A stretch of 64,000 nucleotides of DNA from a plasmid. The notes under the pieces are model-generated. The model saw only the letters and a program-made list of their open reading frames with translations. It was not told where the DNA came from and did no database searches. A program made the translations under genes and the position numbers. Where the stretch lies: the sequence record NZ_CP084013.1. The stretch is one strand, 5' to 3'. Below, piece after piece: positions 1 through 64,000 of the stretch; position 1 is the first letter of the stretch; the number at the start of each line of letters is the position of its first letter.

Positions 1-1
1 A

Positions 2-781
2 TCCACCCTCAACGGCTACGCCTTGGACGATGGGCGAATCGACCGCAACAAGGTGCCGGCCGGCTGGCACGCCTACTCCGTAATGGAAAGCGACGGCGAC
101 GAAGACGGGGAAACCACCCTGTCCATCGACCATGACGGGTACGTGAACCACAGGATGGACTTCATCACCACCGAAGACCTCAGCCAACGCATAGACAGCG
201 GCCAACTGACCGAAATCCACGGCGACGACTGGGGCTTCACCGACAACGACCTCGTGGACGATCTCGCCGAAAAATCCGGGGATGACGACTTCGACCTCGA
301 CACTGAACTGGAGGAGAAACGCCACGACATGATGGATTCCGCCATCCGAGACCAGATCTTCTTCAAACCCGACGAGGAGAACATGACCGCGTTGAAGGCC
401 GCCGCATGGCAGACCATCAACCACGACGAGCAGAACAAGGGCGAATCCACGATCGGCGACCTGCGCATAGCCCCATCCATCAACCCCCACGACCTGCATC
501 TGGAAGACATGAGCGAGGAACAGATCAAAGAGGCCCGCAAGTACGGTGGATGGGACCCCGACAAGCACAAGTACGTGCACTTCAACCAAGACGGCGACTT
601 GGAAGGCCTCACCGAGAAACAGGCTGACAAGCTGATCTGGGACAACCGGCAGCGCATCCTACAAGCAGTCCGTGACGACGATTCCGCGAACTTCAGCACC
701 GTCAACCTGCTGCATAACTGTTTCAACCGTGAACGACAGGTACGCGAACACGACTACACGACACCGGGCGACAAGCGATAA
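2..781 (+). CDS. Highly acidic hypothetical protein (D/E-rich). The reading frame is open to the window edge, so it is probably 5'-partial.
   Basis: ORF 23..781 starts at an alternative TTG. The frame has no stop back to position 2. The protein is extremely acidic (DGDEDGE, DDDFDLDTELEE). Confidence 0.5.
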   Translation, partial: STLNGYALDDGRIDRNKVPAGWHAYSVMESDGDEDGETTLSIDHDGYVNHRMDFITTEDLSQRIDSGQLTEIHGDDWGFTDNDLVDDLAEKSGDDDFDLDTELEEKRHDMMDSAIRDQIFFKPDEENMTALKAAAWQTINHDEQNKGESTIGDLRIAPSINPHDLHLEDMSEEQIKEARKYGGWDPDKHKYVHFNQDGDLEGLTEKQADKLIWDNRQRILQAVRDDDSANFSTVNLLHNCFNRERQVREHDYTTPGDKR

Positions 782-795
782 AGGAGAGATAGCAC

Positions 796-1458
796 ATGGC
801 AGAGGCCATCAACGAAATGGAACGTAGGCTCGCGGAATCAAACCCGCATGCCGGCCCGAACGCGAAGACCGAAGACTTCAACCAGCAACCACCCTCGGTG
901 AAACCAGCAGGGAAACGCCACCGCACATCACCGGCACCGAGAAAAACGGATGAGGACACGAAAACCGCTGCAGAAACCCCATCACAGCAGGCCGAAGAGA
1001 CCTGGCAGACTCAAACCGGAAGGCCGTTCTGCATCATTCCGAAACCCACATGGCAGGAGCTGGCCCATGCGGCACTCCCCCAGCTACTGCAAGCCGTCGG
1101 ACTACTCATCCTGGTCATCGTATCCCTGCTGGCAAGGCAAACCGCATTGGCGGTCATCTGCCTGCTCGCCCTGATCGCATTCGTCGGCTGGCGGCTTGCG
1201 ACCTACGGCTGGACTCCCATGGAAACCGTTCGTCGAACCATCGAACATGGTTACGGTGTGGCGGTCGTCCGTCTCCTGAACGCAGATGACATGAACCAGC
1301 CAGTCCGGGTCATCACCGAAGGCGGACAGTATGTCGCCTGGTATACGGACGGCAGGGAGAATCGCATCCACACCGCCATTCTCATAGTCAACAAGGGTCG
1401 AATCGCATTGACCACACCGGACATGGGCATCCTGCCCACCCTAGGGGCGACAATTTGA
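796..1458 (+). CDS. Hypothetical membrane protein
   Basis: Long hydrophobic stretch LLQAVGLLILVIVSLLARQTALAVICLLALIAFVGW. It is packed tightly in a same-strand gene array. Confidence 0.5.
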   Translation: MAEAINEMERRLAESNPHAGPNAKTEDFNQQPPSVKPAGKRHRTSPAPRKTDEDTKTAAETPSQQAEETWQTQTGRPFCIIPKPTWQELAHAALPQLLQAVGLLILVIVSLLARQTALAVICLLALIAFVGWRLATYGWTPMETVRRTIEHGYGVAVVRLLNADDMNQPVRVITEGGQYVAWYTDGRENRIHTAILIVNKGRIALTTPDMGILPTLGATI

Positions 1459-2222
1459 TGCGCACATTGTTCGTCGGCGACCTGCATGCGAAAGCAGACC
1501 TGTTGCCGCTAATCACCCGAGTCGCCAGACGAGAGCATGCGGAACGCATCGTGCTATTGGGCGACATCTGCGATGACTGGAACGTGTCGAACAACGGGCT
1601 GGTCCGGTTCTTCGATACGTTTGCCGCATGGTATCGGCGTGAATCCCTTGAACGTGAGGTGATTCCACTGCTCGGCAATCATGATGTGCCGTACTTCCTG
1701 AAGCAAGGCTCCTCCTCCTATGCGCGAGTGCGCGCACTGGCGCCCGGCTTCAAACCCGGCGCCCATCGCAAGGTGCATGAGCTGATGCAAAATATCCCAT
1801 TCCAACTGGCTTGGTCGGATGGGAACATTCTGGCCACGCACGCCGGGCTCACCCGTGCATGGGGGCGACGGCGGCTGGGCGCCGATTACATGGACATGCC
1901 GGTCGAGGAAGTCGCGGATCGCTTGAACCGAATGCTCCTCCATCCGGCCTCACTGGTCGTGCCCATGACGGACATCGGCCCGGCGCGCGGCGGCGCAGGA
2001 ACGCCTTCTCCCCTATGGTGCGATCGCGGCGAGTTCGCCGAAGACGGGGACATGCACCTGACTCAGGTGGTCGGGCATACGCCCGTACCGACCGTATTGC
2101 ATGAGCATGATGCGTGGTTCTGCGACACGTTTTCCACGATGAGCAACGGTACTCCCATTGGCGACGGGTCTCTGCTCATGTATTCGGAGAGCGGATTCTA
2201 TCCAGTGCCTCTTCTTGGCTGA
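1455..2222 (+). CDS. Metallophosphoesterase (calcineurin-like Ser/Thr phosphatase family)
   Basis: Motifs GDLH, GDICDDW, GNHD, ATHAG and GHTP follow the GDxHG/GDxxDRG/GNHE order. The start overlaps the upstream stop as ATGA. Confidence 0.7.
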   Translation: MMRTLFVGDLHAKADLLPLITRVARREHAERIVLLGDICDDWNVSNNGLVRFFDTFAAWYRRESLEREVIPLLGNHDVPYFLKQGSSSYARVRALAPGFKPGAHRKVHELMQNIPFQLAWSDGNILATHAGLTRAWGRRRLGADYMDMPVEEVADRLNRMLLHPASLVVPMTDIGPARGGAGTPSPLWCDRGEFAEDGDMHLTQVVGHTPVPTVLHEHDAWFCDTFSTMSNGTPIGDGSLLMYSESGFYPVPLLG

Positions 2223-2307
2223 TTTGCTTTCGTCCGGCCTGCTTCCTTTTTTCAAGGCGCGATTAGAATCAAAGACAAACAACACTCGTCGAAAGAACAC
2301 CAAAACA

Positions 2308-2991
2308 TTGACGACATCCAGCCGAACAGCACAAGCGAAACACCGGAGACGCACCCCAGACGGACGATTCGCAGACGAACTCAACAGCTTCGGCTTCCCC
2401 GACGCGGCAACACTAAGCGCATACGAGCAACAGACCTCGCAGATCCCAGTACTCCAGCGCCTGCAAAAGCACGGCAAAATCACCCCACCACCAATCACGC
2501 TGCCGGACGGATGGACGGAAGCCGGAACAAAACATGACGGCAACGCCGACGGATATGGCAGCTACCATGAGGACACACGCCGTTTCACAGGCCCCGACAA
2601 CAGCACCCTGACGGTCACGCACAGTTCGGGATTCGAAAAAGATTTCGGCCTATACGACTACCAGACCGTCGAATACCAGTCCGGCAACGTCACCATCAAA
2701 CGAATCATCCCACCCACCTCAAACCCTGACATCAACGAGCTGGAGGAAACAGGCCAACGGCTCGAACGGCAGCGCGCGGAACTCAACGCACACGCTTCCG
2801 GACGGTGGAGCGCTCCCATAACGCGGCTTACAGCATCCACCAGCGAGACAGGCTACACGTTCATCCTACCGGAATACGGGGAGCCGCCGAAGAAGCCGGT
2901 ACTCCCATGGAACCGAGCCGCATGGGACAAGGCACGAAAGCAGGAAAAAGAAAACAGAAAGTCTGGTGTGGCTGAGATTCCGCCCCGTTGA
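2308..2991 (+). CDS. Paralogous family member P1 (conserved N-terminal module S.QAK..R.P.GRF.DE...P....YEQQ, variable C-terminus)
   Basis: An in-frame TTG at 2308 gives MTTSSRTAQAKHRRRTPDGRFADE. This aligns with the N-termini of the genes at 17955, 18564 and 19108. Confidence 0.55.
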   Translation: MTTSSRTAQAKHRRRTPDGRFADELNSFGFPDAATLSAYEQQTSQIPVLQRLQKHGKITPPPITLPDGWTEAGTKHDGNADGYGSYHEDTRRFTGPDNSTLTVTHSSGFEKDFGLYDYQTVEYQSGNVTIKRIIPPTSNPDINELEETGQRLERQRAELNAHASGRWSAPITRLTASTSETGYTFILPEYGEPPKKPVLPWNRAAWDKARKQEKENRKSGVAEIPPR

Positions 2992-3357
2992 TCCGCTTCT
3001 CCTGCAATGCCGCGAACAGGCGCCCTGTCGCGCCGTTCCTGGACCAGCGGTTGAACAGTTGGCAGACGGTGACCCACTTGCCGCAGCACTCCGGCAGGTC
3101 CCTCCACGGGCTCCCGTGCGGCACATCCACGGCAGGGCGTTGACGAACGTGTGGTTGTCGACCGCCACGTTGCCGTGCTATCGCGGCAACGGATGCGCGA
3201 CCCTCATGAACCGGTCAGGCGTGATGTCATACCTCGGCGTACGCATACGACAATCATCACGCAAAACTTAAATAGGGTAAACACACCCCTAGTTTTTTTG
3301 ATATTCGCCGACCCGTTTCCTTTTTTTGGGGAGGCGGGTTTTGTCTTATCCTATTTG

Positions 3358-3384
3358 TCTGTTATACTGAATATGTCCACATAA
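3358..3384 (+). promoter_or_regulatory. Repeated promoter cassette, copy a (extended -10 TGnTATACT plus conserved box GAATATGTCCACATAA)
   Basis: tcTGtTATACTgaatatgtccacataa. It is followed by aaagagga and an ATG at 3402. Confidence 0.6.
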
Positions 3385-3401
3385 AAACGAAAGAGGAAAC
3401 C

Positions 3402-3593
3402 ATGAAGCGCTACGCCATCAACTATGAGGAAACCTACTCAGGCACCTTCACCGTCGAACTCGACGACGACTCCACCGAACAGGATGCCATCAACGAACTC
3501 CTCAACAACGCCGACGAATACCGTCTAGGCGAACAGGTCGAACTCAGCGACAGTGACGCACAGGTCATCAAGACCGAAAATGTGGAGGACTGA
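3402..3593 (+). CDS. Small very acidic protein (63 aa)
   Basis: The RBS aaagaggaaacc is followed by ATG. The gene lies directly downstream of repeat copy a. The sequence is D/E-rich. Confidence 0.6.
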   Translation: MKRYAINYEETYSGTFTVELDDDSTEQDAINELLNNADEYRLGEQVELSDSDAQVIKTENVED

Positions 3594-3693
3594 CTCATGA
3601 CGGACACTATGGAACAGGTCACGGAAGATGTACTCGACGCTTTCAAGCGGAACGGCTGGATTGTCGTCGCGCCGAAGAACTGGAACTGACGAA

Positions 3694-4239
3694 ATGAAAA
3701 CACGCGACATCCTCATCACCGTCACCCGCATACTGCCGGGCTGGCATGTGTACAACGACCACCAGTTCGGACGCATCACCGCATTCGACCCTCAAGCGGG
3801 ATACGAGGTCACCGTCAACATTCCCGACAGCGACACCATCCGCATCGTCCGCACGCGGTACGAGCTTGTCGAGGATAACACCGTCCTCGATACAGCCGAC
3901 ATGGGCGAGGAGCAGGCATTGGACGAACTGGCCCGCCTGCTGGCTTCGCCCATGCCGCGCACCGACCGTCTCATGCGGTTGAAAGACAAGTTCGAGAAGA
4001 CCGCCGAATGGTGCCGGGACACGCTTGGCGACGAACAGGAGGCGAAGGATGTGGAAGACATGGCCGAACACTACATGCATGTGTGCGAAGCCTGCAACAA
4101 CAAATACTCCGGCCGACATGACCCGGTGTCCGTGTTCGAGGGGTGGCTGCTGGGCGAGGAACTCGGCACCCCGTATGAGACGCGCCGTCAGGCCGCGTCG
4201 CGCATGCTGAGCAACGTGCACCGACTGGACAAGGAGTGA
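3694..4239 (+). CDS. Hypothetical protein
   Basis: Internal ATG of ORF 3628..4239 (MKTRDILITV...). It contains CEACNNKYSGRHD. Confidence 0.5.
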   Translation: MKTRDILITVTRILPGWHVYNDHQFGRITAFDPQAGYEVTVNIPDSDTIRIVRTRYELVEDNTVLDTADMGEEQALDELARLLASPMPRTDRLMRLKDKFEKTAEWCRDTLGDEQEAKDVEDMAEHYMHVCEACNNKYSGRHDPVSVFEGWLLGEELGTPYETRRQAASRMLSNVHRLDKE

Positions 4240-4242
4240 ACC

Positions 4243-4866
4243 ATGTTGGACATCGAGAAGACGCTGCAATCCGTCCGCGACCTATTGGACAGGCTGGGCA
4301 AGGAAGGCGTGGAGTTCGCTCTGGTCGAATCGGAATACTCCGACTACGTAGCGGACATCCGCAACCCTAACAAGGTGTACGTGTTCCTTGAATGCTCGAT
4401 TCGTCCGAACGGCACCTTCGTCTGGCGGGATTACGACCATCATAAAGGAGTCTGCGACTTCGACGAGTTCCGCGTGCGGATAATCACCCTCACAGCGAAC
4501 AAATACCTCGACAAGGCGAAAGACAAGCGCAAACAGTGGGCGAGCCTGTGCGAAGGTACAGATACGCCCATGCCGGAGTCGCTGGCCGTCACCGTATCCG
4601 ACATGGAAGACAAGGCCAACCGTCTGAAAGCGTTGCTGGAACCCGACGACCCGCCACTGTTGGACGGGCGGGACATCGCAATCCTGAAAGAGCTTAAACC
4701 GTATGGCGTGGTCAAACCGGCGGAGGAATCGCAACGACTACGTGAGCTGGGCGTGCTGGAACGCAGATACTACATCGACCAAGTGTTCGACGCGCTGACC
4801 GACAAGGGCGAGAAGGCATTGGAATTCGCGTCGCACGTAGAACGGACGAAAAGGAGAACATCATGA
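4243..4866 (+). CDS. Hypothetical protein
   Basis: Six-frame ORF. It lies on the same strand as its neighbours and the stop-start junctions overlap. Confidence 0.5.
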   Translation: MLDIEKTLQSVRDLLDRLGKEGVEFALVESEYSDYVADIRNPNKVYVFLECSIRPNGTFVWRDYDHHKGVCDFDEFRVRIITLTANKYLDKAKDKRKQWASLCEGTDTPMPESLAVTVSDMEDKANRLKALLEPDDPPLLDGRDIAILKELKPYGVVKPAEESQRLRELGVLERRYYIDQVFDALTDKGEKALEFASHVERTKRRTS

Positions 4867-5201
4867 AAACAGCATCTTTCCACACGACCGCCCGCAAGGC
4901 GATACTCGCTACACTGCAAGCCAACCGAGACGACCTGCGCGTGCGCGATACGCGCGAATGGCGCTTTCTTACTGACGAGGAATTCCGACGGCTCGGCCAT
5001 GCGAAGCCGTCGGACGTGTCGTATGCGGGCGATCTGGACGACTACGGCATGTTCGACGGCGCCTGGCGTGCGGCCGTGGATTGCGGCGACGCGTTGCCTC
5101 ATGCGAGCGAATACAGCATATCCGGCATGCTCATCGCATTCGACGACAAGACCGTATGGGAGACGGTATGCGCCGGACTTGACCTGTTAGGCAAGGAATG
5201 A
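4863..5201 (+). CDS. Hypothetical protein
   Basis: ATGA overlap with the upstream gene. Confidence 0.5.
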   Translation: MKTASFHTTARKAILATLQANRDDLRVRDTREWRFLTDEEFRRLGHAKPSDVSYAGDLDDYGMFDGAWRAAVDCGDALPHASEYSISGMLIAFDDKTVWETVCAGLDLLGKE

Positions 5202-5213
5202 AAAGGAACCATC

Positions 5214-5483
5214 ATGAACGCGAACGAAACCTGCGAAGATTCAATCCACGGCCCGTACGAGCCGGATGACGTGGCTGACCACTGCGGCGGTTGCGGCATA
5301 CCGTTGTGTGAGGAGCATGCGAGGAAATGCCCCTGTTGCGGGCGCGTCAACTGCACGGACTGCAGCGAGATATGTGAGGCCTGCTGGCGTCTGGTATGCC
5401 GTGAGCACGCCAAGTGGAATCCCGAATACGCGCAATACGAATGCCCCGCATGCTACGACCGTTGGGATTGCGGGGAAAGGTAG
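5214..5483 (+). CDS. Cysteine-rich small protein (multiple CxxC, probable zinc-binding)
   Basis: CGGCG..C..H..C.CCG..C.DC...CEAC..C..H....CPAC. Confidence 0.5.
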   Translation: MNANETCEDSIHGPYEPDDVADHCGGCGIPLCEEHARKCPCCGRVNCTDCSEICEACWRLVCREHAKWNPEYAQYECPACYDRWDCGER

Positions 5484-5491
5484 AGAGGACG

Positions 5492-6040
5492 ATGAATCCG
5501 GTTGACGAACGCTTCGAGCATCGGCTGCTCGACCGGTTCCATTACGACGATCGGCAGGACGGCGACGGCTATGGTCCGGATTCGCCGCGCGTCGGCGACA
5601 AGGGTTGGATCATCTGGCAGACCGCGTTCAACGAGTTGGACCGTCCGTTCGAGATTGTGCGCGACGAGGGGCGCGGCCGCACCGGCCTGCCCCTGCTGCT
5701 GGTCGGCATGGAGGACAACTACGGCGACGACTGGCATATCCGCGAAAACGATGACAGCCAATACATGAGCCTGCTGGAAGCCGGACTGGACGGCGCGAGC
5801 CTAACGCTCATGGAACGCAAGCACGGCATCGCACGATGGCGGTCGGAGCGGGGCGAGTCGAAACCGATCGAACTGACGGCGCCGGACGGGAAGCCGACGG
5901 ACACCGTATACGCCTACCAGTCCGAGCCCGACGAATGGCGGATATACGACAAGTATAGCGGGCGGTCGCTTGGCGGCGAACCGGGCGAAACCATCACGGA
6001 CGCGCTGCGCCACATCGGATACCAGTTGGAGGAATCATGA
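5492..6040 (+). CDS. Hypothetical protein
   Basis: Internal ATG with RBS gaaaggtagagagga (MNPVDERF...). Confidence 0.5.
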   Translation: MNPVDERFEHRLLDRFHYDDRQDGDGYGPDSPRVGDKGWIIWQTAFNELDRPFEIVRDEGRGRTGLPLLLVGMEDNYGDDWHIRENDDSQYMSLLEAGLDGASLTLMERKHGIARWRSERGESKPIELTAPDGKPTDTVYAYQSEPDEWRIYDKYSGRSLGGEPGETITDALRHIGYQLEES

Positions 6041-6456
6041 GTATCGAAACAAGCATCATATACACCACTTCGGATGGCAAGCAGTTCGATGACAGGCAGG
6101 AAGCGGAAACGCATGAGCAATGGCTGGCGGACGAACCGGAGGCGCGCGAGGCCGACAGGCAGCGCGGCTGGACCGACTACACACCGCCACAACCAGAATG
6201 GAAGCCGGAACCCAAACCGGCCACACCGGATATCACCGACCATGACGGACCGCGTTCGGTATCCGAAGCGGACTGGCTGGAATTCAATACGGAGGCCAAC
6301 GATTACGGGGTGCCCGACCGTGCGGGCCTGCAATCCGTCATCGATGTGATAGGCGAACACTACCTGCATCTCGCCCGCGAATGGGGTTGGAACGACACCG
6401 AGGTGCGCGACGCCATGTATGTGGAGACGAAACAGAGAGGATGGTGCAGGGAATGA
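6037..6456 (+). CDS. Hypothetical acidic protein
   Basis: ATGA overlap with the upstream gene. Confidence 0.5.
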   Translation: MSIETSIIYTTSDGKQFDDRQEAETHEQWLADEPEAREADRQRGWTDYTPPQPEWKPEPKPATPDITDHDGPRSVSEADWLEFNTEANDYGVPDRAGLQSVIDVIGEHYLHLAREWGWNDTEVRDAMYVETKQRGWCRE

Positions 6457-7241
6457 GCGTCGTCACGCCCGAGATTCGTTTCTTCGCAGACTGTCACTGG
6501 TTGATGGCCGACAACATCATTCTGCTCAGAATCACGCCGATGTTACCGTACGAATGGTCGAACCTGAGAAGACTGTTCGACTGCAAATCCACATTCGAAA
6601 CACGAAGCGGACCGTTCGACTACTGGCGCATTCGCCTTGAATTCGACGGGAACCTGATCCACTGGACGGTTTCCGACGGCTGGTGGCATCCGAAAACAAC
6701 GACCTTCGACACCGACTATGAGACGACCATGACGGTCCTGTTCGGCGTCGGATACGACCAGTGGCGCAAGGACCGCGGCATCATGGACGAGGCCGACAAG
6801 GCCGTGAAACGGTTGAACGATTCAGGTATCCCCGCCACGCGCTCTTCGGATCCGGACTATCTGGTGTTCGAGGTCGGCGAAAGCGTGTTCCGTGCGCTAT
6901 TGTCCGCCGATCCGACGCATGCGGCAAGTCGGCTGATCGAAGCGGTCAGAAATCGCGGGAAGATTCTCGATGACTACCGTGAGGCCGTCGTCGGTCTTGG
7001 CAGGGTCGAGGCGTTGGATGCGGATGACGTGTATTGGGATGACCTGTTCTCGAACGGCGACCCGGTCGAAATCGGCGCCGTCATCTTCCAGACCCAACGC
7101 GGGGAGGAGCATCCCGTCGGCCTGGACCTGCTGATCATGTCGGATGGCACATGGCGGCCGGACGGTTTCGACACCGGCAAGGAAGGCGCTGCCGGCGACG
7201 TGCGCGACTATCTGGCCCAATGGATGAAGGAGCAATCATGA
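6453..7241 (+). CDS. Hypothetical protein
   Basis: Internal ATG (MSVVTPEIRFF...). The start overlaps the stop of the previous gene. Confidence 0.5.
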   Translation: MSVVTPEIRFFADCHWLMADNIILLRITPMLPYEWSNLRRLFDCKSTFETRSGPFDYWRIRLEFDGNLIHWTVSDGWWHPKTTTFDTDYETTMTVLFGVGYDQWRKDRGIMDEADKAVKRLNDSGIPATRSSDPDYLVFEVGESVFRALLSADPTHAASRLIEAVRNRGKILDDYREAVVGLGRVEALDADDVYWDDLFSNGDPVEIGAVIFQTQRGEEHPVGLDLLIMSDGTWRPDGFDTGKEGAAGDVRDYLAQWMKEQS

Positions 7242-7894
7242 TTGAACGCATCACCGTGGAGACCAACGATGAGACCGGCAACAATCCGGTCGAATACGAT
7301 TGGGAGTTCGACCCGGACGGTGTCTGCCACATGACCGGTGACGGGGACATGCCCGCCGTCTTCGAGGGGTCCGCCGCCATCGTGGAGGCGTTCAACCATG
7401 TCGGCATGAGCATCGTGAGCGGGGAGCGGACACCGCTGAAGGACGGCGATCACGCACTGCTCGCCCTTCTTGCCGCCGTCCTCGCCACCCTCGTCCCGTT
7501 CGTGGAGGGGAAGGACGGCGACCAAGTGGGATTCATGATGGGCGATACATCGAACGGCTTCAACGTCAATATCACGTCGGCGGAGTTCCTGGCCTGCTGC
7601 CGCTCCATGTGGATCGGCGCAGATGTCCTCCGTGGATTCGGCCGATATCTGAACTTCCGTTGGAATACGGTCCGCGAGGCGTGGGTGGAAGCCGGTTCCG
7701 GTCTCGCGTTCATCGGGGCGGACAGTCAGGTGGCATACATGCTGGAGACCGCCACGTCGAAAGGCGACAGCATCCGCTTCGACCCCATGGAAGGCAAGGA
7801 GGAAACCGTCCAACTGTTCCGTCTCCTGTTGGAGACGGCGAAATGCGCGGACATCCCGGTCCGATTCGCAGGAGGCCTCCGACAAGGTGAATGA
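7238..7894 (+). CDS. Hypothetical protein
   Basis: ATGA overlap. RBS gaaggagcaatc precedes ATG (MIERITVE...). Confidence 0.5.
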   Translation: MIERITVETNDETGNNPVEYDWEFDPDGVCHMTGDGDMPAVFEGSAAIVEAFNHVGMSIVSGERTPLKDGDHALLALLAAVLATLVPFVEGKDGDQVGFMMGDTSNGFNVNITSAEFLACCRSMWIGADVLRGFGRYLNFRWNTVREAWVEAGSGLAFIGADSQVAYMLETATSKGDSIRFDPMEGKEETVQLFRLLLETAKCADIPVRFAGGLRQGE

Positions 7895-7989
7895 CGCACG
7901 AGATAACGACGATAGCATTCGTTCTAAGCAGCGAGACGGTAAAACGGAAGTTAGTCAACCAAACCGTATCCGGGAAGAAAGAAAGACTA

Positions 7990-9147
7990 ATGGGAAGACA
8001 TGCCGCCTCAAGACCCGGCCGACTCCGTCCTCAGCACAATACTGACGACATTTCGCTCCGGAATATTGAAGAGAACACCGTTCCTAAGAGAGAAGACAGA
8101 CAATCACAAGGAGTGGGTTACCGGCTGTTGCAATTGTTCGCAGGCATGTCGATTTTCCTCGCCATCATCCTAGTAATGCACGTCGGATGGGTATACATCG
8201 GCAACGGAATGGACCAGATCCACACCCAACAAACCATCGTCACCAACCAAGGATTCAAAACAGCCCAACCCACTAAAACCGACGGTTCAACCCGCATCGC
8301 CAAACCCCAAACCGGAGAACCACCCACCGAACCGGAACCCGAATACTCGACAGTGATCGGCTGGATGCGAATCCCCCGGTTCGGCACCGAATGGCAACGA
8401 GCCATCCAAGAAGGCACCGATCTGCAAGTCCTTGACAACTACGGTATCGGACACTATCAAGGAACCGTCATGCCCGGAAGCATCGGCAACAGCTCCTACG
8501 CCGGACACCGCACCCCCGGCGACCTAGGGCCGGCGGACACGTTGAAACCCGGGGATCCGATCATCATTCAGACAGCCGACCACTGGTACGTGTATGAAAT
8601 GCAATCATCTTGGATGACGACCCCCGATGATGCCGCCGTCATCGCCGACCAGACAGACCAAAAAGACGCGCGCCTCATCACGCTCACCACCTGTAAATAC
8701 TCGCTAGATGAACAGGACAGTCTGAGTGCTAGACTCATCGTCCGCGGACGGTTCAAATATTGGGCCAACACTGCTGACGGAATACCGCAAGAACTTGCCC
8801 CCAAACAATCAACTCCCATACAACAGGCAAAAGCCACCATCGCACGCAGTATCCAAAAAGCCAGCAAATACGCTCCAGTCAGCCAACTCCTGTTCACCGC
8901 AACACTAACAATCTGGTGCATCCTCACAGGCCTGTCATGGCTCATCTGGCACAAAGACCGCCAGAAGAAAACAACATCATGGAACCTCATGACACTAATC
9001 TGGCGCATCCAATCAGGCCCAATCATCCTACGCGCAACCACCTGCCTATTCTTCTGGGTAACGCTACTATTCGCCGAATGGGCATGGATCAGCCCACTAC
9101 TTTCCCAACCAATCACACTATCCACCGGTACCGCCACCCTAAACTAA
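7990..9147 (+). CDS. Class E-type sortase (transpeptidase) with an N-terminal TM segment and C-terminal hydrophobic segments
   Basis: The motifs AGHRT (conserved His), LITLTTCKY (TLxTC active-site Cys) and VRGRF (conserved Arg) occur in the canonical order. Confidence 0.6.
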   Translation: MGRHAASRPGRLRPQHNTDDISLRNIEENTVPKREDRQSQGVGYRLLQLFAGMSIFLAIILVMHVGWVYIGNGMDQIHTQQTIVTNQGFKTAQPTKTDGSTRIAKPQTGEPPTEPEPEYSTVIGWMRIPRFGTEWQRAIQEGTDLQVLDNYGIGHYQGTVMPGSIGNSSYAGHRTPGDLGPADTLKPGDPIIIQTADHWYVYEMQSSWMTTPDDAAVIADQTDQKDARLITLTTCKYSLDEQDSLSARLIVRGRFKYWANTADGIPQELAPKQSTPIQQAKATIARSIQKASKYAPVSQLLFTATLTIWCILTGLSWLIWHKDRQKKTTSWNLMTLIWRIQSGPIILRATTCLFFWVTLLFAEWAWISPLLSQPITLSTGTATLN

Positions 9148-9200
9148 AAACATCAGGCAATACGCAAAACCCGTACGCCAACAACAACCGGTGACAAAGA

Positions 9201-9252
9201 AGGGTCGACGCGCGTCGTTCGGACAGAGAACCGGAAAACGCGCACCGACCCT
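9201..9252. terminator. GC-rich inverted repeat between convergent genes (bidirectional terminator candidate)
   Basis: agggtcg ... cgaccct flanks internal palindromes. It lies between the sortase stop at 9147 and the stop of the minus-strand gene at 9274. Confidence 0.35.
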
Positions 9253-9273
9253 TTCCACACAGTATAGCGTGCC

Positions 9274-9984
9274 CTAGCCGAGCAGACGATAATATCCCAT
9301 GCCGGGCATGACGGCCGTGACCTTCGTGCCATCGACCGGGTTCATCGCATGGATCATCAGACCGTTGCCGATGTAAATGCCCGCATGCCCCGCGTTTGCC
9401 ATAAGATCACCCGGCTGCGGGTCAGTAACGGGCGTGCCGACCGTGGCCTGCATGCCGGACGGGTGCGGCAATTGGATGCCGAACCGCGCGTACACGTATT
9501 GGGTGAAACCACTGCAATCCCAGCCGGCAGGCGTATTGCCCCCGTACACGTATGGCGCGCCCTGGTATTGGAGCGCGTAGGAGACCAGGGCGGCGGCCGT
9601 ATCCGAGGCGGGTTTCTCCTTGTCACCTGTCGTCGGCGCCGATATGACCGGTGTGCGTGGTTCGGCGCGTGACGCAGCCTCCGACTGTCGCGCCTGTTCG
9701 GCTTGGATGCGCGTGGCCTGTTCCTCGGGGCTTTCCGTATGCGGCACGTCCAAGGTTTCGATGCCTCCCCATGAGCCGTCCACGTCGGTCGATACGGCCT
9801 CACTGAACGAACGATGCGGAACCAAGTGTTTCGGGAACGATCTGACACTGCTCGCCATGTGGATTGGAGCCGAATCGACGGCGTCCGCCCATGCCGGGAT
9901 CGTCGGCATGGCGAGCATGACGATTGGCAGGAGAACCGTCAGGACAATGGGAGCTCTTCTAATAGTGGATGTACTGGTATGCAT
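9274..9984 (-). CDS. Secreted NlpC/P60 family peptidoglycan endopeptidase
   Basis: N-terminal signal peptide. Catalytic Cys context GAPYVYGG..GWDCSGF. A downstream H and GIYIG.G are present. Confidence 0.7.
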   Translation of the reverse strand: MHTSTSTIRRAPIVLTVLLPIVMLAMPTIPAWADAVDSAPIHMASSVRSFPKHLVPHRSFSEAVSTDVDGSWGGIETLDVPHTESPEEQATRIQAEQARQSEAASRAEPRTPVISAPTTGDKEKPASDTAAALVSYALQYQGAPYVYGGNTPAGWDCSGFTQYVYARFGIQLPHPSGMQATVGTPVTDPQPGDLMANAGHAGIYIGNGLMIHAMNPVDGTKVTAVMPGMGYYRLLG

Positions 9985-10711
9985 GCGTCTGTTTCGCCTC
10001 GATGGTGCGTCGGAACGGGCCGACCTGCCCGTTCACATTGGCTTCGCTAATCTCGATGGAACCGTCGCCGTTGACCTTCTCCACGATGGCGACGTGCCCC
10101 CATGCGTTGTTGACCTGCGCCGGGCTGAACACGATCACATCCCCTTGTCGGGGAGTATCATCCACCCAATAGCCGAGCGCCTTGGCGGAATCGGCCCACA
10201 TGCCGCCATCCCCCAGATGGCTACCGACCGGCAATCCCAGTTGCGCGCGCCGCACATACGCCCACCATGTGCATTGCCCGTACGCGTACGCATTGCCCGT
10301 GTCGCCGGTCGCATGGTCCGGATTGAATCCGGTCGGAGTCTGATCCTCGTCGCGCCCGTTGATCAGGTCACGGACCACTGGATTGTCCGCGTGGATGATG
10401 GTGAGCTTGCGGTCCGGCTGGTCGCCCATATCCCATGTGCCGTCCGCCGTGAGGTCTCCCCTTTGACTGCTCCTGCTAGCCGCATCATCGATGCTTGATG
10501 CTGTCAACTGTTCCGTGGTTAATGCGGTGGACTGGTTGAAACGTTCACCTGCGTATGCGGTTTCATTATGCGGCAGAAAAAGACATGCCATTCCGCCTGA
10601 CAAAATCATTGCCGACATCAGACATAGGGCGACACGTCGTTGGAATCGGTTCTTCCTTCTTACGGCTGATCGGCTTACTGGTTGAACGGTCTTATGTGCT
10701 GCCCCGCTCAA
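9959..10711 (-). CDS. Secreted CHAP-domain peptidoglycan hydrolase
   Basis: Hydrophobic N-terminus. YGQCTWWAY (CHAP Cys) and GHVAIVEKV (CHAP His). Confidence 0.65.
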   Translation of the reverse strand: MSGAAHKTVQPVSRSAVRRKNRFQRRVALCLMSAMILSGGMACLFLPHNETAYAGERFNQSTALTTEQLTASSIDDAASRSSQRGDLTADGTWDMGDQPDRKLTIIHADNPVVRDLINGRDEDQTPTGFNPDHATGDTGNAYAYGQCTWWAYVRRAQLGLPVGSHLGDGGMWADSAKALGYWVDDTPRQGDVIVFSPAQVNNAWGHVAIVEKVNGDGSIEISEANVNGQVGPFRRTIEAKQTHAYQYIHY

Positions 10712-11019
10712 TCTGCACGCTCCTGAATAAATTCCGGAGAGGCGATGTTGTCGTCGAACCGGTAGGTGTCGGGTTGTCCGAGCATGCGTCGGAGAAGAGG
10801 CGAATGCCGGGTGACGAGCCGGTTGAACCAGCCTTTAGCCTGCCAGGTCACGTTGATTACACGCCCGTTCTCATTATCCACTGAGGCTTGATGCACGACT
10901 TGTTCACGACCTTGAGCTGTTTGACGGCCTGCTGGCAGGAAGATGAAAGCGATTTTCTGCCCGGCGTATATGTCTGCGGGAATAATGGTGTTATCGATGA
11001 ATATCTTAATTCTTCGCAT
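10708..11019 (-). CDS. Small hypothetical protein (first gene of the hydrolase operon)
   Basis: Internal ATG of ORF 10708..11166. The exact start is uncertain. Confidence 0.3.
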   Translation of the reverse strand: MRRIKIFIDNTIIPADIYAGQKIAFIFLPAGRQTAQGREQVVHQASVDNENGRVINVTWQAKGWFNRLVTRHSPLLRRMLGQPDTYRFDDNIASPEFIQERAD

Positions 11020-11241
11020 CGGCGCAGCATCCTTTTTTAAGACAACGTTCTGGAAGATTGACCGGCTTTTCCTGTTCCGAAGTTGGGTGGAGGAAAACCG
11101 GACGGATACTACGATTATCATTCGTTCAAAGAACGATTCTTGAAGAAAATCTGAAAACCGTGGCATTAACCCGCTTTAGGGCTGTTGCCTGTTACCGAAC
11201 TGTTTTGTTTTCTTAAGTAATCCTATGTTATAATAAATCCC

Positions 11242-11835
11242 ATGTTGGTAAAGGAATGGGCCAGACTGGAAGGATTGCATCCGCAGACCGTGTGGAAATG
11301 GTGCCGTCAGGGCACCATGCCCGTTCCTGTGGAACAGACGCCGACCGGCATGTGGCTCATCCACGACCCGAAATACGAGACCATGCCGCAATCGAAAAGC
11401 ATGGAACCCCGCACCGTCTGCTATGCGCGAGTATCCAGCGGCGACCAAAAGAACGACCTGCAACGTCAAGCCGACCGGTTGAAGGCGTTCGCTCTGAACA
11501 TGGGTGTCGAGCGGCCGGAGGTGGTCATGGAGACCGGTTCAGGCATGGACGACAGGCGGCGCAAGCTCAACCGGCTATTGTCCGACCCGACCGTGGGCAC
11601 GCTGATCGTGGAGCACAGGGACAGGCTCGCCCGCATGAACGCGGGACTGGTGGAGAGCGCGTTGAAGGCGCAGGGACGCCGAATCATCGTGGTGGACGAC
11701 ACGGAGCTGGACGACGATCTGGTGCGCGACATGACCGAGGTGCTGACCTCGTTCTGCGCGAGACTGTACGGACGCCGCGCGGCCAAGCATCGTGCGGAGA
11801 AGGCGTTGGAGGCGATGCGCGATGAGCGCGTATGA
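11242..11835 (+). CDS. tnpA: IS607-family transposase TnpA (small serine recombinase with N-terminal MerR-like HTH)
   Basis: The motif YARVSSGDQKNDLQRQ carries the catalytic Ser. GSGMDDRRRKLNRLL is also present. Confidence 0.8.
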   Translation: MLVKEWARLEGLHPQTVWKWCRQGTMPVPVEQTPTGMWLIHDPKYETMPQSKSMEPRTVCYARVSSGDQKNDLQRQADRLKAFALNMGVERPEVVMETGSGMDDRRRKLNRLLSDPTVGTLIVEHRDRLARMNAGLVESALKAQGRRIIVVDDTELDDDLVRDMTEVLTSFCARLYGRRAAKHRAEKALEAMRDERV

Positions 11836-13144
11836 GGCCGTTAGGATTCGGCTCGACCCAACCCCACGGCAGACACGGCTGTTGGAATCCCATGCGGGCG
11901 GCGCGCGTTTCGCATACAATCTGATGCTCGCTCACGTCCAGCGCCAAATCTCCTTGGGTGAGAAACCGGACTGGACGTTGTACGCGATGCGCCGCTGGTG
12001 GAACGAGTGGAAGGACGAAATCGCCCCGTGGTGGCGGGAGAACAGCAAGGAGGCGTACAACAGCGCGTTTGAATGGCTGTCCCAAGCGTTGAGGAACTGG
12101 TCGGACAGCAGGAAGGGCAGGCGCGCGGGCCGCAGGGTGGGCTGGCCGAAATACAAGTCGAAACGCTCCGGTGTCCCGCGTTTCGCATACACGACCGGCA
12201 GCTTCGGCCTTATCGAGGACGACCCGAAGGCGTTGAAACTGCCACGCATCGGACGCGTGCACTGCATGGAGAACGCCACCGAACGCGTCCACGGCAGACG
12301 AATCGTGCGCATGACCGTCAGTCGCCATGCGGGCTTCTGGTATGCGGCCCTCACCGTCGAACGTCCCACCGAAAGCGTTCCCGCGAAAAACAGAAAACAG
12401 AAGAACCGTAATCGTCAGGTCGGCGTGGATTTGGGCGTCAGGACCCTCGCCACCCTCTCGGATGGCACCACGTTCCCCAATCCACGCAACTACGTCCGCA
12501 TGCAACGGAAACTCCGCCACGCCCAACAGGCGTTAAGCCGCCGCGACAGGGGCATGAGCCATGGATGCGGGTCGAAACGGTACAACAGGGCGTTGGGGCG
12601 CGTGCGCCGAATCCACGCCCGCATAGCCGCCCAACGAGCCGACAACATCAGCAAGCTCACCACGTGGCTCGCCGACAATTATTCCGACATCAGCATCGAA
12701 GACCTCAACGTGCAAGGCATGAGCCATAACAGGAGGCTTGCCAAACACATACTGGACGCGGACTTCCACGAGTTCCGCCGCCAACTGGAATACAAGACCG
12801 CACGCGCCGGCACGAGGCTCCATGTCATCGACCGCTGGTATCCAAGCTCGAAGACCTGTTCGAACTGCGGGACGGTGAAAGCCAAACTGCCCCTGTCCGA
12901 ACGCGTCTACCATTGCGGCAAGTGCGGACTTGTCATCGACCGTGATGTGAACGCGGCCATCAACATCCAAGTCGCCGGGAGTGCCCCGGAGACGTTAAAC
13001 GCGCGTGGAGGAAGCGTAAGACAGACCCGCCTTGAGTGCGGGACAATGCGGCATCCGGCGAAACGCGAACCAAGCGGCGGCGACAGTCGCGTGAGACTTG
13101 GAGCTGGTCTCGGCAACGAGGCCATGCAGATGACTCCGCTCTAG
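11822..13144 (+). CDS. tnpB: TnpB (OrfB) RuvC-like RNA-guided endonuclease homolog
   Basis: VGVDLGV (RuvC-I). IEDLNVQGM (RuvC-II Glu). Zinc finger CSNCG...CGKCG. DRDVNAAINI (RuvC-III). Confidence 0.85.
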   Translation: MSAYEAVRIRLDPTPRQTRLLESHAGGARFAYNLMLAHVQRQISLGEKPDWTLYAMRRWWNEWKDEIAPWWRENSKEAYNSAFEWLSQALRNWSDSRKGRRAGRRVGWPKYKSKRSGVPRFAYTTGSFGLIEDDPKALKLPRIGRVHCMENATERVHGRRIVRMTVSRHAGFWYAALTVERPTESVPAKNRKQKNRNRQVGVDLGVRTLATLSDGTTFPNPRNYVRMQRKLRHAQQALSRRDRGMSHGCGSKRYNRALGRVRRIHARIAAQRADNISKLTTWLADNYSDISIEDLNVQGMSHNRRLAKHILDADFHEFRRQLEYKTARAGTRLHVIDRWYPSSKTCSNCGTVKAKLPLSERVYHCGKCGLVIDRDVNAAINIQVAGSAPETLNARGGSVRQTRLECGTMRHPAKREPSGGDSRVRLGAGLGNEAMQMTPL

Positions 13145-13162
13145 CGACAAGCTAAAACAAAG

Positions 13163-13441
13163 TCATCTACAACGGTGCAACATGTCCACTAGTTTCTGTG
13201 GTATTCCGTCCTCGATATCCCATTCGACGGTTTCGAACCGGCTGTTCGAGGCGGCGGCCCGATCGTCGCCAACCTCAATGCTCACATCGGAGCCGTCCGG
13301 GAAATACTTGATCAACGTCATAGTGCCGCGGCCGGGCGGAAAGCTCACGTGGAACCCGCCGCCCAATGCGGTGGCGATATCGACCGCATTGCATGCTGCC
13401 TCGCCGCTCACATAGGTCAGCCGTTCGCATTCATCCATCAT
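13163..13441 (-). CDS. Hypothetical protein (92 aa)
   Basis: Internal ATG (MMDECER...). It forms an ATGA overlap with the upstream membrane-protein gene. Confidence 0.45.
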   Translation of the reverse strand: MMDECERLTYVSGEAACNAVDIATALGGGFHVSFPPGRGTMTLIKYFPDGSDVSIEVGDDRAAASNSRFETVEWDIEDGIPQKLVDMLHRCR

Positions 13442-13932
13442 TCGCCGTCCCCGTTGTTCTTCCGATACTCTTCGCTGGCGATGTACGTGACCGCGAAGTC
13501 GGCTATCTGGTCGCGCAGCCTCGGAAACGCCTCCCTGCCCGCCTTCTGGCGCCGGTCCATGATCCATGCGAACAAGCCGAAAAGGATGCAGCCGCCCAGC
13601 AGCCCGTAGCAGTTCGCGTCGGCCGGCTGATGCGATGAAAGGGCCGCCAGGCCTGCCCACCAGCCGATGCCGAGCATGATGCCAAGCGCGTGCATGCCGA
13701 TCGCGAACGGGGTCTCGTCATCATCCACGATGTCCAGCCAGCATTGCAATCCAAGGACGACGAGCAGGAACGCGACAAGCCACAACGGCGAGTGGAGAAG
13801 TCCGACGAGCAGCGGCGTATGGTTCGCGGCCAGCCAGGCGAGGATCGGCCCGTGGTTGAATGCGAACACGATCGCCATAATAAATAGGACGATCGCCGTC
13901 CACGCGAGACGGCGCACGGCTTCCAGACTCAT
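13438..13932 (-). CDS. Hypothetical integral membrane protein (about 4 TM)
   Basis: Multiple long hydrophobic segments. Confidence 0.55.
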   Translation of the reverse strand: MSLEAVRRLAWTAIVLFIMAIVFAFNHGPILAWLAANHTPLLVGLLHSPLWLVAFLLVVLGLQCWLDIVDDDETPFAIGMHALGIMLGIGWWAGLAALSSHQPADANCYGLLGGCILFGLFAWIMDRRQKAGREAFPRLRDQIADFAVTYIASEEYRKNNGDGE

Positions 13933-14011
13933 GATTCCTCCCCCTGCTGCCTTCCTGTCCGATTCAGCCGATCATGCCGCAGTTCCGCGGCCCACCAATC
14001 GTATGTGTTCA

Positions 14012-14608
14012 TCATCGCCTGCCCTCCATCATCAAATCCAATATGACGGCCAATGGCACCACGTCATGACTGGCGTGGGCCTTACACACGGGACCGTACC
14101 AGCCGGTTTCGGGCATATCCTCACAGTCGGGGCCGTCCGTCCGCATCCAACGGCGGATCGCGACCACGGGTTTGCCGCAGGATTCGTAGTCGCCGTCGCG
14201 GGATACGCCGGCCGTGCATCCTAGACGCAGCCAGGACGGGTCGCATAAGGCGAAGACGCGCATCGGGTCGTATGGCCATACGCCCGATAGCGGTGGCATG
14301 AGCGACGGATCATGCTTCCAGCAGCCGGCATCGGCCACGGCCTTCAACACCTCCGATAGCGGGACGACATCATGGTTGGCATGCAGCTTGCACGCGGGTC
14401 CGTAGACGCCCTCCTTGGGTAAAAATTCGCTATCGTCGTACCCGTCGTCGCGTGTCCAACGGCGGATGGCGACCGGCGGCCTGCCGCACTGTTTGAAATT
14501 CTCGCCCTTCCAGCAGCCGGCCGCGCAGCCGAGCCGCAGGGCCAACGGGTTGCATCGTTCGGCGATGAGCTTCGGATCGTACGGCGTTGGTTTCTTGCAT
14601 TTGGTCAT
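14012..14608 (-). CDS. Cys/His-containing protein with an internal tandem duplication
   Basis: Two roughly 90-aa repeats (…GPACKLHANHDVVPL… and …GPVCKAHASHDVVPL…). A 27-codon ORF (13929..14012) bridges it to the next gene through ATGA overlaps. Confidence 0.5.
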   Translation of the reverse strand: MTKCKKPTPYDPKLIAERCNPLALRLGCAAGCWKGENFKQCGRPPVAIRRWTRDDGYDDSEFLPKEGVYGPACKLHANHDVVPLSEVLKAVADAGCWKHDPSLMPPLSGVWPYDPMRVFALCDPSWLRLGCTAGVSRDGDYESCGKPVVAIRRWMRTDGPDCEDMPETGWYGPVCKAHASHDVVPLAVILDLMMEGRR

Positions 14609-14679
14609 TGCTTTTTCTCGTTTCCGACTTTACTTTATATACCTTATATGGTATATTTATGGGTATGTGGCAGATAGAG

Positions 14680-15024
14680 ATGGAACCCATCAAGGACTGG
14701 CTTGACGGACTTGACAAACAGACCGCCTACCAGGTCTACGCGGCCCTTGACCTCCTTCGGGAACGCGGACCGAACCTCAAACGCCCCCTGGTGGGGAAAA
14801 TCGAGGGCTCCATCATCGGCTCCATGAAGGAACTGAGACCCGGTTCGACAGGTCGAAGCGAAGTCCGAATCCTGTTCGTCTTCGACCCGGAACGCAAAGC
14901 GGTCCTATTGGTCGGCGGAGACAAACAGAACAAATGGAACAAATGGTATAAGACAGCCATCCGCGAAGCCGAACGACGGTACATCCGGTGGCTGGAAGAA
15001 CAACATGGGAAGGACACGAAATGA
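14680..15024 (+). CDS. HigB-like toxin (phage Gp49-like / RelE-ParE superfamily)
   Basis: About 115 aa. SEVRILFVFDPERKAVLLVGGDKQNKWNKWYKTAIREAERRY resembles the Gp49/HigB family. The gene is followed by an overlapping HTH gene. Confidence 0.6.
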   Translation: MEPIKDWLDGLDKQTAYQVYAALDLLRERGPNLKRPLVGKIEGSIIGSMKELRPGSTGRSEVRILFVFDPERKAVLLVGGDKQNKWNKWYKTAIREAERRYIRWLEEQHGKDTK

Positions 15025-15329
15025 GCTACACGTTGGAGGACTTCAAGGCCGATCACGACCTTGACCAGAAGACCATCGACGAGCGCAAGGAACAGCTTCT
15101 TGAGGAGATGCGCCTGTATGAGCTGAAAGAAGCGCGCAAACAGCAGGACGTGACCCAGAAGCAGCTCGCCGAACGCATGGGCGTCAGCCAGAAGCGGGTC
15201 AGCAGTCTCGAATCCGGCGACGTCGACAAGACCGAAATCCGTACGCTGCGCCGCTATCTCGACGCCATCGGCGGCAGGCTTCAGGTCAACGCGATCATGC
15301 CGGACGGGCGCACCCTGCAACTGGTCTGA
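15021..15329 (+). CDS. HigA-like HTH (XRE family) antitoxin
   Basis: QKQLAERMGVSQKRVSSLESGD is a helix-turn-helix. There is an ATGA overlap with the toxin gene. Confidence 0.6.
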   Translation: MSYTLEDFKADHDLDQKTIDERKEQLLEEMRLYELKEARKQQDVTQKQLAERMGVSQKRVSSLESGDVDKTEIRTLRRYLDAIGGRLQVNAIMPDGRTLQLV

Positions 15330-15343
15330 GATCAGGTAACCCG

Positions 15344-15637
15344 TCATGCCACCGGCTTCCACCCCAGATTCGGTTTCCCCGCCTTCATCCACGCCTTGTA
15401 GTTGATGCGATGCCGGCGGGTCAGACCGTGGATGACGTATTTCAGTTCGGCGATGAAGCCGGATACCGTACGCGTACTGTCATCCTCGATGAGGGTCTCA
15501 TCGCAGGGAATGCAGGACAGGCCGCATGTCGGGTTCGGCCAATGCGGGACGAGGAGAAGGAAGCCCAACGCCAGAAGGCCGAATACGACGGGAAAAGTGA
15601 CGAATCCGGCGGCATATCCAATCCAGAACATGCTCAT
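15344..15637 (-). CDS. Small membrane protein
   Basis: MSMFWIGYAAGFVTFPVVFGLLALGFLLLV. There is an ATGA overlap with the upstream small gene. Confidence 0.45.
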   Translation of the reverse strand: MSMFWIGYAAGFVTFPVVFGLLALGFLLLVPHWPNPTCGLSCIPCDETLIEDDSTRTVSGFIAELKYVIHGLTRRHRINYKAWMKAGKPNLGWKPVA

Positions 15638-15801
15638 CGCGTCACGAAGTGGGTAATCATCAGTGTTCCTGAGGTTGCGAATCCGATTGATGCGATGACC
15701 ATTGCGAGCCCTGTGACTCTCCACATGAAGCATGCGCAGAGGACGCATGTTATGGCGAGTATGATGTTGGCGTTTTTTTCGAAGTTCTTGTACGTGTTCA
15801 T
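15634..15801 (-). CDS. Small membrane protein (55 aa)
   Basis: An ATG lies downstream of repeat copy b and a gaaagaaacc RBS. The sequence is hydrophobic. Confidence 0.45.
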   Translation of the reverse strand: MNTYKNFEKNANIILAITCVLCACFMWRVTGLAMVIASIGFATSGTLMITHFVTR

Positions 15802-15817
15802 TGTGGTTTCTTTCATT

Positions 15818-15843
15818 CTATGTGGACATATTCAGTATAACAT
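15818..15843 (-). promoter_or_regulatory. Repeated promoter cassette, copy b
   Basis: The reverse complement reads atgTTATACTGAATATGTCCACATAg. Confidence 0.6.
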
Positions 15844-16049
15844 ATAAATGAAAAAATTATGCAAGGTTTGAAATAAAAAATCCCCCGATGCCATACGGCG
15901 CCGGAGGATTATTTGTCCACATAGAATGACGTTTCATAGAAACCAATGATCCTACGACAGCAAAAGCTGCAAGACCCAAAGTAGGTGAACTACTGGACAT
16001 GCTCACACAAGATGCTATGGCGCGGAAAAATCACTCGCCGTCCATAATT

Positions 16050-17440
16050 TTTTAGGCAGGGTACCACGACCCTTGTGGTCGTGGGTGAATGCCTTTCCTT
16101 TCCACTAACATTATGATATAATGTTTTTTATTGGAGGTGAAGCATATGGTGGAACTCGCATTGACCATGAAAGTCAAGCTCACGACCAACAAACACGAGT
16201 CTGAAGCCCTTAACCGCCTATGTGACAATTACACCTCCTGTTGCAACGAAGTATCCGATTGGATTGGAGAACACCACACCCTCAGCCAGAGGAAAATCAA
16301 CGAGGCTGTCTATCACCCGCTACGCGACAAATACGGACTGTTGGCCCAGATGACCCAATCTTCGATACGGCGGGTCATCGCGTCCTACAAGGCAATTCAC
16401 TCGCGCATGGAACGCCGGAACGGAGAAAACCCCAAGAGAAAGAGGACGGCATACTATTCCACCAGACCAAAGTACTCGTCCGCCGGTGTTGACCTGCTGT
16501 GGAACCGCGACTACTCCTATTCGCCCATGACGGGAATGTTCAGCCTTCCCGTCATGGGCGGGAGAATCAAAGTGAAAGCCCAATGGAAGGGAACCCCGGA
16601 CGAATACCGTACGGCACGTTTCGGTACCGCCCGACTGATATCGAAACGAGGCAAATGGTACCTGCATATTCCCATCATCCTACAGGTTCCCGACCCAACC
16701 CCAAGCCCCAAAAACATAGTGGGCGTGGACTTGGGCATCCGAATGCTCGCCACCAGTTATGACGGCGAAACCACCGTCTTCCAACATGGAGGGGAGGTGA
16801 AAAGCAAGCGCGGCAAATACAAGCGGCTCCGTCAACAGTTGCAGAAACGCGGCACCCGAAGCGCTCGCAGACGACTCAAGACCATAGGCGACAGAGAAAA
16901 CCGTTGGATGACTGATGTGAACCATCAGGCGTCTAAGGCACTCGTCAACCATTACGACAGGGATACGATGTTCGTTCTCGAAGACCTTACGGGAATCCGC
17001 AATGCGACCGAACAGGTCAGGGTCAAGGACAGGTATGTTCAGGTCAGTTGGAGTTTCCACCAATTCCGGCAGATGGTCGAATACAAGGCGAAACGCAACG
17101 GTCAGAAAGTCGTGTTCGTTGACCCGGCCTACACAAGCCAGACCTGCCCGAAATGCGGGAAAATCCGCAAAGCCAACCGTGACAAGAAACGCCACCTGTA
17201 TGTCTGCCGCAACTGCGGATACCGGTCCAACGACGACCGGATAGCCGCGATGAACCTGCGACACAAAGGCTACGACCTTTTGAGCTCGCAGTACGCCGCC
17301 AGCATGACTGACGGCGTAAGGGTGCAGTCAACCACCCTATGATGTTCCGTCAATTAAAGGTAGGAGAACGGTTACAGCCGTTCACTGGCACTACCGGACA
17401 GGGACAAGCCGCAATGCTCGTCATTGCGGTCGTTGACATA
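16050..17440 (+). mobile_element. IS1341-type (IS200/IS605 family) element carrying only tnpB
   Basis: It is a solo tnpB. A candidate subterminal hairpin lies upstream (ccacgaccCTTGTggtcgtgg, about 16058-16078). A second lies downstream (ccgcaatgCTCGTcattgcgg, about 17403-17423). Boundaries are inferred. Confidence 0.45.
16131..17342 (+). CDS. tnpB: TnpB (OrfB) RuvC-like RNA-guided endonuclease homolog
   Basis: IVGVDLGIRMLAT, FVLEDLTGI, CPKCGKIRK...CRNCGYRS and NDDRIAAMNL. Confidence 0.85.
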   Translation: MEVKHMVELALTMKVKLTTNKHESEALNRLCDNYTSCCNEVSDWIGEHHTLSQRKINEAVYHPLRDKYGLLAQMTQSSIRRVIASYKAIHSRMERRNGENPKRKRTAYYSTRPKYSSAGVDLLWNRDYSYSPMTGMFSLPVMGGRIKVKAQWKGTPDEYRTARFGTARLISKRGKWYLHIPIILQVPDPTPSPKNIVGVDLGIRMLATSYDGETTVFQHGGEVKSKRGKYKRLRQQLQKRGTRSARRRLKTIGDRENRWMTDVNHQASKALVNHYDRDTMFVLEDLTGIRNATEQVRVKDRYVQVSWSFHQFRQMVEYKAKRNGQKVVFVDPAYTSQTCPKCGKIRKANRDKKRHLYVCRNCGYRSNDDRIAAMNLRHKGYDLLSSQYAASMTDGVRVQSTTL

Positions 17441-17507
17441 CAATTCCTCGTCCGCGATCTCCTCGCTTCCCTCGAACACGATCGCGCCTTCATCGTCACG
17501 ATGCTCG

Positions 17508-17801
17508 TCAAACCACGCTTTGGCCTCCTTTCCTGCTGGTCTTAGTAGGAGGGGTTTCTTTGAGCCACATCTCGAGGAGTTCTGGTGAGTTGATTTCGGC
17601 AGACAGCTTTTCGACGTATGCCTTGTCGCGCTTGTACTGGCAGTTGGGGCACCGTTGGCAGCGTTCCATCCAGCTTTTCTGGCAGGCGCTGATGTCCTCG
17701 TAGACGCGCTTGTGCCCGCAAATGAAGGTGACTTCGCGGGTGGCGAGGATGTCGTGGTCGAGGTCGTTGGTTTCGTGTTGTTCTTCGATGGTGAGTGCCA
17801 T
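17508..17801 (-). CDS. Small zinc-ribbon protein
   Basis: CGHKR...CQRCPNCQ. Its ATG is preceded by the RBS gaaagaggaaacc and by repeat copy c. Confidence 0.55.
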   Translation of the reverse strand: MALTIEEQHETNDLDHDILATREVTFICGHKRVYEDISACQKSWMERCQRCPNCQYKRDKAYVEKLSAEINSPELLEMWLKETPPTKTSRKGGQSVV

Positions 17802-17823
17802 TGGTTTCCTCTTTCATTATCTT

Positions 17824-17849
17824 TATGTGGACATACTCAGTATAACAGA
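17824..17849 (-). promoter_or_regulatory. Repeated promoter cassette, copy c
   Basis: The reverse complement reads ctgTTATACTGAgTATGTCCACATAA. Confidence 0.6.
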
Positions 17850-17954
17850 TATCTTGGTGGTGAGATAACGAAGAAACAGGAGAAAACCAGAAAACAATAG
17901 ATAACGTGGAACCAGAAAAACACGACAGCCCCTTCCAACGAAAAAAAAAACAAC

Positions 17955-18548
17955 ATGCCAGCCAACAAATCAATCCAAGCCCGCCAACAGCTGCGAGACC
18001 CCAACACCGGACGATTCCGAGACGAGCACCGTCAATCCGGTATGCCAACCGACGAATCCATACGAAAATACGAACAGCAACCCCGGCCGCCATTGCCTCC
18101 CCCCACCGAAGTACCCCTACCCCCAGCGAAAGCAAGACAAGCGAGCTCCAGAACCATTCCGGTGGACGGAAGACCAGGCTCCACGCTCACCGTGCAAGAC
18201 GTGCCGGACCAGACACACGGCATGAAACGTCACACGCAATTCCAATCCCCCACCACCTCCATCAGATTGGAAACGCCGATATCGAAAAATATCAACCTCC
18301 CGAAGATGGAAAAGGTCGCCGACGATCTGGAGACATGGCGAACCCGTTCCAATGAGAAACGTGGCGAATACGATGCGCCGATCGCGCGGATGGAGGCATC
18401 CGGAACCGGATTGAACCGGCTGACGGTACGCCCGGTATTCGGGACGCCTCCCCGTAGACCTTGGCAGCCATGGAAATGGAAAGCATGGCAAAAAGCGAGG
18501 GAGCGAGAGTCCCTGGCCTCGAATGGATTCGACTACATACACAATTAG
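17955..18548 (+). CDS. Paralogous family member P2 (conserved N-terminal module, proline-rich variable C-terminus)
   Basis: MPANKSIQARQQLRDPNTGRFRDEHRQSGMPTDESIRKYEQQ. Confidence 0.6.
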   Translation: MPANKSIQARQQLRDPNTGRFRDEHRQSGMPTDESIRKYEQQPRPPLPPPTEVPLPPAKARQASSRTIPVDGRPGSTLTVQDVPDQTHGMKRHTQFQSPTTSIRLETPISKNINLPKMEKVADDLETWRTRSNEKRGEYDAPIARMEASGTGLNRLTVRPVFGTPPRRPWQPWKWKAWQKARERESLASNGFDYIHN

Positions 18549-18563
18549 CAGAAAAGAGCAGAA

Positions 18564-19040
18564 ATGGTAGATACGGTCAGATCAGCGCAGGCGAGACGCC
18601 AACTGAGGGAACCCGAGAGCGGCCGGTTCAAGGACGAACACAAAAAAGCCGGGTTCCCGAATGCTGACGCCTTGGAAAAATATGAGCGGCAAACATCCGT
18701 CGTGTCTCCGCCCGCATCCTATTACGACGGGACCATGAGCGAAGAGAATCGTGAACTGTGGGCCGAAGGGATGGACGCACTCCAAGACAACTCCCCCTAT
18801 GTAGGTTTTTCCGGAGGATTCGACGAACAGGATGACGCATCAATCGACGGATGGCGCATACACCGAAGGAACACTCCGACAGGAAACACAGTGTACGAGT
18901 TTCGAGACGCGAAAAGCTCAACCCCAAACCGAGTGGCGTACCTGATCAAGCAATCGGATATTGACGCCGGTCATTCCCCCACATGGTTGGATGAACGGCA
19001 GCGGTCATTCTTCACCGTTCTGACAAACGGCAAAAGGTAA
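18564..19040 (+). CDS. Paralogous family member P3
   Basis: MVDTVRSAQARRQLREPESGRFKDEHKKAGFPNADALEKYERQ. Confidence 0.6.
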   Translation: MVDTVRSAQARRQLREPESGRFKDEHKKAGFPNADALEKYERQTSVVSPPASYYDGTMSEENRELWAEGMDALQDNSPYVGFSGGFDEQDDASIDGWRIHRRNTPTGNTVYEFRDAKSSTPNRVAYLIKQSDIDAGHSPTWLDERQRSFFTVLTNGKR

Positions 19041-19107
19041 GAGCTGCGGCAGACAGCTCGAAAACGTAAATAGACAACCTCCCTACACAAAATAGCAAGG
19101 AGAAACA

Positions 19108-19953
19108 ATGGTCGACTCCAGAAAATCAGCACAGGCAAAACAGCAACGTCGAAACCGTGACGGCACTTATGCGGATGAAGGCAAAACTAGTAGCATGCCG
19201 AGCGGGGACATCCTTGAACGTTTCGAACAACGTCAGCAAACCAATACTGGTGATGCGCCGGTTGAAACCTATGAGGCAGGCGTGAAGCGTATGCAGGAGC
19301 TGGATCAGAGGCTTATCGACATTGCCAACAAGGAGTATGAGGAACGTAAGTTCGGCCCGGACGATGAAGCGTATCGCGTGGAGTCGGGCATGTATGTCAG
19401 CAAGGAGGAGTTCGAGAAGCTGCCGGAATTGGATCGCAACCGGTATATCGCATGGGGCAACGACTGCATGGATGACAACGAGGATGCGTGGAACGATCCT
19501 CAAAGAATGGAAGAGCTTGCCCGAGAGTCAGCGGAGGATGATGATGCCGAAGTGTATTTGACCGAACCGGAGCTGACTTACACGGATGACATGGATTATT
19601 CCTTCGGAGAGTATCTGGAATCCAAGGGTTGCAACCCACAGTCGGCGGAGGAAGGCGCCAACATGGCGCTCCAAGGCCATCCCAATCTGGAAGTGACCGG
19701 CAACACGTATCCGCAGGTGTGGCCAACCGACACTGGCAACAACCATCGACGTGCGAAACTCTTCTACCTAGGTGGCAGCAAAGGATGGCGAGTCACCTTC
19801 TCGGACGGTCGCGGCGACGTGAACAAAACCGTCATCGACTATAAGAAAAGCGACATGGGCAGCGACTACTACGATCAGACCAACACCGCACGAGAAGCGT
19901 TCAAGACCGCATTCGACTGGGTGGACGGCGGAAACAAAAAGAAGAAGCACTGA
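19108..19953 (+). CDS. Paralogous family member P4 (acidic variable C-terminus)
   Basis: MVDSRKSAQAKQQRRNRDGTYADEGKTSSMPSGDILERFEQRQ. Confidence 0.6.
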   Translation: MVDSRKSAQAKQQRRNRDGTYADEGKTSSMPSGDILERFEQRQQTNTGDAPVETYEAGVKRMQELDQRLIDIANKEYEERKFGPDDEAYRVESGMYVSKEEFEKLPELDRNRYIAWGNDCMDDNEDAWNDPQRMEELARESAEDDDAEVYLTEPELTYTDDMDYSFGEYLESKGCNPQSAEEGANMALQGHPNLEVTGNTYPQVWPTDTGNNHRRAKLFYLGGSKGWRVTFSDGRGDVNKTVIDYKKSDMGSDYYDQTNTAREAFKTAFDWVDGGNKKKKH

Positions 19954-20037
19954 CATTCATGGGTTCTTGACCCGTATTTCTTCCGAAAGAAGTCCACGCC
20001 AAGAACCCGGTCTGCCTTTGCCAATATCTTGGGGAAT

Positions 20038-20394
20038 ATGCCTGATATTTCCTTGAACTGCACGAGACTCGATTCGAACGTAATCGAAATCGAGTTTGAT
20101 GATGGTCTGCTGCATTACCGTTTGAATCTGTCTTCGAATGCTGCACATACGCTGCTTACGCTTATCGACAGCGTGCTTAAGGAACCATCCGCGAACAAAC
20201 TAGAGAGAATAGAAGACCTGCGATTCGATGTTTGGGACGATGGAGGAAATCGTTATGGCATCAGGGTATCAAACCACGGTGCAAGCATAACCGGCCGTGT
20301 ATCGGCAATCGAATTGGATACATTCGCGGACAAGCTGGAACAATTCGAATTCGGCGTACAGACGGGAGTCGGCCTCAGCAAGCCAGAAGAATAG
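20038..20394 (+). CDS. Hypothetical protein
   Basis: ATG inside ORF 20029..20394. Confidence 0.4.
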   Translation: MPDISLNCTRLDSNVIEIEFDDGLLHYRLNLSSNAAHTLLTLIDSVLKEPSANKLERIEDLRFDVWDDGGNRYGIRVSNHGASITGRVSAIELDTFADKLEQFEFGVQTGVGLSKPEE

Positions 20395-20456
20395 AACAAT
20401 GTGGCCAGTCTTCCTTGATCCCCCGTACAAGACAGATAGGCCACATTGCAATGCAA

Positions 20457-20900
20457 TCAGTCCTGATTTTTTTGAAGCCAATCGACTAGATCGGCAGCGG
20501 TCAGATCAGACAGCCTTCTATTGGTTCTCAATTGTCGCGCAACTTCATAGTCGTGAAGAAAATCGCTGATTTCGGACGTGGTCCAATCCTTGTTTCTCAA
20601 ATGTCGTTTCAATCGTTCCAAAGGCCAGTAAATGCGATGAGCCTCCAACATCAGCTCTTCAGCGTCTCTTCTATCTGTATCCCATTCAAAGACGAGAAGA
20701 TTGATTGCCTTCTGCCTGTCAATACCTAATTCAGCGAATACACGAGCAATATGCTTCCTTTCCTGTTTCCGTTCGAAAGCTAACGCCTGATTGACTTCCT
20801 CATTGACATTGTCTATTGCATTATCCTGGGCCGCATCTAATGCGACTGAACCTATTTGACTAATGGTGTCTACGATTAGATTTTTGTCTACCACTGTCAC
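20457..20900 (-). CDS. Hypothetical protein co-transcribed downstream of the Type IIG RM gene
   Basis: ATGA overlap with the RM gene stop. Lower GC than its surroundings. Confidence 0.45.
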   Translation of the reverse strand: MTVVDKNLIVDTISQIGSVALDAAQDNAIDNVNEEVNQALAFERKQERKHIARVFAELGIDRQKAINLLVFEWDTDRRDAEELMLEAHRIYWPLERLKRHLRNKDWTTSEISDFLHDYEVARQLRTNRRLSDLTAADLVDWLQKNQD

Positions 20901-23686
20901 ACCTCACTGCTACCTGTCATACGAGTGTATGACTTAAACAACACTTGCAGGCGCGTATCGTCATCGTCCTTCAGCCATTTCCCCGCGCCGAACGCCACGT
21001 CCGCGATCTTGTCCAGCTCCAGGTGGGCGGCGCGTAGGTCGGTCGGCATGTAGTCGGGGTCGTACAGGTCTGCCAAAGACTGGCCGGGATGGTTCGCTCG
21101 CGCCGCCAGCACGTTCCTGCCGGCCTCGATCAATGCGGCGCGGGTGTCGTCGTCGAGGGCGGGCAGAGGCAGGTTGTTCCAAACCACCGTGTTGCTGAAA
21201 CGGTAGTCTGATTTCAGTCGTCCGCCGACCGCCGCCTGCCAGACAATGAACATACGCGATTCGATGACCGCGAACGCCAGTCCGTCCGGATCGGGGCTGG
21301 TATAGCAAAGGTCGCTCACGATTACATTGGGTTCCAACGACAGGCAGGTGGCGTACTCACGACGGCCGCTGAATACTTTGGGAAGGCAGAGAAAGCGACC
21401 GGTAGGCTGGTGGTTCTCGTCGAACAGCCATGAGGTCGTGGCCTTCGCACGGGTAGGGGCCTTCTTCGAGGCGAGTCTCATCTCCCTGACGGCATCCACG
21501 CGTCGACGAAGGAATGCGGAGTTCCTGATTTCGGCGGGCTCCACATCGACAAGCCACAGGCACCAGCGTTCGATCCCGTTGATGAGTTCGCGCGACCCTC
21601 GGAACGGCCTCACGTATTTTGCCGCGATTGGGTCGGATATCGCTTGGTCGTGCTCCTCCCGATTGTCGAGGATGAGGTTGCCGCCGTCCGTGGGCTGGGA
21701 TCCGCGTCCGGCCGGAGACAGTTCCGAACTGAGCGGTTTCATTCTTTTCTCCACGAACACGTTCGGATCGTCGAGCAGGTATCCGTTGATGTTGTCCACG
21801 GTGCGGGCGGCTGGTTCCCCGTCAATGTCCGTGTATTCGAACAGGATCGGCGCCGGTTCCGACGTTTTGTCCATGCCGACGATGACGACATGCACGTGCG
21901 CGTTGTCGGTGGACTGGGCGTCCCAGGCGAACGTGCGGTGCGCGAACCGGATGCGCCATCCCTCGTCGAACAGGGGTCGGAACAGGCTGGGCACGGGCTG
22001 GCCCTGACTGATGCTGTTCGTGGACACGAACGCGAACGCCGCCCCCGGTTTGGCCAGGTATTCACTGGCCTTGCGATGCCAGCCTGTCGCGTAGTCGAGA
22101 TACCCGTCATAGCCTTTGTCCCATATAAGCCTCATGTCCTCTTTTTGACTGTCGCTCATGAGGTATTGTCCGATGAACGGCGGGTTGCCCATCACATAGT
22201 CGCAGTGGTCGCCGGGTAATAGTTCGTTCCAGTCGAGGCGCAGCGCGTTGCCTTGCCGGATGTGTGCCGTATCGGTGAACGGGAGTCGGGGCAGGCCGCT
22301 GATGGTCGACTCGGTGTCGTCCAACGCCTGCTGTTCCGCGATCCAGAGCGCGGTTCTTGCTACGGCGCATGCGAATCCGTTGATTTCGATGCCATGGAAG
22401 TGGCTGATGCTGACTTTGACCGGGTTGATGTCGTCGCCGAGGTCGAGGGCGAGTTGTCCGTCCTTGTCCAAATCGGCGAGGATCCGATTCTCGATGCGGC
22501 GCAATTCCAGATACGTTTCGGTCAGGAAGTTGCCGGAACCGCAGGCGGGGTCGAGGAACCGGAGGCCGGCGATTTTGTCATGCAACTTGTTGAGCGCGTT
22601 GGTGCGGGAACCGCCTGCGACCGGCCTGGCCTCCGCCCCCTCGAGTTCGGCTTTCAAACCGTCGAGGAACAACGGGTCGATGAGCCTGTGGATGTTCTTG
22701 ACGGACGTGTAGTGCATGCCGCCTTTGCGTCGTTCGTCATGGCTGAGGGTTTCCTCCATGAGGGAACCGAAGATGACGGGGCTGATGCCGCTCCAGTCGA
22801 AGCCTTCGCTGATTTCCAGCAGAGCGTCACGCAGTTCCTCGGTTAAAGGTGGTACGTCGATTTGGTCGGCGAACAGGCCACCGTCCACGTAGGGGAACGC
22901 TTTCAACGGTTCCGGCAGGTAACGACGCCGCTTCTCGATTGGTGTGTCCAACGCTTCGAACAGGTCGTACAGGTCTTCGCCCAGACGTTCGGGCGTGGAT
23001 GCCGCCACATAGTCGCGGAGCGCGTCCGGTTTGAACAGGTTCGCGTCCTCCGCATACAGACAGAACACGAGGCGCACGGTCAGCATCGCCAGCGCGTCAT
23101 GTTCAGACGGGTCATCGGGATGTTCGAAGCATTTCGCCAGGGAATCATGCAGTCTGGCGACTCGTTGGCCTGCTTTGACGGACAGTTTCTCCTGTTGGAC
23201 GACACGGGAGTTCTCGTGCGCGAACAGACGGCCAATCTCGTTGATATGCTCCGGCAGTTCCGCAAGCGTGAACTCCGATTGCGGCGTACGGGCCAAAGGG
23301 TCGGCTTCCAGATCGTAGAGGCGGAACAATCCGAAATTGCAGGTGATGAGCACGGACGGGTGTTCCGATGGCGGCAGGCTGTCGGAATACCGTTTCGCCT
23401 GTTCCACCGGGGTGACCATGGTTCCCTGACGTGGTTCCGGCTTGTCCAAATCCACGCCGAGGCTCTTCTGCTCGACGAGCACACGGGCTTGGATCATCAG
23501 CGCGTCGATGAACCCGTCCAATGCGGTGCGCCGTTCGAACCAGAGCGTCTGCCTGTCGCTCGTGTTCGGGATGAGCAGCACCTTGTCCAACAGGTCACGC
23601 CAGTACTGTTGGGTCTCGGATTTCTCGTCGCCTCGTCCCGCCCATGATTCGGCGAACCTGGCCGCCCTGCTCTTCAGATCATCCAT
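20897..23686 (-). CDS. Type IIG restriction-modification enzyme, MmeI family (endonuclease plus N6-adenine methyltransferase plus specificity domain in one polypeptide)
   Basis: FLDPACGSGNFL (motif I). GNPPFIG (motif IV, NPPF). N-terminal D...EQK nuclease motif. Multiple blocks recall MmeI (FPYVDGGLF, ISPVIFGSL, HYTS, RWCLWL, AHLELDK). The start was chosen at MDDLKSRAARF. The ORF is open to 23977. Confidence 0.75.
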   Translation of the reverse strand: MDDLKSRAARFAESWAGRGDEKSETQQYWRDLLDKVLLIPNTSDRQTLWFERRTALDGFIDALMIQARVLVEQKSLGVDLDKPEPRQGTMVTPVEQAKRYSDSLPPSEHPSVLITCNFGLFRLYDLEADPLARTPQSEFTLAELPEHINEIGRLFAHENSRVVQQEKLSVKAGQRVARLHDSLAKCFEHPDDPSEHDALAMLTVRLVFCLYAEDANLFKPDALRDYVAASTPERLGEDLYDLFEALDTPIEKRRRYLPEPLKAFPYVDGGLFADQIDVPPLTEELRDALLEISEGFDWSGISPVIFGSLMEETLSHDERRKGGMHYTSVKNIHRLIDPLFLDGLKAELEGAEARPVAGGSRTNALNKLHDKIAGLRFLDPACGSGNFLTETYLELRRIENRILADLDKDGQLALDLGDDINPVKVSISHFHGIEINGFACAVARTALWIAEQQALDDTESTISGLPRLPFTDTAHIRQGNALRLDWNELLPGDHCDYVMGNPPFIGQYLMSDSQKEDMRLIWDKGYDGYLDYATGWHRKASEYLAKPGAAFAFVSTNSISQGQPVPSLFRPLFDEGWRIRFAHRTFAWDAQSTDNAHVHVVIVGMDKTSEPAPILFEYTDIDGEPAARTVDNINGYLLDDPNVFVEKRMKPLSSELSPAGRGSQPTDGGNLILDNREEHDQAISDPIAAKYVRPFRGSRELINGIERWCLWLVDVEPAEIRNSAFLRRRVDAVREMRLASKKAPTRAKATTSWLFDENHQPTGRFLCLPKVFSGRREYATCLSLEPNVIVSDLCYTSPDPDGLAFAVIESRMFIVWQAAVGGRLKSDYRFSNTVVWNNLPLPALDDDTRAALIEAGRNVLAARANHPGQSLADLYDPDYMPTDLRAAHLELDKIADVAFGAGKWLKDDDDTRLQVLFKSYTRMTGSSEV

Positions 23687-23711
23687 GATTCCCAATGGTA
23701 TCCGGTTTCCC

Positions 23712-24302
23712 TCATGCCGGTCGGATATCGACCACATCATGCGGCGTGATCGTCCATAGGCAGGCCTGGATCCACCGGTCCGGCAGCCGTTTCGGATCCG
23801 CGATCGCGTTCGCCCTGTACTGGAGCCGTTTCTTTTCGGCCAGATCGTCCCAATGCTCGTCCAGCCACCGGTCGTACTCCTCAGGCGGCCATGTGCCGGC
23901 ATCCAGCGGGGCGCACGGACACCGGTTGATGACGCAATGGTATTGGTCGAAATCCGTGCAAAGCACCCGGTTCTCATCGACCCGCAGATGCAGGAGCTCC
24001 AACCCGTCGTACTGGTTGCGGAAGCCCGGATACCGTCGGTCGGGACGCGTATGCGCCCTGCCTTTCGAATCGACCCAGCGCGCCCACGCCCACAAGGGGG
24101 CCGCGTCCGGGTCCGGACGCGGCATGCCCTTGTGCTCCATTTCGCCCATCATCCACTCATAGGCGGGGCTGATGCCGTCCCACCAGTCCGAATCCCCGTC
24201 CTCGGCAATGGATTTCGCGCGCGCGGCGCTCCATGATGGAGTGTACGAACCGGAACGGTCGAACGCGGCCCTGACATCCGGCCACCGCTGGAACGAATAC
24301 AA
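23712..24302 (-). CDS. Hypothetical protein (Trp-rich) upstream of the RM gene
   Basis: Same-strand ORF directly upstream. Confidence 0.4.
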   Translation of the reverse strand: MYSFQRWPDVRAAFDRSGSYTPSWSAARAKSIAEDGDSDWWDGISPAYEWMMGEMEHKGMPRPDPDAAPLWAWARWVDSKGRAHTRPDRRYPGFRNQYDGLELLHLRVDENRVLCTDFDQYHCVINRCPCAPLDAGTWPPEEYDRWLDEHWDDLAEKKRLQYRANAIADPKRLPDRWIQACLWTITPHDVVDIRPA

Positions 24303-24326
24303 ATCGATCAGAAAAACCTCCTTTAG

Positions 24327-24674
24327 TCAGCATTCCCACTTGACGCGGCGACGGTACAGCCGGGGATCATCCCAATCGTCGTCCATGAGGCCGGTGTTCG
24401 CCCCGCGCACGGCGATGCGGCAACGATCGCGAACCGTATGGCGGCCCACGTAATCCGGATACCAGTCATCCTCGTAGTCATGCCAGCCGTGCCAGCGATG
24501 CCCGGATGGGATGTGCTCTTTCCGTCCCCGCGAGTACGAGTATGCAGCCACATCTCCTTCGACGGTTGGCGGTTCGGTCGGGTGCATCCAGTTGTGTCGC
24601 AGGTACGTGTAGCCGTGTTCCAGCGCCTCGCGTTTGAGCACGCGGTACGGCTTGTCTTTGAACGTGCGGGACAT
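24327..24674 (-). CDS. Hypothetical protein (115 aa)
   Basis: Internal ATG (MSRTFKDKPYRV...). Confidence 0.35.
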   Translation of the reverse strand: MSRTFKDKPYRVLKREALEHGYTYLRHNWMHPTEPPTVEGDVAAYSYSRGRKEHIPSGHRWHGWHDYEDDWYPDYVGRHTVRDRCRIAVRGANTGLMDDDWDDPRLYRRRVKWEC

Positions 24675-24807
24675 TCGTTTTTCCCTTCCACTAGGTTTTA
24701 GTCCGCCTAATAGAAGTCGTGGGGTTGCAACATCGCTTTTCCTTTCCGATAGCCAACTATACAAAGAACAAACGAATAGTCTTTGATGCGTATCCAATGT
24801 ATTGATA

Positions 24808-24828
24808 TGTACGTCAAGTTGACGTACA
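24808..24828. promoter_or_regulatory. Perfect 21-bp palindrome upstream of the TacAT-like operon (operator candidate)
   Basis: TGTACGTCAAGTTGACGTACA lies 10 bp upstream of the antitoxin ATG. Confidence 0.5.
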
Positions 24829-24837
24829 ATATACGGT

Positions 24838-25116
24838 ATGACAAGCACTATTACGGAACCGGCACGCAGCTCACGCCTCAACATGCGCCTCACGCCAGAA
24901 CAGCGCCAAACCATAGATATAGCGGCCTCTCTCAAAGGCTCCTCCATAACTCAATGGGCCATCGACCATCTCGTCACCGACGCACGCCGGGATATCGAAG
25001 AGGAGACCGTCACCCGTCTACCCTCCAAGGCATTCGACGAATTTCTCAAGGCGCTTGACAGACCCATGCCGAAGGCCGCGAAGGATCTCATCGAAATGGA
25101 ACCCGACTGGATATGA
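24838..25116 (+). CDS. DUF1778/TacA-like ribbon-helix-helix antitoxin
   Basis: RLNMRLTPEQRQTIDIAASLKGSSITQWAI. It is coupled to a GNAT gene through an ATGA overlap. Confidence 0.65.
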   Translation: MTSTITEPARSSRLNMRLTPEQRQTIDIAASLKGSSITQWAIDHLVTDARRDIEEETVTRLPSKAFDEFLKALDRPMPKAAKDLIEMEPDWI

Positions 25117-25604
25117 GATTCACCACACCACGGCGCATAGAGTCCTCCGACATGCTCGATGGCTTTGACTGCGGCATTACGCTCATTGATGAATGGCTGT
25201 CCACGAGATCCCGTTCTGCCGAAAAACAGGGAACGGCCGTCGCGTACGTCACCTACGCCGAATCAGGGGAACTCGCCGGATTCTACTCTCTCAGCGCACA
25301 CGCGATGGAACGCTCCAATATCGCCGGTGGATGGCTACAGAGGAACGTTCCAGAGCGAGTGCCCATGATACTGCTCGGTATGCTCGGCGTGGACAGACGT
25401 TTCCAAGGCGAAGGCCTCGGCAGGAAACTGTTGCACGATGCGGTCATACGTTCCTTGAACATCAGCTCCGAACTCGGGGCGAGGGCCCTCATAGTGGATC
25501 CCGTGGATTCAGCCGCAGCTAGATTCTACGAGAACAACGGTTTCCAGCACATTCCGGAATCAGAACGAATGTTCCTCAAACTCGCGGGCAAGCATCTCGT
25601 CTAG
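25113..25604 (+). CDS. GNAT-family acetyltransferase toxin (TacT-like)
   Basis: FDCGITLIDEWL. The acetyl-CoA motif is RFQGEGLGRKLL. It is paired with a DUF1778-like antitoxin. Confidence 0.65.
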   Translation: MRFTTPRRIESSDMLDGFDCGITLIDEWLSTRSRSAEKQGTAVAYVTYAESGELAGFYSLSAHAMERSNIAGGWLQRNVPERVPMILLGMLGVDRRFQGEGLGRKLLHDAVIRSLNISSELGARALIVDPVDSAAARFYENNGFQHIPESERMFLKLAGKHLV

Positions 25605-26255
25605 CATTCTTGGCTTCCTCCATCCAGCAGATCGCGCAGCACCCACAGGGCGAACCGGGCGCCGTTCAGCGCATCCTCGGGAAGGCCGCACGGATATGAG
25701 ACCTCGACCCCCGCATGCACGTTCCCGTCCGCATCCACGCCATCCAGCATGGTGACGGCCAGGGTCAGGCATCGCAATCCGCGTTCGGGCGTCGCGTCCC
25801 CGCGGACGAGCAGCCAGACTGGCGGCATCGCCATCGGCTTGCCGGGATCGAACGAACGCGCCTCGTCGGCGACGATACCCGGTCCGAACGGTTCCCGCAG
25901 TTCCAGCCCGTACGTGATGTTCCCGGCACGATATTCGAGCTTGATGCGGGCCGTCGTGCCGGACGGTTCGGATGTTTCGGATTCGACGGCGTACAGCCGG
26001 TAGCGGATGGAATCAAGCATTATCCCCATGGTAGTCCGGGTGCGCGGTTCCTGTTCTCGTGGGGGCCGTCGCGTGCCGTCCGCGTTGAACTGGGCGAGCT
26101 GCCCGATCGCATTGCCCGTGTTCTGCAACGCGCCATTGAGTAGACGCACACGCTCCCCCCATATCGTTGGTCTCCAACGCGAGACGCAGCTGGCCGATGG
26201 CCGCGTTCACCTGATTGCGGTACGTGTAGTTATTGTTCTCGGATGGCGCCGTCAT
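25601..26255 (-). pseudogene. Hypothetical gene split by a frameshift at a C6/G6 homopolymer (26154-26159). This may be a pseudogene, a phase-variable gene or a sequencing error.
   Basis: ORFs 26013..26255 and 25601..26149 are offset by +1. Both halves contain the repeated peptide NA(A)IGQL(..)L, which indicates a single ancestral gene. Confidence 0.45.
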
Positions 26256-26295
26256 GCCATCCGCCTTCCTTTCGTCCTTAGAACTGATATGCGTT

Positions 26296-26865
26296 TCAGC
26301 GAATCAGCTCCAGAAGCCCTCGGTTCTCGTTCCTGCCGAACCGGTGCAGTCTTGAATATTCCTTGAGCGCGTGTTCGAGCCGGCCGGGCTCAGCCCAGTA
26401 TCGTTCCAGCCATGCGCGGCTTTTCACCTGCTTCATGCCCAGTTCTCTTTTGCAATAGTCGGAGGGCTTCAGCCGTTTGGAGCCGTTCGTGTATTTGCCG
26501 TACATGCCCTCGTTGATGATGACCAGCATTTCGATTTCGGGATGGGTTCGCAGGTTCACGACCTCGGCCGCATGCTCGTAGCCTCGAGGTATGCGCAGTA
26601 CATCCGAGTCCGAGTCGACTATACGTATGATCAGCAGCGGGTGTTTGCCGTATGACATGTTGAGGAACCGGTCGAGCATCCGCTTCGATTCCTTGCGGGT
26701 GAAATACCATGTGCCTCGCAGCTGATTAGGCACGATAAGCTCGTTCGGCACGGTCAGTTCGCCGCGTTCGATAAGGGTCGTGAGTATGTACTGTTCGGCC
26801 ACGCCCTCGCAGACGAACAGCACATACTGGCCTTCCGCATTAAGCATGCACGTACCTTTCCGCAT
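26296..26865 (-). CDS. TOPRIM/DUF4435-like nuclease (AriB/OLD-family-like partner of the ABC ATPase)
   Basis: N-terminal VLFVCEGVAE (TOPRIM Glu). IRIVDSDSD (DxD). It overlaps the upstream ATPase gene. Confidence 0.45.
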   Translation of the reverse strand: MRKGTCMLNAEGQYVLFVCEGVAEQYILTTLIERGELTVPNELIVPNQLRGTWYFTRKESKRMLDRFLNMSYGKHPLLIIRIVDSDSDVLRIPRGYEHAAEVVNLRTHPEIEMLVIINEGMYGKYTNGSKRLKPSDYCKRELGMKQVKSRAWLERYWAEPGRLEHALKEYSRLHRFGRNENRGLLELIR

Positions 26866-28021
26866 AATCCTGGAGGGCGCGGACGGCCGCGTATGAGGGC
26901 GCGGTACCGGGTACCCGGTTGGCGAAGAAGGAAACGCTCTTCTTCAAATCGGTGCGGCCCAGATATGCGCCCAGATTCCGGAGGGCGAAGCCTTTTCCAT
27001 CGCGGACGGCGAACCATATCGAATCCTTGCGGGTGAAATGATCCAGCAGCTCCGGATAGTGGGTGGAGAACAGGAGCGTGGCCCCATGCGGGTTCGTGAC
27101 CGGGGAGGCGAACAGGTCCATGATGGCGAATACGAGCTGCTTGTTGATGCTGTTCTCCAGTTCGTCCACAATCAGATAGCCACCCGCGCGCAGTGTCTCC
27201 AATGCTCGGCCGACCAGTGCGCCGCCTCTCAGGGTACCGGATGAGACCATGTTGACCAGCGAGTTCGGGGTGACCTCCCGCTCCTTGCCCTCATTGCGGA
27301 ATTTCAGATGGATTCCGTCCTTGTCGTAGTCGAGACGTTCGATGCTGGCATCGAACAGCGTCACGACGGGGCGGGCCGGGCTGACGGTGAGCGTCGGGGA
27401 CACCGGCAGCAGTTCGGTCGCGATGTCGGTGTCCTTGACGAAGGCCCCGCAAATACTCCGGTCGGGCGGCAGATACCGTTTCGCGTCGGCGGACAGTTCG
27501 CCCCGGACGCCGGGCCTGCCCACGTTGCGGGATGAGAGCACGGTCCACCGTTCCGGATCCAACGTGCCGTTCATGGCGGAGGCAAGCATTTTCTTGCTGA
27601 GCTTGCCATGGTGGATGCTCAGGGTCTCACGGATGAACCTCAACGGCGTGCGACCCTCGCCTGTCCGCTCGAGCAGGCTGTCGATGAGATGGAAGCGACC
27701 GTCCTGTTCGAACAGCGCGCGCACCCCGATCCGGTCGTCCATGGTGTCGTACAAAGGGAACAGGTCGGGGTTCAACGATCCCAGCGACATGCCGCCGGCG
27801 ACGGCGAGGGCGAGTTCGGTGACCCTCAACGCGGTGGTCTTGCCGGAGGCGTTGATGCCGGCGACGCCGATGGCCGTGTTGATGCTGATGTTGCGTGCGG
27901 CGCCGTCGAGCATGTGCGTGTATCCGGGTTCCCTTACGGCGTCGATGGCGTACAGGTCCATCCTGCATTCATGGTTTTCGTATAGGCGCAGGCCGCTGAT
28001 GGCGTAGCTCAACAACCTCAT
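26840..28021 (-). CDS. ABC-type ATPase (AAA_21/OLD-family-like; AriA-like)
   Basis: Walker A GINASGKTT. ABC-signature-like SSGTLRGG. Walker B YLIVDELENS. H-loop LLFSTHYPE. Start at ATG 28021 with RBS GGGAGAAAG. Confidence 0.6.
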   Translation of the reverse strand: MRLLSYAISGLRLYENHECRMDLYAIDAVREPGYTHMLDGAARNISINTAIGVAGINASGKTTALRVTELALAVAGGMSLGSLNPDLFPLYDTMDDRIGVRALFEQDGRFHLIDSLLERTGEGRTPLRFIRETLSIHHGKLSKKMLASAMNGTLDPERWTVLSSRNVGRPGVRGELSADAKRYLPPDRSICGAFVKDTDIATELLPVSPTLTVSPARPVVTLFDASIERLDYDKDGIHLKFRNEGKEREVTPNSLVNMVSSGTLRGGALVGRALETLRAGGYLIVDELENSINKQLVFAIMDLFASPVTNPHGATLLFSTHYPELLDHFTRKDSIWFAVRDGKGFALRNLGAYLGRTDLKKSVSFFANRVPGTAPSYAAVRALQDYAERYVHA

Positions 28022-29147
28022 GCTTTCTCCCTTGTAAACGTTTTTTCTGTATACATAGGCTATCACTGAATGGAGACCGTCGATACCCGGAAACCGTCAG
28101 ATCGCCTCCCCCCCCCCTGACTCCCAGGCAGCCGGGCGTCGCCGTCCGTTTCGGGTCGGGCATGAACTGAGCCGGATTATTCCCGATCGCCGTCAGCAAT
28201 GCGTCCATGTCGAGCGCGTACAGGCCGCTGTTCGACTGCGGGTTCAGCTCGATCACATGCGGCCGCCCGGCATCATCCAGATACAGGTCCATCACGTATG
28301 GGCCTTCGACTTCGCCGCGTATCGCATGCGCCGCCTCGTGCGCGAACGCCTCATACAACCGTGCGATGTCGGGATGCGATTCGATGCGCCCGCTGTTGCG
28401 CGTCTCCTCCATGCGCGGATCATACCGGTCACCCCGATTGTCGGCGGGCGTGAACCGTTCGATGCAGCCGGCGCCGCACACCGGTTTCCCGCCTATCACC
28501 TGCATCCGGTATTCGTAGCGCATGCGCGCCTTTTGCTGGACGAGCACCGCGTCCGGCTCGCCCTCGAACAGTGCGAGATCGTAGCCGGCCCACCGCCAGG
28601 CGGCGAACGGGATATGCTCCGGCTTCCCGCCATACTCGTCCGTCTGCATGAACGTGCCGTCCGGGTCGATGAACGCGAGCGGCAGGCGTTTCTCCCTGAG
28701 CATGAACTTGGCGACCACGCCCGAACCGGGATGCCGGTCGAGCATGCCCCGCGCCGCCACATCGATCGCATCCCCGTCGCAGGCGACGGATCGCGCGTCG
28801 CGCCCCAGAAACGGGCGCAGCGAGGGCATGAGATCCCACCGGTCGACGTTCGAGGCGGGCAACGTCAGCTGATCCATATACGGCCTGATTCTCACCACGC
28901 CGTAATGGGCTAGCGTCATCGGATCCGGCCCCCCGTACGATCGGCCGGCCACGCGCACATGCGGGTCCGGGAGGATACGTGCCGCGGCCTCCAGGCGCGC
29001 CGCCTGTTCGCGCCAATCCTCCGGATCCCCGTCGCCCGGCACAACCTCGCCGACGTATCGTCCCCATGCGGCGCGATACGCTTCCGGCGCGTCCATCACG
29101 TCGGACGGGCGTTCCGTGGGGATGATGTCGATAAGCCAGCCGGTCAA
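27969..29147 (-). CDS. ATP-grasp domain protein. The 3' end is uncertain because of the G10 tract.
   Basis: EYRMQVIGG. C-terminal VMDLYLDDAGRPHVIELNPQSNSGLY (ATP-grasp Mg-binding E/N). Confidence 0.5.
   Translation of the reverse strand: MTGWLIDIIPTERPSDVMDAPEAYRAAWGRYVGEVVPGDGDPEDWREQAARLEAAARILPDPHVRVAGRSYGGPDPMTLAHYGVVRIRPYMDQLTLPASNVDRWDLMPSLRPFLGRDARSVACDGDAIDVAARGMLDRHPGSGVVAKFMLREKRLPLAFIDPDGTFMQTDEYGGKPEHIPFAAWRWAGYDLALFEGEPDAVLVQQKARMRYEYRMQVIGGKPVCGAGCIERFTPADNRGDRYDPRMEETRNSGRIESHPDIARLYEAFAHEAAHAIRGEVEGPYVMDLYLDDAGRPHVIELNPQSNSGLYALDMDALLTAIGNNPAQFMPDPKRTATPGCLGVRGGGGDLTVSGYRRSPFSDSLCIQKKRLQGRKHEVVELRHQRPAPIRKP
28108..28117. repeat. Homopolymeric C10/G10 tract (simple-sequence contingency repeat candidate)
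   Basis: cctCCCCCCCCCCtga. It lies about 90 bp upstream of the ABC ATPase start and inside the 3' end of the upstream ATP-grasp ORF. Confidence 0.8.
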
Positions 29148-30571
29148 TGTTCTCCCTCCAGTTCGGGCATCCAGTTCTCCACCATCGGCCGACGCTTTCC
29201 TTTCGGCACCGTCCGTTCGTAGAAGGTGCTGCGTTCGGCGGGCGCCATGTCGATGAGCCAGTAGTCGTCGCCGTCGCGCATGATGTCAAGCGACCATTGG
29301 CCCGCCAGGTCGAGACCGGGCAGCAATCCGGCCACGTGCGTGGCGACCAGGTCCTTCGTGGCCTCGTATTCGCGCATGAGCGACGGTTCTCGCAGCTTGT
29401 AGGTGACCGCGTCGTGCCGCATGTGCGGGTTGTCGGAATCCGGCCAGTCGCGGAAACGATGGTTCATCACCTTGGGATCCCAGTACGGGTGGATGCCCAG
29501 CAGCTCATCCGTGTCGCAGTCGATGAAGCAACGGTATTCGCATCGCAGCGGCAGGCCCATGTAGATGGTCGGCAGGTCATGCGTATCGGGGATGTATTCG
29601 CGGACCACCATCTCGTTCGTCGTGGAAACCCCGTACGTGGCAGGTTGGCTCAACGGTCCGGCCATTTCGACCGCTTGGGATTGGAGGTACAACAGGTATT
29701 CGCCGATCTGCATGACCTCGTGCGGTTCGGTGACGTGCGCGTTGCGGAAATCATACTTGTTGCTGAACGTGCCGGTCTTGAGGAAATAAGATTCGTCCGG
29801 TTTCAGGCGGAACGCGGCCTGCGCCCACCGATCCACCACATCCAATGTGGCGGCGGTCAGCGACTCGTATTCGACGCGCGACAATTGCAACAGGGTCAAC
29901 GGCGCTTTGGCTATCGTGGTCTTCGGGATGCGGAAGAACGTCTTGCCTTCGTTCGCCTTGACCAATGCGGGCAGCCAATGGCCTATGCTCGCCGGGTTCA
30001 TGTCGAGCATTCGGTACATGACCGGATCCAGGTCGAGCAGGTCGAGGCCGGTGCGGAACATGCCGTACGCCTCATGCCGTTGCCTCGCGGAACGTTTCGG
30101 ATCCGTGGCGCGCCGCCACATATCCAACAGGAGCGGATAGTTCACCGCATCAATCTGACGGTGGATGAGCTCGCCCGCCAACTGGGGGCGCTCCCCCGTC
30201 TGCAGGGCATTCACGTCCGATTCCGTCACATACTTTTCCGGGACGGGAGCCAATGCCGGAATCGTGGTCAGACGTTCCCCGTCGAACCGGATGACGCCTG
30301 TATCCGACAGCAGTTCGCGCACGATGCGCGCATCCAACGCCAACGCCTCGTCCGACAGCCCGTGTCCGGAACGGGATTCGACAACGGTCTTCGCGTCCGG
30401 ACCCAATGGTCCCGTGGGCGCATTCTTCCGGTCGAGCACGTTCGCATGGTAGGAGCGTTCGAACTCGCGCAATAGTCCGGGCGTGGTGCTGAGCATGGCG
30501 GCCGCCGTGTCCACGTCCAACGGTTGCGGCTTATCCGCGTGCAGCAGCCGGTCGAGAAAGCCGGTCATGAT
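29144..30571 (-). CDS. Second ATP-grasp-like protein with an N-terminal extension
   Basis: VVREYIP...CEYRCFIDCD and SLDIMRDGDDYWLIDMAPAERS follow the ATP-grasp pattern. RBS GGAGGAA. Confidence 0.4.
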   Translation of the reverse strand: MMTGFLDRLLHADKPQPLDVDTAAAMLSTTPGLLREFERSYHANVLDRKNAPTGPLGPDAKTVVESRSGHGLSDEALALDARIVRELLSDTGVIRFDGERLTTIPALAPVPEKYVTESDVNALQTGERPQLAGELIHRQIDAVNYPLLLDMWRRATDPKRSARQRHEAYGMFRTGLDLLDLDPVMYRMLDMNPASIGHWLPALVKANEGKTFFRIPKTTIAKAPLTLLQLSRVEYESLTAATLDVVDRWAQAAFRLKPDESYFLKTGTFSNKYDFRNAHVTEPHEVMQIGEYLLYLQSQAVEMAGPLSQPATYGVSTTNEMVVREYIPDTHDLPTIYMGLPLRCEYRCFIDCDTDELLGIHPYWDPKVMNHRFRDWPDSDNPHMRHDAVTYKLREPSLMREYEATKDLVATHVAGLLPGLDLAGQWSLDIMRDGDDYWLIDMAPAERSTFYERTVPKGKRRPMVENWMPELEGEH

Positions 30572-31038
30572 TCCTCCAGATCCCTGATTTGTTGCTCCAG
30601 TTTCCCGCAGGTCTTCGCCTGACCCAACGCCTTGCGCAGCCGTGGCACCAGCTCCTCGCATGAAAGTTGCCGACTGTCCTGCGGTATCGCCTCCAACAGT
30701 TCCTGCAACGTGTCCAATCCGTCATCCAACAGGGCTTTCAAGGTATTCGTTTCCCGATTTCTCCTCAACACGTCGATCCACGCTTCGGCAAGGCGGCCGC
30801 CCTCGAACAGGCGTCCGCCATGCCATTTCGCAAACACCCTGCCTCCATCGAATGCGAGAATCGTACGTGTCCGGTCGTACCGTTCCACCGGCTCCCCGTT
30901 CATGTCCACGCGGCCCAGATACAATGCCGTCACATCATCGTCATCGGTGAACGACCAGACACGATAGTGCGGATCCTCGCGGCGCAACCGTTCCTCCGCC
31001 ATGCCGGCGAACCGGATTTCAGTATCGATTTTGTCCAT
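30565..31038 (-). CDS. Hypothetical protein (first gene of the ATP-grasp operon)
   Basis: Internal ATG (MDKIDTEIRF...). Its stop overlaps the next start. Confidence 0.4.
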   Translation of the reverse strand: MDKIDTEIRFAGMAEERLRREDPHYRVWSFTDDDDVTALYLGRVDMNGEPVERYDRTRTILAFDGGRVFAKWHGGRLFEGGRLAEAWIDVLRRNRETNTLKALLDDGLDTLQELLEAIPQDSRQLSCEELVPRLRKALGQAKTCGKLEQQIRDLEES

Positions 31039-31151
31039 CAGTTGTTCCTTTCCGCATCGGTTCCCGTATGCGTTCCACATTTCGATGCCGCCATCGGAAT
31101 GTTCCGGCTCTTCTCGGAAGGATGGTGGATATTACAAAATGGGTGTACATT

Positions 31152-31171
31152 TGTATACATATATGTATATA
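31152..31171. promoter_or_regulatory. AT-rich near-perfect palindrome in the divergent promoter region (operator candidate for the Phd/YafQ pair)
   Basis: TGTATACATATATGTATA(T)A lies 20 bp upstream of the antitoxin ATG. Confidence 0.45.
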
Positions 31172-31190
31172 TTCCTTTTGGAGGTTTGCG

Positions 31191-31475
31191 ATGGCAGCAG
31201 AAACGATCACCGTCCCATTGGACACGATTGTTCCGATCAGCAAATTCGGGCATGCGGGGGCAAGCAGCGAGTTCGCCAAGGTTGAGGACGATACACCTGT
31301 CACCGTGCTCCGCAACGGAGAACCCACCTATTTCATCATCAACGCGCACGACTACCGCATCTACCGGCAGGCGGTCATAGCTGCCGAAAACAGGCAGGCG
31401 AGACACGAGGCGCTGAACGGTATCGGCAAAAGGTTCGGCAGCGTGGACGATCTGATGGCGGACCTCGATGCTTAA
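31191..31475 (+). CDS. Phd/YefM-family antitoxin
   Basis: PISKFGHAGASSEFAKVEDDTPVTVLRNGEPTYFIINAHDYRIY. Confidence 0.65.
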   Translation: MAAETITVPLDTIVPISKFGHAGASSEFAKVEDDTPVTVLRNGEPTYFIINAHDYRIYRQAVIAAENRQARHEALNGIGKRFGSVDDLMADLDA

Positions 31476-31770
31476 CGACATATCCCGGACGCCTACCTTC
31501 GAACGAGACTGGAAACGTCTGAGACGGAAGCACTACGATTCCGCCAAACTGCGTAAGGCGATACAAACCCTGATGGCCGAAGACGCGGATACGCTGATCC
31601 ACACGTACCGGGATCACTCGCTGAAAGGCGAATGGGCGGGATTCCGCGAACTCCACATCGAGGGTGACTGGCTTCTTATCTACCGGATCGATCATGGCGA
31701 ACTGTGCCTCGTGCTCACCCGCACCGGCTCGCACGATGCCTTGTTTGGTCGTGGAGGGAAGAACTTCTGA
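31468..31770 (+). CDS. YafQ/RelE-family toxin
   Basis: DHSLKGEWAGFRELHIEGDWLLIYRIDHGELCLVLTRTGSHDALF. It overlaps the antitoxin stop. Confidence 0.65.
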   Translation: MLNDISRTPTFERDWKRLRRKHYDSAKLRKAIQTLMAEDADTLIHTYRDHSLKGEWAGFRELHIEGDWLLIYRIDHGELCLVLTRTGSHDALFGRGGKNF

Positions 31771-31775
31771 CCGGT

Positions 31776-32126
31776 TCACGACGACACTTCGACCAGGATC
31801 AGTCCGACAATCGCAAACGCGAGAATCCATACACCGAACAGCACGTACCGTGCGCAGCGCATGCCCGTCAGATACCGGTCGAACATGCGGTTCCGTTCGT
31901 CGAGCATCCGGCACCAAGCATCTTCGCACCGGTCGAAATCGGCCGGGCTCATACGGGTGCCGCCGTACGCTTCCAAATGCTCGCGCAGGGACGGCATGGG
32001 CGGAGCCGGCCACGGTTCAAACCGGAACGGGCGGAAGCACATCGCATCCCATGCGACACGCAATCCACGTCGGAAACCGGCCCTGAAGCCGCTGCCCATG
32101 TAGTCCATCAACCTCTCCTGTTCCAT
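31776..32126 (-). CDS. Hypothetical protein with a C-terminal TM segment
   Basis: Six-frame ORF convergent with the toxin gene. Confidence 0.35.
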   Translation of the reverse strand: MEQERLMDYMGSGFRAGFRRGLRVAWDAMCFRPFRFEPWPAPPMPSLREHLEAYGGTRMSPADFDRCEDAWCRMLDERNRMFDRYLTGMRCARYVLFGVWILAFAIVGLILVEVSS

Positions 32127-32220
32127 TTCTCGACCGCCGAATACAGGCAGGTGACACGGGTCTCGTAATTAGTTGCTTGTTTTCTAGTATTTTCTATACT
32201 TATATGGTATCATATTGTTT

Positions 32221-32808
32221 ATGAAGTTGTCGGAGTACGCGGCCAAGCATGGCATCCAGTATCGTGCCGCTTGGAACCGGTTCAAGGCGGGGAAGATTCC
32301 CGGCGCTTGGCAGGACGAGTCGGGGACGATAATCGTGCCCGACGAGACGCAGGCGCGCCTGAACGACGCCGCCGTGTACGCCCGTGTCTCCGACCCGTCG
32401 AAACGCAAGACCCAACTGCCCGCGCAGCAGAAGCGTGTGGAGGATTGGGCCATCGCCAATGGTTATCGGGTGGTCGCGTCCGTGTCCGAGGTCGGTTCTG
32501 GGGTGAACGACAAGCGTCGCCGTCTGTCCGCGTTGCTGAAGCGCGATGATTGGGGGACGCTCATCGTGGAGCACAAGGACAGGCTGACCCGGTTCGGGTT
32601 TGAATGGTTCCGTCTGTTCATCGAACAGCAGGGGCGTCGCATCGTGGTCATCAACGAGGCGGGCGACGACCGGGCGGACTTGGCGCAGGATTTGGTGAGC
32701 ATCATCTACTCGTTCAGCGCCCGCCTGTACGGGCAACGGCGTTCCAAACGCGCGGAGGCCATGGTCCGCATCGTGGAGGATGGTGAGCGCGATGCCGTCC
32801 AAGCGTAA
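32221..32808 (+). CDS. tnpA: IS607-family TnpA serine recombinase
   Basis: YARVSDPSKRKTQL. GSGVNDKRRRLSALL. MerR-like N-terminus. Confidence 0.75.
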   Translation: MKLSEYAAKHGIQYRAAWNRFKAGKIPGAWQDESGTIIVPDETQARLNDAAVYARVSDPSKRKTQLPAQQKRVEDWAIANGYRVVASVSEVGSGVNDKRRRLSALLKRDDWGTLIVEHKDRLTRFGFEWFRLFIEQQGRRIVVINEAGDDRADLAQDLVSIIYSFSARLYGQRRSKRAEAMVRIVEDGERDAVQA

Positions 32809-34243
32809 CGTCTCCTATCATGCGTACAACGCGGCCAGTCCGATGAACAATCGGAAGCTCGCGGAGTTCGACTGTCTGTTGCCGGTATGGCGTCGCGGCC
32901 TCGTGTTTGCAATGGGCGGTTGGACGCGCGTATTGACATCCGGCGGGGAGCTGCCCCGTTGGATGGATACTAAGAGTTTCCCCGGCTGGCTGTCCCAGCG
33001 CCAGTGGGATTCCGTGACGCGTCAGGCCAAAGGCGCGTTGGATTCTTGGATGGAACTCAGGGAGACCGAGTTTCGCCGCGTCGTCAACGGCAGTAGTCTA
33101 AGCCCGGACATGAAGCGGGAACTGTACGACATCAACCGGCGGCATGAATGGTGGAAGCCGGAGGATGATGAGGCTCACCGCATGGCGCGGCGCATCATCA
33201 AACACCTGCGCAAACAAGTCCCGTTCCCCCGCATGGGACGTTGCCGGACGATGAGCATGGACGGGAAGATAGCCCGAGTCGAGGATGCCATGAACGCCGT
33301 CCATTATCGTTGGTGGGTCACGGTCAGCACCTTGGACAGGGGGCGTCCGATTCGCATCCCGATAATCGCCGACCCCCGGTTGGAAGAGAATCTGGCGGTC
33401 AACAACGAGACCTTGGCGAATCATCTGCAAGCCACCCACACCCCGGAGGAGGGGTGGACGTTCCATGTGATGACCACCAGCCCGAAGGCCACGCCCAGAC
33501 GGACGGGCGAGATTATCGGCGTTGACTGGGGAGTGCAAAGCCTGTTCGCCACCAGCGACGGGCGACTCTTGGGACTCGGACTGTACGCATGGCTGTCGGA
33601 ACGCGACGTGGAACTCGAAACGCTCACCAAGGAGCTGAACCGTAGCCATATCCCCTGCCGGGAATCGAAACGTTACCGTCGGTTGAACAAACGAATACGC
33701 GACCATGTGACCAACGAGACCAACCGGCTGCTCAACCGGCTGGGCGAACAGGACATCAAGGAAATCGTCGTAGAGGAACTCGACTTCCGCCACGGCGGAC
33801 TCACCCGCAGGATGAACCGCATCGTCAGCCGTGCGGGACGCAACGCGGTCAAGCGCAAACTCCAAGACCTGCAAGACAACAAGGGCGTCACCGTCACCAA
33901 AGTCAACCCCGCATACACATCGCAGGAATGTCCGAACTGCGGATGCACCGACCCGCGCAACCGCAAAACCAGAGACCTGTTCCGCTGCATCTGCTGCGGA
34001 TACACGCTTCATGCCGACATCAACGCCAGCCGCAACATACGTGCGAGACGTTCTCGCAGGGATGGATGGCGTTTCATCGGCAGGAAGCAAATCCTCGCCA
34101 CGCTCCGCAACGAGCACGGTGAGCGATGCTCCCGCCCCGACCATCATCGGGACGGGAGACACGTCGCCAAGAGTGCGACTACCCCACGGAACGCGAAAAC
34201 GTCACCGGAGGTCAAAGCTCCTAACGGAATAAAAAACCATTAG
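32792..34243 (+). CDS. tnpB: TnpB RuvC-like RNA-guided endonuclease homolog
   Basis: IIGVDWGVQ. VVEELDF. CPNCGC...CICCGY. HADINASRNI. Confidence 0.8.
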   Translation: MPSKRNVSYHAYNAASPMNNRKLAEFDCLLPVWRRGLVFAMGGWTRVLTSGGELPRWMDTKSFPGWLSQRQWDSVTRQAKGALDSWMELRETEFRRVVNGSSLSPDMKRELYDINRRHEWWKPEDDEAHRMARRIIKHLRKQVPFPRMGRCRTMSMDGKIARVEDAMNAVHYRWWVTVSTLDRGRPIRIPIIADPRLEENLAVNNETLANHLQATHTPEEGWTFHVMTTSPKATPRRTGEIIGVDWGVQSLFATSDGRLLGLGLYAWLSERDVELETLTKELNRSHIPCRESKRYRRLNKRIRDHVTNETNRLLNRLGEQDIKEIVVEELDFRHGGLTRRMNRIVSRAGRNAVKRKLQDLQDNKGVTVTKVNPAYTSQECPNCGCTDPRNRKTRDLFRCICCGYTLHADINASRNIRARRSRRDGWRFIGRKQILATLRNEHGERCSRPDHHRDGRHVAKSATTPRNAKTSPEVKAPNGIKNH

Positions 34244-34454
34244 AAAGCACACTCTGGAACGATGGGTCGATCGGAACGTACCGGCCCGGCATGTTCCCGC
34301 CGCAGTCGCAGCGCACCGTGTACCGTTCCGTCGTATCGTCCACATCATCGTAGATTCGTGGCATGCCGCCGCAGAACGGGCATGGCTTCAACGTCTCGTG
34401 TTCGACCGTCGCATGCCTGTTGTTGCGGGAATCCCAGATTCCTGTGGCCTCCAT
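34221..34454 (-). CDS. Lar-family restriction alleviation protein (zinc ribbon)
   Basis: LKPCPFCGG....VRCDCGG. Confidence 0.6.
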   Translation of the reverse strand: MEATGIWDSRNNRHATVEHETLKPCPFCGGMPRIYDDVDDTTERYTVRCDCGGNMPGRYVPIDPSFQSVLSNGFLFR

Positions 34455-35461
34455 CAGAGCCTGCCCTTCCGCCTGTTTCGTTCCAGACAGTCATCCATCG
34501 CCCGTCCGACCTCCTCATCCGTGATGCCGAACGCCGTGATCAGGTTGCCGACCGTCTGCAACACGTCGGCCAGTTCGTCGAGCATGGCCTGGCGACGCTG
34601 GTCGCGCACATGGCCTATCCAGCCGGCCTTCGCCTTGTCCCGGTCGTCGCCAAGCTCGCCGCCCACGTTCACCCCGTAACAGGCGAGACAGTCCGCATGA
34701 TCGTCGAACTGGTCGCCGATGCCGCTCGGATCGGTCGGATCGCAGGCCTTCAGGTATTGCTTGCATGCCTCCACGAGTTCGGCCGACTCTTCGAGGTTCT
34801 TGACGGCCAGCCACTTGTCCCGTTCCAGACGGCCGAACGATCGGACATCCGGGAGATGCACGGTGCGGCTCCCCTCATGGATCGGAGTGGAATCATTGGA
34901 GGCCGGCTTCCATGGAATCTCTTCGACGGTTTGGAGCGAATACCGGGTGTACGGGCCGTGCGCGGACGGTTCCCCGGAATCGTCGTCAAGCTCTTCGGCC
35001 GTCCATCCGCGATCGGCGATCCACGGCTTGCACCAGTCAAAGTGAGTGCCTTCATCATCCATCGGCTCGAAGTCGCAGCGTGCCCACGGGCCCCATTCGT
35101 GGAGCATCCTCACGGTGATGCCGGAACAAGGCGCGCATTCCCATTCGCGGCCCTCTTCCTTCAGCCGGAAGATGTGCCCGTCGATCCCGTCGCCGCCTGT
35201 GATGAGCCAGAGCGTGCCGTTCGCGTCGCTCCAGCATCCCGCCGTGTCGGGCATGGCGGAGAACCCGGCCCTGGTCAGGTCTATCCCCTTCCATTCGGTT
35301 CGCTGGAACGGTGCGGCCTGTTCCAGCTGTCCCGCGGACAGGATCTCGCCGGTGTCCGCATCCCGTATCGCGAGCTCGCCGGATTCCATGCAGGCCACGA
35401 CCGTTTTCTCGTTCGCATCCCGCCACAGTCCGGGCGCATCCGGTTTCTCGCGGCCGCTCAT
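34454..35461 (-). CDS. Protein with a C-terminal MazG-like NTP pyrophosphohydrolase domain
   Basis: NLEESAELVEA...DELADVLQTVGNLITAFGITDEEV. RBS GGGAGAGG. Confidence 0.5.
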   Translation of the reverse strand: MSGREKPDAPGLWRDANEKTVVACMESGELAIRDADTGEILSAGQLEQAAPFQRTEWKGIDLTRAGFSAMPDTAGCWSDANGTLWLITGGDGIDGHIFRLKEEGREWECAPCSGITVRMLHEWGPWARCDFEPMDDEGTHFDWCKPWIADRGWTAEELDDDSGEPSAHGPYTRYSLQTVEEIPWKPASNDSTPIHEGSRTVHLPDVRSFGRLERDKWLAVKNLEESAELVEACKQYLKACDPTDPSGIGDQFDDHADCLACYGVNVGGELGDDRDKAKAGWIGHVRDQRRQAMLDELADVLQTVGNLITAFGITDEEVGRAMDDCLERNRRKGRL

Positions 35462-35685
35462 TCGGCCTCTCCCATCTGTTCGTCCAGCCATTTTTCGGCC
35501 TCGTTCAGGGTCGAGCATTGCCTGCGAATACTGTTCTCCACGCCGTTCGGCTGGCGGACGAGCAGTATCGCCGTATATCCGCCGACCATGCTCGCCACGA
35601 CGCCGCCGCGCCGGGTGCGGGTGCGTCTGGGATGCTCCCACATGCGCGGCAGTCCGACTCGCGCCTCATGCTCGATCAACATCAT
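35458..35685 (-). CDS. Small hypothetical protein
   Basis: ATGA overlaps on both sides. Confidence 0.4.
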   Translation of the reverse strand: MMLIEHEARVGLPRMWEHPRRTRTRRGGVVASMVGGYTAILLVRQPNGVENSIRRQCSTLNEAEKWLDEQMGEAE

Positions 35686-36149
35686 GCGTCCCCCTCTTCC
35701 TTCGGATAGTCGGCTCCGTCACGGTCGAGATACTTGCAATGCAGTCGCGTGGATTCGCGTATGGGCAGGGAGTCCACCCAATGCTCGATTGTGGCCCTTT
35801 TCGCCCGGTTCAGCCATGTCTCATACGCATCCGACGCCTCGCCCGACGTCAATCCGACCGCGTCGCGCAGCATGGCCGTGACCGCCATGCAGACCATGTC
35901 GTCGGTCAGCGGGAGACCGCCCTCCACATGCTTGGGGCCGATATCCACCGATAGGACGCCATCAGGCATCGAACCGTCAGGCAGGAGCGCCGTTTTGAAG
36001 AATTCGTTGGGAATCCTGACTCCAACTGTCCCGTCCTGTAGGGTGACGGCCTTTCCGGTCAGCTCCGTGCCGTTCTCGTAATGGATGGTGGCAATAGGAT
36101 TCTCGTCTGGTTCCGTCTCGTCTGTGACTTGCCTTTTTCCATCGTTCAT
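35682..36149 (-). CDS. Hypothetical protein, paralog of the gene at 40995..41405
   Basis: Shares VDIGPKHVEGGLPLTDDMV with VDIRPSHVGYGLPLTDDMA. Confidence 0.5.
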   Translation of the reverse strand: MNDGKRQVTDETEPDENPIATIHYENGTELTGKAVTLQDGTVGVRIPNEFFKTALLPDGSMPDGVLSVDIGPKHVEGGLPLTDDMVCMAVTAMLRDAVGLTSGEASDAYETWLNRAKRATIEHWVDSLPIRESTRLHCKYLDRDGADYPKEEGDA

Positions 36150-36838
36150 CTTGTTTGTCCTTTCGATTCGATTGAGTTCAGATCGTACGATTGTTCGCCA
36201 ATCAGTTCGCGCAGCTCATACATCTTGTTTTCGATATCATGCCGTCGGGCTTCCATTCGGCTGGCATCCTCTTTGCTGAAACGCGGTAGCCGAGAAAATG
36301 ATTGGGTTAGTAGATTCTCCGTCTCGGCGAGCTGACGGCGGGCCACGCGCAGCAAGGTCCGGGATTCGATGAGACGGGAGGCGTTGATGGCCGGCACCGG
36401 TTCGTCCGGCTGGTCTTCCACAGGTTTGACCTTGACGAAGCTCGGTTGGGCGAACCGGTAGCCGGAATCGCCGAACACGTATTCCAGGCCACGGCCGCCG
36501 GCCCGGATGCCCAATACGCCGTCAAACGGTTCCAGCGGCCCCTCGAACGCCCCACGCCGTCCCCCGAATTCGACGCGCACCCGGACTCCTTCCAGCTCGT
36601 CCAGAAAACGACCCTGCCAGAACGGCTCCTCGGGACGCAGACGCACATGGTCGACTTCTTCCATGAGCCGCACGCCATCGCCCTTGTCCTTCCGTGTGAA
36701 GACGCATGTATCGTCTACCGTCAGATAATCCCCAAAACGGACGAACGGGCCGATATGCCGGCTGCCGTCCGAGGTCACGGCCGCGGCCTCCAACCCAATC
36801 AGATCGTCGAACAGGTAACGGTCCCACCATTCAGACAT
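36146..36838 (-). CDS. Hypothetical protein
   Basis: Six-frame ORF. ATGA coupling. Confidence 0.45.
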   Translation of the reverse strand: MSEWWDRYLFDDLIGLEAAAVTSDGSRHIGPFVRFGDYLTVDDTCVFTRKDKGDGVRLMEEVDHVRLRPEEPFWQGRFLDELEGVRVRVEFGGRRGAFEGPLEPFDGVLGIRAGGRGLEYVFGDSGYRFAQPSFVKVKPVEDQPDEPVPAINASRLIESRTLLRVARRQLAETENLLTQSFSRLPRFSKEDASRMEARRHDIENKMYELRELIGEQSYDLNSIESKGQTR

Positions 36839-37046
36839 GATCCTGCCTTTCCTCCTCCCTGTGGCGCCATGCGTCGCAGGCGGCGCATCTGTCGTTTTCG
36901 CCCAAGGCCGCGTATGCGCCGCAATCCGTGCAGAATCCTCTGTGCATCAGCGAATCTCCTTGAGTTCGGCCTTCAACCTGCGGACGACGAGCAGGCCGTG
37001 CCCGCCGTCCCATTCCACCGGCCATTCCCCGTCGCGGCCGTCGCAA
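36831..37046 (-). CDS. Small Cys-rich protein
   Basis: CTDCGAY....CAACDAW. Confidence 0.4.
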   Translation of the reverse strand: MRRPRRGMAGGMGRRARPARRPQVEGRTQGDSLMHRGFCTDCGAYAALGENDRCAACDAWRHREEERQDHV

Positions 37047-37330
37047 GGTTCGGCCGGTCCGACAATCCTCAATTCAGGCAATTGACTTCCTCCCCACGGC
37101 TGAAGCCGGTGGTCTTACGGCGCGATTCGATAAGTCCATCAGAAAAATCCTTCCAAAACGGATAGGCCGAGGAACAACAGCCACGAGACCAGCTCCGAGA
37201 ACATGATCGTGAACGCGATGGCCGCATGCAATCGTCCTAACCTCAGGTCTTTCGATCTGAGCAGCGGCGCCAGAGGAATGAGTGCGAGAAGATTGGCTCC
37301 GACCCACATGATTCGAACATAGCCCATTGC

Positions 37331-38191
37331 TTAATCCCATTTCGGTTTGATGGTGGCGACGTGGCGGGCGACGAGGCCGGTCGGGTCGATGATGGTCACG
37401 TCCAGGGCGGTCCGGTTGTCTTTCAGGTATTTCCCGTAACGGACGGCGAACCGTTCGAGTATCTTCGGATGGTCCGCGAACATGGTCAGATCCACGAAGA
37501 ACCGTCCGTGCGGCAGCCGGCCGAGCGTACGCGCGGTGATCGCCCACAGTTCGCGTCCCGACCGTTCCAATGCGCCGGTCCCGTTGGCGACGACGGGGCG
37601 CAACGGGAGGAACCCCGGATGCCGGTCCGCCCGGTCGAGCAGGCCGAGCCGGTCGGGGAACCGCATGCCGGTCAGGTTCACGCCATAATCGACGGGCCTG
37701 TCGAGCCGGCTATGGTAGGCGAACAGGAATTGGGTGCCGAGCAGGCGGATGCCGGTCGCATCCAGGAGAACATCGCCTGTCAGGGCGTTCAGCGTGTTCG
37801 CGAGACGTTTCGCCGTGTTCTCGCCCGGCGTCGGCTCCGACGGGATGATGAGGACCCCATCCGGGGTCTCCGCGATGAAGCAGGCGCATCCTTTGGCCAT
37901 CTCCATGGGTTTCATGCCGTCGGCGATCGGGTTCGGCTCCCACTTGTCGCCATCCGTGAGATGACGTGCGCAGGATTCCAGATCCGAGAGGAGCGCGTCC
38001 GCGTTCATGTACGTGTCGTACAGGCGTCGCCAATGAGCGCGAACCTGTTCCATGATCTTCGGATCGTCGCAGGACAGATGGCCTATCCCGTTCTCCGCGT
38101 CGTTGATGGCGGCGGCGAGCCCGCGGCGGGCGACCGCCAGCATCATCCTCGCCTCGGTGTTCTGTTCGAGCGTGAAATCATGACCGTTCAT
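37331..38191 (-). CDS. Hypothetical protein
   Basis: 286-aa ORF in the same operon. Confidence 0.45.
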   Translation of the reverse strand: MNGHDFTLEQNTEARMMLAVARRGLAAAINDAENGIGHLSCDDPKIMEQVRAHWRRLYDTYMNADALLSDLESCARHLTDGDKWEPNPIADGMKPMEMAKGCACFIAETPDGVLIIPSEPTPGENTAKRLANTLNALTGDVLLDATGIRLLGTQFLFAYHSRLDRPVDYGVNLTGMRFPDRLGLLDRADRHPGFLPLRPVVANGTGALERSGRELWAITARTLGRLPHGRFFVDLTMFADHPKILERFAVRYGKYLKDNRTALDVTIIDPTGLVARHVATIKPKWD

Positions 38192-38489
38192 TCGGGATCT
38201 CCTCCTTGATGCATTCGGGGCATTGCCCGTCCTTCCAGCCGGCCGGATCGATCATGATGTTCGTGCAGGTCGAGCATTCGGGCAGCCGGTGCGCCGGGCA
38301 GTAGTGCATGTCGCGTTCCAATTCGGGATGCTCGTCCTTGTACAGGATCTGCCAGCCGTCATCCTTCGCGTCGAACAGCAGATCGTCCTCGTACGCATAC
38401 CAGTCGTTGATCCGTTGTTCGCAGTTGTGGTCGTCGCATTCGAGCCTGAACCAAGCGCGGCTGTCAAACGTTTCTTTGATTCTTGCCAT
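38178..38489 (-). CDS. Small Cys-rich (zinc-finger) protein
   Basis: Internal ATG with a GGAGG RBS. CDDHNC...CPAH..CSTC..CPEC. Confidence 0.45.
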   Translation of the reverse strand: MARIKETFDSRAWFRLECDDHNCEQRINDWYAYEDDLLFDAKDDGWQILYKDEHPELERDMHYCPAHRLPECSTCTNIMIDPAGWKDGQCPECIKEEIPNERS

Positions 38490-40251
38490 CAAGCCTCCGT
38501 TCCTTTGCGTGCGTCCGACGGTATGCGTCGCTCGGCGAGACGTCGGGAGTCGCCGGGCCTTCGACGGCCAGCAAGTCGCCGACATATTCCATATCCACGT
38601 CGCGTTCGTTGAACGCCTTGCGCGTGTACACAAGACGGTTCATGTTGGCGTGGGACAGTACCCAACGCGCTTTCTCCGCGCGTTCGGAATGGTCGTTGTC
38701 GGCAATCGGCCTATCATGCAGGACGGTACGCTTCAACATGGTTCTCAAGCTTTTGACCTCAAGATAATAGTCGGATTTCAGCTTGAACATGTACCCGTCG
38801 GCGTCATACACCACAACGCCCTCACGTGTGGAATCATGACGCTCCTCGTCCAACATGCTCCACAGTGCCTCCCGCTCCTCGTCGGATTGGAAGACGCCCA
38901 ACACCTCCGGCCGGGCGAAGAACCCGTCCATGTCAATCAGCTTGTCGGCGTCATGGTCGATATGGAAGTCCACCGTGTTCCCGATGGCGTGCAGGAACAC
39001 GAGCTGAGACGTATCATACTTGACGATGTGACGGTCGGACTCTTGGTCGATGACCTCGAACGCCAACGTCACGTCGGCATCATGGACGATGTTCCACAAC
39101 GCCTGTTCCTGACCGCCGTCCAACGTCTCCTTGAAGAGCCGTTGTATGAGATACGAGTAGTCGGTCTGTCCGCTCTTCGACCAGAAACGCCACGAACCGT
39201 CTCCGCGTGCGGACACCAAGCCGAGGAACCCGTTCTCCTTGCGTTCCACGCGCACCGGGAACTTGAGACGCTTGTCGATGTTCTCGCGGGTGGTCTGCTC
39301 GTTCTCCCCGAGGTTGAAGAACTTCTCGAATCCTCGTGCCACGACCCTGCCGTTCCCGTCGAGGAACAGGCCGCGCGCCTTGCTGGAATACTCGTCCCAA
39401 CGCTGGTTCTTGAACGCGTCACGACTGAAGTTGCAGGCGTACACGTCGGTCTCGCCTTTGACCGGACGGACGTGTACGTTGTCGGAGTCGCGCATGATGT
39501 CAAGCAGGTTGCTCCCGTCGGCGGAGAAGTCGGCGAACCCGTCTTCGGTCGTATGCGCACCCTGTTCCAGCCACTTCGAGTAACGGTCCAGTGTCCACTT
39601 CACGCCATCCTTGAGCGACGGCATGTCCAAACGGACGGTACCGGTCGCATCACGCCCATTGCTTGAGGCCGCAGTGTAACCCATTTCGGCGTCGTCCACG
39701 GTGCGGGCATTGCCGTCCCACAGCAGTCCCACGTCAACCATCACCGTCTCCCCCATTGGGTTCATACGGTACACGCCGTCCGTCTTCATGACGCGAACGT
39801 TGACCCAACGGCTGTCACGTTCAAGGCACCCATGCCAAGTCTCATACTGGGTGCGCAGATACTTCTCCGGCACACGGTCGCTCTCGACGCGGATCCTGTT
39901 GCGTTCCAGCAGTTCGTCCAACGGCGTGTTGAATGTGAAAGTCTCAACATGCGCCTTGTGACGGACGGCAATCTGCACCTCGTCCACGCAGAAACGCGGG
40001 TTGACATGCTGGGAGTCGCTGATGACATTCACGCCTTTGGCGAGCAGGTCGCTGATGATGGTATGCGCCTGACGGACGAGAATCCTGTTCAACTGTGGAT
40101 TCATGGTTTCATGCCATGCCTGACGGCCTCCCGCCATCATTTCACGCAAACCGTCCAAGCTGACGATTACCGTATTCGAATCGACATGCTTCCGCGCCCA
40201 AGTGCTCTTTCCCGAGCCGGGCAGTCCTCTAAGAATGGTCAAAGTGGTCAA
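38464..40251 (-). CDS. Bifunctional polynucleotide kinase (P-loop) and RNA ligase fusion (T4 Pnk/Rnl-like RNA repair enzyme)
   Basis: N-terminal ILRGLPGSGKST. C-terminal nucleotidyltransferase motif I VERKENGFLG (KxNG). Later VVVYDADGYMFKLK. TTG start. Confidence 0.65.
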   Translation of the reverse strand: MTTLTILRGLPGSGKSTWARKHVDSNTVIVSLDGLREMMAGGRQAWHETMNPQLNRILVRQAHTIISDLLAKGVNVISDSQHVNPRFCVDEVQIAVRHKAHVETFTFNTPLDELLERNRIRVESDRVPEKYLRTQYETWHGCLERDSRWVNVRVMKTDGVYRMNPMGETVMVDVGLLWDGNARTVDDAEMGYTAASSNGRDATGTVRLDMPSLKDGVKWTLDRYSKWLEQGAHTTEDGFADFSADGSNLLDIMRDSDNVHVRPVKGETDVYACNFSRDAFKNQRWDEYSSKARGLFLDGNGRVVARGFEKFFNLGENEQTTRENIDKRLKFPVRVERKENGFLGLVSARGDGSWRFWSKSGQTDYSYLIQRLFKETLDGGQEQALWNIVHDADVTLAFEVIDQESDRHIVKYDTSQLVFLHAIGNTVDFHIDHDADKLIDMDGFFARPEVLGVFQSDEEREALWSMLDEERHDSTREGVVVYDADGYMFKLKSDYYLEVKSLRTMLKRTVLHDRPIADNDHSERAEKARWVLSHANMNRLVYTRKAFNERDVDMEYVGDLLAVEGPATPDVSPSDAYRRTHAKERRLDGKNQRNV

Positions 40252-40271
40252 TTTCGAAGCCTTTCTTTACT

Positions 40272-40970
40272 TCAGTTCTCCTGAAACATGCGAACAAGTT
40301 CCACTTCGGACACGGGGCGCATGTTCCACGCGTCCAATCCCACGTTGATTTCGTTACGGTTCTTGAACTCATGGGGAGTGTTCGCATGGGTGTGACCGTG
40401 CAGCAATCGCATGCTCTCCCCCACTTGAGGAATCGCATACCGTCGAAGCTCCGACTTCGCCCAATTGGAAGCCACGTCATCCGCTGCCGGTAGGTCGAAG
40501 TCCTCACGCCATTGGAAATGGCAGAGGAACACGGTCATAATGGTTTCGCCGTCCGTGATGTCCGTCATGCCGATACGCCCGATTTCACCGAACGCCTCGG
40601 TCAAATCCTTGAAGCCCTTGCTCTTCCCGTACAGCACGTCGTCATGGTTTCCGAGAATCAGATGACGGTTATTGCGAGGACAGCGCAAGCTTTTGACATG
40701 CATAAGCGCCTGTTGAAGACTCCAAGCGCCTCCGCTGCATAGGTCCCCAAGAATGTAGAGTTCATCATTCGGACCTACGATTTCGTTGATATGGTCGGTC
40801 ACGTCCATGTCATGCCGGTACCAGTTGACGCAATCCTTGACCTGCATGTGGGCTTCGTTAGCCTGTTGCTTGATGGTATTGTCCGACGTGAATCCGGTTT
40901 TCGCATATCCCCGCAATGCGGCCACGAACGGGTGGGCGAAGTGGGTGTCGGAGGTGAAGTATTTAGTCAT
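40272..40970 (-). CDS. Metallophosphoesterase (candidate 3'-phosphatase / 2',3'-cyclic phosphodiesterase partner of the kinase-ligase)
   Basis: YFTSDTHFAH, GDLCSGG, GNHDD and GHTHAN. Confidence 0.65.
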   Translation of the reverse strand: MTKYFTSDTHFAHPFVAALRGYAKTGFTSDNTIKQQANEAHMQVKDCVNWYRHDMDVTDHINEIVGPNDELYILGDLCSGGAWSLQQALMHVKSLRCPRNNRHLILGNHDDVLYGKSKGFKDLTEAFGEIGRIGMTDITDGETIMTVFLCHFQWREDFDLPAADDVASNWAKSELRRYAIPQVGESMRLLHGHTHANTPHEFKNRNEINVGLDAWNMRPVSEVELVRMFQEN

Positions 40971-40994
40971 TGTCTTTTTCCTTTGAAAAGAAAG

Positions 40995-41405
40995 CTAGGG
41001 GAATAGGGGCTGTTCCCATCCCTTGGAATTCCGGACTACTTGATGGGGATGGGAACGGCCACCGCTTTCTTCAGGCCGTCCCGGTCTATCTGCCGCAGAT
41101 CCGTTTTCCTCGTCATCATCGTCAATCCTTTCTAAGCCTTTTCCTTCTCCTCGTTCGTGATCGATCATGTACGCCATGTCGTCGGTCAGCGGCAGCCCGT
41201 ATCCCACATGACTAGGCCGTATATCCACGAAGGTGATGTGCGGCGGCAGACTACCATCCGCGCGTTGCACAAGCATGGAAGCGGCGCCGCCCAACGAAAC
41301 AAGCAAGGCTCCCTCGTCGGTGATGACAGCCGGACCCGCGAGTTCGGCTCCGCTGTCATACCGGACCCGCAGCATCAGGTCTCCGTTTTTCTTCGGATTG
41401 GTCAA
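40995..41405 (-). CDS. Hypothetical protein, paralog of 35682..36149
   Basis: TTG start 5 nt after RBS aaagaggagga, directly downstream of the left arm of the repeat pair. Confidence 0.45.
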   Translation of the reverse strand: MTNPKKNGDLMLRVRYDSGAELAGPAVITDEGALLVSLGGAASMLVQRADGSLPPHITFVDIRPSHVGYGLPLTDDMAYMIDHERGEGKGLERIDDDDEENGSAADRPGRPEESGGRSHPHQVVRNSKGWEQPLFP

Positions 41406-41418
41406 CGCTCCTCCTCTT

Positions 41419-41444
41419 TTTATGTGGACTTCTTCAGTATAACA
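41419..41444 (-). promoter_or_regulatory. Repeated promoter cassette, copy d-left (left arm of the divergent inverted pair)
   Basis: The reverse complement reads ttgTTATACTGAAgaaGTCCACATAA. Confidence 0.55.
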
Positions 41445-41461
41445 ACCATATTGTATTTTAC

Positions 41462-41487
41462 ATGTTATACTGAATATGTCCACATAA
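41462..41487 (+). promoter_or_regulatory. Repeated promoter cassette, copy d-right (right arm of the divergent inverted pair)
   Basis: atgTTATACTGAATATGTCCACATAA. It is separated from the left arm by 17 bp. Confidence 0.6.
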
Positions 41488-41515
41488 AAAGATTGAAAGA
41501 GAAAACCAAAGGAAA

Positions 41516-42001
41516 ATGCAACCCATACAAGACGTCACAGACGCACGAAAGACCTACACCCTATACGAGTGTGAAAAATGCGGAAGCCTGCGACTCGAAA
41601 GATCCGGCAAGCCCATCACCAAGTGCGCCTACTGCGACAACCTCTCCCTAAAACAGAGATTCCTCTCCGCACTGATCTCCATCGTCCACGAAGCCACATA
41701 TAAAATCCCAAACCCAAACAACACCGGAATCGTCCAAAACAAGGCAGACACAAAACTGCCCGGGAGTGTCGTCCAAGTCTTCGTGGATAACCCGGAAACC
41801 TACTGCACAACGAAAATTCAGCTCGGAACCACATCCATCGACTACTCCTATGATTGCACATCAGGGGACATTCGTATCGTTGCGAAAAATTGGGATCCAT
41901 TCGACTTGGAAAATGCCGACCTCGGTACGGGATGGCATATCCGACTGCTGGTGCAGACATGGCGCAACGAAATTGCCAAGCGAATGGAACTGACGGCGTG
42001 A
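41516..42001 (+). CDS. Hypothetical protein with an N-terminal zinc ribbon
   Basis: YECEKCGS.....CAYCDN. The RBS gaaaaccaaaggaaa precedes the ATG. Confidence 0.5.
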   Translation: MQPIQDVTDARKTYTLYECEKCGSLRLERSGKPITKCAYCDNLSLKQRFLSALISIVHEATYKIPNPNNTGIVQNKADTKLPGSVVQVFVDNPETYCTTKIQLGTTSIDYSYDCTSGDIRIVAKNWDPFDLENADLGTGWHIRLLVQTWRNEIAKRMELTA

Positions 42002-42783
42002 ACAACATCGACAGCATCGAAAACGCACTGGAGCAATTCCCCCAGCAACGCATCATTTCCGCATGGATAGAAGGAGACTACGCGCATGGTTTAGCGGCGA
42101 AGGACAACAAGCCCTCGCTTTGCGTCATCACGATGCCGCAGCCTTGGGAGATACTGCTCGGCGAAGCTCGAACGACTCAGAACATGCGTGATCTCGATAT
42201 CAGAATCCTCACACCTCTTTCTTATATCGACGGACTGCTCGACGGCCATCGTAGCCTGTTGGAATCGTTGACATTGCCAACCGAATGCTTTCTGCTGGAC
42301 GCCGGCTTCATTCGCGCCATCGAGCCTTTCGCCCATCGGTTGACCACCAGCAATGTCGTCAAGACGGCTTTGGATGACGCTCGCGGGAACCTGTCCGTTT
42401 TGCGGCACTGGCCGGGCATGAAGAGCGCGAAACGCAATAAATCCATGGCCGAGACCGCACGATTGCTGAACGGAGTACGTCATATCCAGTCAGGAACGGA
42501 AGCCTGGCCGTGTCTGCTGGATGCGGATGAAATCACGCTGCTCCGTCGCATCCGATTGCAGGGAATGAATCTTGCCGATCTGGAAAGAGACTATGGCCTT
42601 CTTGCAGATACCCGCAAAACGCCCCCTCTCCCCCCGTTGGAGCCTTATGTCCGCAGACAGATCGAAGACGTAGTTCTCGGATTGAATCGTCGAATCGTCA
42701 ACCGCGAGGCGGAATCATTTTCCGTCAAGAATCTGATACATGCCCTGCATGGTTTCGGAGACGGGATTACGGCTGATGCCTAA
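41998..42783 (+). CDS. Hypothetical protein
   Basis: GTG start overlapping the upstream stop (GTGA). Confidence 0.4.
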   Translation: MNNIDSIENALEQFPQQRIISAWIEGDYAHGLAAKDNKPSLCVITMPQPWEILLGEARTTQNMRDLDIRILTPLSYIDGLLDGHRSLLESLTLPTECFLLDAGFIRAIEPFAHRLTTSNVVKTALDDARGNLSVLRHWPGMKSAKRNKSMAETARLLNGVRHIQSGTEAWPCLLDADEITLLRRIRLQGMNLADLERDYGLLADTRKTPPLPPLEPYVRRQIEDVVLGLNRRIVNREAESFSVKNLIHALHGFGDGITADA

Positions 42784-42942
42784 CCGAAAAGACTGGCAGC
42801 CCGAGGACACGCAAGTGGAGACCGCGGCTATGGCGCTACGTGCCCAGCAAATGCGCCTGTGGAATCTCGTCGAGGACAGTGCGACTGTCGACCGCTGCTG
42901 GCAGCAGAAACGGATTAAGGAATCGTTGAAAGGTCAGGACAA

Positions 42943-43143
42943 TTGATTGTCGAGCTGAATGATGATGTGTTGACCAAGCCCGCTGGATGCTTTCTTTGCG
43001 GAAGCACGATGGGTTTGGTGCCGAGCATGTATGGTCCGGTTTGCATGGAATGCGTGTTGTCCGACAAACAGGTTGGCCCGAATCGCGCGAGTCTGCTTTT
43101 CACGTTGTTTGGCGACGGTCGCGGTCGGAAGGTTCCTGCCTGA
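42943..43143 (+). CDS. Small Cys-containing hypothetical protein
   Basis: CFLCGS....CMEC. A weak ORF. Confidence 0.3.
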   Translation: MIVELNDDVLTKPAGCFLCGSTMGLVPSMYGPVCMECVLSDKQVGPNRASLLFTLFGDGRGRKVPA

Positions 43144-43154
43144 CATCGATTTGT

Positions 43155-43180
43155 CTGCTATACTGAATATGTCCACATAA
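43155..43180 (+). promoter_or_regulatory. Repeated promoter cassette, copy e
   Basis: cTGcTATACTGAATATGTCCACATAA. It lies 24 bp upstream of the exonuclease ATG. Confidence 0.6.
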
Positions 43181-43204
43181 TCTTAGAGAACACAGGAACA
43201 CCCA

Positions 43205-43795
43205 ATGAGCTACTGGGACAAATACCGAAGCGACGATCCACGACGCATCCCGCCGCTGGAGGCGCCATTGCTCGACTACATCGTGCTCGACACCGAAACC
43301 ACCGGCCTCAACCCGGAAGATGGCGCGAAACTCATCGAAATCGGCGCCGTGAAAGTCAAGAACGGACGAATCGTCGACACCTACAGCCAACTCATCAACC
43401 CGCAAATGATCGTCCCGCCACACATCACGCAATTGACGGGAATCACCACTTACGACGTGAGCGGCAAACCGACTGTCAAGCATGCGATGAAAGAGTTCGA
43501 ACGGTGGCTGGGATTCGAAACGCCCTTCCTCGCACACAACGCGACGTTCGATTTGAAATTCCTCGACTGGGCCACGGCGGAAACCTGGCCGAATCGCCCC
43601 CTGTTCGACCACCCATTCCTGGATACCTTGGAAATGAGCCGTGACATCCATCCGGAAATTCGCCATCACAAGGTCGCGGATCTGATCAAACGCTATCACG
43701 TGGCAGACGTGGAACAGCATCGAGCTCTTTCCGACGCAATGCAAGAGCAAGCCTTGTACCAGATTATGTGCAAGGAGTATTTCCTCGGAGCCTGA
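43205..43795 (+). CDS. DEDDh 3'-5' exonuclease (DnaQ / Pol III epsilon-like)
   Basis: VLDTETTGL (Exo I), FLAHNATFDLKFL (Exo II) and HRALSDA (Exo III). Confidence 0.75.
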   Translation: MSYWDKYRSDDPRRIPPLEAPLLDYIVLDTETTGLNPEDGAKLIEIGAVKVKNGRIVDTYSQLINPQMIVPPHITQLTGITTYDVSGKPTVKHAMKEFERWLGFETPFLAHNATFDLKFLDWATAETWPNRPLFDHPFLDTLEMSRDIHPEIRHHKVADLIKRYHVADVEQHRALSDAMQEQALYQIMCKEYFLGA

Positions 43796-43867
43796 TTTGC
43801 AGTTGTTGTGTTTGCGGTCGAATGCGGCTATAATTTATTTTACATATTATGATTGGAGGTGTTTGGT

Positions 43868-44491
43868 ATGCGCACGTATCTTCGGAGGGCCGAGGCGGCG
43901 AACCGTCTGCACATATCGACCACCGCGTTCAAAACGCTCGTAGCCGAGGGGAAAATCAAATACGAGCTGTCGCCCGGCGGGCAGAAGGTGTATGACCCGA
44001 AGGAAATCGACCGTTTCGCCGCCCGCGTTCAGGGTAGGGAGCCGGCGGAAGGCGTTCTCGTGTTCTACGTGCGGGACAGCGAGGGCAACACGACGCGAAT
44101 GAGAAATCAGGAGGAGCGGCTAGAGAAGGCGTATGGCGCTCCGTCAAAAGTGTACCGCGACCGCGCCTCCGGATTGAATGAGAACCGCAAGGGACTGGCA
44201 CGACTGCTCGACGACGCGGAGGAGGGACGTTTCGACCGGGTGGCCGTCACCGCCAAAGACAGGTTGAGCAGGTTCGGCGCATCTTATCTACAACGGCATC
44301 TCGCGTTCCTCGGCATCGACCTGATTGTGTTGGACGGGGAACGGGAGAAGGGGATGATGGACGAACTCATGGACGACTTCATGGCTTTGCTCGCCTCGTT
44401 CTCCGGACGGTTCTACAAGCTGCGCAGCATCGAACATGAGAAACTGCTGCTCGACCGGGCGCGCGAAAGACTGGAGGAGCGTGGAGCATGA
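43868..44491 (+). CDS. tnpA: IS607-like TnpA (serine recombinase family, divergent catalytic region)
   Basis: VLVFYVRDSEGN. RASGLNENRKGLARLL matches GSGxxxxRxxLxxLL of the other two TnpA. GGAGGT RBS. Confidence 0.55.
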   Translation: MRTYLRRAEAANRLHISTTAFKTLVAEGKIKYELSPGGQKVYDPKEIDRFAARVQGREPAEGVLVFYVRDSEGNTTRMRNQEERLEKAYGAPSKVYRDRASGLNENRKGLARLLDDAEEGRFDRVAVTAKDRLSRFGASYLQRHLAFLGIDLIVLDGEREKGMMDELMDDFMALLASFSGRFYKLRSIEHEKLLLDRARERLEERGA

Positions 44492-46146
44492 AAACCGGTG
44501 AAATCGCCTGCGCTGTTCCAGACCTGCACGACTACCGTCTATACGACCACAGGACAGGCGAACCGTTGGACCCGGTGGAGGCCGAAACGCTGCTCTGGCT
44601 GCACTTGGACCATTGCCGGCAATGCCAGAACCGGATGATTCACGACCCGAGGAACCGGAATCTCAAACGGGGCGGAAATGCTGGGAGAGGCAACGAATGG
44701 GCGAGGAAGAACGTCGCCTGCACAAGCCTGCCCTCCAAGTTCAGAAACCTCTCCCATCAGAACCGCGTCAATCAGACCGAGGCCGCCCGACTGCTCCTCG
44801 CATGGCGGGAACGCGAGGACATCGCCACCGCAATCGACGCCATCGGCTGGGAGAAGGCCACCTACGGGAACGTGCAGAAACGTTTGAGCCGGGACATCGA
44901 CCGTGAACTGTTCACGAACGTGCTCAACAGCGGCGGTCATCCAAGCCTGCCCACCGTGGAGCGCACGCAGTTCCCCTACGCGTACTCGAACAACAACTCC
45001 TGCGGCATGTACGTCATCGACCAGCCCGCCGGGGTCATCCGATACGAGCGGATGGCCGTCTACGACAGGTTCGTGGACGTTGAGATATACGCGCCGCACA
45101 TCATGCGCCTGCATCCGAACCTGACGAAGGTGTCCCGGCCCACGCTACGGTGGAACGGGGACTGCGTGACATGGGATGTCATCGTCTTCGAACCAAAACC
45201 CCGCAAAGAGGATGTGAACAAGGTGAGCCACGTCGTCGGCTTCGACCTGAACGCCGACTGGCATGGTGGCATCAGCGGGGCGCGACTCTCCTACAACGGG
45301 ACGGTGAGCCGAGAACTCGTAGCCGGCATCGACACACGCCGCCAGCAAACCGTGTTGGAGGAGCTGTATGTCCAATACCAGCGGTGTTTGAAGAAGCTCG
45401 ACCGGCTCATGCCATGGCAGCGGCCACACGACCCGGACGACCCGCAGCAAGTGGCAGCCCACCCCGAATGGCGGCGACTCTACGAACAGTCGCTCAACCT
45501 CCGGGATAAGATGTACCGCATCAAAACCCTGTTGGACTGGCGGTACGCGCACGACATCACCGACCATGCCAAACCCGGCGAACTCATCGCCGTGGAGAAA
45601 CTTTCCCCGTTCGATGCGGCAGGACGCGTCGAGTTCCGGCACGGCAGCCAACTGGAAAAACTGGAACACGTCGCCTCCAAGACCGGACAGCGCGTGGTGC
45701 AGGTCAACCCGGCGCACACGTCCGCCACCTGCCCGTGGTGCGATACCGTCAACAAGGTCGGCAAAGCCAGACAATACCGGTGCGCAGGATGCAGACGTGA
45801 CATCCCCCGCGACTACGGGTCTGGCGTCAACATCGCCAAACGCGGCGCACGCTATCTCGGACACAAAAACGTCCGACCTACCCCGCCGAAGGGACACGCC
45901 ACACCCAAACGTCCACCGGTCAGACACAAACGACCGGACGAAAAAACACGAGAACTTCTCACACAGATAACGTCAGGAACCGGCAAGGGGCCGGAATCCT
46001 TATGGGCCAAGACCACTCCACTGGAATGGCACATCCCATCGACGGCGACTATCGAGAATACAAGGAACCGACTAGCCCTCGCAAACCAGCGAGACCGGGC
46101 AGCAACGGGGTTACGGCAGAAACCGCAACCACCCCATTCTCGATAA
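44488..46146 (+). CDS. tnpB: TnpB-like RuvC nuclease (552 aa)
   Basis: VVGFDLNAD. LIAVEKLS. CPWCD...CAGC. RDYGSGVNIA. Confidence 0.7.
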   Translation: MKTGEIACAVPDLHDYRLYDHRTGEPLDPVEAETLLWLHLDHCRQCQNRMIHDPRNRNLKRGGNAGRGNEWARKNVACTSLPSKFRNLSHQNRVNQTEAARLLLAWREREDIATAIDAIGWEKATYGNVQKRLSRDIDRELFTNVLNSGGHPSLPTVERTQFPYAYSNNNSCGMYVIDQPAGVIRYERMAVYDRFVDVEIYAPHIMRLHPNLTKVSRPTLRWNGDCVTWDVIVFEPKPRKEDVNKVSHVVGFDLNADWHGGISGARLSYNGTVSRELVAGIDTRRQQTVLEELYVQYQRCLKKLDRLMPWQRPHDPDDPQQVAAHPEWRRLYEQSLNLRDKMYRIKTLLDWRYAHDITDHAKPGELIAVEKLSPFDAAGRVEFRHGSQLEKLEHVASKTGQRVVQVNPAHTSATCPWCDTVNKVGKARQYRCAGCRRDIPRDYGSGVNIAKRGARYLGHKNVRPTPPKGHATPKRPPVRHKRPDEKTRELLTQITSGTGKGPESLWAKTTPLEWHIPSTATIENTRNRLALANQRDRAATGLRQKPQPPHSR

Positions 46147-46191
46147 CCCTAATCCCGGGCATACTGGATTCTATTCTTTCCTGATATTTTG

Positions 46192-46218
46192 CTTGTTAAA
46201 CTGAATATGTCCACATAA
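46192..46218 (+). promoter_or_regulatory. Repeated promoter cassette, copy f
   Basis: cTTGTTAAACTGAATATGTCCACATAA. It lies immediately after the tnpB stop. Confidence 0.55.
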
Positions 46219-46246
46219 CACCAGAGCAGAAAGGCATGACCTTGAA

Positions 46247-46576
46247 GTGTGCGAAAAACTAACAGTACACGTGCGACTCATTCCCTACGGTAACCTGCGA
46301 GATGCGGCAAAGCTCCACCATTACGAGCTGCGTCGCAGAAACATGGTCAGGGATGCCGGCAAGGAGCCAAATCCATTCGTCTTGGAACGCTGGATGGTCA
46401 ATTATGCCCGGCATGCGTTGACCGATTACGACCAGCAGTGCCATGACTTGGATCAAGATAGGTATGTCGAGCTTCGGACGGCGACATTGGACGCCATAGC
46501 CGACACGTATCCGCCATTGAGACATGAATGCGAACGTCAGAAAAGAATCCAGAATCCAGAAAAGGAGCCCGAGTGA
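46247..46576 (+). CDS. Hypothetical protein. The start is uncertain.
   Basis: ORF downstream of copy f. GTG start at 46247, or a later ATG. Confidence 0.35.
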   Translation: MCEKLTVHVRLIPYGNLRDAAKLHHYELRRRNMVRDAGKEPNPFVLERWMVNYARHALTDYDQQCHDLDQDRYVELRTATLDAIADTYPPLRHECERQKRIQNPEKEPE

Positions 46577-46902
46577 GTAAGGAAAACAGCGCCGGCGAAA
46601 CCATCGGGGCGACTACGACGATCATTCTGGAACCGGCTCGAATCAGTGGCAGTACCGTCGAACCGTCGCGGCGCGAAATAGCGAGAAAGCGTCGGAAGGA
46701 ACGACGTTTGAACTGGGCTCTCGTGCTGGGAATGCTGGTTTTCGCGGTGTTCTGGCTGTTGGGGATGCAGTTGGTTTCCTGGCTTGCGGTTGGGGTGCCT
46801 TTGATGTGGAGGCTCGTACTGACGGTGTCTTCGCTTGTTTTTGCGGCCGCGTCCATGGTCCCCTCTTTGGTATATGCGTTTCGTCGAGAAAGGAAAAATT
46901 AG
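46573..46902 (+). CDS. Small membrane protein (2 TM)
   Basis: GTG start overlapping the upstream stop. LVLGMLVFAVFWLLGMQLVSWLAVGVPLMWRLVLTVSSLVFAAA. Confidence 0.4.
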   Translation: MSKENSAGETIGATTTIILEPARISGSTVEPSRREIARKRRKERRLNWALVLGMLVFAVFWLLGMQLVSWLAVGVPLMWRLVLTVSSLVFAAASMVPSLVYAFRRERKN

Positions 46903-47175
46903 TTGGGTGTCGGGTTGGCTGATGTGGCCGCTGAATATGTCCGATTGCACCGGGTCGAGCGGCAGTCTTTGCAGATTCGCAGTGTTAATCGCGTCGAGTT
47001 GACTGTGATACAGAATTTGTGGGCGGATAGGGTCGGGAAAGCTCGATTGGATATCCGTTCCGCTCCGGAGGTGGTGATGCGTGCGATCGAGCGGTCGAAG
47101 CGTGGTCACGAGCTTTTCGGTCGGGTTCGTGAGACTCCCGTATTGGTTGTGTACGAACTGAAGACACTTACCTGA
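46903..47175 (+). CDS. Hypothetical protein (TTG start)
   Basis: 90-aa ORF in the same orientation. Confidence 0.3.
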   Translation: MGVGLADVAAEYVRLHRVERQSLQIRSVNRVELTVIQNLWADRVGKARLDIRSAPEVVMRAIERSKRGHELFGRVRETPVLVVYELKTLT

Positions 47176-47199
47176 CATACTGAATATATTCACATGTGG
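47171..47199 (+). promoter_or_regulatory. Repeated promoter cassette, degenerate copy g
   Basis: ccTGaCATACTGAATATaTtCACATgtgg. It lies 13 bp upstream of the ATG at 47212. Confidence 0.45.
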
Positions 47200-47211
47200 T
47201 AAGATTGTTCC

Positions 47212-47694
47212 ATGACATCGCAAACTGAACCCTTCAAGATAGACGGACTTACCTTGATGCTACGAATAGGCCACGCCCCACGAGGGCGAATCTCCTATTT
47301 TAGCCCGCAAACCACCATCGAAGAATTCCTCCGTCATGCCGCCGAGCACGAGGGAAGACTGCTGTTCGTCGGCAACTTTAAATCATTGCGAAACAAAATA
47401 GGCTTTAATTATTTGCTGCTCTGGTCACCCCAAAGCGCAATCAAACTCGTTGGAACGGTGACCAATTTCGGAGAGGCATACAATCCAAAAACCTGGAATC
47501 CGAAATCCCACTATCAGGCACCATTCCCATGGGGAAGAACGCCTGCCAACTACTGGTTGGCGTTGGACAATGTGCAGCAATTGGGAGATTTCGATCCGGA
47601 CAAGTTCGAGAGATTGGGCTACAACGCCAAAAAGATATCGCTGGCGGATGAGATGGAAACAAATGCAGCCACGTTCATAATCCGCCCTATTTAA
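47212..47694 (+). CDS. Hypothetical protein
   Basis: 160-aa ORF downstream of copy g. Confidence 0.45.
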   Translation: MTSQTEPFKIDGLTLMLRIGHAPRGRISYFSPQTTIEEFLRHAAEHEGRLLFVGNFKSLRNKIGFNYLLLWSPQSAIKLVGTVTNFGEAYNPKTWNPKSHYQAPFPWGRTPANYWLALDNVQQLGDFDPDKFERLGYNAKKISLADEMETNAATFIIRPI

Positions 47695-47801
47695 CCTTCC
47701 TCGCCAAGGATTCCCCCGCCTCTAAGCGAAGCGTAGGCGGGGGATGAATTGGCGTATCTATATATGTTATACTGTAATCAGTCGTATATGTTATAAACGA
47801 G

Positions 47802-48209
47802 GTGATTGCAGTGGAATTGGAGTCGAATCATCATTCGGTGTTCCTGTTGTATTATCATCTCGTGCTCGTCGTGAAATACCGTCGCAAGGTGTTCGACGAC
47901 ATCGTTTCGGCGCGTGCGCGTGAGATATTCGAGTACATCGCACCCAAGTATGGGATAACCGTTGAGGAATGGAACCACGACATGGACCACGTGCACGTAT
48001 TGTTCCGTGCCCAGCCGAAGAGCGAGTTGAGCAAGTTCATCAACGCTTACAAGAGCGCGTCGAGTCGTCTGCTCAAGCAGGAGTTTCCGCAGATTCGGCA
48101 GAAACTGTGGAAGGAGTATTTCTGGAGCCGCAGCTTCTGCCTACTGACCACAGGAGGCGCGCCAATCGAAGTCATCCGCAAATACATCGAGAACCAAGGC
48201 AGGAAGTAA
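47802..48209 (+). CDS. tnpA: IS200/IS605 TnpA (Y1 HUH transposase)
   Basis: YHLVLVVKYRRKVF. HUH motif HDMDHVHVLF. Catalytic Tyr region KSASSRLLKQEF...YFWSRSF. Confidence 0.8.
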   Translation: MIAVELESNHHSVFLLYYHLVLVVKYRRKVFDDIVSARAREIFEYIAPKYGITVEEWNHDMDHVHVLFRAQPKSELSKFINAYKSASSRLLKQEFPQIRQKLWKEYFWSRSFCLLTTGGAPIEVIRKYIENQGRK

Positions 48210-48223
48210 GGAGGTGAACCATC

Positions 48224-49345
48224 ATGCAGGTGAAACGTCATTGCGCGGTCAAGTACCGCATGTACCCGAACAGGGCTCAGGCGGCATTGATTGACCGCAC
48301 CATCGGTTGTGCGAGGTTCATCTACAATCAGATGCTTGAAACCCGCATCGGCACCTATAAGGCTACGGGTAAGTCGTGCAATCCGACTCCCGCCCAGTAC
48401 AAGGACAGGTATCCGTTCCTGCGTGAGGTGGACAGCCTCGCACTGTGCAACGCCCAATTGAACGTGGCGAAGGCGTACAGGAACTTCTTCCGCGACCCCA
48501 AGCACATCGGCTTCCCGAAGTACAAGGCGAAGCATCGCAATCGTCAGACCTACACGACGAACAACAGCAATAACAACGTCACCCTCGATGAAGGAGGCAG
48601 GCATCTCAAACTACCGAAAGTAGGGATTGTGCGCGTCCGCCAGCATAAACGCATACCCGAAGACTGGAAACTGAAGAGCGTGACCATCGAGCATTGCAAA
48701 AACGGCGAATACACGGCGACGATACTGTTCGAGTACGAGACCCAAGCACTCGAACCCGTCCGACCCGTGCATATCGTCGGATTGGATTACTCCTCCCACG
48801 GCCTGTACGTGTCCAGCGACGGCGAACGAGCCGACTATTCGCGTTTCTACCGGCGGATGGAGCCACGGCTGATGCGCGAGCAACGTAGACTCAGCCACAT
48901 GGTAAAAGGGTCCGGTAATTGGGTGAAACAGAAGCGGCGCATCGCCAAGCTCGCCGCCAAGGTCGGGAACCAGCGAGCCGACTTCCTGCATAAGACGGCC
49001 AACCGGCTCGCCGCCCGATATGATTGCGTCGGCGTGGAGGACTTGGACATGAAGAACATGAGCCAATCCCTCACACTCGGCAAAAGCACGATGGACAACG
49101 GGTACGGCATGTTCCGCACCATGCTCGCATACAAGCTCGAACGGCAAGGCAAGCAGCTGGTCACGGTAGACAGGTTCTACCCGTCCAGTCAACTATGCTC
49201 CGATTGCGGATACCGCAATAAGGATACGAAGGACCTGCATATCCGCGAATGGACATGCCCTGACTGTGGCGTTTGGCATGACAGGGACGTGAACGCCGCG
49301 ACCAACATCATGCACGAAACACGACGACTCATGCAGGAACGATAA
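48224..49345 (+). CDS. tnpB: TnpB RuvC-like RNA-guided endonuclease homolog
   Basis: IVGLDYSS. GVEDLDMKNM. CSDCGYRN...CPDCGVWH. DRDVNAATNI. Confidence 0.85.
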   Translation: MQVKRHCAVKYRMYPNRAQAALIDRTIGCARFIYNQMLETRIGTYKATGKSCNPTPAQYKDRYPFLREVDSLALCNAQLNVAKAYRNFFRDPKHIGFPKYKAKHRNRQTYTTNNSNNNVTLDEGGRHLKLPKVGIVRVRQHKRIPEDWKLKSVTIEHCKNGEYTATILFEYETQALEPVRPVHIVGLDYSSHGLYVSSDGERADYSRFYRRMEPRLMREQRRLSHMVKGSGNWVKQKRRIAKLAAKVGNQRADFLHKTANRLAARYDCVGVEDLDMKNMSQSLTLGKSTMDNGYGMFRTMLAYKLERQGKQLVTVDRFYPSSQLCSDCGYRNKDTKDLHIREWTCPDCGVWHDRDVNAATNIMHETRRLMQER

Positions 49346-49480
49346 CAAAAAACTTACGAGAACCGTGGGGCGCACGGGAATAGCCTGTAGACACTGACTC
49401 GGATACGAGCCTTGAGCAGGAAGCCCCCACCTCAGATCGCGAAGCGGTCAGGTGGCGGGAGCACGTCACCCTCTGTCGTG

Positions 49481-49510
49481 GCTGTTATACTGAAAACATC
49501 TGCATAAAAG
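49481..49510 (+). promoter_or_regulatory. Repeated promoter cassette, degenerate copy h
   Basis: gcTGTTATACTGAAaAcaTCtgCATAAAAG. It lies 9 bp upstream of the ATG at 49519. Confidence 0.45.
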
Positions 49511-49518
49511 GAAGACTT

Positions 49519-50049
49519 ATGGCAACACTATACGATCGACGAGCGCTCTTCGTGCGCTACAAGAAACAGTCATCCTATCCAGGACGGCAATCGGTCAAAC
49601 TCGCCGACGGAATCACCTGCCGGTATAACTGGGATCTGGATAAAACCATTCTGGATTACATAGAGGAGCATGCCGAGAAATCCGACGGGAAAGTGCTGTT
49701 CCCTCTCAAGTTCAACGTGTCCGATTTGACCGTCAACACATGTAAAAAAGCGTTCTTATGGATGACGGATGACACTTACATTGAGGCCGACATTCATGAT
49801 TCAGGCGCATATTACGCTTACGGCATGAATGACTATGACGGGTTCACAGCGCCGCCAAGCCTCACCATCCCCGAAGCGCGGTGCTGGGTGAAACTCGAGC
49901 ACGTATCGAAAATAAAAACCAAGTTCCCCATCGACGATTACAGCATCCAAGCATATAAGGGCGGAGGCGTCGTCAAAGAAACCCCTCTGCGCGAAATCCT
50001 GAAAACCACTCACATGAATTGCATGTACATCACCCGAAACGAGGGTTAA
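49519..50049 (+). CDS. Hypothetical protein
   Basis: 176-aa ORF downstream of copy h. Confidence 0.45.
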   Translation: MATLYDRRALFVRYKKQSSYPGRQSVKLADGITCRYNWDLDKTILDYIEEHAEKSDGKVLFPLKFNVSDLTVNTCKKAFLWMTDDTYIEADIHDSGAYYAYGMNDYDGFTAPPSLTIPEARCWVKLEHVSKIKTKFPIDDYSIQAYKGGGVVKETPLREILKTTHMNCMYITRNEG

Positions 50050-50051
50050 TC

Positions 50052-50378
50052 ATGTCGAAAATCATATCCAGCATCCCAAGCATCCGATACACGGCGGACG
50101 TGGCATATCAGTTGGAACCAAACATCACCGTCCAAGGGACACTGAAATATGCGGGGGGACGTCGCGAGCTGACCGCAAGGACCCTGTTCGTCCACTTGGA
50201 CCGTGACGACAAGGGCAAGATGACGGTGACCAACGTCGCGGTCAGCGCCAGTCGTAAATCCAACGGCAACTCGGCCTTCTACCGTACCGATGACTTCGAC
50301 ATGACACCGGAACTGCAGCGGGCCGTCGATCACGTGCGTGAACTAGTCAACCAGGACTGCGTCGGCGTGGACGACTAA
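50052..50378 (+). CDS. Hypothetical protein
   Basis: ATG 3 nt after the previous stop. Confidence 0.45.
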   Translation: MSKIISSIPSIRYTADVAYQLEPNITVQGTLKYAGGRRELTARTLFVHLDRDDKGKMTVTNVAVSASRKSNGNSAFYRTDDFDMTPELQRAVDHVRELVNQDCVGVDD

Positions 50379-50398
50379 CCGGCAACCTTTCCTAATCT

Positions 50399-50428
50399 CC
50401 CGACCATTGCGGTCGGGATATTTTTTTT
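50399..50428 (+). terminator. Rho-independent terminator
   Basis: cccgacc ATTGC ggtcggg followed by atatTTTTTTTT. Confidence 0.7.
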
Positions 50429-50470
50429 GGATATCGCCACCAACCGAAAAACGGGTATTTTCAATAGAAT

Positions 50471-50500
50471 ATCGGTTAATAACAACATCAAAATCTATCG
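50471..50500 (+). promoter_or_regulatory. Conserved ATCGGTTAATAACAA element upstream of the transfer ATPase gene
   Basis: The same 15-mer recurs at 62582 upstream of the large membrane-protein gene, and a partial copy lies at 62560. Confidence 0.35.
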
Positions 50501-50508
50501 TGGAATAT

Positions 50509-53500
50509 ATGCCACGAGGAAACTTCTACCGTCCAGAAAGCTTTATAAGCCCGGCCAGCGAATACGGGCTGCTCCGTTCTGCCACGCCGGATCGCACCGT
50601 ATGGCTGTACGCGCGCATCCCCTGGAGCACTGCATTGCTGGATGGAGCCAACGACCGGAAACGCAACGATGCCGCGCAACAGCTGATGGCGTTCTTCGAC
50701 GGCCTCGCCAATCAGGTCACGGTTGCCGGTATGCGCTACCGTTACATGCTTCAAAGCGAATATCGCGAATTCCATCTACTCACCGGATCCATGCCCGTCC
50801 GATACAGTCCGCCGGCCAGCATGAGGGACACCGACCTCGGACGATACCAGGCGCAGTACTACCGTAGCCAGAAGGTATGCAAGCAGTTCGCGGTCATCGG
50901 CGTTCCTTTGAAACTGGTCGGGGATCATAGCAACAATCGCAAGCCCGGCATGCTGCAACGCGCCCTGACATGGTACGACCGCATGTGCTATTCGGTGGCA
51001 AACGGATGCCCAATGTTCGAAGAGTATCTGCCAGACGCGCATAATATCGAACGAATCATGCTCAACGCCGGGCTGGAACCATTCACCATCATGGATGAGC
51101 AGGAACGCGAACAGCTGGTCGCCATGATGGAATCATGGTGGGTGGGGCGCGCCAACTCGTCGGCCCTGCCTATCCTGGCGGAGAACGCACACGTGCATTT
51201 CTTCCCGGATAACGCGACCTGCGCCCACGCCAAAAACCTGTACGACAATGGCGTGGACTGCACCGAGTGGAATATCGACGAAGAATACCCGGCCAGCATC
51301 TGCTTCGCACGCACGGCGGATTTCAACCAAAGCAGCATCACGGATCCAAACAACCTGTGGATTGCTAGACTCATGGAAGTCGGACGAGCCGGCGGAGCCA
51401 ATGCGGTCGCCACAAGCATCCGAGGCAAAGTCGAACCGGCGAAAGTCACCGCCGACCAGATTCGACGCAACAGCCGCACCATCGACGAAAGCATTAAGGA
51501 ACGGTACGAGAAAGGCCATGAAGCCCCCGGTGATATGACCGAAATCAAGGAGCGTTTGGATTATAAGAAGGCAATCTACAATACTCCGGACATGCCGCCC
51601 AGCATCATTGATCTGAGCGTCGCCACCTGCGTGGCGGGCAACGAGCAGATGGCCATCGACGCTTTGGGGTGTATCCCCAACATCGAGTTCGTCAATCTGA
51701 CGACGGCTAGCGAACAGTTGATGGCGTTCAAAAGCATGCAGGCCTGTTCGAACGTACGCATGACCCCCTATGAGATCCACTGGGCCGCAACATGCGTCGC
51801 GGGAGGAGGCGTGAGCAGTTTCGCCAAAGCAGGCGACAGGGACGGAGCTCTTGTCGGATTGTCCGAAGCCAACAGGCAACCGGTGTATATCGGGACAACA
51901 ACCGTGCAGGACAAGGACAGGCGTCCAATTTTGGCTATTATCGGAGATACAGGAAGCGGGAAGGCCGTTCACATTTCCTCCACAATTCCGGTTCCCCCTC
52001 AGGCTAGCTTCCCCCATGGAAAAATGGCTAAGATCAGCGATTTGCATGAGGGAGACCTCGTCTACGGGCGGGACGGAAAACCTTATCCACTCCTCAAGCT
52101 TCATCCGATTCACACGGAAGATCTTTACGAAGTCACCCTCAGTGACGGTCAAACGATAAAAGCCAGCGGGAACCACCAGTGGATCGTCTCCGATTTCAAA
52201 GATCGAAACAAATTCAGAAAACCAAAACATTTGAAATCCCAACAGCGTAAGAACATGCTGTCGGAGACATACGATGAGCTATGTCGGATGTCTGATGCGC
52301 TACCGGCCCAATCAACCATGAGCGTGAACGAGCTTGCAGAGTTTGTCCATCCAGTAACGAGTCGTTGGTGGAGCGGAGAGAGCAATGCCAAGACCATTGC
52401 CGCAGCGCTGCGATTTATGGGAGTTGAATCTCATCAAGAACAGCGAGACCGCGCGATAGCGGATACAAAAAAACCTTTTAAGACTCGGCAGAACTGTAGG
52501 CGCTATAACACGCAGGAAGCTCTTCGGGCTTTGATTGCACATTATGATGGCGTGGCGCAGCATGCGAAAAGATGGAACGATCTCGCCAGGGAGCGTGCGG
52601 ATGTCCTAAGAAAGCATTTGGAAGATAACTATCCGAAGGGCATCAGCATCACTGACATACAGAAGATGCTCGAGGATCGTTCACCAAGCCGTTCCTCTAT
52701 CGCATCTGTCATAAAAACGCTCAATCCAATCAGTGAGTGGGATACGGAAGAACGAATTCACTCCGACAGAATGCGTCATGATTCGGTATCCGTATACAAC
52801 GTTCGAGAAGCATGCAGAGCCATAGGGCAACGCATGATGCTTCGTTATGAGGGGGCCTTCAACGAGACCAATTCCCTTGGATATTGTGAACAGGTTGTGA
52901 CTACGCGAGACATGCTTGCGTCTGGTCTAAAGGATTCAGGCAATCGTGCGCAATGGGCAATCCGAGCCGCGATGCCTGTTGCCAACCCGCAAGCCGACCT
53001 GCCACTTGACCCATGGGTTTTAGGGGCTTGGTTAGCCGACGGTAGTATCGGCACTGGAATCATCGCTTCAGATAACAGGAATGGTGATTTGCAGCATGTG
53101 AAGTCCTGTCTCACCTCTGCGGGATTTTCTCTAGGAAGCATCAATACGCCGATGGTCGTGAATGTGAAGGGGCTTGTCTCCATTCTTCGCGATATGGGGA
53201 TACTCCGCGAAAAACGCATTCCTGAGATCTACTTCTCGGCGAGCATCGAGCAAAGACTCTCCCTCGTGCAGGGGTTGCTGGATCAGGATGGGACCATCTC
53301 CTCAAATGGGAATATAGAGTTCACCCAGTCCGCCGATCATCTGCCGATTGTCCGAGGAATGGTGCGCCTGCTGAGATCTCTGGGAATCGTCGTTCACGAA
53401 CCCCATCTCAACAAAGCAGGATACACGGCTGATGGTGTGCGTCACGAGGCTCAGGATCGTTATCGCATCACCTTCACGACGGATCTGCCGGTATTCTCTT

Positions 53501-54828
53501 TGCAACGCAAAGCGGCTTTAATCCCTACGACGTTGAGACAAACCCAGCAATGGCTATACGTCAAAGACATCAGGAAGATATCCAACGCGCCTCATCGTTG
53601 TCTGACCGTTGGAAGCCCTGACCATTCGTTCCTCATCGCTGATTACGTGCCGACCCATAATACGATGGCGGCGTTCAGCCTGTTTCTGCAATGGTCGAAG
53701 ATTGACGCGCGTGACGGTAAAGGCAAGACCCCGTGCATTTACATTAATCCGAAGGCCGGTAATGATTTGGAGGATGCGACCCGTTCGCAGGGTGGTACGG
53801 TCATCCGGTTGGATTCCGATGTGGCCAACGGCACGTTCGACCCGTTCAACGTGATTCCGAATGTGGAGGAGGCCAAGGAAATCGCCGTCCTGATGATGAC
53901 GAACATTCTTGGCGGTGACACAAAGATGGAATCCGCCATGACAGCCATGCTGGATTACGGCGTCAAACACGGGGCGCGTTACGTAGGCCGGGCTCTGCTT
54001 GTCGCCGCCCAAGCTGTTGCGAAGACCATCAAAGCGGGGAACACGGCGGAGTCCATTGGGTTGCCTTCCAACACCCTCGAGGTGTTTTCGACAATCAGCA
54101 TGAACCTGAAGGCGAACCAGGGACTACGTCTTATCTTCGGCACCGATAATGACACCAAGCCGTTGACGATCAGCCAAAACCTGACCCTCATCAATGCCGG
54201 AGACCGTTCACTCATCCCCGAAGGCCAAGATGATTCCATGACCGCTCGCATCCGCCAGTGGACGTTGCGAATGGTCGTCATGGGAGCCGGCACCGCCGTT
54301 CGAGGCCGCGATGGCATGGTAGGTGTCGATGAGGCATGGGTGTTCATGGGCAAGGACAAGGGAGCTTCCCGAACCTTCGAACAATGGGTGCGTATGGCCC
54401 GTTCGCAACGATTCACGCCTGTCATCATCAGCCAGAAAGTGCAGGAGTTCATCGATGCCGACTTGACCGGAGGTATCAGCCGCGCCCTCCTTCTGGCGTT
54501 GGACAACCCGGAAGAAGCCAATGGCACGGTCAGTCCGGCCAAATCAGCGGAACGACTCCTAGGCATCGAAGACCCCAATGGTCGGATCTTGCAGCGCATG
54601 GGAGCCGATGATACTTTGGACAACGGTCAGCCGAACCCGAACAGTCTGAAGCGCCTGGTAAGCGCATCGACGAGGAAGACCGTTCGCGGAGCCGTCGCCT
54701 ATTTCAAAGACGGGTCCAAGCAGCCTATTCCAGTGGAAATCGTGATTCCTCCGGCATTGTTGAAGGAAATCAGCACCACTGCCACGGACAAGATCGCACG
54801 AGAACAACGAAAGAACAAGGAGCAGTGA
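50509..54828 (+). CDS. VirB4/TraC-like conjugative transfer ATPase interrupted by an intein
   Basis: P-loop GDTGSGK|...|TMAAF. Walker B VGVDEAWVF. The roughly 566-aa insertion has Hint and LAGLIDADG features. The mature protein would be about 873 aa. Confidence 0.6.
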   Translation: MPRGNFYRPESFISPASEYGLLRSATPDRTVWLYARIPWSTALLDGANDRKRNDAAQQLMAFFDGLANQVTVAGMRYRYMLQSEYREFHLLTGSMPVRYSPPASMRDTDLGRYQAQYYRSQKVCKQFAVIGVPLKLVGDHSNNRKPGMLQRALTWYDRMCYSVANGCPMFEEYLPDAHNIERIMLNAGLEPFTIMDEQEREQLVAMMESWWVGRANSSALPILAENAHVHFFPDNATCAHAKNLYDNGVDCTEWNIDEEYPASICFARTADFNQSSITDPNNLWIARLMEVGRAGGANAVATSIRGKVEPAKVTADQIRRNSRTIDESIKERYEKGHEAPGDMTEIKERLDYKKAIYNTPDMPPSIIDLSVATCVAGNEQMAIDALGCIPNIEFVNLTTASEQLMAFKSMQACSNVRMTPYEIHWAATCVAGGGVSSFAKAGDRDGALVGLSEANRQPVYIGTTTVQDKDRRPILAIIGDTGSGKAVHISSTIPVPPQASFPHGKMAKISDLHEGDLVYGRDGKPYPLLKLHPIHTEDLYEVTLSDGQTIKASGNHQWIVSDFKDRNKFRKPKHLKSQQRKNMLSETYDELCRMSDALPAQSTMSVNELAEFVHPVTSRWWSGESNAKTIAAALRFMGVESHQEQRDRAIADTKKPFKTRQNCRRYNTQEALRALIAHYDGVAQHAKRWNDLARERADVLRKHLEDNYPKGISITDIQKMLEDRSPSRSSIASVIKTLNPISEWDTEERIHSDRMRHDSVSVYNVREACRAIGQRMMLRYEGAFNETNSLGYCEQVVTTRDMLASGLKDSGNRAQWAIRAAMPVANPQADLPLDPWVLGAWLADGSIGTGIIASDNRNGDLQHVKSCLTSAGFSLGSINTPMVVNVKGLVSILRDMGILREKRIPEIYFSASIEQRLSLVQGLLDQDGTISSNGNIEFTQSADHLPIVRGMVRLLRSLGIVVHEPHLNKAGYTADGVRHEAQDRYRITFTTDLPVFSLQRKAALIPTTLRQTQQWLYVKDIRKISNAPHRCLTVGSPDHSFLIADYVPTHNTMAAFSLFLQWSKIDARDGKGKTPCIYINPKAGNDLEDATRSQGGTVIRLDSDVANGTFDPFNVIPNVEEAKEIAVLMMTNILGGDTKMESAMTAMLDYGVKHGARYVGRALLVAAQAVAKTIKAGNTAESIGLPSNTLEVFSTISMNLKANQGLRLIFGTDNDTKPLTISQNLTLINAGDRSLIPEGQDDSMTARIRQWTLRMVVMGAGTAVRGRDGMVGVDEAWVFMGKDKGASRTFEQWVRMARSQRFTPVIISQKVQEFIDADLTGGISRALLLALDNPEEANGTVSPAKSAERLLGIEDPNGRILQRMGADDTLDNGQPNPNSLKRLVSASTRKTVRGAVAYFKDGSKQPIPVEIVIPPALLKEISTTATDKIAREQRKNKEQ
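51964..53661 (+). other. Intein with a LAGLIDADG homing-endonuclease domain, inserted in the P-loop of the transfer ATPase
   Basis: Block B SGNHQW. Two LAGLIDADG motifs (LGAWLADGSIG and LVQGLLDQDGTIS). C-terminal block FLIADYVPTHN followed by extein Thr. Lower GC than the host gene. The N-terminal boundary (Ala after GSGK) is tentative. Confidence 0.6.
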
Positions 54829-54834
54829 CCCCTT

Positions 54835-55596
54835 ATGGGATACAAAGACATATTCGATGACTCATTTTCCACACCGGCTTCCGACAAGTCGGAGGAATCA
54901 TCTGCCGTTACCCCTTTGACCCCGGAGCCGGAGGAACAGCAGCAGTCGAAACCATTGCTGTTCCCTGGTTTCGGTAGCGGACGTCCTCTCCTATTGGAAC
55001 GCCCCAGCAGATATATCCAACGTCTCAGCGATACCGCATCCAAAGTGTATGCGGTACCTGACGGAGACCCATACGGAGGAGTGGAAAACCGTATCCTGTA
55101 CTCCCCCGTGATCAGCCTCCCCGTATTTCTGCTTCAGGGGAATGAGCTGTTCGCGAATCATGACGTGCTCAAGTATCCTTTGCTGAATCCTCCACTGAAT
55201 CACGCTTGGGATGGAAGCGACATCAGCGTGTACATGCTCACCATCATCGCCGCATATACTTCAGCGGGCATCCTGCATGAGGATGTAGACGGTGATGTGC
55301 TTGCGTACGATGTCGAATATCCCCTCTCCGTTGCAGACGAGCTTTGGAATGCGGCATCCGATTGGGCTTCCGAAGCGGCTCCGCTGTTGAAGGATCTGAA
55401 CACCGCACGGCTTTTGGGATTCGCGTTGAAGAGTCCCAACGAGGAAACCGATGCTTTGAGGGCTTTGTTTGAATCATGGGATGAGAATCGTTCTTCAGGT
55501 GAGATCATCGAGGCGGGGAAACATGCCGCGAATCTTCTTCGAGACGATTACAACGTGTTCGTCGACGTGGAATTCCGACCATTCCAAGAACGGTAA
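54835..55596 (+). CDS. Hypothetical protein (transfer operon)
   Basis: ATG 7 nt after the ATPase stop. Confidence 0.45.
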   Translation: MGYKDIFDDSFSTPASDKSEESSAVTPLTPEPEEQQQSKPLLFPGFGSGRPLLLERPSRYIQRLSDTASKVYAVPDGDPYGGVENRILYSPVISLPVFLLQGNELFANHDVLKYPLLNPPLNHAWDGSDISVYMLTIIAAYTSAGILHEDVDGDVLAYDVEYPLSVADELWNAASDWASEAAPLLKDLNTARLLGFALKSPNEETDALRALFESWDENRSSGEIIEAGKHAANLLRDDYNVFVDVEFRPFQER

Positions 55597-55661
55597 TTCA
55601 CCGAATCATTCAAAGTCGGTAAATTTTTACCGACTTTTGCCTTCCGTAAGGGGGTCATCCT

Positions 55662-56963
55662 TTGAAAACCAGTACAAAACTCATGGCTGCGGGAGCCGCA
55701 TTGCTGGTGGGGTTGAACGGTCTTATCGTCATGAACGTGGTGAGTGCCGTTTCCGGCAGTGTCGCGGCCCTTACCAGCAACGTCGGAAAGTCATTATCAG
55801 CCGCAGAATATGATTGCGGCACCTCATCAGATGATGATTCGACAACCGGGACCACATCGATAGCCCCCAACAAGGTCGCGGTGGCCATAGCCGAGGCATT
55901 CGCCAAAGCCGGGTATTCGAAAGCCAGCACGGCAGGCGCTCTTGGTGTGATCCAATTCGAATCTGGGATGAATCCGGAACAGGAGCAGATAGGAGAGACC
56001 AATCCCGCATTGCGTGGCTTCGGTCTGAATCAGTGGACACCGCGCAGCAAAATCCAAGCATGGATGGATCAGCATAACGTGTCTGGCAAAGACTCTGATG
56101 CCGACGTGCAGATAAAAATGCTGGTTGACACGTCCGAATCCGATTGGAACAACTTCTATCTGGATAACATCGAGGCCGAAGGGTACAACGTCACCGACCA
56201 TGACCTGCACAAATGGTGGCTGCATGCGGATAATCCGGAGGACGCCTCAATCGCATGGCTTGCCGGGTATGGGCGCGGAGCGTGGAACGATCGGCATGAA
56301 GAGGAACGTAAGAAATATGCGCGCTCCTACTATGATTCACCGGAGATTAGTGCGATCGAGTTCACTGGGAAGGCAAGCGACGATTCCCGTGGTTCCGACA
56401 ATGTCGTTCAAGCTTCCTGCTCATCCGACGACGATGGTGATGGAGGCAGTGCCGTCGTAGGTTCTGTGGGCGGGGCTCCTATAGGCAAAACCCGTAATTT
56501 TGGCTGGCTGTGCGATACGGATGCAAAAGTGTGTCACGACGGGGACTACGGACCATTCACTTCCTTCGCCAGCGGCGGACATTACCAGTGCTACTGGTAT
56601 GCACTTGTCAGACTATGGGTGATTCACCATCATGACGTGGCAAACTGGAACACCCCCGTGGGTGGTGACGTCCATGTGCATCTCGCCTCCGACCCTGCAT
56701 ACACAGTCGATTCCAGTCCACACCCGGGGGATGGCGTCAGTCAGTTCGGCGGTGCTTTGGGAGGTGATATGAGCTCCGGGCATATCGCCGTGGTCGAAGA
56801 AGTCAAGCAGGACGCAAACGGATGGAGAATCCGAATCAGCGAGGGAAACTACGGCACGAACGGAAGCGGCCCATGGGAGGGGTACAACAGTCGCTGGCTC
56901 ACGCAAAAGCAGTTCGATGGCGCCGGCAACGTGTTCTTCCGGAAGAAAAGCTGGAAGAACTAG
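55662..56963 (+). CDS. Bifunctional secreted cell-wall hydrolase: N-terminal lysozyme-like domain plus C-terminal CHAP domain (TcpG/VirB1-like)
   Basis: Signal/TM segment. STAGALGVIQFESGMNPEQE...GFGLNQWTP (phage-tail-lysozyme-like). C-terminal HYQCYWYAL (CHAP Cys) and SGHIAVVEEV (CHAP His). Confidence 0.55.
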   Translation: MKTSTKLMAAGAALLVGLNGLIVMNVVSAVSGSVAALTSNVGKSLSAAEYDCGTSSDDDSTTGTTSIAPNKVAVAIAEAFAKAGYSKASTAGALGVIQFESGMNPEQEQIGETNPALRGFGLNQWTPRSKIQAWMDQHNVSGKDSDADVQIKMLVDTSESDWNNFYLDNIEAEGYNVTDHDLHKWWLHADNPEDASIAWLAGYGRGAWNDRHEEERKKYARSYYDSPEISAIEFTGKASDDSRGSDNVVQASCSSDDDGDGGSAVVGSVGGAPIGKTRNFGWLCDTDAKVCHDGDYGPFTSFASGGHYQCYWYALVRLWVIHHHDVANWNTPVGGDVHVHLASDPAYTVDSSPHPGDGVSQFGGALGGDMSSGHIAVVEEVKQDANGWRIRISEGNYGTNGSGPWEGYNSRWLTQKQFDGAGNVFFRKKSWKN

Positions 56964-57907
56964 CCGCAGTATCCCGGATTCTGGCAGCCTCCTCCAACCG
57001 ATGCCATGGGAATGCTATCCCAAAGATGCCAGTCAACCTTGCCATCCAAGTCCGACTGCGTGACAGGTCCCTTAAGGATGGGCGTCATGCTGGAATGGGC
57101 GAGGCCCATCTCGGGATCGCCTTTCACTGGGATGGCTATTCTGGTTCCCTCGCTCAAATCGTCGGCCATGTTATTGTCCCAGCGTGTCAGCCAAGGATTA
57201 ATCCACCAAGGGTTGTCGCCGTTGATGTTCATGCCGCTGATTTTCCCGTTTGCGATGGTGAGTTCATCGTTGATGTCGTAGTCTCTCCAAGCTGGAGTCA
57301 ATGCCCAGATGCTCCCATTGTTGAAGGAATCACCGTCCTGCAAAAGCATGGATTCGACCTTTCCTGTGACCGTGACCGTTCGGTCTTCGTTGACCGTCAC
57401 GTGAGGTCCGTCCGTCCACCGGCTGCCGGTCGCCAACGCCTCACTGTTCCACCATGCTTTCATTGTCGGATACGCTTTACAAGCGTTTTCATATTCCTCT
57501 TCGCATGGATAGCTGACGGCATCAGGCCCATCGTTCTTATCCGCTGGGATAGCGCTCAGAGCGGGTAGAGGATTGCTTCCGATGTCCGGTGTCCGCAACT
57601 GGTCGATTACCTGTTGAGCATCATGTTGGCTGAGTGAGTCCAAATTGATCGTGGGGTCACTCCCCCAGTTGCGGGCTGCCTGTTCGAATTGGATGGCCAG
57701 ATCCGTGTACTGTTGTTTCTCCTCATCGGTCAGCTGATTTGCGGCAGCCTCAGCGGCTTTCTTGCGTTCCTCCGACTTATGTTTTTTCAACTGTTGGGCC
57801 TGCACCTGCTGGCGTTCCTCAGCGGTGACTTTTTTACGCCACGTACTCCAAGCCAGGATGCCAGCGACGAGAACCACCACTGTAATAACACTGGCGAGTA
57901 TTTTCAT
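56960..57907 (-). CDS. Membrane-anchored secreted hypothetical protein
   Basis: N-terminal TM segment ILASVITVVVLVAGILAW. Its stop is adjacent to the hydrolase stop. Confidence 0.45.
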   Translation of the reverse strand: MKILASVITVVVLVAGILAWSTWRKKVTAEERQQVQAQQLKKHKSEERKKAAEAAANQLTDEEKQQYTDLAIQFEQAARNWGSDPTINLDSLSQHDAQQVIDQLRTPDIGSNPLPALSAIPADKNDGPDAVSYPCEEEYENACKAYPTMKAWWNSEALATGSRWTDGPHVTVNEDRTVTVTGKVESMLLQDGDSFNNGSIWALTPAWRDYDINDELTIANGKISGMNINGDNPWWINPWLTRWDNNMADDLSEGTRIAIPVKGDPEMGLAHSSMTPILKGPVTQSDLDGKVDWHLWDSIPMASVGGGCQNPGYCG

Positions 57908-58056
57908 AGGCCTGCTGAATGTTCCGTGCATCCTCAACTCCTAATCCAAAAAAAACGTGTGGTTCCAGCGTATCCTTCCCAGAAAAGCGAATGCCTCCGA
58001 TTATCCGAATCGGAGGCATTCTGTCCACTGAGAGATAGTTTTTTTCGGGCGAAGGA

Positions 58057-58524
58057 TCAATCAACCTTCGAATTCTTGTTTTCCTTGATCTCCTCAAGCT
58101 TGACGTACACGTTCAAACCCAGGTTGTACAAGGCCGGCAATGCGAAGATAAGAACACACAGGACACCAGCCCACCGATACTCCAAGCCCCAGGCCGTGAA
58201 GAAGAACGCAGGAATCGGGATGAGAACAATCAGTTCGATGATCATTTGGACGATCAACGGGAGCGCAGATTCCAACATCCTCTCGCTGACGAAGAACCAG
58301 ATAACGGCTTGTACTGCGAAAGCCGCAAACAGGATGATGAGCATGACCCCAACGGTCACCAGATCAGCGATCCCAGTGGAAGTCGCATAGTTGAACACGT
58401 TCACGAACATGCCGCCCATGTCGCTGCTGAAGAACATTCCCATCAACAGGACTATCACCAATCCCAGAACGAGAAGAAAAAGTCCAATCATTGCCAGCAA
58501 GGTAAGCATTGCGACCACCTCCAA
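58057..58524 (-). CDS. Integral membrane protein (about 4 TM)
   Basis: Strongly hydrophobic. Lower GC than its surroundings. Confidence 0.5.
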   Translation of the reverse strand: MEVVAMLTLLAMIGLFLLVLGLVIVLLMGMFFSSDMGGMFVNVFNYATSTGIADLVTVGVMLIILFAAFAVQAVIWFFVSERMLESALPLIVQMIIELIVLIPIPAFFFTAWGLEYRWAGVLCVLIFALPALYNLGLNVYVKLEEIKENKNSKVD

Positions 58525-58634
58525 TCCATGCTCAGCGTTCTGTTATATGCAGTTGCATTGCTTCGTTTGCCTGACCTTATTCTGTGACAGAATTCATCGA
58601 CAAGCAAATCAACACCAGCAGTGGCCGCATTGTC

Positions 58635-59945
58635 CTATCTGGATGGTTTGCGCCGCCAATAGTCATGCACCGGATGCCCATCACGATCGTGGGAGACGAC
58701 ATGCACCATGCCATTGTCGGGAAGGACGAAGCGTTGAGGACTTGGCATGCCACTGTTCGCGACACGAATCTTGTCCAACAGCTTGGCCTGCAGTTCCGGG
58801 GCCAGATCCATATACGCAGTATGCGCATTCAACCGGACCAAGTCGCTGATGCGGATAGCCTCGTCTCGTGCAGTGTCGGAATCGAATCCACAATAATCAG
58901 CCAACCTCGCATAATGGTCCGGCGTCACTTCACTGGCATGCTCCGCTCCTGAGAATGGCATCGCGAGCTTGTCCGTCAACCCCGGCCATACAGTCGTGGT
59001 CATCACATCGTATGCTGGGCTTAGTTTCCAGGACTCACCATCCAGCGAAGTAGGCATGACTGAATAGTTACGGGCATGCGCATCGCAATTATCGACAGCC
59101 ACGTTGAAGGCCAATCGTCGCAGCCACTCCTCCCCCAGTCTGCCGGACGGATCCATCTTCCGTAGGGTGGTCAGCGTATCGACGGCACTCACCTTGTACT
59201 TCTCGGATGATGGTAGGCCCAATGCCTGCACCATATCCTCCATCGGCAGACGAACCGGCATACCATTTTCGATACGACGATCGAACCGTTCCACGATATA
59301 GGTCTGCTGGCCGTTGAATTCCTGGATATCCGACTCCGGGGTTTCGATGCCGACCATCTTGGAAAGCATCATGGTCGCATGTTCTACTTCATCAGCGTCA
59401 TAAATGCCGGCCGGTTTAAGAATATGAGTCGACGGAACGGCGCCATTGGGCCACACCCATTCATCGCCTACACGGGACAAGGAGAATTTGCCTTGAGCTC
59501 CTGCCAAGGAAAATCTGGCACCTTTGTTCCTGACGAACCATGAATCAGGCGTCCGTTTGACGGCGGCAATACGTGTCGCGATTTCGTCATCGGTTGCTTC
59601 TGCAGGAGGCACACTGGCAATAGTCGGCATCTCATCGTTCCGAGAGAACACCAGCGCACCAGCTGAATCCACGTTTTCCAGCAAGTCGAAGGATTCCTGA
59701 GATTTCGCGCCGACTGCCTGCATCATGGCATACTTGGCGGCACCTGATTCCGGGAGTAAATTTTCTAGAAAATTCTCCGGTGCATCCTCGCGCCACTCTC
59801 CATCTTTCGGGAGGCTGAAACTTATCCGTGGAGCATTCCAATCATACTCAAACGCGACTCCTCGTTTGAGAGAGGTGAACACGCCAACGTGGGAGCCGTT
59901 CATCCAGACGTTTAGCCGATCACCTTTTCTCATGCCACCACGCAT
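58635..59945 (-). CDS. hipA: HipA-family Ser/Thr kinase toxin
   Basis: FSLAGAQGKFSL. VERFDRR. Catalytic DNCDAHARNYSVM. The true start may be Met5 (59933). Confidence 0.7.
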   Translation of the reverse strand: MRGGMRKGDRLNVWMNGSHVGVFTSLKRGVAFEYDWNAPRISFSLPKDGEWREDAPENFLENLLPESGAAKYAMMQAVGAKSQESFDLLENVDSAGALVFSRNDEMPTIASVPPAEATDDEIATRIAAVKRTPDSWFVRNKGARFSLAGAQGKFSLSRVGDEWVWPNGAVPSTHILKPAGIYDADEVEHATMMLSKMVGIETPESDIQEFNGQQTYIVERFDRRIENGMPVRLPMEDMVQALGLPSSEKYKVSAVDTLTTLRKMDPSGRLGEEWLRRLAFNVAVDNCDAHARNYSVMPTSLDGESWKLSPAYDVMTTTVWPGLTDKLAMPFSGAEHASEVTPDHYARLADYCGFDSDTARDEAIRISDLVRLNAHTAYMDLAPELQAKLLDKIRVANSGMPSPQRFVLPDNGMVHVVSHDRDGHPVHDYWRRKPSR

Positions 59946-60226
59946 TCCGCAGGCAAGGCAGTGGCATCCACTCCAAGAACCTTCATTATCCGTCGAGTCG
60001 GAAGATATGGTGCAACGCCGGTGTCAATCAGCCGTTGCACCACGCTTGAATCGACTCGTGCTTTCTCGGCCACTTCATCGACGGTACGGTGCTGCATGAA
60101 CTCGGCCATGACCCTGCGCATACGTTCCGGTGATTCGATGAATCTCACGTTGCTGGCGGTTTTCGGCATGGCCTGCTTGATGCGCTGACGGTACTCGTCG
60201 CTAACCTGCCATTTCTCGTATATCAT
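59930..60226 (-). CDS. hipB: HipB-like HTH (XRE family) antitoxin
   Basis: HRTVDEVAEKARVDSSVVQRLIDTG. It overlaps the hipA start. Confidence 0.6.
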   Translation of the reverse strand: MIYEKWQVSDEYRQRIKQAMPKTASNVRFIESPERMRRVMAEFMQHRTVDEVAEKARVDSSVVQRLIDTGVAPYLPTRRIMKVLGVDATALPAECVVA

Positions 60227-60234
60227 TTTTTTGC

Positions 60235-60516
60235 CTATGCATTAGTAAGGTGTCTGCGAATGTATTCGCTACGACTGATGTGGTACCGCTTCGCGGCGGC
60301 AGTGACCTGTTCGAGCTGGCTTTCGGGCATCTTTATGGTGACGGTGACCATGCGCTCGTCCCGTTTCGGCAGCATGTGGAGACCGTAGTAGATAGGGCCG
60401 GTGATACCGTGGCCGGCGTCCTCGCTTTCCATTCGTTCCACGTCACTGCTGACCTGCTCCTCGGTCATTCCGAATTTCTCCAGCAGTTCCTTGTCTCGTT
60501 CGTTGAAATCGCTCAT
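60235..60516 (-). CDS. Ribbon-helix-helix (CopG/BrnA-like) antitoxin candidate
   Basis: C-terminal AAAKRYHISRSEYIRRHL. It lies downstream of a small toxin-like gene. Confidence 0.4.
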   Translation of the reverse strand: MSDFNERDKELLEKFGMTEEQVSSDVERMESEDAGHGITGPIYYGLHMLPKRDERMVTVTIKMPESQLEQVTAAAKRYHISRSEYIRRHLTNA

Positions 60517-60782
60517 CGTTCACCTCTTTTGCCTTCCAGCTGATTAATTTCCTTTAGTGTTTTCTTCGTCGGAGGTGTCATCACGTGGTAGATCAGTACG
60601 CTGTCGTTCAACTGCTTGTAGACCATCTCCACGTCACGGCCATGTCCGTCAAGACCTATTGCCACCCAAGTGCCATCCGCCCTACGCGCGTCTTTCATGA
60701 CACTTCGAAAGGCCGTCAGCACGTCCTCTGATGTCAGCTCCGGATGCCGTTCATGCACGCGCGACAGCACGTAGATTTTCAA
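60513..60782 (-). CDS. Small toxin candidate (BrnT/RelE-like)
   Basis: About 90 aa from the TTG start. It overlaps the RHH gene start. Confidence 0.3.
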   Translation of the reverse strand: MKIYVLSRVHERHPELTSEDVLTAFRSVMKDARRADGTWVAIGLDGHGRDVEMVYKQLNDSVLIYHVMTPPTKKTLKEINQLEGKRGER

Positions 60783-60895
60783 AAAGCAACCTCCACTCCT
60801 CTTGACGAAACTATTATAACACGCAGGTAATACCAATAGAATACCGCAGAAATGATACATGCCAGCAGAAGCCACAAAAAAACCGAGCCGCCTAA

Positions 60896-61945
60896 TCAGC
60901 CCAACAAAACCCGCGACACCGCCCCCTCATCAGGCAACCCGGAATCCAACAATTCAGCCAAACGCGACGCAACACGATCGGCATCAACACCGGTGAACAT
61001 GCCACCCATCCATTCGGACATCAGCGTCCGGACATGCTCGCAGTCGGCGGAATGCACGTGACGTGCGGGACCTTTGCTCTCATCCACTACTTCAGCCTCA
61101 AGGGGAATATCAGCCGACTCGCTCTGCGCAGTCTGTCGCGTTGGAGCATCGGTGCGAGGATAATACTTGATCCCATGCCTGAACGGTTCGGCCCTCAAAT
61201 TCGGAGCCGCCTCCAAGACATTCGACAACGCCTGTTTGAACCTGCGCCGGAAGTCCTTCATCGGCAGGCCGGTGCCCTCGAACTGGTCATACAGTTGACG
61301 CCATGAAACGTAGGCGACGTGGTCGAGCCGGTATGTGCGGTACGTCAACCATATATAGACGTCCAACGCCCGCGCCGATTTGCCCAGACGCGAGATGACA
61401 TCCATGCTGAGTGGGACGCTTGGCTTCGACAGCTCGGCCCACATCTCGTCCGTGAACTGGATTGACGCGATGATGTCCTGTTCTGGCCTGAACTGTGTAC
61501 GGCCTTTTCTGGCGACGGTGAACGGCGTGCATTCGCCTTTGTTCTCACGACTCTCGTCGGTGTTCATGATGGAGATCGAGGTTCGCGCCAAGTTCATCAG
61601 CGTGTCCTCCGTCTCTTTCTGACAGCCGGAGTGGTTGGATATTCCGGTGTTGTCGCAGAATTCCTGGAAGCTGCCACGAAAGACAACAGTGTGGGTGTCC
61701 TGATCCACGTCGGGATTGTTCTTCATGCGAATCATGGACTGCACGTAGAGGAATATCAGTCGCGGGGTTTTCCCGTAGACCCATTCCTCGGGGCGACTGG
61801 GGGTTATGCGGACTGTTTCCCGACCGTTCGTTCTCTCTATGTAGGATGAGCTTGGTTTCGACACGGGGAAGAGGGCGAGTTTCGCCATGAGCGGCGGTGC
61901 GCCCGTGTTCATTTTCGTTGTGGCGATGGCGTTATTATTGGTCAT
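60896..61945 (-). CDS. rep: Plasmid-type replication initiator protein (RepA-like)
   Basis: Winged-helix-like region SMDVISRLGKSARALDVYIWLTYRTYRL. The gene lies directly downstream of an iteron array. Confidence 0.6.
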   Translation of the reverse strand: MTNNNAIATTKMNTGAPPLMAKLALFPVSKPSSSYIERTNGRETVRITPSRPEEWVYGKTPRLIFLYVQSMIRMKNNPDVDQDTHTVVFRGSFQEFCDNTGISNHSGCQKETEDTLMNLARTSISIMNTDESRENKGECTPFTVARKGRTQFRPEQDIIASIQFTDEMWAELSKPSVPLSMDVISRLGKSARALDVYIWLTYRTYRLDHVAYVSWRQLYDQFEGTGLPMKDFRRRFKQALSNVLEAAPNLRAEPFRHGIKYYPRTDAPTRQTAQSESADIPLEAEVVDESKGPARHVHSADCEHVRTLMSEWMGGMFTGVDADRVASRLAELLDSGLPDEGAVSRVLLG

Positions 61946-62036
61946 GTGGTCGCTCCGTTTCAGCGATTGCCAGATACCCGGCCGGTACGAACGGTGCGGG
62001 TATCTTTTTTCTTTTCGTCGTTATTTTATCGCGTTT

Positions 62037-62275
62037 TTCTTAGAATTTTGACACCTTTCTTAGAATTCTGACACCAAATTTAGAATTTGGACACCATTTT
62101 TAGAATTATGACACCTTTCTTAGAATTTTGACACCATCTCTGCGAATGCCATCGAACCACACCCCGATTGCCTACGATCAGAGCGGTCACAGCCTTAGAA
62201 TTTTGACACCCTCGCTTAGAATTTTGACACCGACTCTTAGAATTTTGACACCCGTTCTTAGAATTTTGACACCGA
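62037..62275. repeat. Iteron array: nine copies of a 22-bp direct repeat (TCTTAGAATTTTGACACC core) in two blocks (5+4). This is the probable origin and Rep-binding site.
   Basis: Copies begin at about 62037, 62059, 62081, 62103, 62125, 62195, 62217, 62239 and 62261. They lie upstream of the rep start. Confidence 0.75.
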
Positions 62276-62581
62276 CATGGCCTCTCAGCCCTTATGGCAG
62301 TAGGGCTAAGCGGCACCCCCAAGTGATATTACAAGTGATATTACAAGTGAATATACAAACTCTCTCTTAATCTCTCTCCACTTCGACCCGCGATCCACCG
62401 GGATGCCGCTGACGCGGCAAATGCCACACGCTCTCCTGCACCTGTTTCGACCTCGGAAAAGAAGAATCCAGTCGGTTCGCTTGGCAGCGAACCTCAGAGC
62501 AAACAAAAAAAAAGACTGAATCTCGGACGAACAGGATTGCCGTACTCGTTCTTTCTAGTATCGGTTAATTTCAATAAATCT

Positions 62582-62619
62582 TCGGTTAATAACAAAACTC
62601 GAAGATAGATTGACAATCA
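62582..62619 (+). promoter_or_regulatory. Second copy of the TCGGTTAATAACAA element immediately upstream of a large gene
   Basis: tcggttaataacaaaactcgaagatagattgacaatcATG. Confidence 0.35.
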
Positions 62620-64000
62620 TGGCAAGCAGAAACAGCAGGAGCAGAACACAGACCCGTCCTATATCGAGTGGCGTCTGGTTTTCGCTGTTTCTTGTCTTTG
62701 GAATTATCCTCTGGTTCTTTTGGCGCCTGCCCTTGGTCCCGTTCCTTTGGCTTGGCATGCTCGCCGGAGGAATCACACAACAGTATCCGGTCAACGCTTC
62801 CGGAAGCCGCAAGGATCCCCCATCCGACAAGCAGATGATGGTCTACCACCGTTGGAAGGACATGCTTGCCGGTCTTATTCCGAATGCGGATTGGCTGGAG
62901 ATTCGTCGTGTTTCCTGGTGGATGGGCTGGATGGGCGGCATGCTGCTGGGATTGAACGGTGCCGTCTGGATTGCCCTGGTGGATGGCCTGTTCGGTTTCA
63001 TGCTCGCCCAAGGCTGGTCGCATTACAGGAATCGGCGCGTTGACCGTAGGCATGTCTACAAGGGCGTCAGTATTCCGGCGTTCCTGACCAAATCGCCCGC
63101 CTGGGCGCGGCTTTTGTCCGTCTCCATGGCGTTGCTGGTTTTCGCCGGGGTCCTGGTTTTCGTGTTGGCGGGATACATGAGCTGGCTGAGCGCTGTGACG
63201 CTTCCGGGGTTCGTGTTCCTGCTACTCGTATGGATGTTGGGGCGCAAACCGCAGTCCCGGTACTGGCGTGAGCTGGTCGAAGGGCAACAGCTGCTTGATG
63301 GTTGGCTTGCCGGGGACGATTTGCAGAAGGCATGGTCGGGAGCCTATCTGACGCAGGTCAACAAAATCGGTTCTTCGGATAATCCTCTGATCGTCTACCG
63401 GATTCGTCTGCAGGGGTCGGACGGTAAGCCTCGCTCGAACGAAGGAGTTTTCAAGCTCGGCGTGGAAGCGTTGCGGGCGCCGGCATTGGCGGACGGATAC
63501 CGTTTCGTGTGTCTACTGTCCGCCAAGCAGAAGAAGAAAGGGGCGGAACAGTTCGACCCGTCCAGTGTCCGTCTGGCGCTTGGCATGGACGAATCCTGCA
63601 TCCCCTCCATCGCGGAGAGAAAGGCCGGCGAAGGTCTTGCCTCTCTCGTCGCCGACATCGCCTATGCGCAAACCGCTTTCATCTGGCATAAACGCGCCCC
63701 GTTGACGTTGGCTCATGATGTGAGCGCCGACGAGAGCAAAGCCGCCTGGCTGTTGGAGATCATCACTCCCCCGCAGGGCGGGGATTCCATCGACCGCATC
63801 AGCTTCGACTGGCTGGAGGGAGAAGGATCTCCTGCCGAGACTCTGCGGATGCCGGTGTTCGCCGACCTGCAGGACAAGTTCCACCTGGTTGCATTCGACG
63901 ATGCGAAACTATCCGACAAGGGCAACAAGTGGCGGCCGGACGGCATGACCCACAAGAAAGCCTTTGACGATTACATCACCATTTCCAAACGGTTCAAAAG
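62620..64000 (+). CDS. Large polytopic membrane protein, 3'-partial (runs off the window). The ORF is absent from the supplied track because it has no stop.
   Basis: Manual translation from ATG 62620 shows no stop through 64000 (460 or more codons). Multiple TM segments are present (WFSLFLVFGIILWFFW, WMGWMGGMLLGLNGAVWIALVDGLFGFML, LLVFAGVLVFVLAGY...). Confidence 0.55.

Follow-up and report, generated by a model that had tools for sequence, protein, structure and literature searches.

Introduction

One plasmid regulator serves many backbone and leading-region promoters in the IncP KorA/KorB system and in the IncW and IncN ArdK/KorA systems with CUP. The repeated sequence includes the promoter, expression is coordinated and self-limiting, and the same logic would hold for the repeats described here, in which a −10 element is followed by a conserved box. 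These systems differ from ours in that the KorA and KorB operators are palindromic, the CUP repeats are several hundred base pairs long, the regulators are known and autoregulated, the hosts are Gram-negative and of a different phylum and the sequences are unrelated.

In the Bacillus pumilus plasmid p576, likewise a Gram-positive conjugative plasmid, a short repeated operator is found at several promoters of anti-restriction/establishment genes; in this experimentally solved analogue Reg576, which controls its own gene, represses four establishment-gene promoters, and the repression is lifted briefly once the plasmid has been transferred (Val-Calvo et al., 2018, NAR 46:11910; PMC6294495). In the p576 model a plasmid protein holds the promoters down until transfer permits a burst of expression, and the same is proposed here. 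The four p576 promoters carry a dual heptamer, TTATCCC, to which two dimers of the self-regulating RHH repressor bind in a cooperative manner, whereas each of about 25 promoters in our case has one asymmetric 10-mer, at +1 to +10, as its candidate site.

The stoperators of Cluster A mycobacteriophages (L5 gp71 type; PMC9283540, PMC6550527), whose hosts belong to the Actinomycetota as here, resemble the box in being short, asymmetric, oriented with transcription and present in dozens per genome, and both occur as lineage-specific variants, implying co-evolution with a cognate factor. Stoperators lie in intergenic regions irrespective of promoters and block elongation, whereas more than 95% of the boxes are locked to a −10 element at one spacing. 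The SAS elements of Cluster K mycobacteriophages (PMC3203893) also recur as asymmetric elements of uniform orientation immediately before the starts of many genes, lie in the non-structural portion of a mobile genome from actinobacteria and are suspected to have a host- or element-encoded reader. However, SAS overlaps the ribosome-binding site, 3–7 bp from the start codon, with no tie to a promoter, while the box is 15–35 nt away and tied to the −10 element.

For the conjugative megaplasmid pMP7017, Dineen, Bottacini, O'Connell-Motherway and van Sinderen (2024, Microb Biotechnol 17:e14405; PMC10832533) described a 34-bp motif, AWAYATGY-TATACT-GAATATGTCCACATAAAAWA, with 19 copies and about 56 genes in a "presumed pMP7017-specific regulon". 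The motif was placed less than 60 bp from start codons as a likely transcription-factor site over the −10 element; it occurs in pMP7017 homologues and is without counterpart in bifidobacterial chromosomes. RNA-seq, from which the published start sites are approximations, showed that the motif sites are transcribed and that several motif promoters are among the top transcribed units in established plasmid-bearing cells (PMC10832533).

Results and Discussion

The window and its relation to pMP7017

The window, a stretch of 64,000 nucleotides of the plasmid record NZ_CP084013.1, belongs by its sequence to a pMP7017-family megaplasmid of Bifidobacterium longum: identity is 96–99% to the B. longum plasmid NZ_CP146883.1 and about 93% to pMP7017. 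Its repeats share sequence, plasmid family, position and interpretation with the pMP7017 motif. Since both motif and reading are those of Dineen et al. (2024), the finding was already known, interpretation included; the bipartite asymmetric anatomy, the promoter-less boxes and a divergent variant clade are additions beyond that work (PMC10832533). Our census gave about 22–28 copies per plasmid, and 22–28 in pMP7017 compared with 19 published. The upstream flank is lineage-specific, reading TTTGYC-TGT in the window and TTTGYC in B. longum plasmids as against AWAYA-TGY in pMP7017, and −35 elements are weaker in the window than in pMP7017.

Copies of the unit in the window

A search of the window for TATACTGAATATGTCCACATAA with up to three mismatches yielded seven matches (3363+, 15839−, 17844−, 41441−, 41466+, 43159+ and 46197+), all with two mismatches or fewer; the number expected by chance from 100 dinucleotide-preserving shuffles was 0. 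The 25-bp repeat is thus real: TGnTATACT-GAATAT-GTCCACATAA occurs in seven near-perfect and two degenerate copies, along with one relic that lacks the promoter. All nine copies of the original prediction exist, although those at 47176+ and 49486+ are degenerate (PWM scores of 19 and 24 versus 43–48 for the other seven); both are kept in the closest relative. The predicted TGn precedes the hexamer in all nine copies. Downstream, also as anticipated, a start codon (ATG, TTG or GTG) lies behind a purine-rich RBS, 33–50 nt after the first T of TATACT, and each full copy is co-directional with the gene start that follows.

Copy a (3360..3384, +) carries the perfect motif TGTTATACTGAATATGTCCACATAA (PWM 47.8) and drives a 63-aa acidic ORF (3402–3593) and the operon that extends up to a sortase gene (7891–9147). 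Copy b (15818..15842, −; PWM 45.0), whose box ends in ...CACATAG, drives a 55-aa membrane ORF (15801–15634) and genes further downstream. A terminator-like hairpin precedes this copy. Copy c (17823..17847, −; PWM 45.0) has the linker GAGTAT and a 97-aa zinc-ribbon ORF as target (17801–17508); a solo TnpB gene (16131–17342, +) is convergent with it. Copies d and e form a divergent back-to-back pair with −10 hexamers 24 bp apart. Copy d (41420..41444, −; linker GAAGAA, PWM 42.7) drives a 136-aa ORF (41405–40995) and a metallophosphoesterase gene (40970–40272), and copy e (41463..41487, +), again a perfect motif (PWM 47.8), a 161-aa zinc-ribbon ORF (41516–42001). Copy f (43156..43180, +), a TGC variant (PWM 45.0), drives a DnaQ-like 3′-5′ exonuclease gene (43205–43795), and copy g (46194..46218, +), with TAAACT as −10 (PWM 45.4), a 109-aa ORF (46247–46576).

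The degenerate copy h (47173..47197, +; TGACATACTGAATATATTCACATGT, PWM 19.0) has a 160-aa ORF as its downstream neighbour (47212–47694); its sequence is the same in NZ_CP146883.1 and even weaker in pMP7017. Copy i (49483..49507, +; PWM 23.9) has the degenerate box TGTTATACTGAAAACATCTGCATAA, while its orthologue in pMP7017 retains GTCCACATAA; its operon includes genes for a VirB4-like AAA_10 ATPase (50407–54828) and a lysozyme/CHAP hydrolase (55662–56963).

The predicted truncated copy proved real (15913..15960, +): it consists of the box TTTGTCCACATAG and a decayed UTR, RBS and ATG, has no −10 element and sits directly past a bidirectional terminator. It was rejected as an IS end and is a cassette remnant. 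The same segment is present in NZ_CP146883.1 (61636–61794). An IS terminal repeat was likewise ruled out for the motif as a whole because the flanks of the copies are unrelated. An IS607-type element (serine recombinase, 43853–44491; TnpB, 44488–46146) lies between the sixth and seventh copies. The IS605 element (tnpA, about 47811–48209; tnpB, 48224–49345), which had been assigned to the interval between copies g and h, is actually located between the eighth and ninth copies.

Anatomy of promoter and box

The unit is bipartite and consists of TGnTATACTG, five variable bases and GTYCACAYAA. In the information profile TG, TATACTG and GTCCACATAA are strongly conserved, the hexamer TATACT being near-invariant, and the 5-nt linker carries little information. 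A −35 TTG at a spacer of 16–18 bp was found in 11 of 24 pMP7017 copies (shifted controls, 2–6) and in 32 of 59 copies of the divergent clade described below, here called family 2 (shifted controls, 2–14). As about half of the pMP7017 copies have this element, the promoter is probably read by host sigma-A polymerase; as many copies of the relatives carry it, the promoters are not of the extended −10 type alone, the architecture originally proposed from TGn. Promoter function is supported by TGnTATACT, by the −35 TTG enriched in relatives and by the fixed orientation and distance to the start codon. From the spacing we infer that transcription starts at the purine that opens the box, so that the box would cover about +1 to +10.

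The original prediction of a promoter plus downstream box for co-regulated small-gene operons on a conjugative element matches this anatomy and the published pMP7017 hypothesis; of the roles suggested for the box, a conserved leader structure is rejected and a repressor operator of the classical dyad form is unsupported. The box is asymmetric: the left half of TATGT-cc-ACATA is free to vary and the apparent dyad is lost in family 2, which excludes the commonest dimeric operator design and speaks against a classical dyad operator. The predicted 5′ UTRs are unstructured (mean z +0.3 to +0.4), contrary to a conserved leader structure.

The −10 element stands at one fixed distance from the box in more than 95% of contexts (201 with and 10 without a −10). 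Such rigidity is odd for operators and suits a signal in the RNA 5′ end or the non-template strand equally well. The box might therefore work after initiation, as a shared transcript 5′ end or exposed non-template strand read by an RNA-binding protein, a small RNA or an RfaH/LoaP-like or ConAn-like antitermination factor that sets mRNA stability, translation or processivity of the long small-gene operons. With a box beginning at about +1, all mRNAs of the regulon would carry GUCCACAUAA at their 5′ ends. The constant co-direction of the asymmetric element with transcription and the invariably short gap to the start codon (15–35 nt) are in line with this, as are the promoter-less boxes at 60373 and 107051 in pMP7017 and at 155616 in NZ_CP146883.1, which still precede an A-rich stretch, RBS and ATG. 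Signals of the ops/put type, however, sit further downstream than +1 to +10, the leaders lack conserved secondary structure, and the start site on which the argument turns is placed by spacing. No NusG-, sigma- or RNA-chaperone-like gene was found in the PGAP annotation of two full plasmids, for which the gene table is incomplete. High steady-state expression (PMC10832533) suits an enhancing better than a repressing signal. Overall we consider action after initiation rather unlikely, yet the strongest competitor to a DNA-binding factor.

Distribution of the motif and selection on the box

Scanning of one genome per species (185,579 species) gave only 39 scattered single matches, which is chance level. 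The motif is confined to this megaplasmid family, as would suit an element-specific reader; megaplasmid relatives carry 20–30 copies each, on either strand and all round the plasmid. A second, divergent clade of uncultured megaplasmids has more than 200 copies of the variant TATACTGGAATTGTTCACACAA; the lineage-wide variant in this clade is GTTCACACAA, in more than 200 contexts. IMG/VR lists these megaplasmid elements as viral.

Only the exonuclease gene is retained as first gene after the motif throughout the lineages examined. Between its orthologues in the window, pMP7017 and family 2, whose proteins are about 55% identical, flank, linker and UTR of the promoters have diverged, while TATACT and GTCCACAYA are kept at equal spacing. 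A few intact boxes have no −10 element, for example at an intercistronic site in pMP7017 (60373) and in NZ_CP146883.1 (155616). As judged from these comparisons, the box is shown to be under selection independent of its flanks.

This bears on the idea that no dedicated trans-acting factor exists and that the 25 bp simply give the host polymerase an optimised core promoter and initial transcribed sequence and, having spread by duplication, are kept uniform by gene conversion among the approximately 25 copies and perhaps serve as short homologies for module shuffling. The paralogous copies of a plasmid do share flanks (AWAYA versus TTTGYC), a signature of concerted evolution, and many share the RBS stretch GAAAGAGGAAAC; the plasmids differ by extensive rearrangement of the genes around the copies, and the high steady-state expression (PMC10832533) would also fit. 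But the box is retained where proteins are only 30–55% identical and where linker, flank and UTR have changed; under homogenisation alone the consensus would be free to drift, so this retention counts against it, as does the persistence of intact boxes without a −10. Bacterial RNA polymerase is not known to read +2 to +10 in a sequence-specific manner. We regard this explanation as improbable.

Still less probable, and in our view very unlikely, is that the unit is a promoter for an element-encoded polymerase or sigma-like factor (T7-like) or a single-stranded DNA promoter of the Frpo type used in conjugation. In its favour, a long contiguous motif that spans the start is reused 20–30 times per element, the IMG/VR listing points the same way, and the divergent pair at 41420–41487 would fold as a hairpin in single-stranded DNA. 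Against this, a textbook extended −10 is present with TTG enriched at −35, positions −5 to −1 are variable, unlike in promoters of single-subunit polymerases, and no polymerase or sigma gene is annotated in two complete plasmids. Both strands carry copies around the whole plasmid although a single strand is transferred, single copies have no hairpin partner and leaders are unstructured. The published RNA-seq suggests a double-stranded promoter fully active in established cells (PMC10832533).

A proposed regulator and model

No cognate regulator for the box was identified, and apart from the exonuclease gene no first gene behind the motif is common to all lineages. The only weak candidate is an XRE-type HTH protein whose gene is divergent to a box promoter; it has no homologue in the available family-2 fragments.

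The reading we prefer, to which we give about an even chance, joins a strong promoter of the host type to a site for an element-specific factor that would damp all copies. Each copy would be a self-contained expression cassette of the pMP7017-family Bifidobacterium megaplasmid. TGn-TATACT-G, sometimes with a TTGnnn −35 element 16–18 bp away, would serve as a strong promoter for the housekeeping sigma-A RNA polymerase, and the five variable AT-rich bases would form the melting part of the bubble. Transcription would start at the conserved purine of the box and yield a leader that is short, A-rich and unstructured and has a strong Shine-Dalgarno sequence ahead of the first gene. The box itself would be a separate cis element at a set distance from the −10, most probably read by an element-encoded trans-acting factor; we infer the existence and nature of this factor as well as repression. 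In the preferred version a DNA-binding protein would occupy the asymmetric site of about 10 bp, block the path of the polymerase and damp about 25 promoters jointly. Because several motif promoters are highly active in established cells (PMC10832533), tight repression is unlikely and any repression would be partial.

For the megaplasmid, such a factor would set a common, self-limiting expression level for about a quarter of the plasmid genes, among them those for SSB, DNA methyltransferases, restriction-alleviation and DNA-mimic-like proteins, the exonuclease, CRISPR-Cas and many unknowns, and would allow a burst of their expression when the plasmid enters a cell that does not contain the factor.

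Motif copies in the window and the presumed pMP7017 regulon

By megablast, the window was 96–99% identical to plasmid p1 of Bifidobacterium longum DS1566 (NZ_CP146883.1) and approximately 93% identical to the Bifidobacterium breve megaplasmid pMP7017 (NZ_KM406416.1). Searching the window with the query TATACTGAATATGTCCACATAA and allowing up to three mismatches returned seven matches, at 3363 (+), 15839 (−), 17844 (−), 41441 (−), 41466 (+), 43159 (+) and 46197 (+), each with no more than two mismatches; 100 dinucleotide-preserving shuffles used as control gave no match to this query. With the 5′ half of the motif, the same seven sites were recovered together with two weaker ones, TGACATACTGAATATATTCACATGT at 47176 (+) and TGTTATACTGAAAACATCTGCATAA at 49486 (+), and a box alone, without a −10 hexamer, lies at 15913 (+). 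Thus, the nine copies and the truncated copy named in the original prediction were all present. Two claims made there for every copy were borne out as well: a TG is located two bases upstream of the hexamer in 9/9, and in 9/9 a purine-rich Shine–Dalgarno sequence is followed by a start codon 33–50 nt past the first T of TATACT.

This motif is known from the transcriptome of pMP7017 (Dineen et al., 2024; PMC10832533). The published consensus, AWAYATGY TATACT GAATATGTCCACATAA AAWA, is matched by the seven window copies with at most two mismatches over the 22-bp core; its 3′ AAWA is mostly kept in these copies, and its 5′ AWAYA is replaced by TTTGYC. The same study reported 13 further copies on pMP7017, predicted 56 genes (~24% of the coding capacity) to form a 'presumed pMP7017-specific regulon' and found the motif ahead of comparable genes in pMP7017 homologues and absent from bifidobacterial chromosomes (PMC10832533). 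RNA-seq of pMP7017 in B. breve UCC2003 showed transcription from the motif sites, with several copies highly expressed at steady state; the published transcription starts are RNA-seq approximations, and no regulator was named (PMC10832533). Among the papers searched, no second one contained the motif sequence. The feature in the window is a member of this published motif, every testable defining feature of which was found. Since Dineen et al. describe both the motif and its main interpretation as a regulon (PMC10832533), these are already in print, and our additions are incremental: the bipartite anatomy, flanks that differ by lineage, evidence of selection and a further large clade whose box is a variant.

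For a census, both whole plasmids were scanned with a position weight matrix built from seven window copies. On pMP7017, the scan scored 22 sites as strong and 6 as weaker; on NZ_CP146883.1, 21 were strong and 4 weaker. As in the window, the sites precede a start codon by no more than the ~60 bp that define the published motif; they occur on both strands and always point in the same direction as the next gene.

Architecture of the promoter and the box

The information profile of the motif is bipartite. Near-invariant are the TG, TATACT with the G behind it, and the pMP7017-type box GTCCACATAA, while the five-base linker between −10 and box is AT-rich and variable (AATAT, GATAT, AGAAT, AATGT, AATAC). 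If the hexamer occupies −12 to −7, +1 is expected to coincide with the conserved purine at the head of the box. Judged from this spacing, transcription probably starts at that purine, so that the box would extend from about −1/+1 to +10 and the leader would read GUCCACAUAA at the RNA level.

The TG at −15/−14 before a TAnnnT hexamer is found in all nine window copies and in most copies of the relatives. A TTG at a 16–18 bp spacer is present in only 1/8 window copies and 4/21 copies of NZ_CP146883.1. It is found in 11/24 copies of pMP7017, compared with 2–6 in shifted controls, and in 32/59 copies of family 2 (a divergent megaplasmid clade described below), again above shifted controls. A generic two-hexamer promoter scan missed the window copies. 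The cassettes run from full −35/−10 promoters to extended −10 promoters, and this spread points to the use of the host sigma-A polymerase rather than of a dedicated enzyme. That a dedicated polymerase or a single-stranded promoter serves these sites is highly improbable. Against the single-stranded DNA promoter of leading regions (Frpo/ssi), the copies lie on both strands round the whole plasmid; the sequence after the −10 is unstructured, and self-complementarity is confined to the divergent pair at 41420–41487. We also dropped the idea of an antisense promoter for which the reverse complement of the box would supply TGGACA as −35, since the generic scan picked it up at no more than two copies and without consistency.

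At 41420–41487, two copies stand back to back in a region that forms a 25-bp inverted repeat. Their −10 hexamers are only 24 bp apart, and the two promoters must compete for polymerase. This pair is kept in NZ_CP146883.1 and in many relatives from IMG/VR.

A dimeric palindromic operator of the form TATGT-cc-ACATA was considered and dismissed, because its left arm falls in the variable linker and varies freely whereas the right arm is invariant; in family 2 the corresponding sequence is TTGT-TC-ACAC, which has no dyad. The original prediction had also envisaged a conserved leader structure at this place. The predicted 50-nt leaders folded no better than shuffled sequences (mean z +0.3 to +0.4), and no Rfam family covers the leaders; such a structure was rejected.

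Boxes without a −10 hexamer

Boxes carry a TAnnnT at the fixed spacing in 7/8 cases in the window and in 22/31 and 19/25 cases in the two whole plasmids. Among the intact boxes without a −10, an intercistronic one is kept in both plasmids (pMP7017 60373, corresponding to NZ_CP146883.1 155616). Another is located at pMP7017 107051, within an XRE gene and just ahead of an internal RBS and ATG. These sites argue that the box acts in its own right, which fits a roadblock-type DNA site or an RNA-level signal. The box at 107051 is a perfect GTCCACATAA followed by AAAAAGGAAAACCCATG; it lies inside the XRE-HTH gene 106877–107530, is not kept in NZ_CP146883.1 and could mark an internal start giving an HTH-less isoform.

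The RNA-level alternative holds that the box is an initiation-proximal signal on the RNA or the non-template strand. The rigid spacing from −10 to box, the asymmetry of the box and the high steady-state expression of several copies (PMC10832533) are in its favour, and yet we consider it rather unlikely. Slightly less credible still is the specific form in which the box, rather than being a conventional operator, would be a family-specific signal that a megaplasmid protein reads at initiation or immediately afterwards, either on the non-template strand or on the nascent 5′ end. The clades with GTCCACATAA and with the family-2 box GTTCACACAA would then be distinct specificity groups co-evolved with their readers.

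Genes downstream of the motif

In the window, the first genes behind the motif encode a 63-aa acidic protein, a 55-aa membrane protein, two zinc-ribbon proteins, a 136-aa protein of unknown function followed by a metallophosphoesterase, a DnaQ-like exonuclease and two further unknown proteins. Pfam and PHROGs searches of these first genes gave nothing informative beyond the exonuclease and a phosphoesterase. The ninth, degenerate copy precedes an operon with a VirB4-like AAA_10 ATPase and a lysozyme/CHAP hydrolase. On the whole plasmids, the motif is found ahead of genes annotated as ssb, DUF2786 and DUF2815, ahead of the cas operons and, among others, ahead of an RNA-ligase and a pentapeptide-repeat operon. 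A set of genes like this is typically associated with establishment, defence and replication-accessory functions.

The VirB4-like ATPase (50407–54828, +) is 1473 aa long in the window and only ~885 aa in pMP7017. A homing-endonuclease (Hom_end) domain at residues 938–1031 suggests that the window protein contains an intein.

Outside the window, type I-E CRISPR-Cas loci are located at 65226–73557 of pMP7017 and 161364–169914 of NZ_CP146883.1. They comprise cas6e, casA, casB, cas7, cas5 and cas1 with repeat arrays of about a dozen units or more and no annotated cas3, and on both plasmids a motif copy begins directly after the last CRISPR repeat. CRISPR self-targeting was discounted, as none of the spacers listed for either plasmid resembles the motif by eye.

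Mobile elements between the cassettes

An IS200/IS605 element (~47811–49345) does lie between motif copies, as the original prediction had it, but in the interval between the eighth and ninth copies and not between the seventh and eighth. Between the sixth and seventh copies there is an IS607-type element consisting of a serine recombinase (43853–44491) and TnpB (44488–46146). This 2.35-kb insertion (43796–46148), which encodes a MerR-HTH/serine recombinase and a 552-aa TnpB, is missing from NZ_CP146883.1; that plasmid, in other respects 99% identical, instead bears an IS605 insertion near window position 42870.

The truncated copy at 15913 (+) is a cassette that has decayed; a bidirectional terminator precedes it, and the same segment occurs at 61636–61794 of NZ_CP146883.1. 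It does not represent an IS end, and the segment adjoining the solo TnpB did not recur next to other TnpB copies. In the surrounding region, 15873–17719 of the window and 61636–63193 of NZ_CP146883.1 hold different TnpB elements at adjacent positions; the gene for a 97-aa zinc-ribbon protein (17801–17508) is intact in the window and has lost its 3′ part in NZ_CP146883.1. That the motif itself might be an IS terminal repeat with shared flanks had been named at the outset as the finding that would overturn the prediction. No shared flanks were found among the copies. Their flanks are unrelated and a different gene follows each copy, so that an IS terminal repeat or a MITE is ruled out.

Elsewhere in the window, a Transposase-2 RNA (Rfam RF03015, 84.8 bits) was detected at 13060–13128 (+), at the 3′ end of an IS607-family TnpB ORF (11792–13144). 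Presumably, it is the guide (omega) RNA scaffold of that element.

Distribution, family 2 and evidence of selection

We scanned one representative genome for each of 185,579 species with the query TATACTGnnnnnGTCCACATA. The 39 matches were isolated single sites in unrelated taxa, which is chance level (we estimate that roughly 70 matches to 17 specified bases would arise in 596 Gb), and no multi-copy locus was found in these genomes. A single chromosomal site, TGTTATACTG(A/G)ATGCGTCCACATAC, is orthologous in Bifidobacterium biavatii (L046, 4085–4109) and Bifidobacterium ramosum (L038, 7881–7905). In B. biavatii it lies ~20 nt ahead of a 275-aa ORF and beside a long ORF that by eye resembles a glycoside hydrolase. 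It may be due to chance or represent a host promoter of like design; as a lone site, it is insufficient to argue for a host regulator, and a chromosomal origin of the box was not adopted.

In IMG/VR, the motif was found at more than 118 loci, many of them multi-copy. Most are covered to more than 80% by blastn to the reference plasmids at ~75–96% identity; these loci are megaplasmid relatives filed as viral. The pMP7017-family members catalogued in this way (L048–L165; contigs of 40–170 kb) bear phage-like genes, including those for a tail-tip lysozyme, DUF2815 and DnaB.

About 18 IMG/VR loci on contigs of 113–217 kb have little nucleotide similarity, yet they carry many copies of a variant, TGYTATACTGGAATTGTTCACACAA. 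Scanning IMG/VR with this variant returned at least 120 loci. Family 2 comprises L053, L055, L059, L062, L064, L091, L104, L106, L112, L116, L132, L137, L146, L148, L158 and L176–L284 (for example contigs IMGVR_UViG_3300045988_173162 and 3300029653_000083), and its elements are 100–217 kb long with a GC content of about 0.53. Among the matches listed, 201 unique box contexts have a −10 (TAnnnT) at the fixed spacing and 10 do not. DnaB, RepA, the exonuclease, sortase, ATP-grasp and T4SS proteins are common to family 2 and pMP7017 at ~30–65% identity, and a few mosaic segments are ~85% nucleotide-identical to B. longum plasmids. A full-length relative was not found in PLSDB, where the only matches were short, mosaic ones to the known megaplasmids of B. 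longum and B. breve that covered at most 26% of the query, and none of the phage records matched. Family 2 is a divergent, apparently uncultured branch of this type of element.

The exonuclease promoter offers the clearest test of selection. Between the window, pMP7017 and family 2, its flank, linker and 5′ UTR have diverged, whereas TATACT and GTCCACAYA are kept at the same spacing. The upstream flank differs by lineage: the B. longum plasmids have TTTGYC-TGT where pMP7017 has AWAYA-TGY, which indicates that the paralogous copies of each plasmid have evolved in concert. Such concerted flanks would also be expected of a promoter optimised purely in cis and homogenised by gene conversion. The retention of the box across clades argues against this explanation, which we regard as quite doubtful.

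Candidates for the reader of the box

No sigma factor, polymerase or NusG-like gene is annotated on the two whole plasmids, the gene tables of which are incomplete. When the first ORFs behind 389 motif instances were clustered, the DnaQ-like exonuclease was the only first gene common to family 2, the two plasmids and the window. Many family-2 copies are followed by a 310-aa family (p0103 of pMP7017), which is absent from the window and NZ_CP146883.1. Pfam detected no domain in this family; the N-terminus of p0103 looks like a winged helix and the remainder like HEAT-type repeats. The clustering gave no support for an autoregulated regulator encoded by the first gene.

In both plasmids, a 217-aa XRE-type HTH protein is encoded divergently from the box promoter of the DUF2815 gene. 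A pattern search with this protein recovered close relatives only, and tblastn against the family-2 fragments gave no homologue. None of the candidates (the XRE-HTH protein, WhiB and an ImmA-associated protein) is tied to the box or is a common first gene across lineages.

A model for coordinated control

In the mechanism that has the best support, a strong host-type promoter would be fixed at constant distance to an asymmetric ~10-bp element, and an element-specific factor reading this element would coordinate some 25 operons. We favour a DNA-binding repressor as this factor because of the analogy with Reg576 of plasmid p576 and the position of the element at the start site, although we put its chances at about even. 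The Reg576 system has been solved experimentally. The remaining weight is left to mechanisms outside those considered.

The motif operates in the manner of the repeated promoter/operator regulons found on other conjugative plasmids. In common with repressor–operator regulons of plasmid establishment genes (Reg576/KorA/ArdK type), a short site is repeated over many promoters (20–28 per plasmid here), but those operators are dyads or direct repeats that suit a dimeric or tetrameric repressor, and the box is not. The stoperators of Cluster A mycobacteriophages are, like the motif, asymmetric, present in many copies and in one orientation to transcription. In contrast to the boxes, which are mostly locked to a −10 (201/211 in family 2, among the matches listed), stoperators are spread intergenically and independently of promoters.

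According to published work, megaplasmids of the pMP7017 type occur in ~10% of mined gut microbiome samples, with infants and/or mothers as the main source, and Bifidobacterium has no other known conjugative plasmids. About a quarter of the genes of these megaplasmids, among them those for anti-restriction, SSB, CRISPR-Cas and many unknown small proteins, appear to be governed by one shared cassette. If the box were an initiation-proximal signal, a giant actinobacterial plasmid would here have a novel means of labelling about a quarter of its transcripts as its own. The reader, once found, would explain how these megaplasmids establish themselves and limit their cost; it would also provide Bifidobacterium engineering with a promoter that is compact, strong and possibly switchable.

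Follow-up and report, generated by a model that had tools for sequence, protein, structure and literature searches.

Five complete tnpB-bearing insertion sequences in the accessory part of a Bifidobacterium longum megaplasmid

Why do five genes for TnpB, an RNA-guided nuclease, lie within 40 kb of one megaplasmid? We addressed this question in a window of 64,000 nucleotides (the whole stretch of DNA analysed, from record NZ_CP084013.1), whose host is a conjugative megaplasmid of the pMP7017 family from Bifidobacterium longum.

Five intact tnpB genes of five lineages

Nine of nine expected open reading frames were present and unbroken, each matching its expected family in profile searches (Table 1). 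TnpB calls were based on the Cas12f1-like TNB and OrfB_IS605 domains and serine TnpA calls on Pfam Resolvase (E 1e-18). A tblastn search of the whole window found no additional TnpA or TnpB fragments. An earlier note on this DNA had described five tnpB genes in about 40 kb, as three IS607-like tnpA/tnpB pairs, one IS605 pair and one solo tnpB, and the family matches bear out both the count and the types. The frames were inspected for disruption and are uninterrupted, and all five TnpBs retain the RuvC triad (D, E, D) together with a CxxC...CxxC zinc ribbon. The grouping into three lineages was too low, because pairwise identity among the five proteins is 21-31%, and we therefore count five lineages.

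We consider it very probable that these are five distinct and complete insertion sequences from the IS200/IS605-IS607 group (E1 to E5), which accumulated at tolerated points in the accessory portion of a megaplasmid of pMP7017 type. The five elements are ordinary representatives of known transposon families; what is new, in a small way, is that the cores of E3 and E4 are not GG and that the E4 TnpB belongs to a rare clade. The density of TnpB genes in sibling plasmids is similar, at about one per 7-9 kb.

Table 1 Positions of the five elements and their features in the window.
Feature	Position	Strand	Evidence
E1, canonical IS607, 1994 bp	11182-13175	+	Empty site, conserved right end
E1 tnpA, serine recombinase	11242-11835	+	NCBIfam transpos_IS607 202.8 bits (cutoff 110); Pfam Resolvase
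E1 tnpB	11792-13144	+	NCBIfam IS607_TnpB 386 bits (cutoff 350); D-E-D triad intact
E1 omega-RNA scaffold (predicted)	13000-13175	+	Rfam match, covariation, terminal hairpin
E1 guide-encoding flank TGCAACATGTCCACTAGTTT	13176-13195	+	First non-conserved stretch past right end
E2, non-autonomous solo tnpB, IS1341-type, 1392 bp	16046-17437	+	Conserved right end, hairpins
E2 TAM/target pentanucleotide TCCAT	16041-16045	+	At least 8 unrelated left flanks
E2 left-end hairpin	16064-16084	+	
E2 tnpB	16131/16146-17342	+	NCBIfam guided_TnpB 222.5 bits
E2 right-end hairpin, CCGCAATG/CATTGCGG	17409-17429	+	
E2 guide-encoding flank ATACAATTCCTCGTCCGCGA	17438-17457	+	Directly past conserved right end
E3, IS607-like, 2092 bp, target GTCT	32164-34255	+	Empty site, invariant ends
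E3 tnpA, serine recombinase	32215-32808	+	NCBIfam transpos_IS607 158.6 bits; Pfam Resolvase
E3 tnpB, 487 aa	32780-34243	+	guided_TnpB 109 bits (cutoff 100); catalytic triad intact
E3 omega-RNA scaffold (predicted)	~34000-34255	+	Covariation, folding
E3 guide GGAACGATGGGTCGATCGGA	34256-34275	+	Past right end
E4, IS607-like, 2357 bp, target GCCT	43794-46150	+	Empty sites, invariant ends
E4 tnpA, serine recombinase with HTH_17 domain	43868-44491	+	Pfam Resolvase 67.8 bits
E4 tnpB, divergent, 552 aa	44488-46146	+	TNB domain, predicted fold
E4 omega-RNA scaffold (predicted)	45910-46150	+	Covariation; taken to lie wholly within tnpB 3′ coding region
E4 guide AATCCCGGGCATACTGGATT	46151-46170	+	Past right end
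E5, IS605, 1775 bp	47695-49469	+	Conserved right end, copies, hairpins
E5 TAM TTTAA	47690-47694	+	Includes upstream gene's stop codon
E5 left-end hairpin	47702-47754	+	
E5 tnpA, Y1	47802-48209	+	Y1_Tnp PF01797, 149.8 bits, E 5e-44
E5 tnpB	48224-49345	+	IS200_TnpB 371 bits; guided_TnpB 313.8 bits
E5 right-end hairpin	49424-49458	+	
E5 guide CCTCTGTCGTGGCTGTTATA	49470-49489	+	Past right end

Element ends, target motifs and predicted guide RNAs

The ends, guide RNAs and target motifs of all five elements can apparently be read exactly from the sequence. Conservation among related loci ends precisely at the right end of every element (13175, 17437, 34255, 46150 and 49469), and the element limits follow from additional copies at other loci and from empty sites in related plasmids, as the earlier note had proposed to check. 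E1 inserted at a GG dinucleotide without target-site duplication. In the CP146883 empty site, window position 11181 joins 13174 with a single GG common to both, the right flank is 100% identical and TGCAACATGTCCACTAGTTT directly follows AGGG. The right end ...CAACGG is kept in nine loci before they diverge, and the left flanks of E1 relatives terminate in RGGG. The E1 TnpA carries the catalytic YARVSS motif, and tnpB likely starts at the ATG at 11822. The left-end sequence said to be shared by E1 and E3 is present, limited to about 10 nt (GTTGCYTGTT) and a similar -10 box.

E3 interrupts a Lar-family gene towards its 3′ end, truncating Lar, and the empty site of E3 is present in pMP7017. The left flank GTCT and the right end ...ACTCT are invariant across 5-6 loci, with TCT common to target and right end. 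A second E3 site was found on a 90-kb metagenome contig (97.8% identity). E4, with right end ...ATAACCCT, lies in the stop codon of a 3′-5′ exonuclease gene (TAA to TGA), and its empty site is found in CP146883 and CP143940. Its ends are invariant across 6-7 loci, an inverted copy (99.45% identical) occupies another AGCCT site in CP143940, and all six loci homologous to E4 have a serine-recombinase tnpA upstream.

The right end of E2, ...GCGGTCGTTGAC, is kept in three diverged and about ten near-identical copies, followed by divergence. The pMP7017 empty site of a sister E2 insertion retains TCCAT. The hairpin noted in the tail after 17342 is real and covaries to CCGCGATG/CATCGCGG in diverged copies, but the noncoding part of the element is 95 nt long, not 165. 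For E5, the CP143940 empty site reads TTTAA/CCTCTGTCG; other copies are preceded by TTCAA and one by CTCAAG, outside TTYAA. The right end ...GCACGTCAC is kept before divergence. The paired subterminal hairpins described earlier are real, with GCGAAGCG in both loops. The loops contain GCGAAGC, a sequence that can form a very stable DNA mini-hairpin.

A conserved structured RNA spanning the tnpB 3′ end to the right end, predicted earlier, is backed by an Rfam match in E1, covariation and folding z-scores (-4.3, -3.7 for E3 and -2.2 for E5; the E5 right-end hairpin alone was no more stable than shuffles, z -0.6). Base-pair covariation supports candidate omega-RNAs for E1 (compensatory change in 12 of 41 pairs, 8 loci), E3 (15 of 60) and E4 (27 of 61 versus 3-6 in slid controls, with 90.6% versus 30-42% of cells paired). 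Those of E2 and E5 are backed more weakly, by one compensatory pair each. In covariance-model searches, Transposase-2 (RF03015) matched E1 at 13060-13128 (84.8 bits against a gathering score of 42.7), and the E4 model matched only E4 and its CP143940 copy. The earlier note took the ends of the tnpB reading frames (13144, 17342, 34243, 46146 and 49345) as the points behind which the guides follow; the guides start 4-124 nt further downstream, at 13176, 17438, 34256, 46151 and 49470.

Insertion sites, mobility and function

The "promoter cassette" that the earlier note regarded as a preferred target corresponds to a 34-bp promoter motif, AWAYATGYTATACTGAATATGTCCACATAAAAWA, that has been published for pMP7017 and overlaps the -10 box (Microb Biotechnol 2024, PMC10832533); transposases and TnpB go unmentioned in that paper, and we found no mechanistic link between motif and elements in this analysis. 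If the motif or its immediate surroundings were the target, the guides would home to promoter regions. E2, E4 and E5 do lie between motif copies: E2 is flanked by two, E4 and E5 end 44 and 14 nt upstream of one, and the E5 guide overlaps the motif's first bases. However, E1 and E3 are kilobases from the nearest copy, and every insertion point falls outside the motif, at a short sequence specific to the element (GG, TCCAT, GTCT, GCCT or TTYAA). Most other E2, E3, E4 and E5 sites have no motif within 600-3000 bp; among at least seven E2 and at least three E5 sites on other contigs, one within 600-900 bp was found only at window-type sites and one other. Even with up to four mismatches allowed in 16 nt, none of the guides matches another copy of the motif. 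We therefore regard targeting of the motif as very unlikely. The clustering is best explained by the gene ends and intergenic spacers of a variable and non-essential stretch of the plasmid, where insertions are tolerated. The 41-50 kb region consists of one-gene units with the motif in every intergenic spacer, and the apparent association probably arises because insertions are tolerated only in such spacers and at gene ends.

All five elements appear recently mobile, since near-identical copies of E2 to E5 occur elsewhere (E2 at at least seven sites, 95-99.8% identity; E5 at at least three, 99.6%) and the flanks of E1 are identical to those of an empty site. Empty sites showing no duplication of the target were found for E1, E3, E4, E5 and the sister E2 insertion. 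From published IS605/IS607 work (Zedaveinyte et al.), we infer that TnpA (the serine recombinase of E1, E3 and E4, the Y1 HUH enzyme of E5) would mobilise the element and reseal the donor site scarlessly; E2 would depend on a Y1 enzyme in trans. TnpB would bind an omega-RNA encoded by the 3′ end of tnpB itself, and the final 16-20 nt of this RNA would be transcribed from DNA directly past the right end. Through TAM and guide match, the complex would recognise and cut the donor joint left by resealing, as well as any other allele that lacks the element; recombination with a copy that still holds the element would then restore it. On this reading it is presumed that the omega-RNAs are expressed, that their guides have this length and that TnpB uses the TAMs.

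Such cutting might instead serve mainly plasmid competition or gene drive against element-free sibling megaplasmids in the same cell, with the sibling eliminated or converted. Each element is polymorphic in presence at sites otherwise 95-100% identical; pMP7017, CP146883 and CP143940 hold a TAM with a perfect or one-mismatch target for the E1, E3, E4 and E5 guides, and the window carries an unoccupied E2-type target at 24136 whose matching E2 copy occurs in other plasmids. Cutting empty siblings is, however, how any TnpB element normally homes and therefore shows no specific adaptation to competition, and we consider such a primary role possible but rather unlikely. Domestication of some TnpBs, as nuclease-dead (TldR-like) regulators or decaying relics, is extremely improbable. 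It would concern especially E2, which lacks a transposase, and E4, which has diverged too far for the NCBI TnpB model and is annotated just as a zinc-ribbon protein; in addition, low mobility is mentioned for one B. longum TnpB clade in a published survey. Yet the D-E-D triad and zinc ribbon are intact in all five, near-identical copies of E2 and of E4 sit at several sites, and the guides of these two are plain flanking DNA.

Comparison with known systems

E1 resembles the IS607 family (H. pylori IS607, Clostridium botulinum IStron) in its serine TnpA overlapping a downstream tnpB, its length of about 2 kb, the absence of target duplication, the GG core common to target (AGGG) and right end (...ACGG) and a predicted omega-RNA ending at the right end. 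The C. botulinum IStron, with its characterised serine TnpA, TnpB and omega-RNA, has TGGG as target and a scaffold ending in ...UCGG; unlike the IStron, the window elements have no group I intron. E1 matches the full RF03015 model, but there the motif covers only the middle of a conserved structure that is longer and reaches the transposon end, which fits with RF03015 being part of an omega-RNA scaffold. The scaffolds of E2 to E5 are unrelated to it.

E5 is similar to IS200/IS605 elements (IS608, ISDra2) in its Y1 HUH TnpA and TnpB, imperfect subterminal hairpins at both ends, duplication-free insertion 3′ of a pentanucleotide (TTTAA/TTCAA) and putative right-end omega-RNA, whereas its TAM and GCGAAGC-containing hairpins are its own. 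E2 is like IS1341-type elements in having tnpB alone between end hairpins, a fixed TAM (TCCAT) and many copies; it differs in being recently active on megaplasmids, yet no cognate Y1 TnpA was identified in the window.

E3 and E4 agree with IS607 in architecture, in scarless insertion and in having G in the target versus C in the right end immediately before the shared core, but this core is TCT (GTCT) in E3 and CCT (GCCT) in E4 rather than GG. Both E4 proteins score under the NCBI family cutoffs (TnpA slightly, at 108.1 against 110 for transpos_IS607; TnpB at 33.5 against 100). TNB is the sole domain detectable in E4 TnpB by sequence, and its N-terminal half is recognised by predicted fold alone, with modest TM-scores (0.39/0.49). 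The AlphaFold model (pLDDT 75.7) aligns with Cas12f/TnpB structures (PDB 9nzs, 8j3r, 8iaz) across about 490 columns (Foldseek E 7e-13, probability 1.0) at 13-15% identity, and the E4 TnpB family keeps the catalytic triad. E4 TnpB differs from these structures in its greater length and in a predicted disordered C-terminal tail (residues 470-552), which overlaps its own omega-RNA scaffold.

Gene content and family membership of the TnpB elements

The five elements, denoted E1 to E5, and other features of the window are listed in the table. The earlier note had read nine genes in them, and all nine reading frames were found to be open, each matching its expected family: three serine-recombinase TnpAs, one Y1 TnpA and five TnpBs. 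A tblastn search with all nine proteins as queries found no further TnpA or TnpB in the window. The TnpBs had been ascribed to three lineages, a number that we revise to five because their pairwise identity is only 21-31% (tblastn). In an alignment of the five, RuvC residues D213, E303 and D385 and four zinc-ribbon cysteines were invariant.

Elements and other features of the window (NZ_CP084013.1, a pMP7017-family megaplasmid of Bifidobacterium longum)
Feature	Position	Strand
E1, IS607	11182-13175	+
E2, solo tnpB (IS1341-type)	16046-17437	+
E3, IS607-like	32164-34255	+
E4, IS607-like with 552-aa TnpB	43794-46150	+
E5, IS605	47695-49469	+
34-bp promoter motif	3360, 41463, 43156, 46194, 47173 (weak), 49483	
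34-bp promoter motif	15816, 17821, 41418	-
Divergent motif pair	41415-41492	
E1 match to Rfam Transposase-2	13060-13128	
Predicted guides (16-20 nt)	after 13175, 17437, 34255, 46150, 49469	
Insertion hot spot (compared with L001 1264-2662 and L003 29695-31506)	15870-17790	
Small gene at hot spot	17508-17801	-
Unoccupied E2-type target	24136-24157	
Region of Lar-family gene with E3	32110-34460	-
E5 tnpA promoter	47760-47774	
RepA gene	60896-61945	-
Iteron-like 21-bp direct repeats	62038-62276	

We compared the proteins with NCBIfam models. Four TnpBs scored above the 100-bit cutoff of NF040570 (guided_TnpB): E1 with 285.7, E2 with 222.5, E3 with 109.0 and E5 with 313.8 bits. Against NF033518 (IS607 serine-recombinase transposase, cutoff 110 bits), the TnpAs of E1 and E3 scored 202.8 and 158.6 bits, with the catalytic Ser motif conserved, and that of E4 scored 108.1 bits, slightly under the cutoff (Pfam Resolvase, 67.8 vs 23.3). 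The E5 TnpA is a Y1 HUH enzyme (PF01797, 149.8 bits; NF033573, 142 bits) with an HVH motif and a C-terminal Tyr. Because E2 has no Y1 HUH transposase, it is non-autonomous.

The TnpB of E4 was the outlier of the five. Pfam detected only a TNB domain, and PGAP names an orthologue "zinc ribbon domain-containing protein". Because its NF040570 score of 33.5 bits is below the cutoff, we assigned it by fold: an AlphaFold model (10 homologues used, pLDDT 75.7) aligned with structures of Cas12f and TnpB across about 490 columns (Foldseek E 7e-13). The RuvC triad and zinc ribbon are also conserved throughout its family. An exhaustive profile search found only 46 cluster representatives at E < 1e-30 among 1.8 billion; the nearest relatives were in Bifidobacterium genomes, and the distant ones checked were mostly metagenome proteins. 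A serine recombinase lay immediately upstream of tnpB in all six E4-homologous loci examined. The E4 TnpB belongs to a small clade missed by current NCBI models.

Boundaries, target motifs and insertion sites

None of the five elements is flanked by a target-site duplication. The E5 empty site in CP143940 reads TTTAA/CCTCTGTCG (slash, insertion point). Copies at other sites, 89.6% and 99.6% identical, share the end ...GCACGTCAC and are preceded by TTCAA, in one case by CTCAAG. IMG/VR contigs supplied these copies, together with a single "phage" contig in GenBank; in PLSDB plasmids, megablast found same-site copies only and none at new sites. Each end of E5 has a subterminal hairpin, and the element inserts 3' of TTTAA or TTCAA without duplication; it is a textbook IS605. 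The stop codon of the gene upstream forms part of its TAM.

For E1, the empty site in CP146883 joins window position 11181 directly to 13174, with a single shared GG and a 100% identical flank. The right end ...CAACGG is common to nine related loci, whose sequences diverge beyond it, and RGGG terminates the left flanks of E1 relatives. A Bifidobacterium pullorum plasmid copy is cut by the contig end and was unusable for the right end. Among the IS607-type elements of the window, only E1 has the canonical GG core (target AGGG, right end ...CGG), and it is a textbook IS607. The insertion is 15 nt short of the end of a hypothetical gene. The plasmid backbone beside it is highly variable: about 555 bp of the window (13471-14025) are missing from CP146883, and in CP065398 a 7.3-kb gene occupies the interval equivalent to 11179-13454.

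The right end of E2, ...GCGGTCGTTGAC, was found at the equivalent of 17437 in three diverged and about ten near-identical copies. TCCAT immediately precedes every copy, and the copies occupy at least seven unrelated contexts. TCCAT could have been read as the first bases of the element, but pMP7017 has an empty version of one such site that keeps TCCAT, which therefore belongs to the target as the TAM and fixes the left end. An apparent empty site in CP146883 is actually a deletion of 16032-17719 with a 4-bp AAAT microhomology and for this reason was not used for the boundaries. With subterminal hairpins at both ends and the fixed TAM, without duplication, E2 is an IS1341-type solo element. 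The site that is empty in pMP7017 is likewise unoccupied in the window, where the E2-type target reads TCCAT followed by TTCGCCCATCATCCAC, and three IMG/VR megaplasmid contigs have an E2 copy at the position equivalent to 24136. The window would be a target for the TnpB and omega-RNA of those copies.

Rearrangements were observed around E2. In related megaplasmids ("siblings"; here L002, L105 and L116), the E2 right end is fused to DNA just 3' of a downstream TCCAT, with deletions of 232 bp in CP143940 and L105 (17438-17669) and of about 6.7 kb in L116 (17438-24140). Such fusions could have arisen by recombination between two E2 copies or through a transposase that joined the right end to a target motif downstream. 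The region is also an insertion hot spot. Three distinct TnpB elements have inserted there side by side, namely E2, a solo TnpB (CP146883) and an IS605 (CP065398), and each is bordered by a deletion of its own in a small minus-strand gene.

E3 and E4 inserted scarlessly, and what they share with their targets is not GG. The E3 empty site in pMP7017 reads GGGTCT/GGAACG, and another GTCT, on a metagenome contig of 90 kb, carries a copy that is 97.8% identical. Five to six family members retain GTCT on the left of the element and ...ACTCT as its right end; E3 shares a TCT core with its target (GTCT/CTCT). A 486-aa "transposase" of CP146883, at 28% identity, was ruled out as an E3 copy. A Lar-family restriction-alleviation gene has lost its final 17 codons to E3, whose right end supplies 10 residues in their place; the insertion also parts this gene from an overlapping downstream gene. 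In-silico removal of E3 restores the Lar-family gene, which is intact in pMP7017 and CP143940.

The E4 site is empty in CP146883 (GAGCCT/AATCCC) and in CP143940; the latter carries an inverted copy, 99.45% identical, at another AGCCT about 900 bp away. Six to seven family members have GCCT to the left of the element and ATAACCCT as its right end, giving a CCT core (GCCT/CCCT). E4 interrupts the stop codon of a gene for a 3'-5' exonuclease and regenerates it (TAA to TGA). Near 42832-42908 the window is without about 150 bp found in CP143940 and CP146883, which include the AGCCT site used by the CP143940 copy; in CP146883 the equivalent spacer is occupied by another IS605. The gap may be a trace left by an element that was active there before.

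We considered whether the elements target the plasmid's promoter cassette, as the earlier note had suggested. The cassette is a 34-bp motif overlapping the -10 box, plasmid-family specific and present in 19 copies in pMP7017 (PMC10832533); transposases are unmentioned in that paper. Nine copies are present in the window. E4 and E5 do lie 44 and 14 nt upstream of a motif copy, respectively, and E2 lies between two copies. However, E1 and E3 are kilobases from any copy, the insertion points are short element-specific motifs outside the 34-mer, and a nearby copy is mostly absent at other insertion sites of the same elements. We therefore rejected promoter-cassette targeting; the common trait of the insertion sites is that they are gene ends or spacers. 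A second alternative, domestication into TldR-type regulators, which are nuclease-dead through loss of RuvC catalytic residues and have promoter-directed guides, was discarded: the RuvC triads are intact, and the predicted guides are the immediate transposon flanks.

The E5 tnpA promoter (ATATATGTTATACTG) matches the first 15 nt of the plasmid motif consensus and diverges after them, probably reflecting a shared extended -10 promoter. A similar sequence, TATGTTATAAT, is present in E1.

Candidate omega-RNAs and their guides

In all five families, nucleotide conservation reaches the right end and then stops. E1 gave a full match to Rfam Transposase-2 (84.8 bits), and 12 of 41 pairs of its candidate omega-RNA had compensatory changes (RNAalifold, eight loci), including pairs of the terminal hairpin that finishes at the right end. 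In the last ~240 nt of E4, 27 of 61 pairs were compensatory and 90.6% of cells were paired, compared with 3-6 pairs and 30-42% in controls with partners slid by 1-3 columns; about ten G-U cells favoured the tnpB sense strand. The E3 candidate had compensatory changes in 15 of 60 pairs. Thus E1, E3 and E4 each have a conserved structured RNA over the tnpB 3' end that stops at the right end and is followed by a variable guide. For E2 and E5 the boundary at the right end is clear, and covariation amounts to one hairpin pair each. Single-sequence folding z-scores were -4.3 for E2, -3.7 for E3 and -2.2 for E5.

The scaffolds of E1, E3 and E4 lie inside the tnpB coding sequence. That of E4 coincides with C-terminal residues 470-552, which are disordered in the AlphaFold prediction. 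These proteins owe some of their unusual length to read-through of the predicted guide-RNA gene that each of them overlaps.

Rfam scans over 11-50 kb at E up to 5 returned only the E1 match besides two spurious microRNA matches (41412-41492), which arise from the divergent promoter motifs, a near-perfect palindrome. No orphan copies turned up with a covariance model built on the 3' domain of the E4 omega-RNA, and the model missed the RNA of E3. The guides had been placed after the tnpB stop codons; they are instead predicted to follow the right ends of the elements. Siblings have a TAM with a perfect or one-mismatch target for the predicted guides of E1, E3, E4 and E5, and no secondary guide targets were found within the window.

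Host plasmids, proposed mechanism and comparison with known systems

By megablast against PLSDB, the window matched only pMP7017-family Bifidobacterium megaplasmids (B. longum CP146883, CP143940, CP065396 and CP065398, and B. breve pMP7017), at 82-99% identity and with many presence/absence differences; syntenic parts of four of these were used as L001-L004 and L103. Because TnpB density in sibling plasmids is comparable, five TnpBs in 40 kb are normal for this family. All five elements share one strand (chance about 1 in 16), and both orientations occur in siblings. At least six iteron-like repeats (CTTAGAATTTTGACACC...) adjoin a RepA gene, probably the replication origin region. IMG/VR holds many contigs of the same family, up to 188 kb (L104-L129), which it classes as viral, and MT837053, a GenBank "Bacteriophage sp." contig, contains one E5 copy. 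The plasmid or phage-like classification of this replicon family may deserve a look.

For this region, the genes are shown to be intact, and the boundaries and target motifs of the elements, the conservation of RNA structure and the recent movement of the elements are documented. On the basis of published IS605 and IS607 work, TnpA would excise the element and reseal the donor scarlessly, TnpB loaded with omega-RNA would cut the resealed or empty site through TAM and guide match, and recombination with an occupied copy would then restore or spread the element. Three further proposals can be made. E3 and E4 may be serine-recombinase TnpB elements that recombine at TCT or CCT with GYCT-type TAMs; the E4 TnpB may define a rare clade, mainly of Bifidobacterium and metagenomes, with its omega-RNA wholly inside the coding sequence; and the elements may function on conjugative megaplasmids as gene drives or as weapons directed at siblings with empty sites. 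That all three hold jointly is a tentative and rather unlikely reading.

The region provides five natural TnpB systems whose ends are exactly defined and for which candidate TAMs, omega-RNA scaffolds and guides are available; they come from a commensal of the human gut in which genetic engineering is difficult. They are useful starting material for compact genome-editing tools that function in Bifidobacterium and other high-GC Actinomycetota. Megaplasmids of the pMP7017 type serve as a reservoir for active elements of the IS605 and IS607 families, although transposases are not a subject of the published descriptions of these plasmids that were consulted. Local consequences include the truncated Lar-family gene and the element-adjacent deletions in siblings.

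Compared with known systems, what is new is modest: these are members of known families with variant features, and the general picture of TnpB element function is unchanged. IStrons are IS607 elements with a left-end group I intron, and Rfam scans (at the gathering threshold and, over 11-50 kb, at E up to 5) gave no intron matches. The ends and target of E1 match the pattern of a characterised IS607-type element (target TGGG, scaffold ending ...UCGG). E3 and E4 have the same architecture as IS607 but share TCT and CCT with their targets instead of GG, and these cores would extend the known target choice of IS607-type serine transposases.

Follow-up and report, generated by a model that had tools for sequence, protein, structure and literature searches.

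[quoted passage not shown] In the model put forward for PARIS, the ATPase sequesters the nuclease, which is freed by a trigger (PMC11464382). Burroughs, Zhang and Aravind (2015) described tandem R2K.2/R2K.3 ATP-grasp operons in actinobacteria and firmicutes (PMC4431377), which sometimes include an ADP-ribosylglycohydrolase and whose ATP-grasp enzymes are predicted to be protein-peptide ligases in phage–host conflict (PMC4431377). The locus considered here has two R2K-type ATP-grasp genes directly upstream of an ABC ATPase gene and its small partner, an arrangement which a first-pass annotation had pointed out and which proved to be real.

The window, a stretch of 64 000 nucleotides from a plasmid (NZ_CP084013.1), comes from a Bifidobacterium megaplasmid of the pMP7017 family, with 92.7% identity to pMP7017 over the whole five-gene block and an identical gene order. 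All five of the same-strand genes previously listed were found as ORFs (Table 1), g2 having 474 residues, compared with the 475 given earlier. We take the 4.7-kb block, with a probability of roughly 0.7, to be a mosaic, assembled from three separable modules and located in a variable conflict region of the megaplasmid. The first would consist of the small protein g1 and the phage-type, Cdc123-like R2K ATP-grasp g2, the second of the R2K.2/R2K.3-like ATP-grasp g3, and the third of g4 and g5, a putative defence cassette of the AbiL/PARIS class that would have joined the others by insertion.

Table 1. Positions of the genes and other features of the block within the window.
Feature	Position	Strand	Description
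g1	30565-31038	minus	157 aa ORF
g2	29144-30568	minus	474 aa ORF
g3	27969-29147	minus	392 aa ORF, TTG start
g4	26840-28021	minus	393 aa ORF
g5	26296-26847	minus	183 aa ORF; 189 aa if counted from upstream ATG
g4-g5 insertion cassette	26256-28096	minus	about 1.85 kb; divergence from cassette-free relatives
Small gene after cassette	26013-26255	minus	directly 3' of g3 in cassette-free relatives; right-hand junction marker
Poly-G tract (G10)	28108-28117	minus	in g3 3' tail, 86 nt upstream of g4 ATG

The g1 stop and the g2 start overlap in ATGA, g2 and g3 in TTGA, and g4 and g5 in the 8 nt ATGCTTAA; the overlap of g3 and g4 is 98 nt, only because the G10 tract sets the reading frame of g3. No promoter-like or terminator-like sites were found within the five-gene block and, given the single strand and the overlapping or nearly abutting ends, the five genes may be co-transcribed. 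The same features would suit one functional five-gene system, in which the ATP-grasp enzymes modify g5, g4, another protein target or a nucleic acid with a peptide or an amino acid, and the ATPase/TOPRIM-like pair requires this modification or is regulated by it. It would also be in keeping with such a system that, within the megaplasmid lineage, g4-g5 always lies directly after g3, and that the G tract ties the frame of g3 to the start of g4. We nevertheless consider it very unlikely, given the distribution of the genes among several hundred related loci.

In those loci, g4 lies immediately upstream of g5 in 102 of 106 cases, and the two are separate genes in all 102, making g4-g5 a strictly conserved, self-contained two-gene unit. 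Among 53 distinct distant g5 loci, only one was found with an ATP-grasp gene near g5 and the other 52 have none; in 31 of the 53, the sequence extends 3 kb or more past the ATPase. Conversely, neither g4 nor g5 occurs near any of 100 distinct distant g2 loci, and only one of these (L031) has a g3-like gene, the g2–g3 pairing being seen only in this plasmid lineage and in one Pseudoclavibacter locus. Pairs with 58-70% identity in g5 occur in three unrelated contexts that have no ATP-grasp gene, where AbiEii and another AAA_15/21 pair are the neighbours. Every one of the four combinations was observed in the megaplasmid lineage (17 with both g2 and g4-g5, eight with g4-g5 only, six with g2 only and one with neither), and the presence of one is not positively associated with that of the other; several megaplasmids keep g3 but have no g4-g5, and those of DS1566 (p1) and DFI.7.60 have the ATP-grasp genes and lack the pair. 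These data do not support the earlier proposal of a new variant system with ATP-grasp ligases feeding into the nuclease.

The junctions give the same picture. Six cassette-free relatives diverge from the window right past the g3 stop, and in two of them (L003 and L064) alignment showed that the next gene after g3 is a homologue of the small gene that follows the cassette here; g4-g5 is an insertion with one end precisely at the g3 stop and the other at the start of the following gene. The g1-g2, g3 and g4-g5 modules are independent of one another, and the alternative offered in the first-pass annotation, an adjacent independent module, is favoured by the exact junctions, by the four combinations in the lineage and by the occurrence of g4-g5 without ATP-grasp genes. 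In the one exceptional distant g5 locus, L135, a g4/g5-like pair (36% and 39%) is preceded on its strand, at a distance of about 1.4 kb, by a g3-like gene (42% identity). Its g5 lies in another sub-branch than that of the window, so that ATP-grasp genes and the pair have been juxtaposed twice independently, which is more than expected were placement random; this speaks for a single system and counts against separate modules. However, the sister locus L136 shares the L135 backbone and lacks the pair.

The first annotation of g4 as an ABC ATPase stands, and its type is AAA_21/AbiLi. The protein matches Pfam AAA_21 (E = 1.7e-12) and the PADLOC AbiLi model (E = 1.4e-28, residues 9-373 of a 408-aa ORF), and we located a Walker A motif (GINASGKT, 55-62), a signature-like motif (SSGTLRGG, 260-267), a Walker B motif (LIVDELE, 283-289) and an H-loop (STHY, 319-322). 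The match to the PADLOC AriA model covers residues 244-342 only, in the C-terminal third (E = 5.8e-13), and PtuA gives an E value of 0.05 only. The AbiLi and AriA matches bear out the placing of the pair in the PARIS/AbiL/OLD class. By analogy with the known pairs, we infer that g4 is the sensor or regulator half. Its orthologue in pMP7017, B7017_p0170, is among the transcriptionally active genes of that plasmid (PMC10832533, Table S2).

The partner, g5, is probably a TOPRIM-like effector of an unannotated family, which comprises 616 clusters at 50% identity and has no Pfam, PADLOC or NCBIfam model. The earlier identification as a TOPRIM protein with an E...DxD motif was not confirmed by profile searches, where g5 itself had no significant match in Pfam, PADLOC, PHROGs or NCBIfam, an outcome that the first-pass annotation had itself named as a refutation; it draws weak support from motifs and from the fold. 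The sequence contains CEG (E14) and DSDSD (78-82); all 89 family members have E14 and D78, whereas D80 varies and position 82 holds either D or E, so that the motif is DSxx[DE] rather than the canonical DxD, of which only D78 is kept. In the AlphaFold2 model, E14 lies at the end of strand 1 (residues 9-13), D78 at the end of strand 3 (71-77), and E104/E106 after strand 4.

These results leave some room for a g5 that is not a TOPRIM nuclease, being instead a Rossmann- or receiver-like adaptor, a regulator or a non-nuclease effector of the g4 ATPase, in which case the pair would be unlike PARIS or AbiL, for instance an ATPase-controlled toxin–antitoxin with another activity. The empty searches in four profile collections, the absence of a significant Pfam match among the 89 relatives, the lack of any Foldseek match to the model at E ≤ 0.001 and the loss of DxD, with D78 alone of it invariant, would all agree with this. 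Against it, the invariant acidic residues (E14, D78 and E104/E106) fall at TOPRIM positions in the model, and the longest aligned Foldseek stretches, albeit weak fold-level matches, are with OLD class 2 (129 residues) and GajA (122 residues). Matches to OLD-like_TOPRIM, DUF4276 and AbiLii were found among g5 relatives, all weak (AbiLii in two of 89, best E = 9.1e-5), and the obligate partner of g5 is an AbiLi-type ATPase. We therefore regard a non-TOPRIM g5 as unlikely. DUF4435 was not matched by g5, nor by the 89 relatives among the matches listed (25 of 27 families), and g5 did not match HNH.

If g5 is indeed TOPRIM-like, analogy with PARIS and AbiL suggests how the pair may work: the g4 ATPase would hold or control the small effector and release or activate it on infection, and g5 would act as a metal-dependent nuclease through E14, E18, D78, E104 and E106, leading to abortive infection or growth arrest. 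The ATP-grasp enzymes would act separately, possibly as ATP-dependent protein or peptide ligases with proteins of the host or of the invader as substrates, as the predictions of Burroughs et al. suggest.

The G10 tract, also reported at first pass, is present and is the sole run of at least eight G in the window; the number of G8 matches (three) is close to the 3.1 expected from base composition, which makes one run of this kind unsurprising. Canonical g3 proteins have 348-349 residues and their genes end in ATC TGA, a stop that would fall at 28097-28099 here; the g3 of the window has 392 residues because G10 shifts the frame. Across 14 distinct contigs with identical flanks, the allele G(n)AGGCG[A/T]TCTGA occurs with n = 6, 7, 8, 9 or 10, and other alleles at the site read AGGGAGGAG. 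As predicted from sequence, the canonical g3 stop is restored with n = 6 or 9, g3 reads 52 nt into g4 with n = 7 or 10, and the g3 stop lies 46 nt ahead of the g4 start with n = 8. Tract length differs among close isolates, as in a phase-variable contingency locus, and the tract is probably a slippage-prone repeat that alters both the C-terminal tail of g3 and the end of its translation relative to the g4 start.

A simpler explanation, that G10 is a mere homopolymer error of sequencing or assembly without a biological role and that the true g3 stop is the canonical one, deserves some weight, although we think it the less likely of the two. Homopolymers are error-prone, the canonical stop would return with G9, and one G10 needs no special explanation by composition. 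The gene at 26013-26255 also has G6 (26155-26160) where its relatives have G5, and appears frameshifted. Error does not readily account for five lengths in independent assemblies of 14 distinct contigs, half of them out of frame, for the recurrence of G10 at another locus, or for the 392-aa form representing a protein cluster of 247 member sequences; nor is any such variation seen in the tract-free alleles.

The first module, g1-g2, travels together within the megaplasmid lineage: copies of g1 with 99% identity lie upstream of g2 in eight loci, and a variant with 42-44% identity does so in two more. No match to g1 was found in Pfam, PADLOC, PHROGs or NCBIfam. In the PHROGs search, g2 matched the phage-type family phrog_12834 (E = 2.8e-52); its relatives were found at 193 IMG/VR loci and 40 genome loci. 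The ATP-grasp call for g2 was confirmed by structure alone. No Pfam match was obtained at E ≤ 1, the R2K profiles (Cdc123 family, R2K_2 and R2K_3) included, a profile of 14 sequences retrieved no ATP-grasp chain from the PDB by sequence, and hhalign gave a probability of 0.7% for g2 against g3. The AlphaFold2 model (pLDDT 85.6), on the other hand, gave Cdc123 chains as the top five Foldseek matches in the PDB (E = 2.7e-4 to 1.3e-3, probability 1.0), the best being Schizosaccharomyces pombe Cdc123 (4zgo, E = 2.7e-4; 4zgq also matches); LysX, Ddl and biotin carboxylase come next. The model thus points to a Cdc123-like R2K-clade ATP-grasp. In the 474-residue numbering, K264, K271, E319, E344-Y-R346, D428 and D440 are invariant in 34 sequences of 46-90% identity, and by sequence alignment K264 and K271 would be the two conserved lysines of the RAGNYA strand region that characterize the R2K clade. 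An N-terminal extension of about 210 residues precedes the catalytic region.

For g3, Pfam itself confirmed the annotated ATP-grasp, which is of the R2K clade and R2K.2/R2K.3-like: the R2K_3 match (E = 3.9e-7, 30.8 bits) is above the cut-off of 26.3, the R2K_2 match (E = 7e-4, 19.9 bits) is below its cut-off, and the relatives bear PF14243 and/or PF18299. Conserved residues (348-aa numbering) are K147, E212-x-R214, D287 and E300-x-N302. The last is the standard ExN, kept in g3 and all 14 aligned relatives, none of which has the ExGD that replaces it in the last strand as the hallmark of R2K.3 (PMC4431377), and the family assignment of g3 within the clade is therefore ambiguous. A 126-aa gene precedes g3 in some relatives.

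Two observations concern RNA repair. A same-strand cluster in Pseudoclavibacter soli comprises a Pnk-phosphatase-Rnl1 fusion, a g2-like gene, RlaP and then an R2K ATP-grasp, so that in one actinobacterium R2K ATP-grasp genes lie inside an RNA-repair cluster. The window has a phosphatase and a kinase-Rnl1 fusion too, both upstream of the block and on its strand.

It is conceivable, though we would give it little credence, that the adjacency is not accidental: the R2K ATP-grasps of actinobacterial plasmids would belong to an RNA- or translation-repair counter-defence set, beside which AbiL-like ATPase/TOPRIM cassettes land repeatedly because of a common substrate, such as a tRNA or a translation factor, and the hypervariable poly-G where g3 meets g4 would be a phase switch, setting g4-g5 expression via the position of the g3 stop.

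Returning to the mosaic of three modules, it removes a tempting false lead: the ATP-grasp genes adjoin the defence pair and are not parts of it. The analysis also defines an unannotated family of partners of about 180 residues, strictly paired with AbiLi-type ABC ATPases, in two-gene cassettes that current defence-system callers would overlook or of which they would label the ATPase alone. Leads to follow are the conserved acidic residues of g5, the RNA-repair context of the R2K ATP-grasp enzymes, and, exactly at the cassette junction, the poly-G tract with its variable length in gut metagenomes.

Among described proteins, eukaryotic Cdc123 is the closest structural match to the catalytic region of g2, which likewise has two conserved lysines seven residues apart, although sequence identity is only about 15% and nothing ties g2 to the role of Cdc123 in eIF2 assembly (PMC4431377). 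The tandem R2K operons share with this locus two R2K-clade ATP-grasp genes and, after the distant g3 relatives in L135 and L136, an ADP_ribosyl_GH gene; they differ in that g2 is outside every Pfam R2K model and has its extra N-terminal region, and in that g3 has ExN instead of ExGD. Septu was rejected on the marginal PtuA match and the absence of an HNH (PtuB) match for g5, and Gabija, which also needs the GajB helicase, because no UvrD-like helicase gene lies in or adjoining the block. GajA and the OLD nucleases of classes 1 and 2 combine the ATPase and the TOPRIM in a single polypeptide; here the pair is encoded by two genes at every paired locus. AriB and AriA of PARIS have masses of about 35 and 55 kDa (PMC11464382); g5 is approximately 60% of the size of AriB and does not match its DUF4435 TOPRIM domain, and g4 is smaller than AriA, whose model covers only part of it. 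AbiLii of Lactococcus lactis is much longer than g5, which does not match its model, so that the PADLOC rules would not call AbiL here. With AbiL the locus shares the AbiLi-type ABC ATPase, and with PARIS, which is often found on mobile elements, an AAA15/21 ABC ATPase with a separate, here probably TOPRIM-like, effector. The block is best read as three adjacent modules in a conflict island, one of them an AbiL/PARIS-like defence pair with a new family of small effectors, and not as a new five-gene defence system.

Reading the ORFs of the window confirmed, positions included, the five minus-strand genes (g1–g5) and the G run described in the first-pass annotation (see table). Neighbouring genes overlap at ATGA (g1/g2), TTGA (g2/g3) and ATGCTTAA (g4/g5), and a scan for promoters and terminators found none inside the block; the single hairpin of that scan, at 26240-26263, has no T-run on the strand of the genes. 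Across its whole length the block shares 92.7% identity with pMP7017, a conjugative megaplasmid of Bifidobacterium breve JCM 7017. There, the counterparts of g1–g5 are B7017_p0166, p0167, p0169, p0170 and p0171, with an extra 126-aa gene, p0168, between those of g2 and g3; two B. longum megaplasmids match parts of the block. The g4 counterpart, p0170, is among the transcriptionally active pMP7017 genes (Table S2 of PMC10832533). Three proteins of 692-693 aa in the protein database (P0024, P0025 and P0084; 98-100% identity, one with R2K Pfam domains) are apparent g2-g3 fusions, which are either real or the product of gene calling that read through the TTGA overlap.

Coordinates of the gene block and of neighbouring features in the window
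Feature	Coordinates	Strand	Remarks
g1	30565-31038	minus	157 aa
g2 (ATP-grasp)	29144-30568	minus	474 aa
g3 (ATP-grasp)	27969-29147	minus	392 aa, TTG start
g4 (ABC ATPase)	26840-28021	minus	393 aa
g5 (small partner)	26296-26847	minus	183 aa
G10 run	28108-28117	minus	g3 3' tail, 86 nt upstream of g4 ATG
MmeI-like type IIL restriction-modification enzyme	20897-23977	minus	full-length, all five MmeI Pfam domains
DUF3841 gene	23712-24302	minus	overlaps MmeI-like gene, upstream of it
IS607-type element (serine recombinase + TnpB) and two toxin-antitoxin pairs	32215-34243, 31068-31770, 24838-25604	plus	
Kinase-Rnl1 fusion	38464-40251	minus	595 aa; AAA_33 polynucleotide-kinase-like domain + T4 Rnl1-type RNA ligase
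Metallophosphatase	40272-40970	minus	232 aa

The first-pass annotation favoured a new defence variant in which the ATP-grasp genes are coupled to the ATPase/TOPRIM pair, g4-g5, with an adjacent independent module as its alternative; the distribution of the genes speaks against the former and for the latter. In neighbourhoods gathered with a 12-sequence g5 alignment, g4 lies directly upstream of g5 at 102 of the 106 loci with enough upstream sequence. Among 53 distinct distant loci (g5 below 85% identity, 31 of them with 3 kb or more of sequence past the ATPase), a g3-like gene was nearby in one, L135, and g2 in none. Where g5 identity is 58-70%, the pair has unrelated surroundings, with AbiEii and a further AAA_15/21 pair as neighbours. 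Neither g4 nor g5 occurs at any of 100 distinct g2 loci below 80% identity, drawn from IMG/VR plus the genomes of Firmicutes and Actinobacteria, and only one of these, L031, has a g3-like gene. Eight distant g3 backbones were read, of which L135 alone has the pair, its sister L136 being the same backbone without it. The absence of ATP-grasp genes from neighbourhoods of the pair, which the first-pass annotation had named as evidence against coupling, thus holds, with the megaplasmid lineage (the pMP7017 relatives of the window) and L135 as exceptions.

Within the megaplasmid lineage, distinct sequence variants with both g2 and the pair number 17, those with the pair only eight, those with g2 only six and those with neither one; L142 is counted among the six, yet does carry the pair, separated from g3 by an insertion. 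Relatives without the pair part from the window directly past the g3 stop, and in two of them, L003 and L064, the gene after g3 is a homologue of the window's small gene after g5. Because these junctions are exact and the two modules occur separately, g4-g5 forms an insertion cassette that spans some 1.85 kb, at approximately 26256-28096. The insertion in L142 (OKVT01000001.1), AT-rich and of ~1.8 kb, lies exactly between g3 (3850-4908) and g4 (6743-8005) and begins right after GTCAGGG, the site of the G tract in other alleles; insertions may recur at the g3/g4 junction. Many loci of this family (L053-L065, L217-L227 and L235-L251, up to 186 kb) are pMP7017-family megaplasmid contigs filed as viral genomes (UViGs) in IMG/VR, so their viral provenance is not to be taken at face value.

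The G10 run is the sole run of at least 8 G in the window, and a single one is no surprise given the base composition. One allele class reads G(n)AGGCG[A/T]TCTGA, and its 14 distinct contigs, which stem from independent assemblies, have n = 6, 7, 8, 9 or 10; the remaining alleles read AGGGAGGAG, without such length variation. With n = 6 or 9, g3 ends at its canonical stop (ATC TGA), with n = 8 it stops 46 nt short of the g4 start, and with n = 7 or 10 (the window and L220 being of the n = 10 class) it gains 44 codons and reaches 52 nt into g4. The ATP-grasp core is untouched by tract length, and a 392-aa form is the representative of a protein cluster (P0289) of 247 member sequences. Homopolymer error is a possible source of the differing lengths, but their spread over independent assemblies looks, from the sequences, like genuine slippage. 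A further G run, at 26155-26160 on the minus strand (ORFs 26013-26255 and 25601-26149), is G6 in the window and G5 in pMP7017 and L003; the G6 splits a frame that would otherwise be continuous between the small gene past g5 and a 182-aa ORF.

At L135, the genes downstream of a g3 relative (42% identity) are, in order, one of 140 aa, one for an ADP-ribosylglycohydrolase and relatives of g4 and g5 (36% and 39%). Other family members (up to 52%) resemble the L135 g5 more closely than the window g5 does, and the window g5 is itself nearer to copies without an ATP-grasp neighbour (70%) than to that of L135; these relationships indicate that a pair was inserted downstream of an R2K gene twice, independently. 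Such a repeat could be read as a functional reason for placing the pair there, which we think improbable; the window and L135 backbones have further genes in common, such as a MazG-like protein, and the simplest reading is that both insertions fell in an insertion-tolerant accessory region shared by related plasmid backbones.

The cassette itself is best read as an AbiL/PARIS-class defence pair with a new, unannotated family of small effectors. The motifs of an ABC ATPase (Walker A, signature, Walker B and H-loop) were all found in g4, as first called, and it matches Pfam AAA_21 (1.7e-12); the PARIS-like class proposed for the pair is supported by the matches of g4 to two PADLOC profiles, AbiLi over most of its length (1.4e-28) and AriA in the C-terminal third alone (5.8e-13). 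A sequence search of the PDB with g4 gave no match. For g5, none of four profile libraries (Pfam, PADLOC, PHROGs and NCBIfam) gave a match, a word-indexed protein search returned close relatives only, and an exhaustive HMMER search with a limit of E ≤ 1e-3 returned 616 cluster representatives, of which almost all have 170-200 aa. Residues E14, E18, D78, E106 and K142 are invariant in 89 diverse members, and G15, T101, P103, E104 and I105 nearly so. In the AlphaFold2 model (pLDDT 90.4), E14 lies just past strand 1, D78 just past strand 71-77 and the PEIE motif just past strand 94-100, a layout that resembles that of a TOPRIM active site. The TOPRIM call for g5 is tentative: the modelled layout agrees with it, whereas no profile matched and Foldseek found nothing in the PDB at E ≤ 0.001. 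A Pfam scan of the 89 relatives was at noise level only, with two touching OLD-like_TOPRIM (best 0.013) and one DUF4276 (0.029), and two touched PADLOC AbiLii (best 9.1e-5); the g5 profile matched only GliG, spuriously, among PDB sequences. No g5 relative occurs among isolated phages, and in PLSDB the only one is that of pMP7017. A second g5 allele class in megaplasmids (L056, L058, L063, L065, L145-L152 and L220-L227) matches over residues 1-160 only and then has a different, longer C-terminal tail (ORFs of ~210-300 aa; P0003 and P0004). By analogy with PARIS and AbiL, we propose that the g4 ATPase would bind and restrain g5, a putative small metal-dependent nuclease, and would release or activate it upon infection.

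The surroundings of the block are a conflict island. The pMP7017 homologue of the MmeI-like enzyme is p0174 (PMC10832533). The toxin-antitoxin pairs, an antitoxin with a YafQ-type toxin and DUF1778 with GNAT, lie opposite to the minus-strand gene series; pMP7017 has no IS607 element at the corresponding position, and Lar is present in the island of relatives.

Both ATP-grasp calls were upheld. The g3 protein scores 30.8 bits against Pfam R2K_3, above the gathering score of 26.3, and also touches R2K_2; its family alignment conserves K147, E212-x-R214, D287 and E300-x-N302, which is the standard form. Since R2K.3 is defined by an ExGD motif (PMC4431377), which g3 lacks, g3 is filed at clade level only. 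There was no match for g2 in Pfam, PADLOC or NCBIfam profiles, and it matches phrog_12834, of unknown function, with E 2.8e-52. Its AlphaFold2 model, built from 34 relatives (pLDDT 85.6), has as best PDB structure matches five S. pombe Cdc123 chains (probability 1.0, E 2.7e-4 to 1.3e-3), with LysX, D-Ala-D-Ala ligases and biotin carboxylases ranking next, and the relatives share two invariant lysines seven residues apart, K264 and K271, plus the acidic residues expected of ATP-grasp. From the R2K_3 score of g3, and from the Cdc123 match and invariant residues of g2, both are R2K-clade ATP-grasp enzymes. They are not recent duplicates, since hhalign of the g2 family against g3 found no relation (probability 0.7%). 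The g2 profile matched only YesE, spuriously, among PDB sequences, and an IMG/VR scan with the g3 alignment returned megaplasmid-lineage loci only. The catalytic half of g2 (residues ~180-457) also occurs, at 26-35% identity, in isolated phages (H6-H12), namely Staphylococcus SPbeta-like phages, Streptococcus phage Javan420, Fusobacterium phage phiFN37 and Clostridium phage Maintenon, where it is labelled hypothetical except in Javan420 (glutamate synthase large chain, apparently a misannotation); in gut phage contigs with g2 relatives, a radical-SAM gene is the most frequent upstream neighbour.

The kinase-Rnl1 fusion and metallophosphatase genes lie upstream of g1 on its strand. Outside Bifidobacterium, both ATP-grasp types occur together only at L031 (Pseudoclavibacter soli NZ_AUIC01000006, 7628-13362), where they stand amid RNA-repair genes in a head-to-tail cluster of four: a 770-aa kinase-phosphatase-Rnl1 fusion, a g2-like gene of 490 aa, an RlaP nucleotidyltransferase of 197 aa and a 427-aa R2K_2/R2K_3 ATP-grasp. 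RNA-repair genes adjoin g2 relatives only at L031, in the window and at L054, which hints, from one independent locus, at a role of R2K ATP-grasp enzymes around RNA or translation repair. A link of g2 relatives to tRNA arrays was too loose to use (tRNAs within 10 kb at 10 of 60 loci); pMP7017 is reported to have 14 tRNA genes (PMC10832533), and the 64-kb window has none.

The ATP-grasp tandem is of an already known kind. R2K ATP-grasp enzymes have been predicted to use ATP to ligate proteins or peptides in phage-host conflict (PMC4431377; PMC7824862), and after that prediction g2 and g3 would act as such ligases. Distant g3 relatives (L135 6777-9168, L136 8001-10326 and L134 4414-5940) are followed by the 140-aa gene and an ADP-ribosylglycohydrolase, a linkage that suggests a protein-modification target and echoes the published R2K-ARG linkage (PMC4431377).
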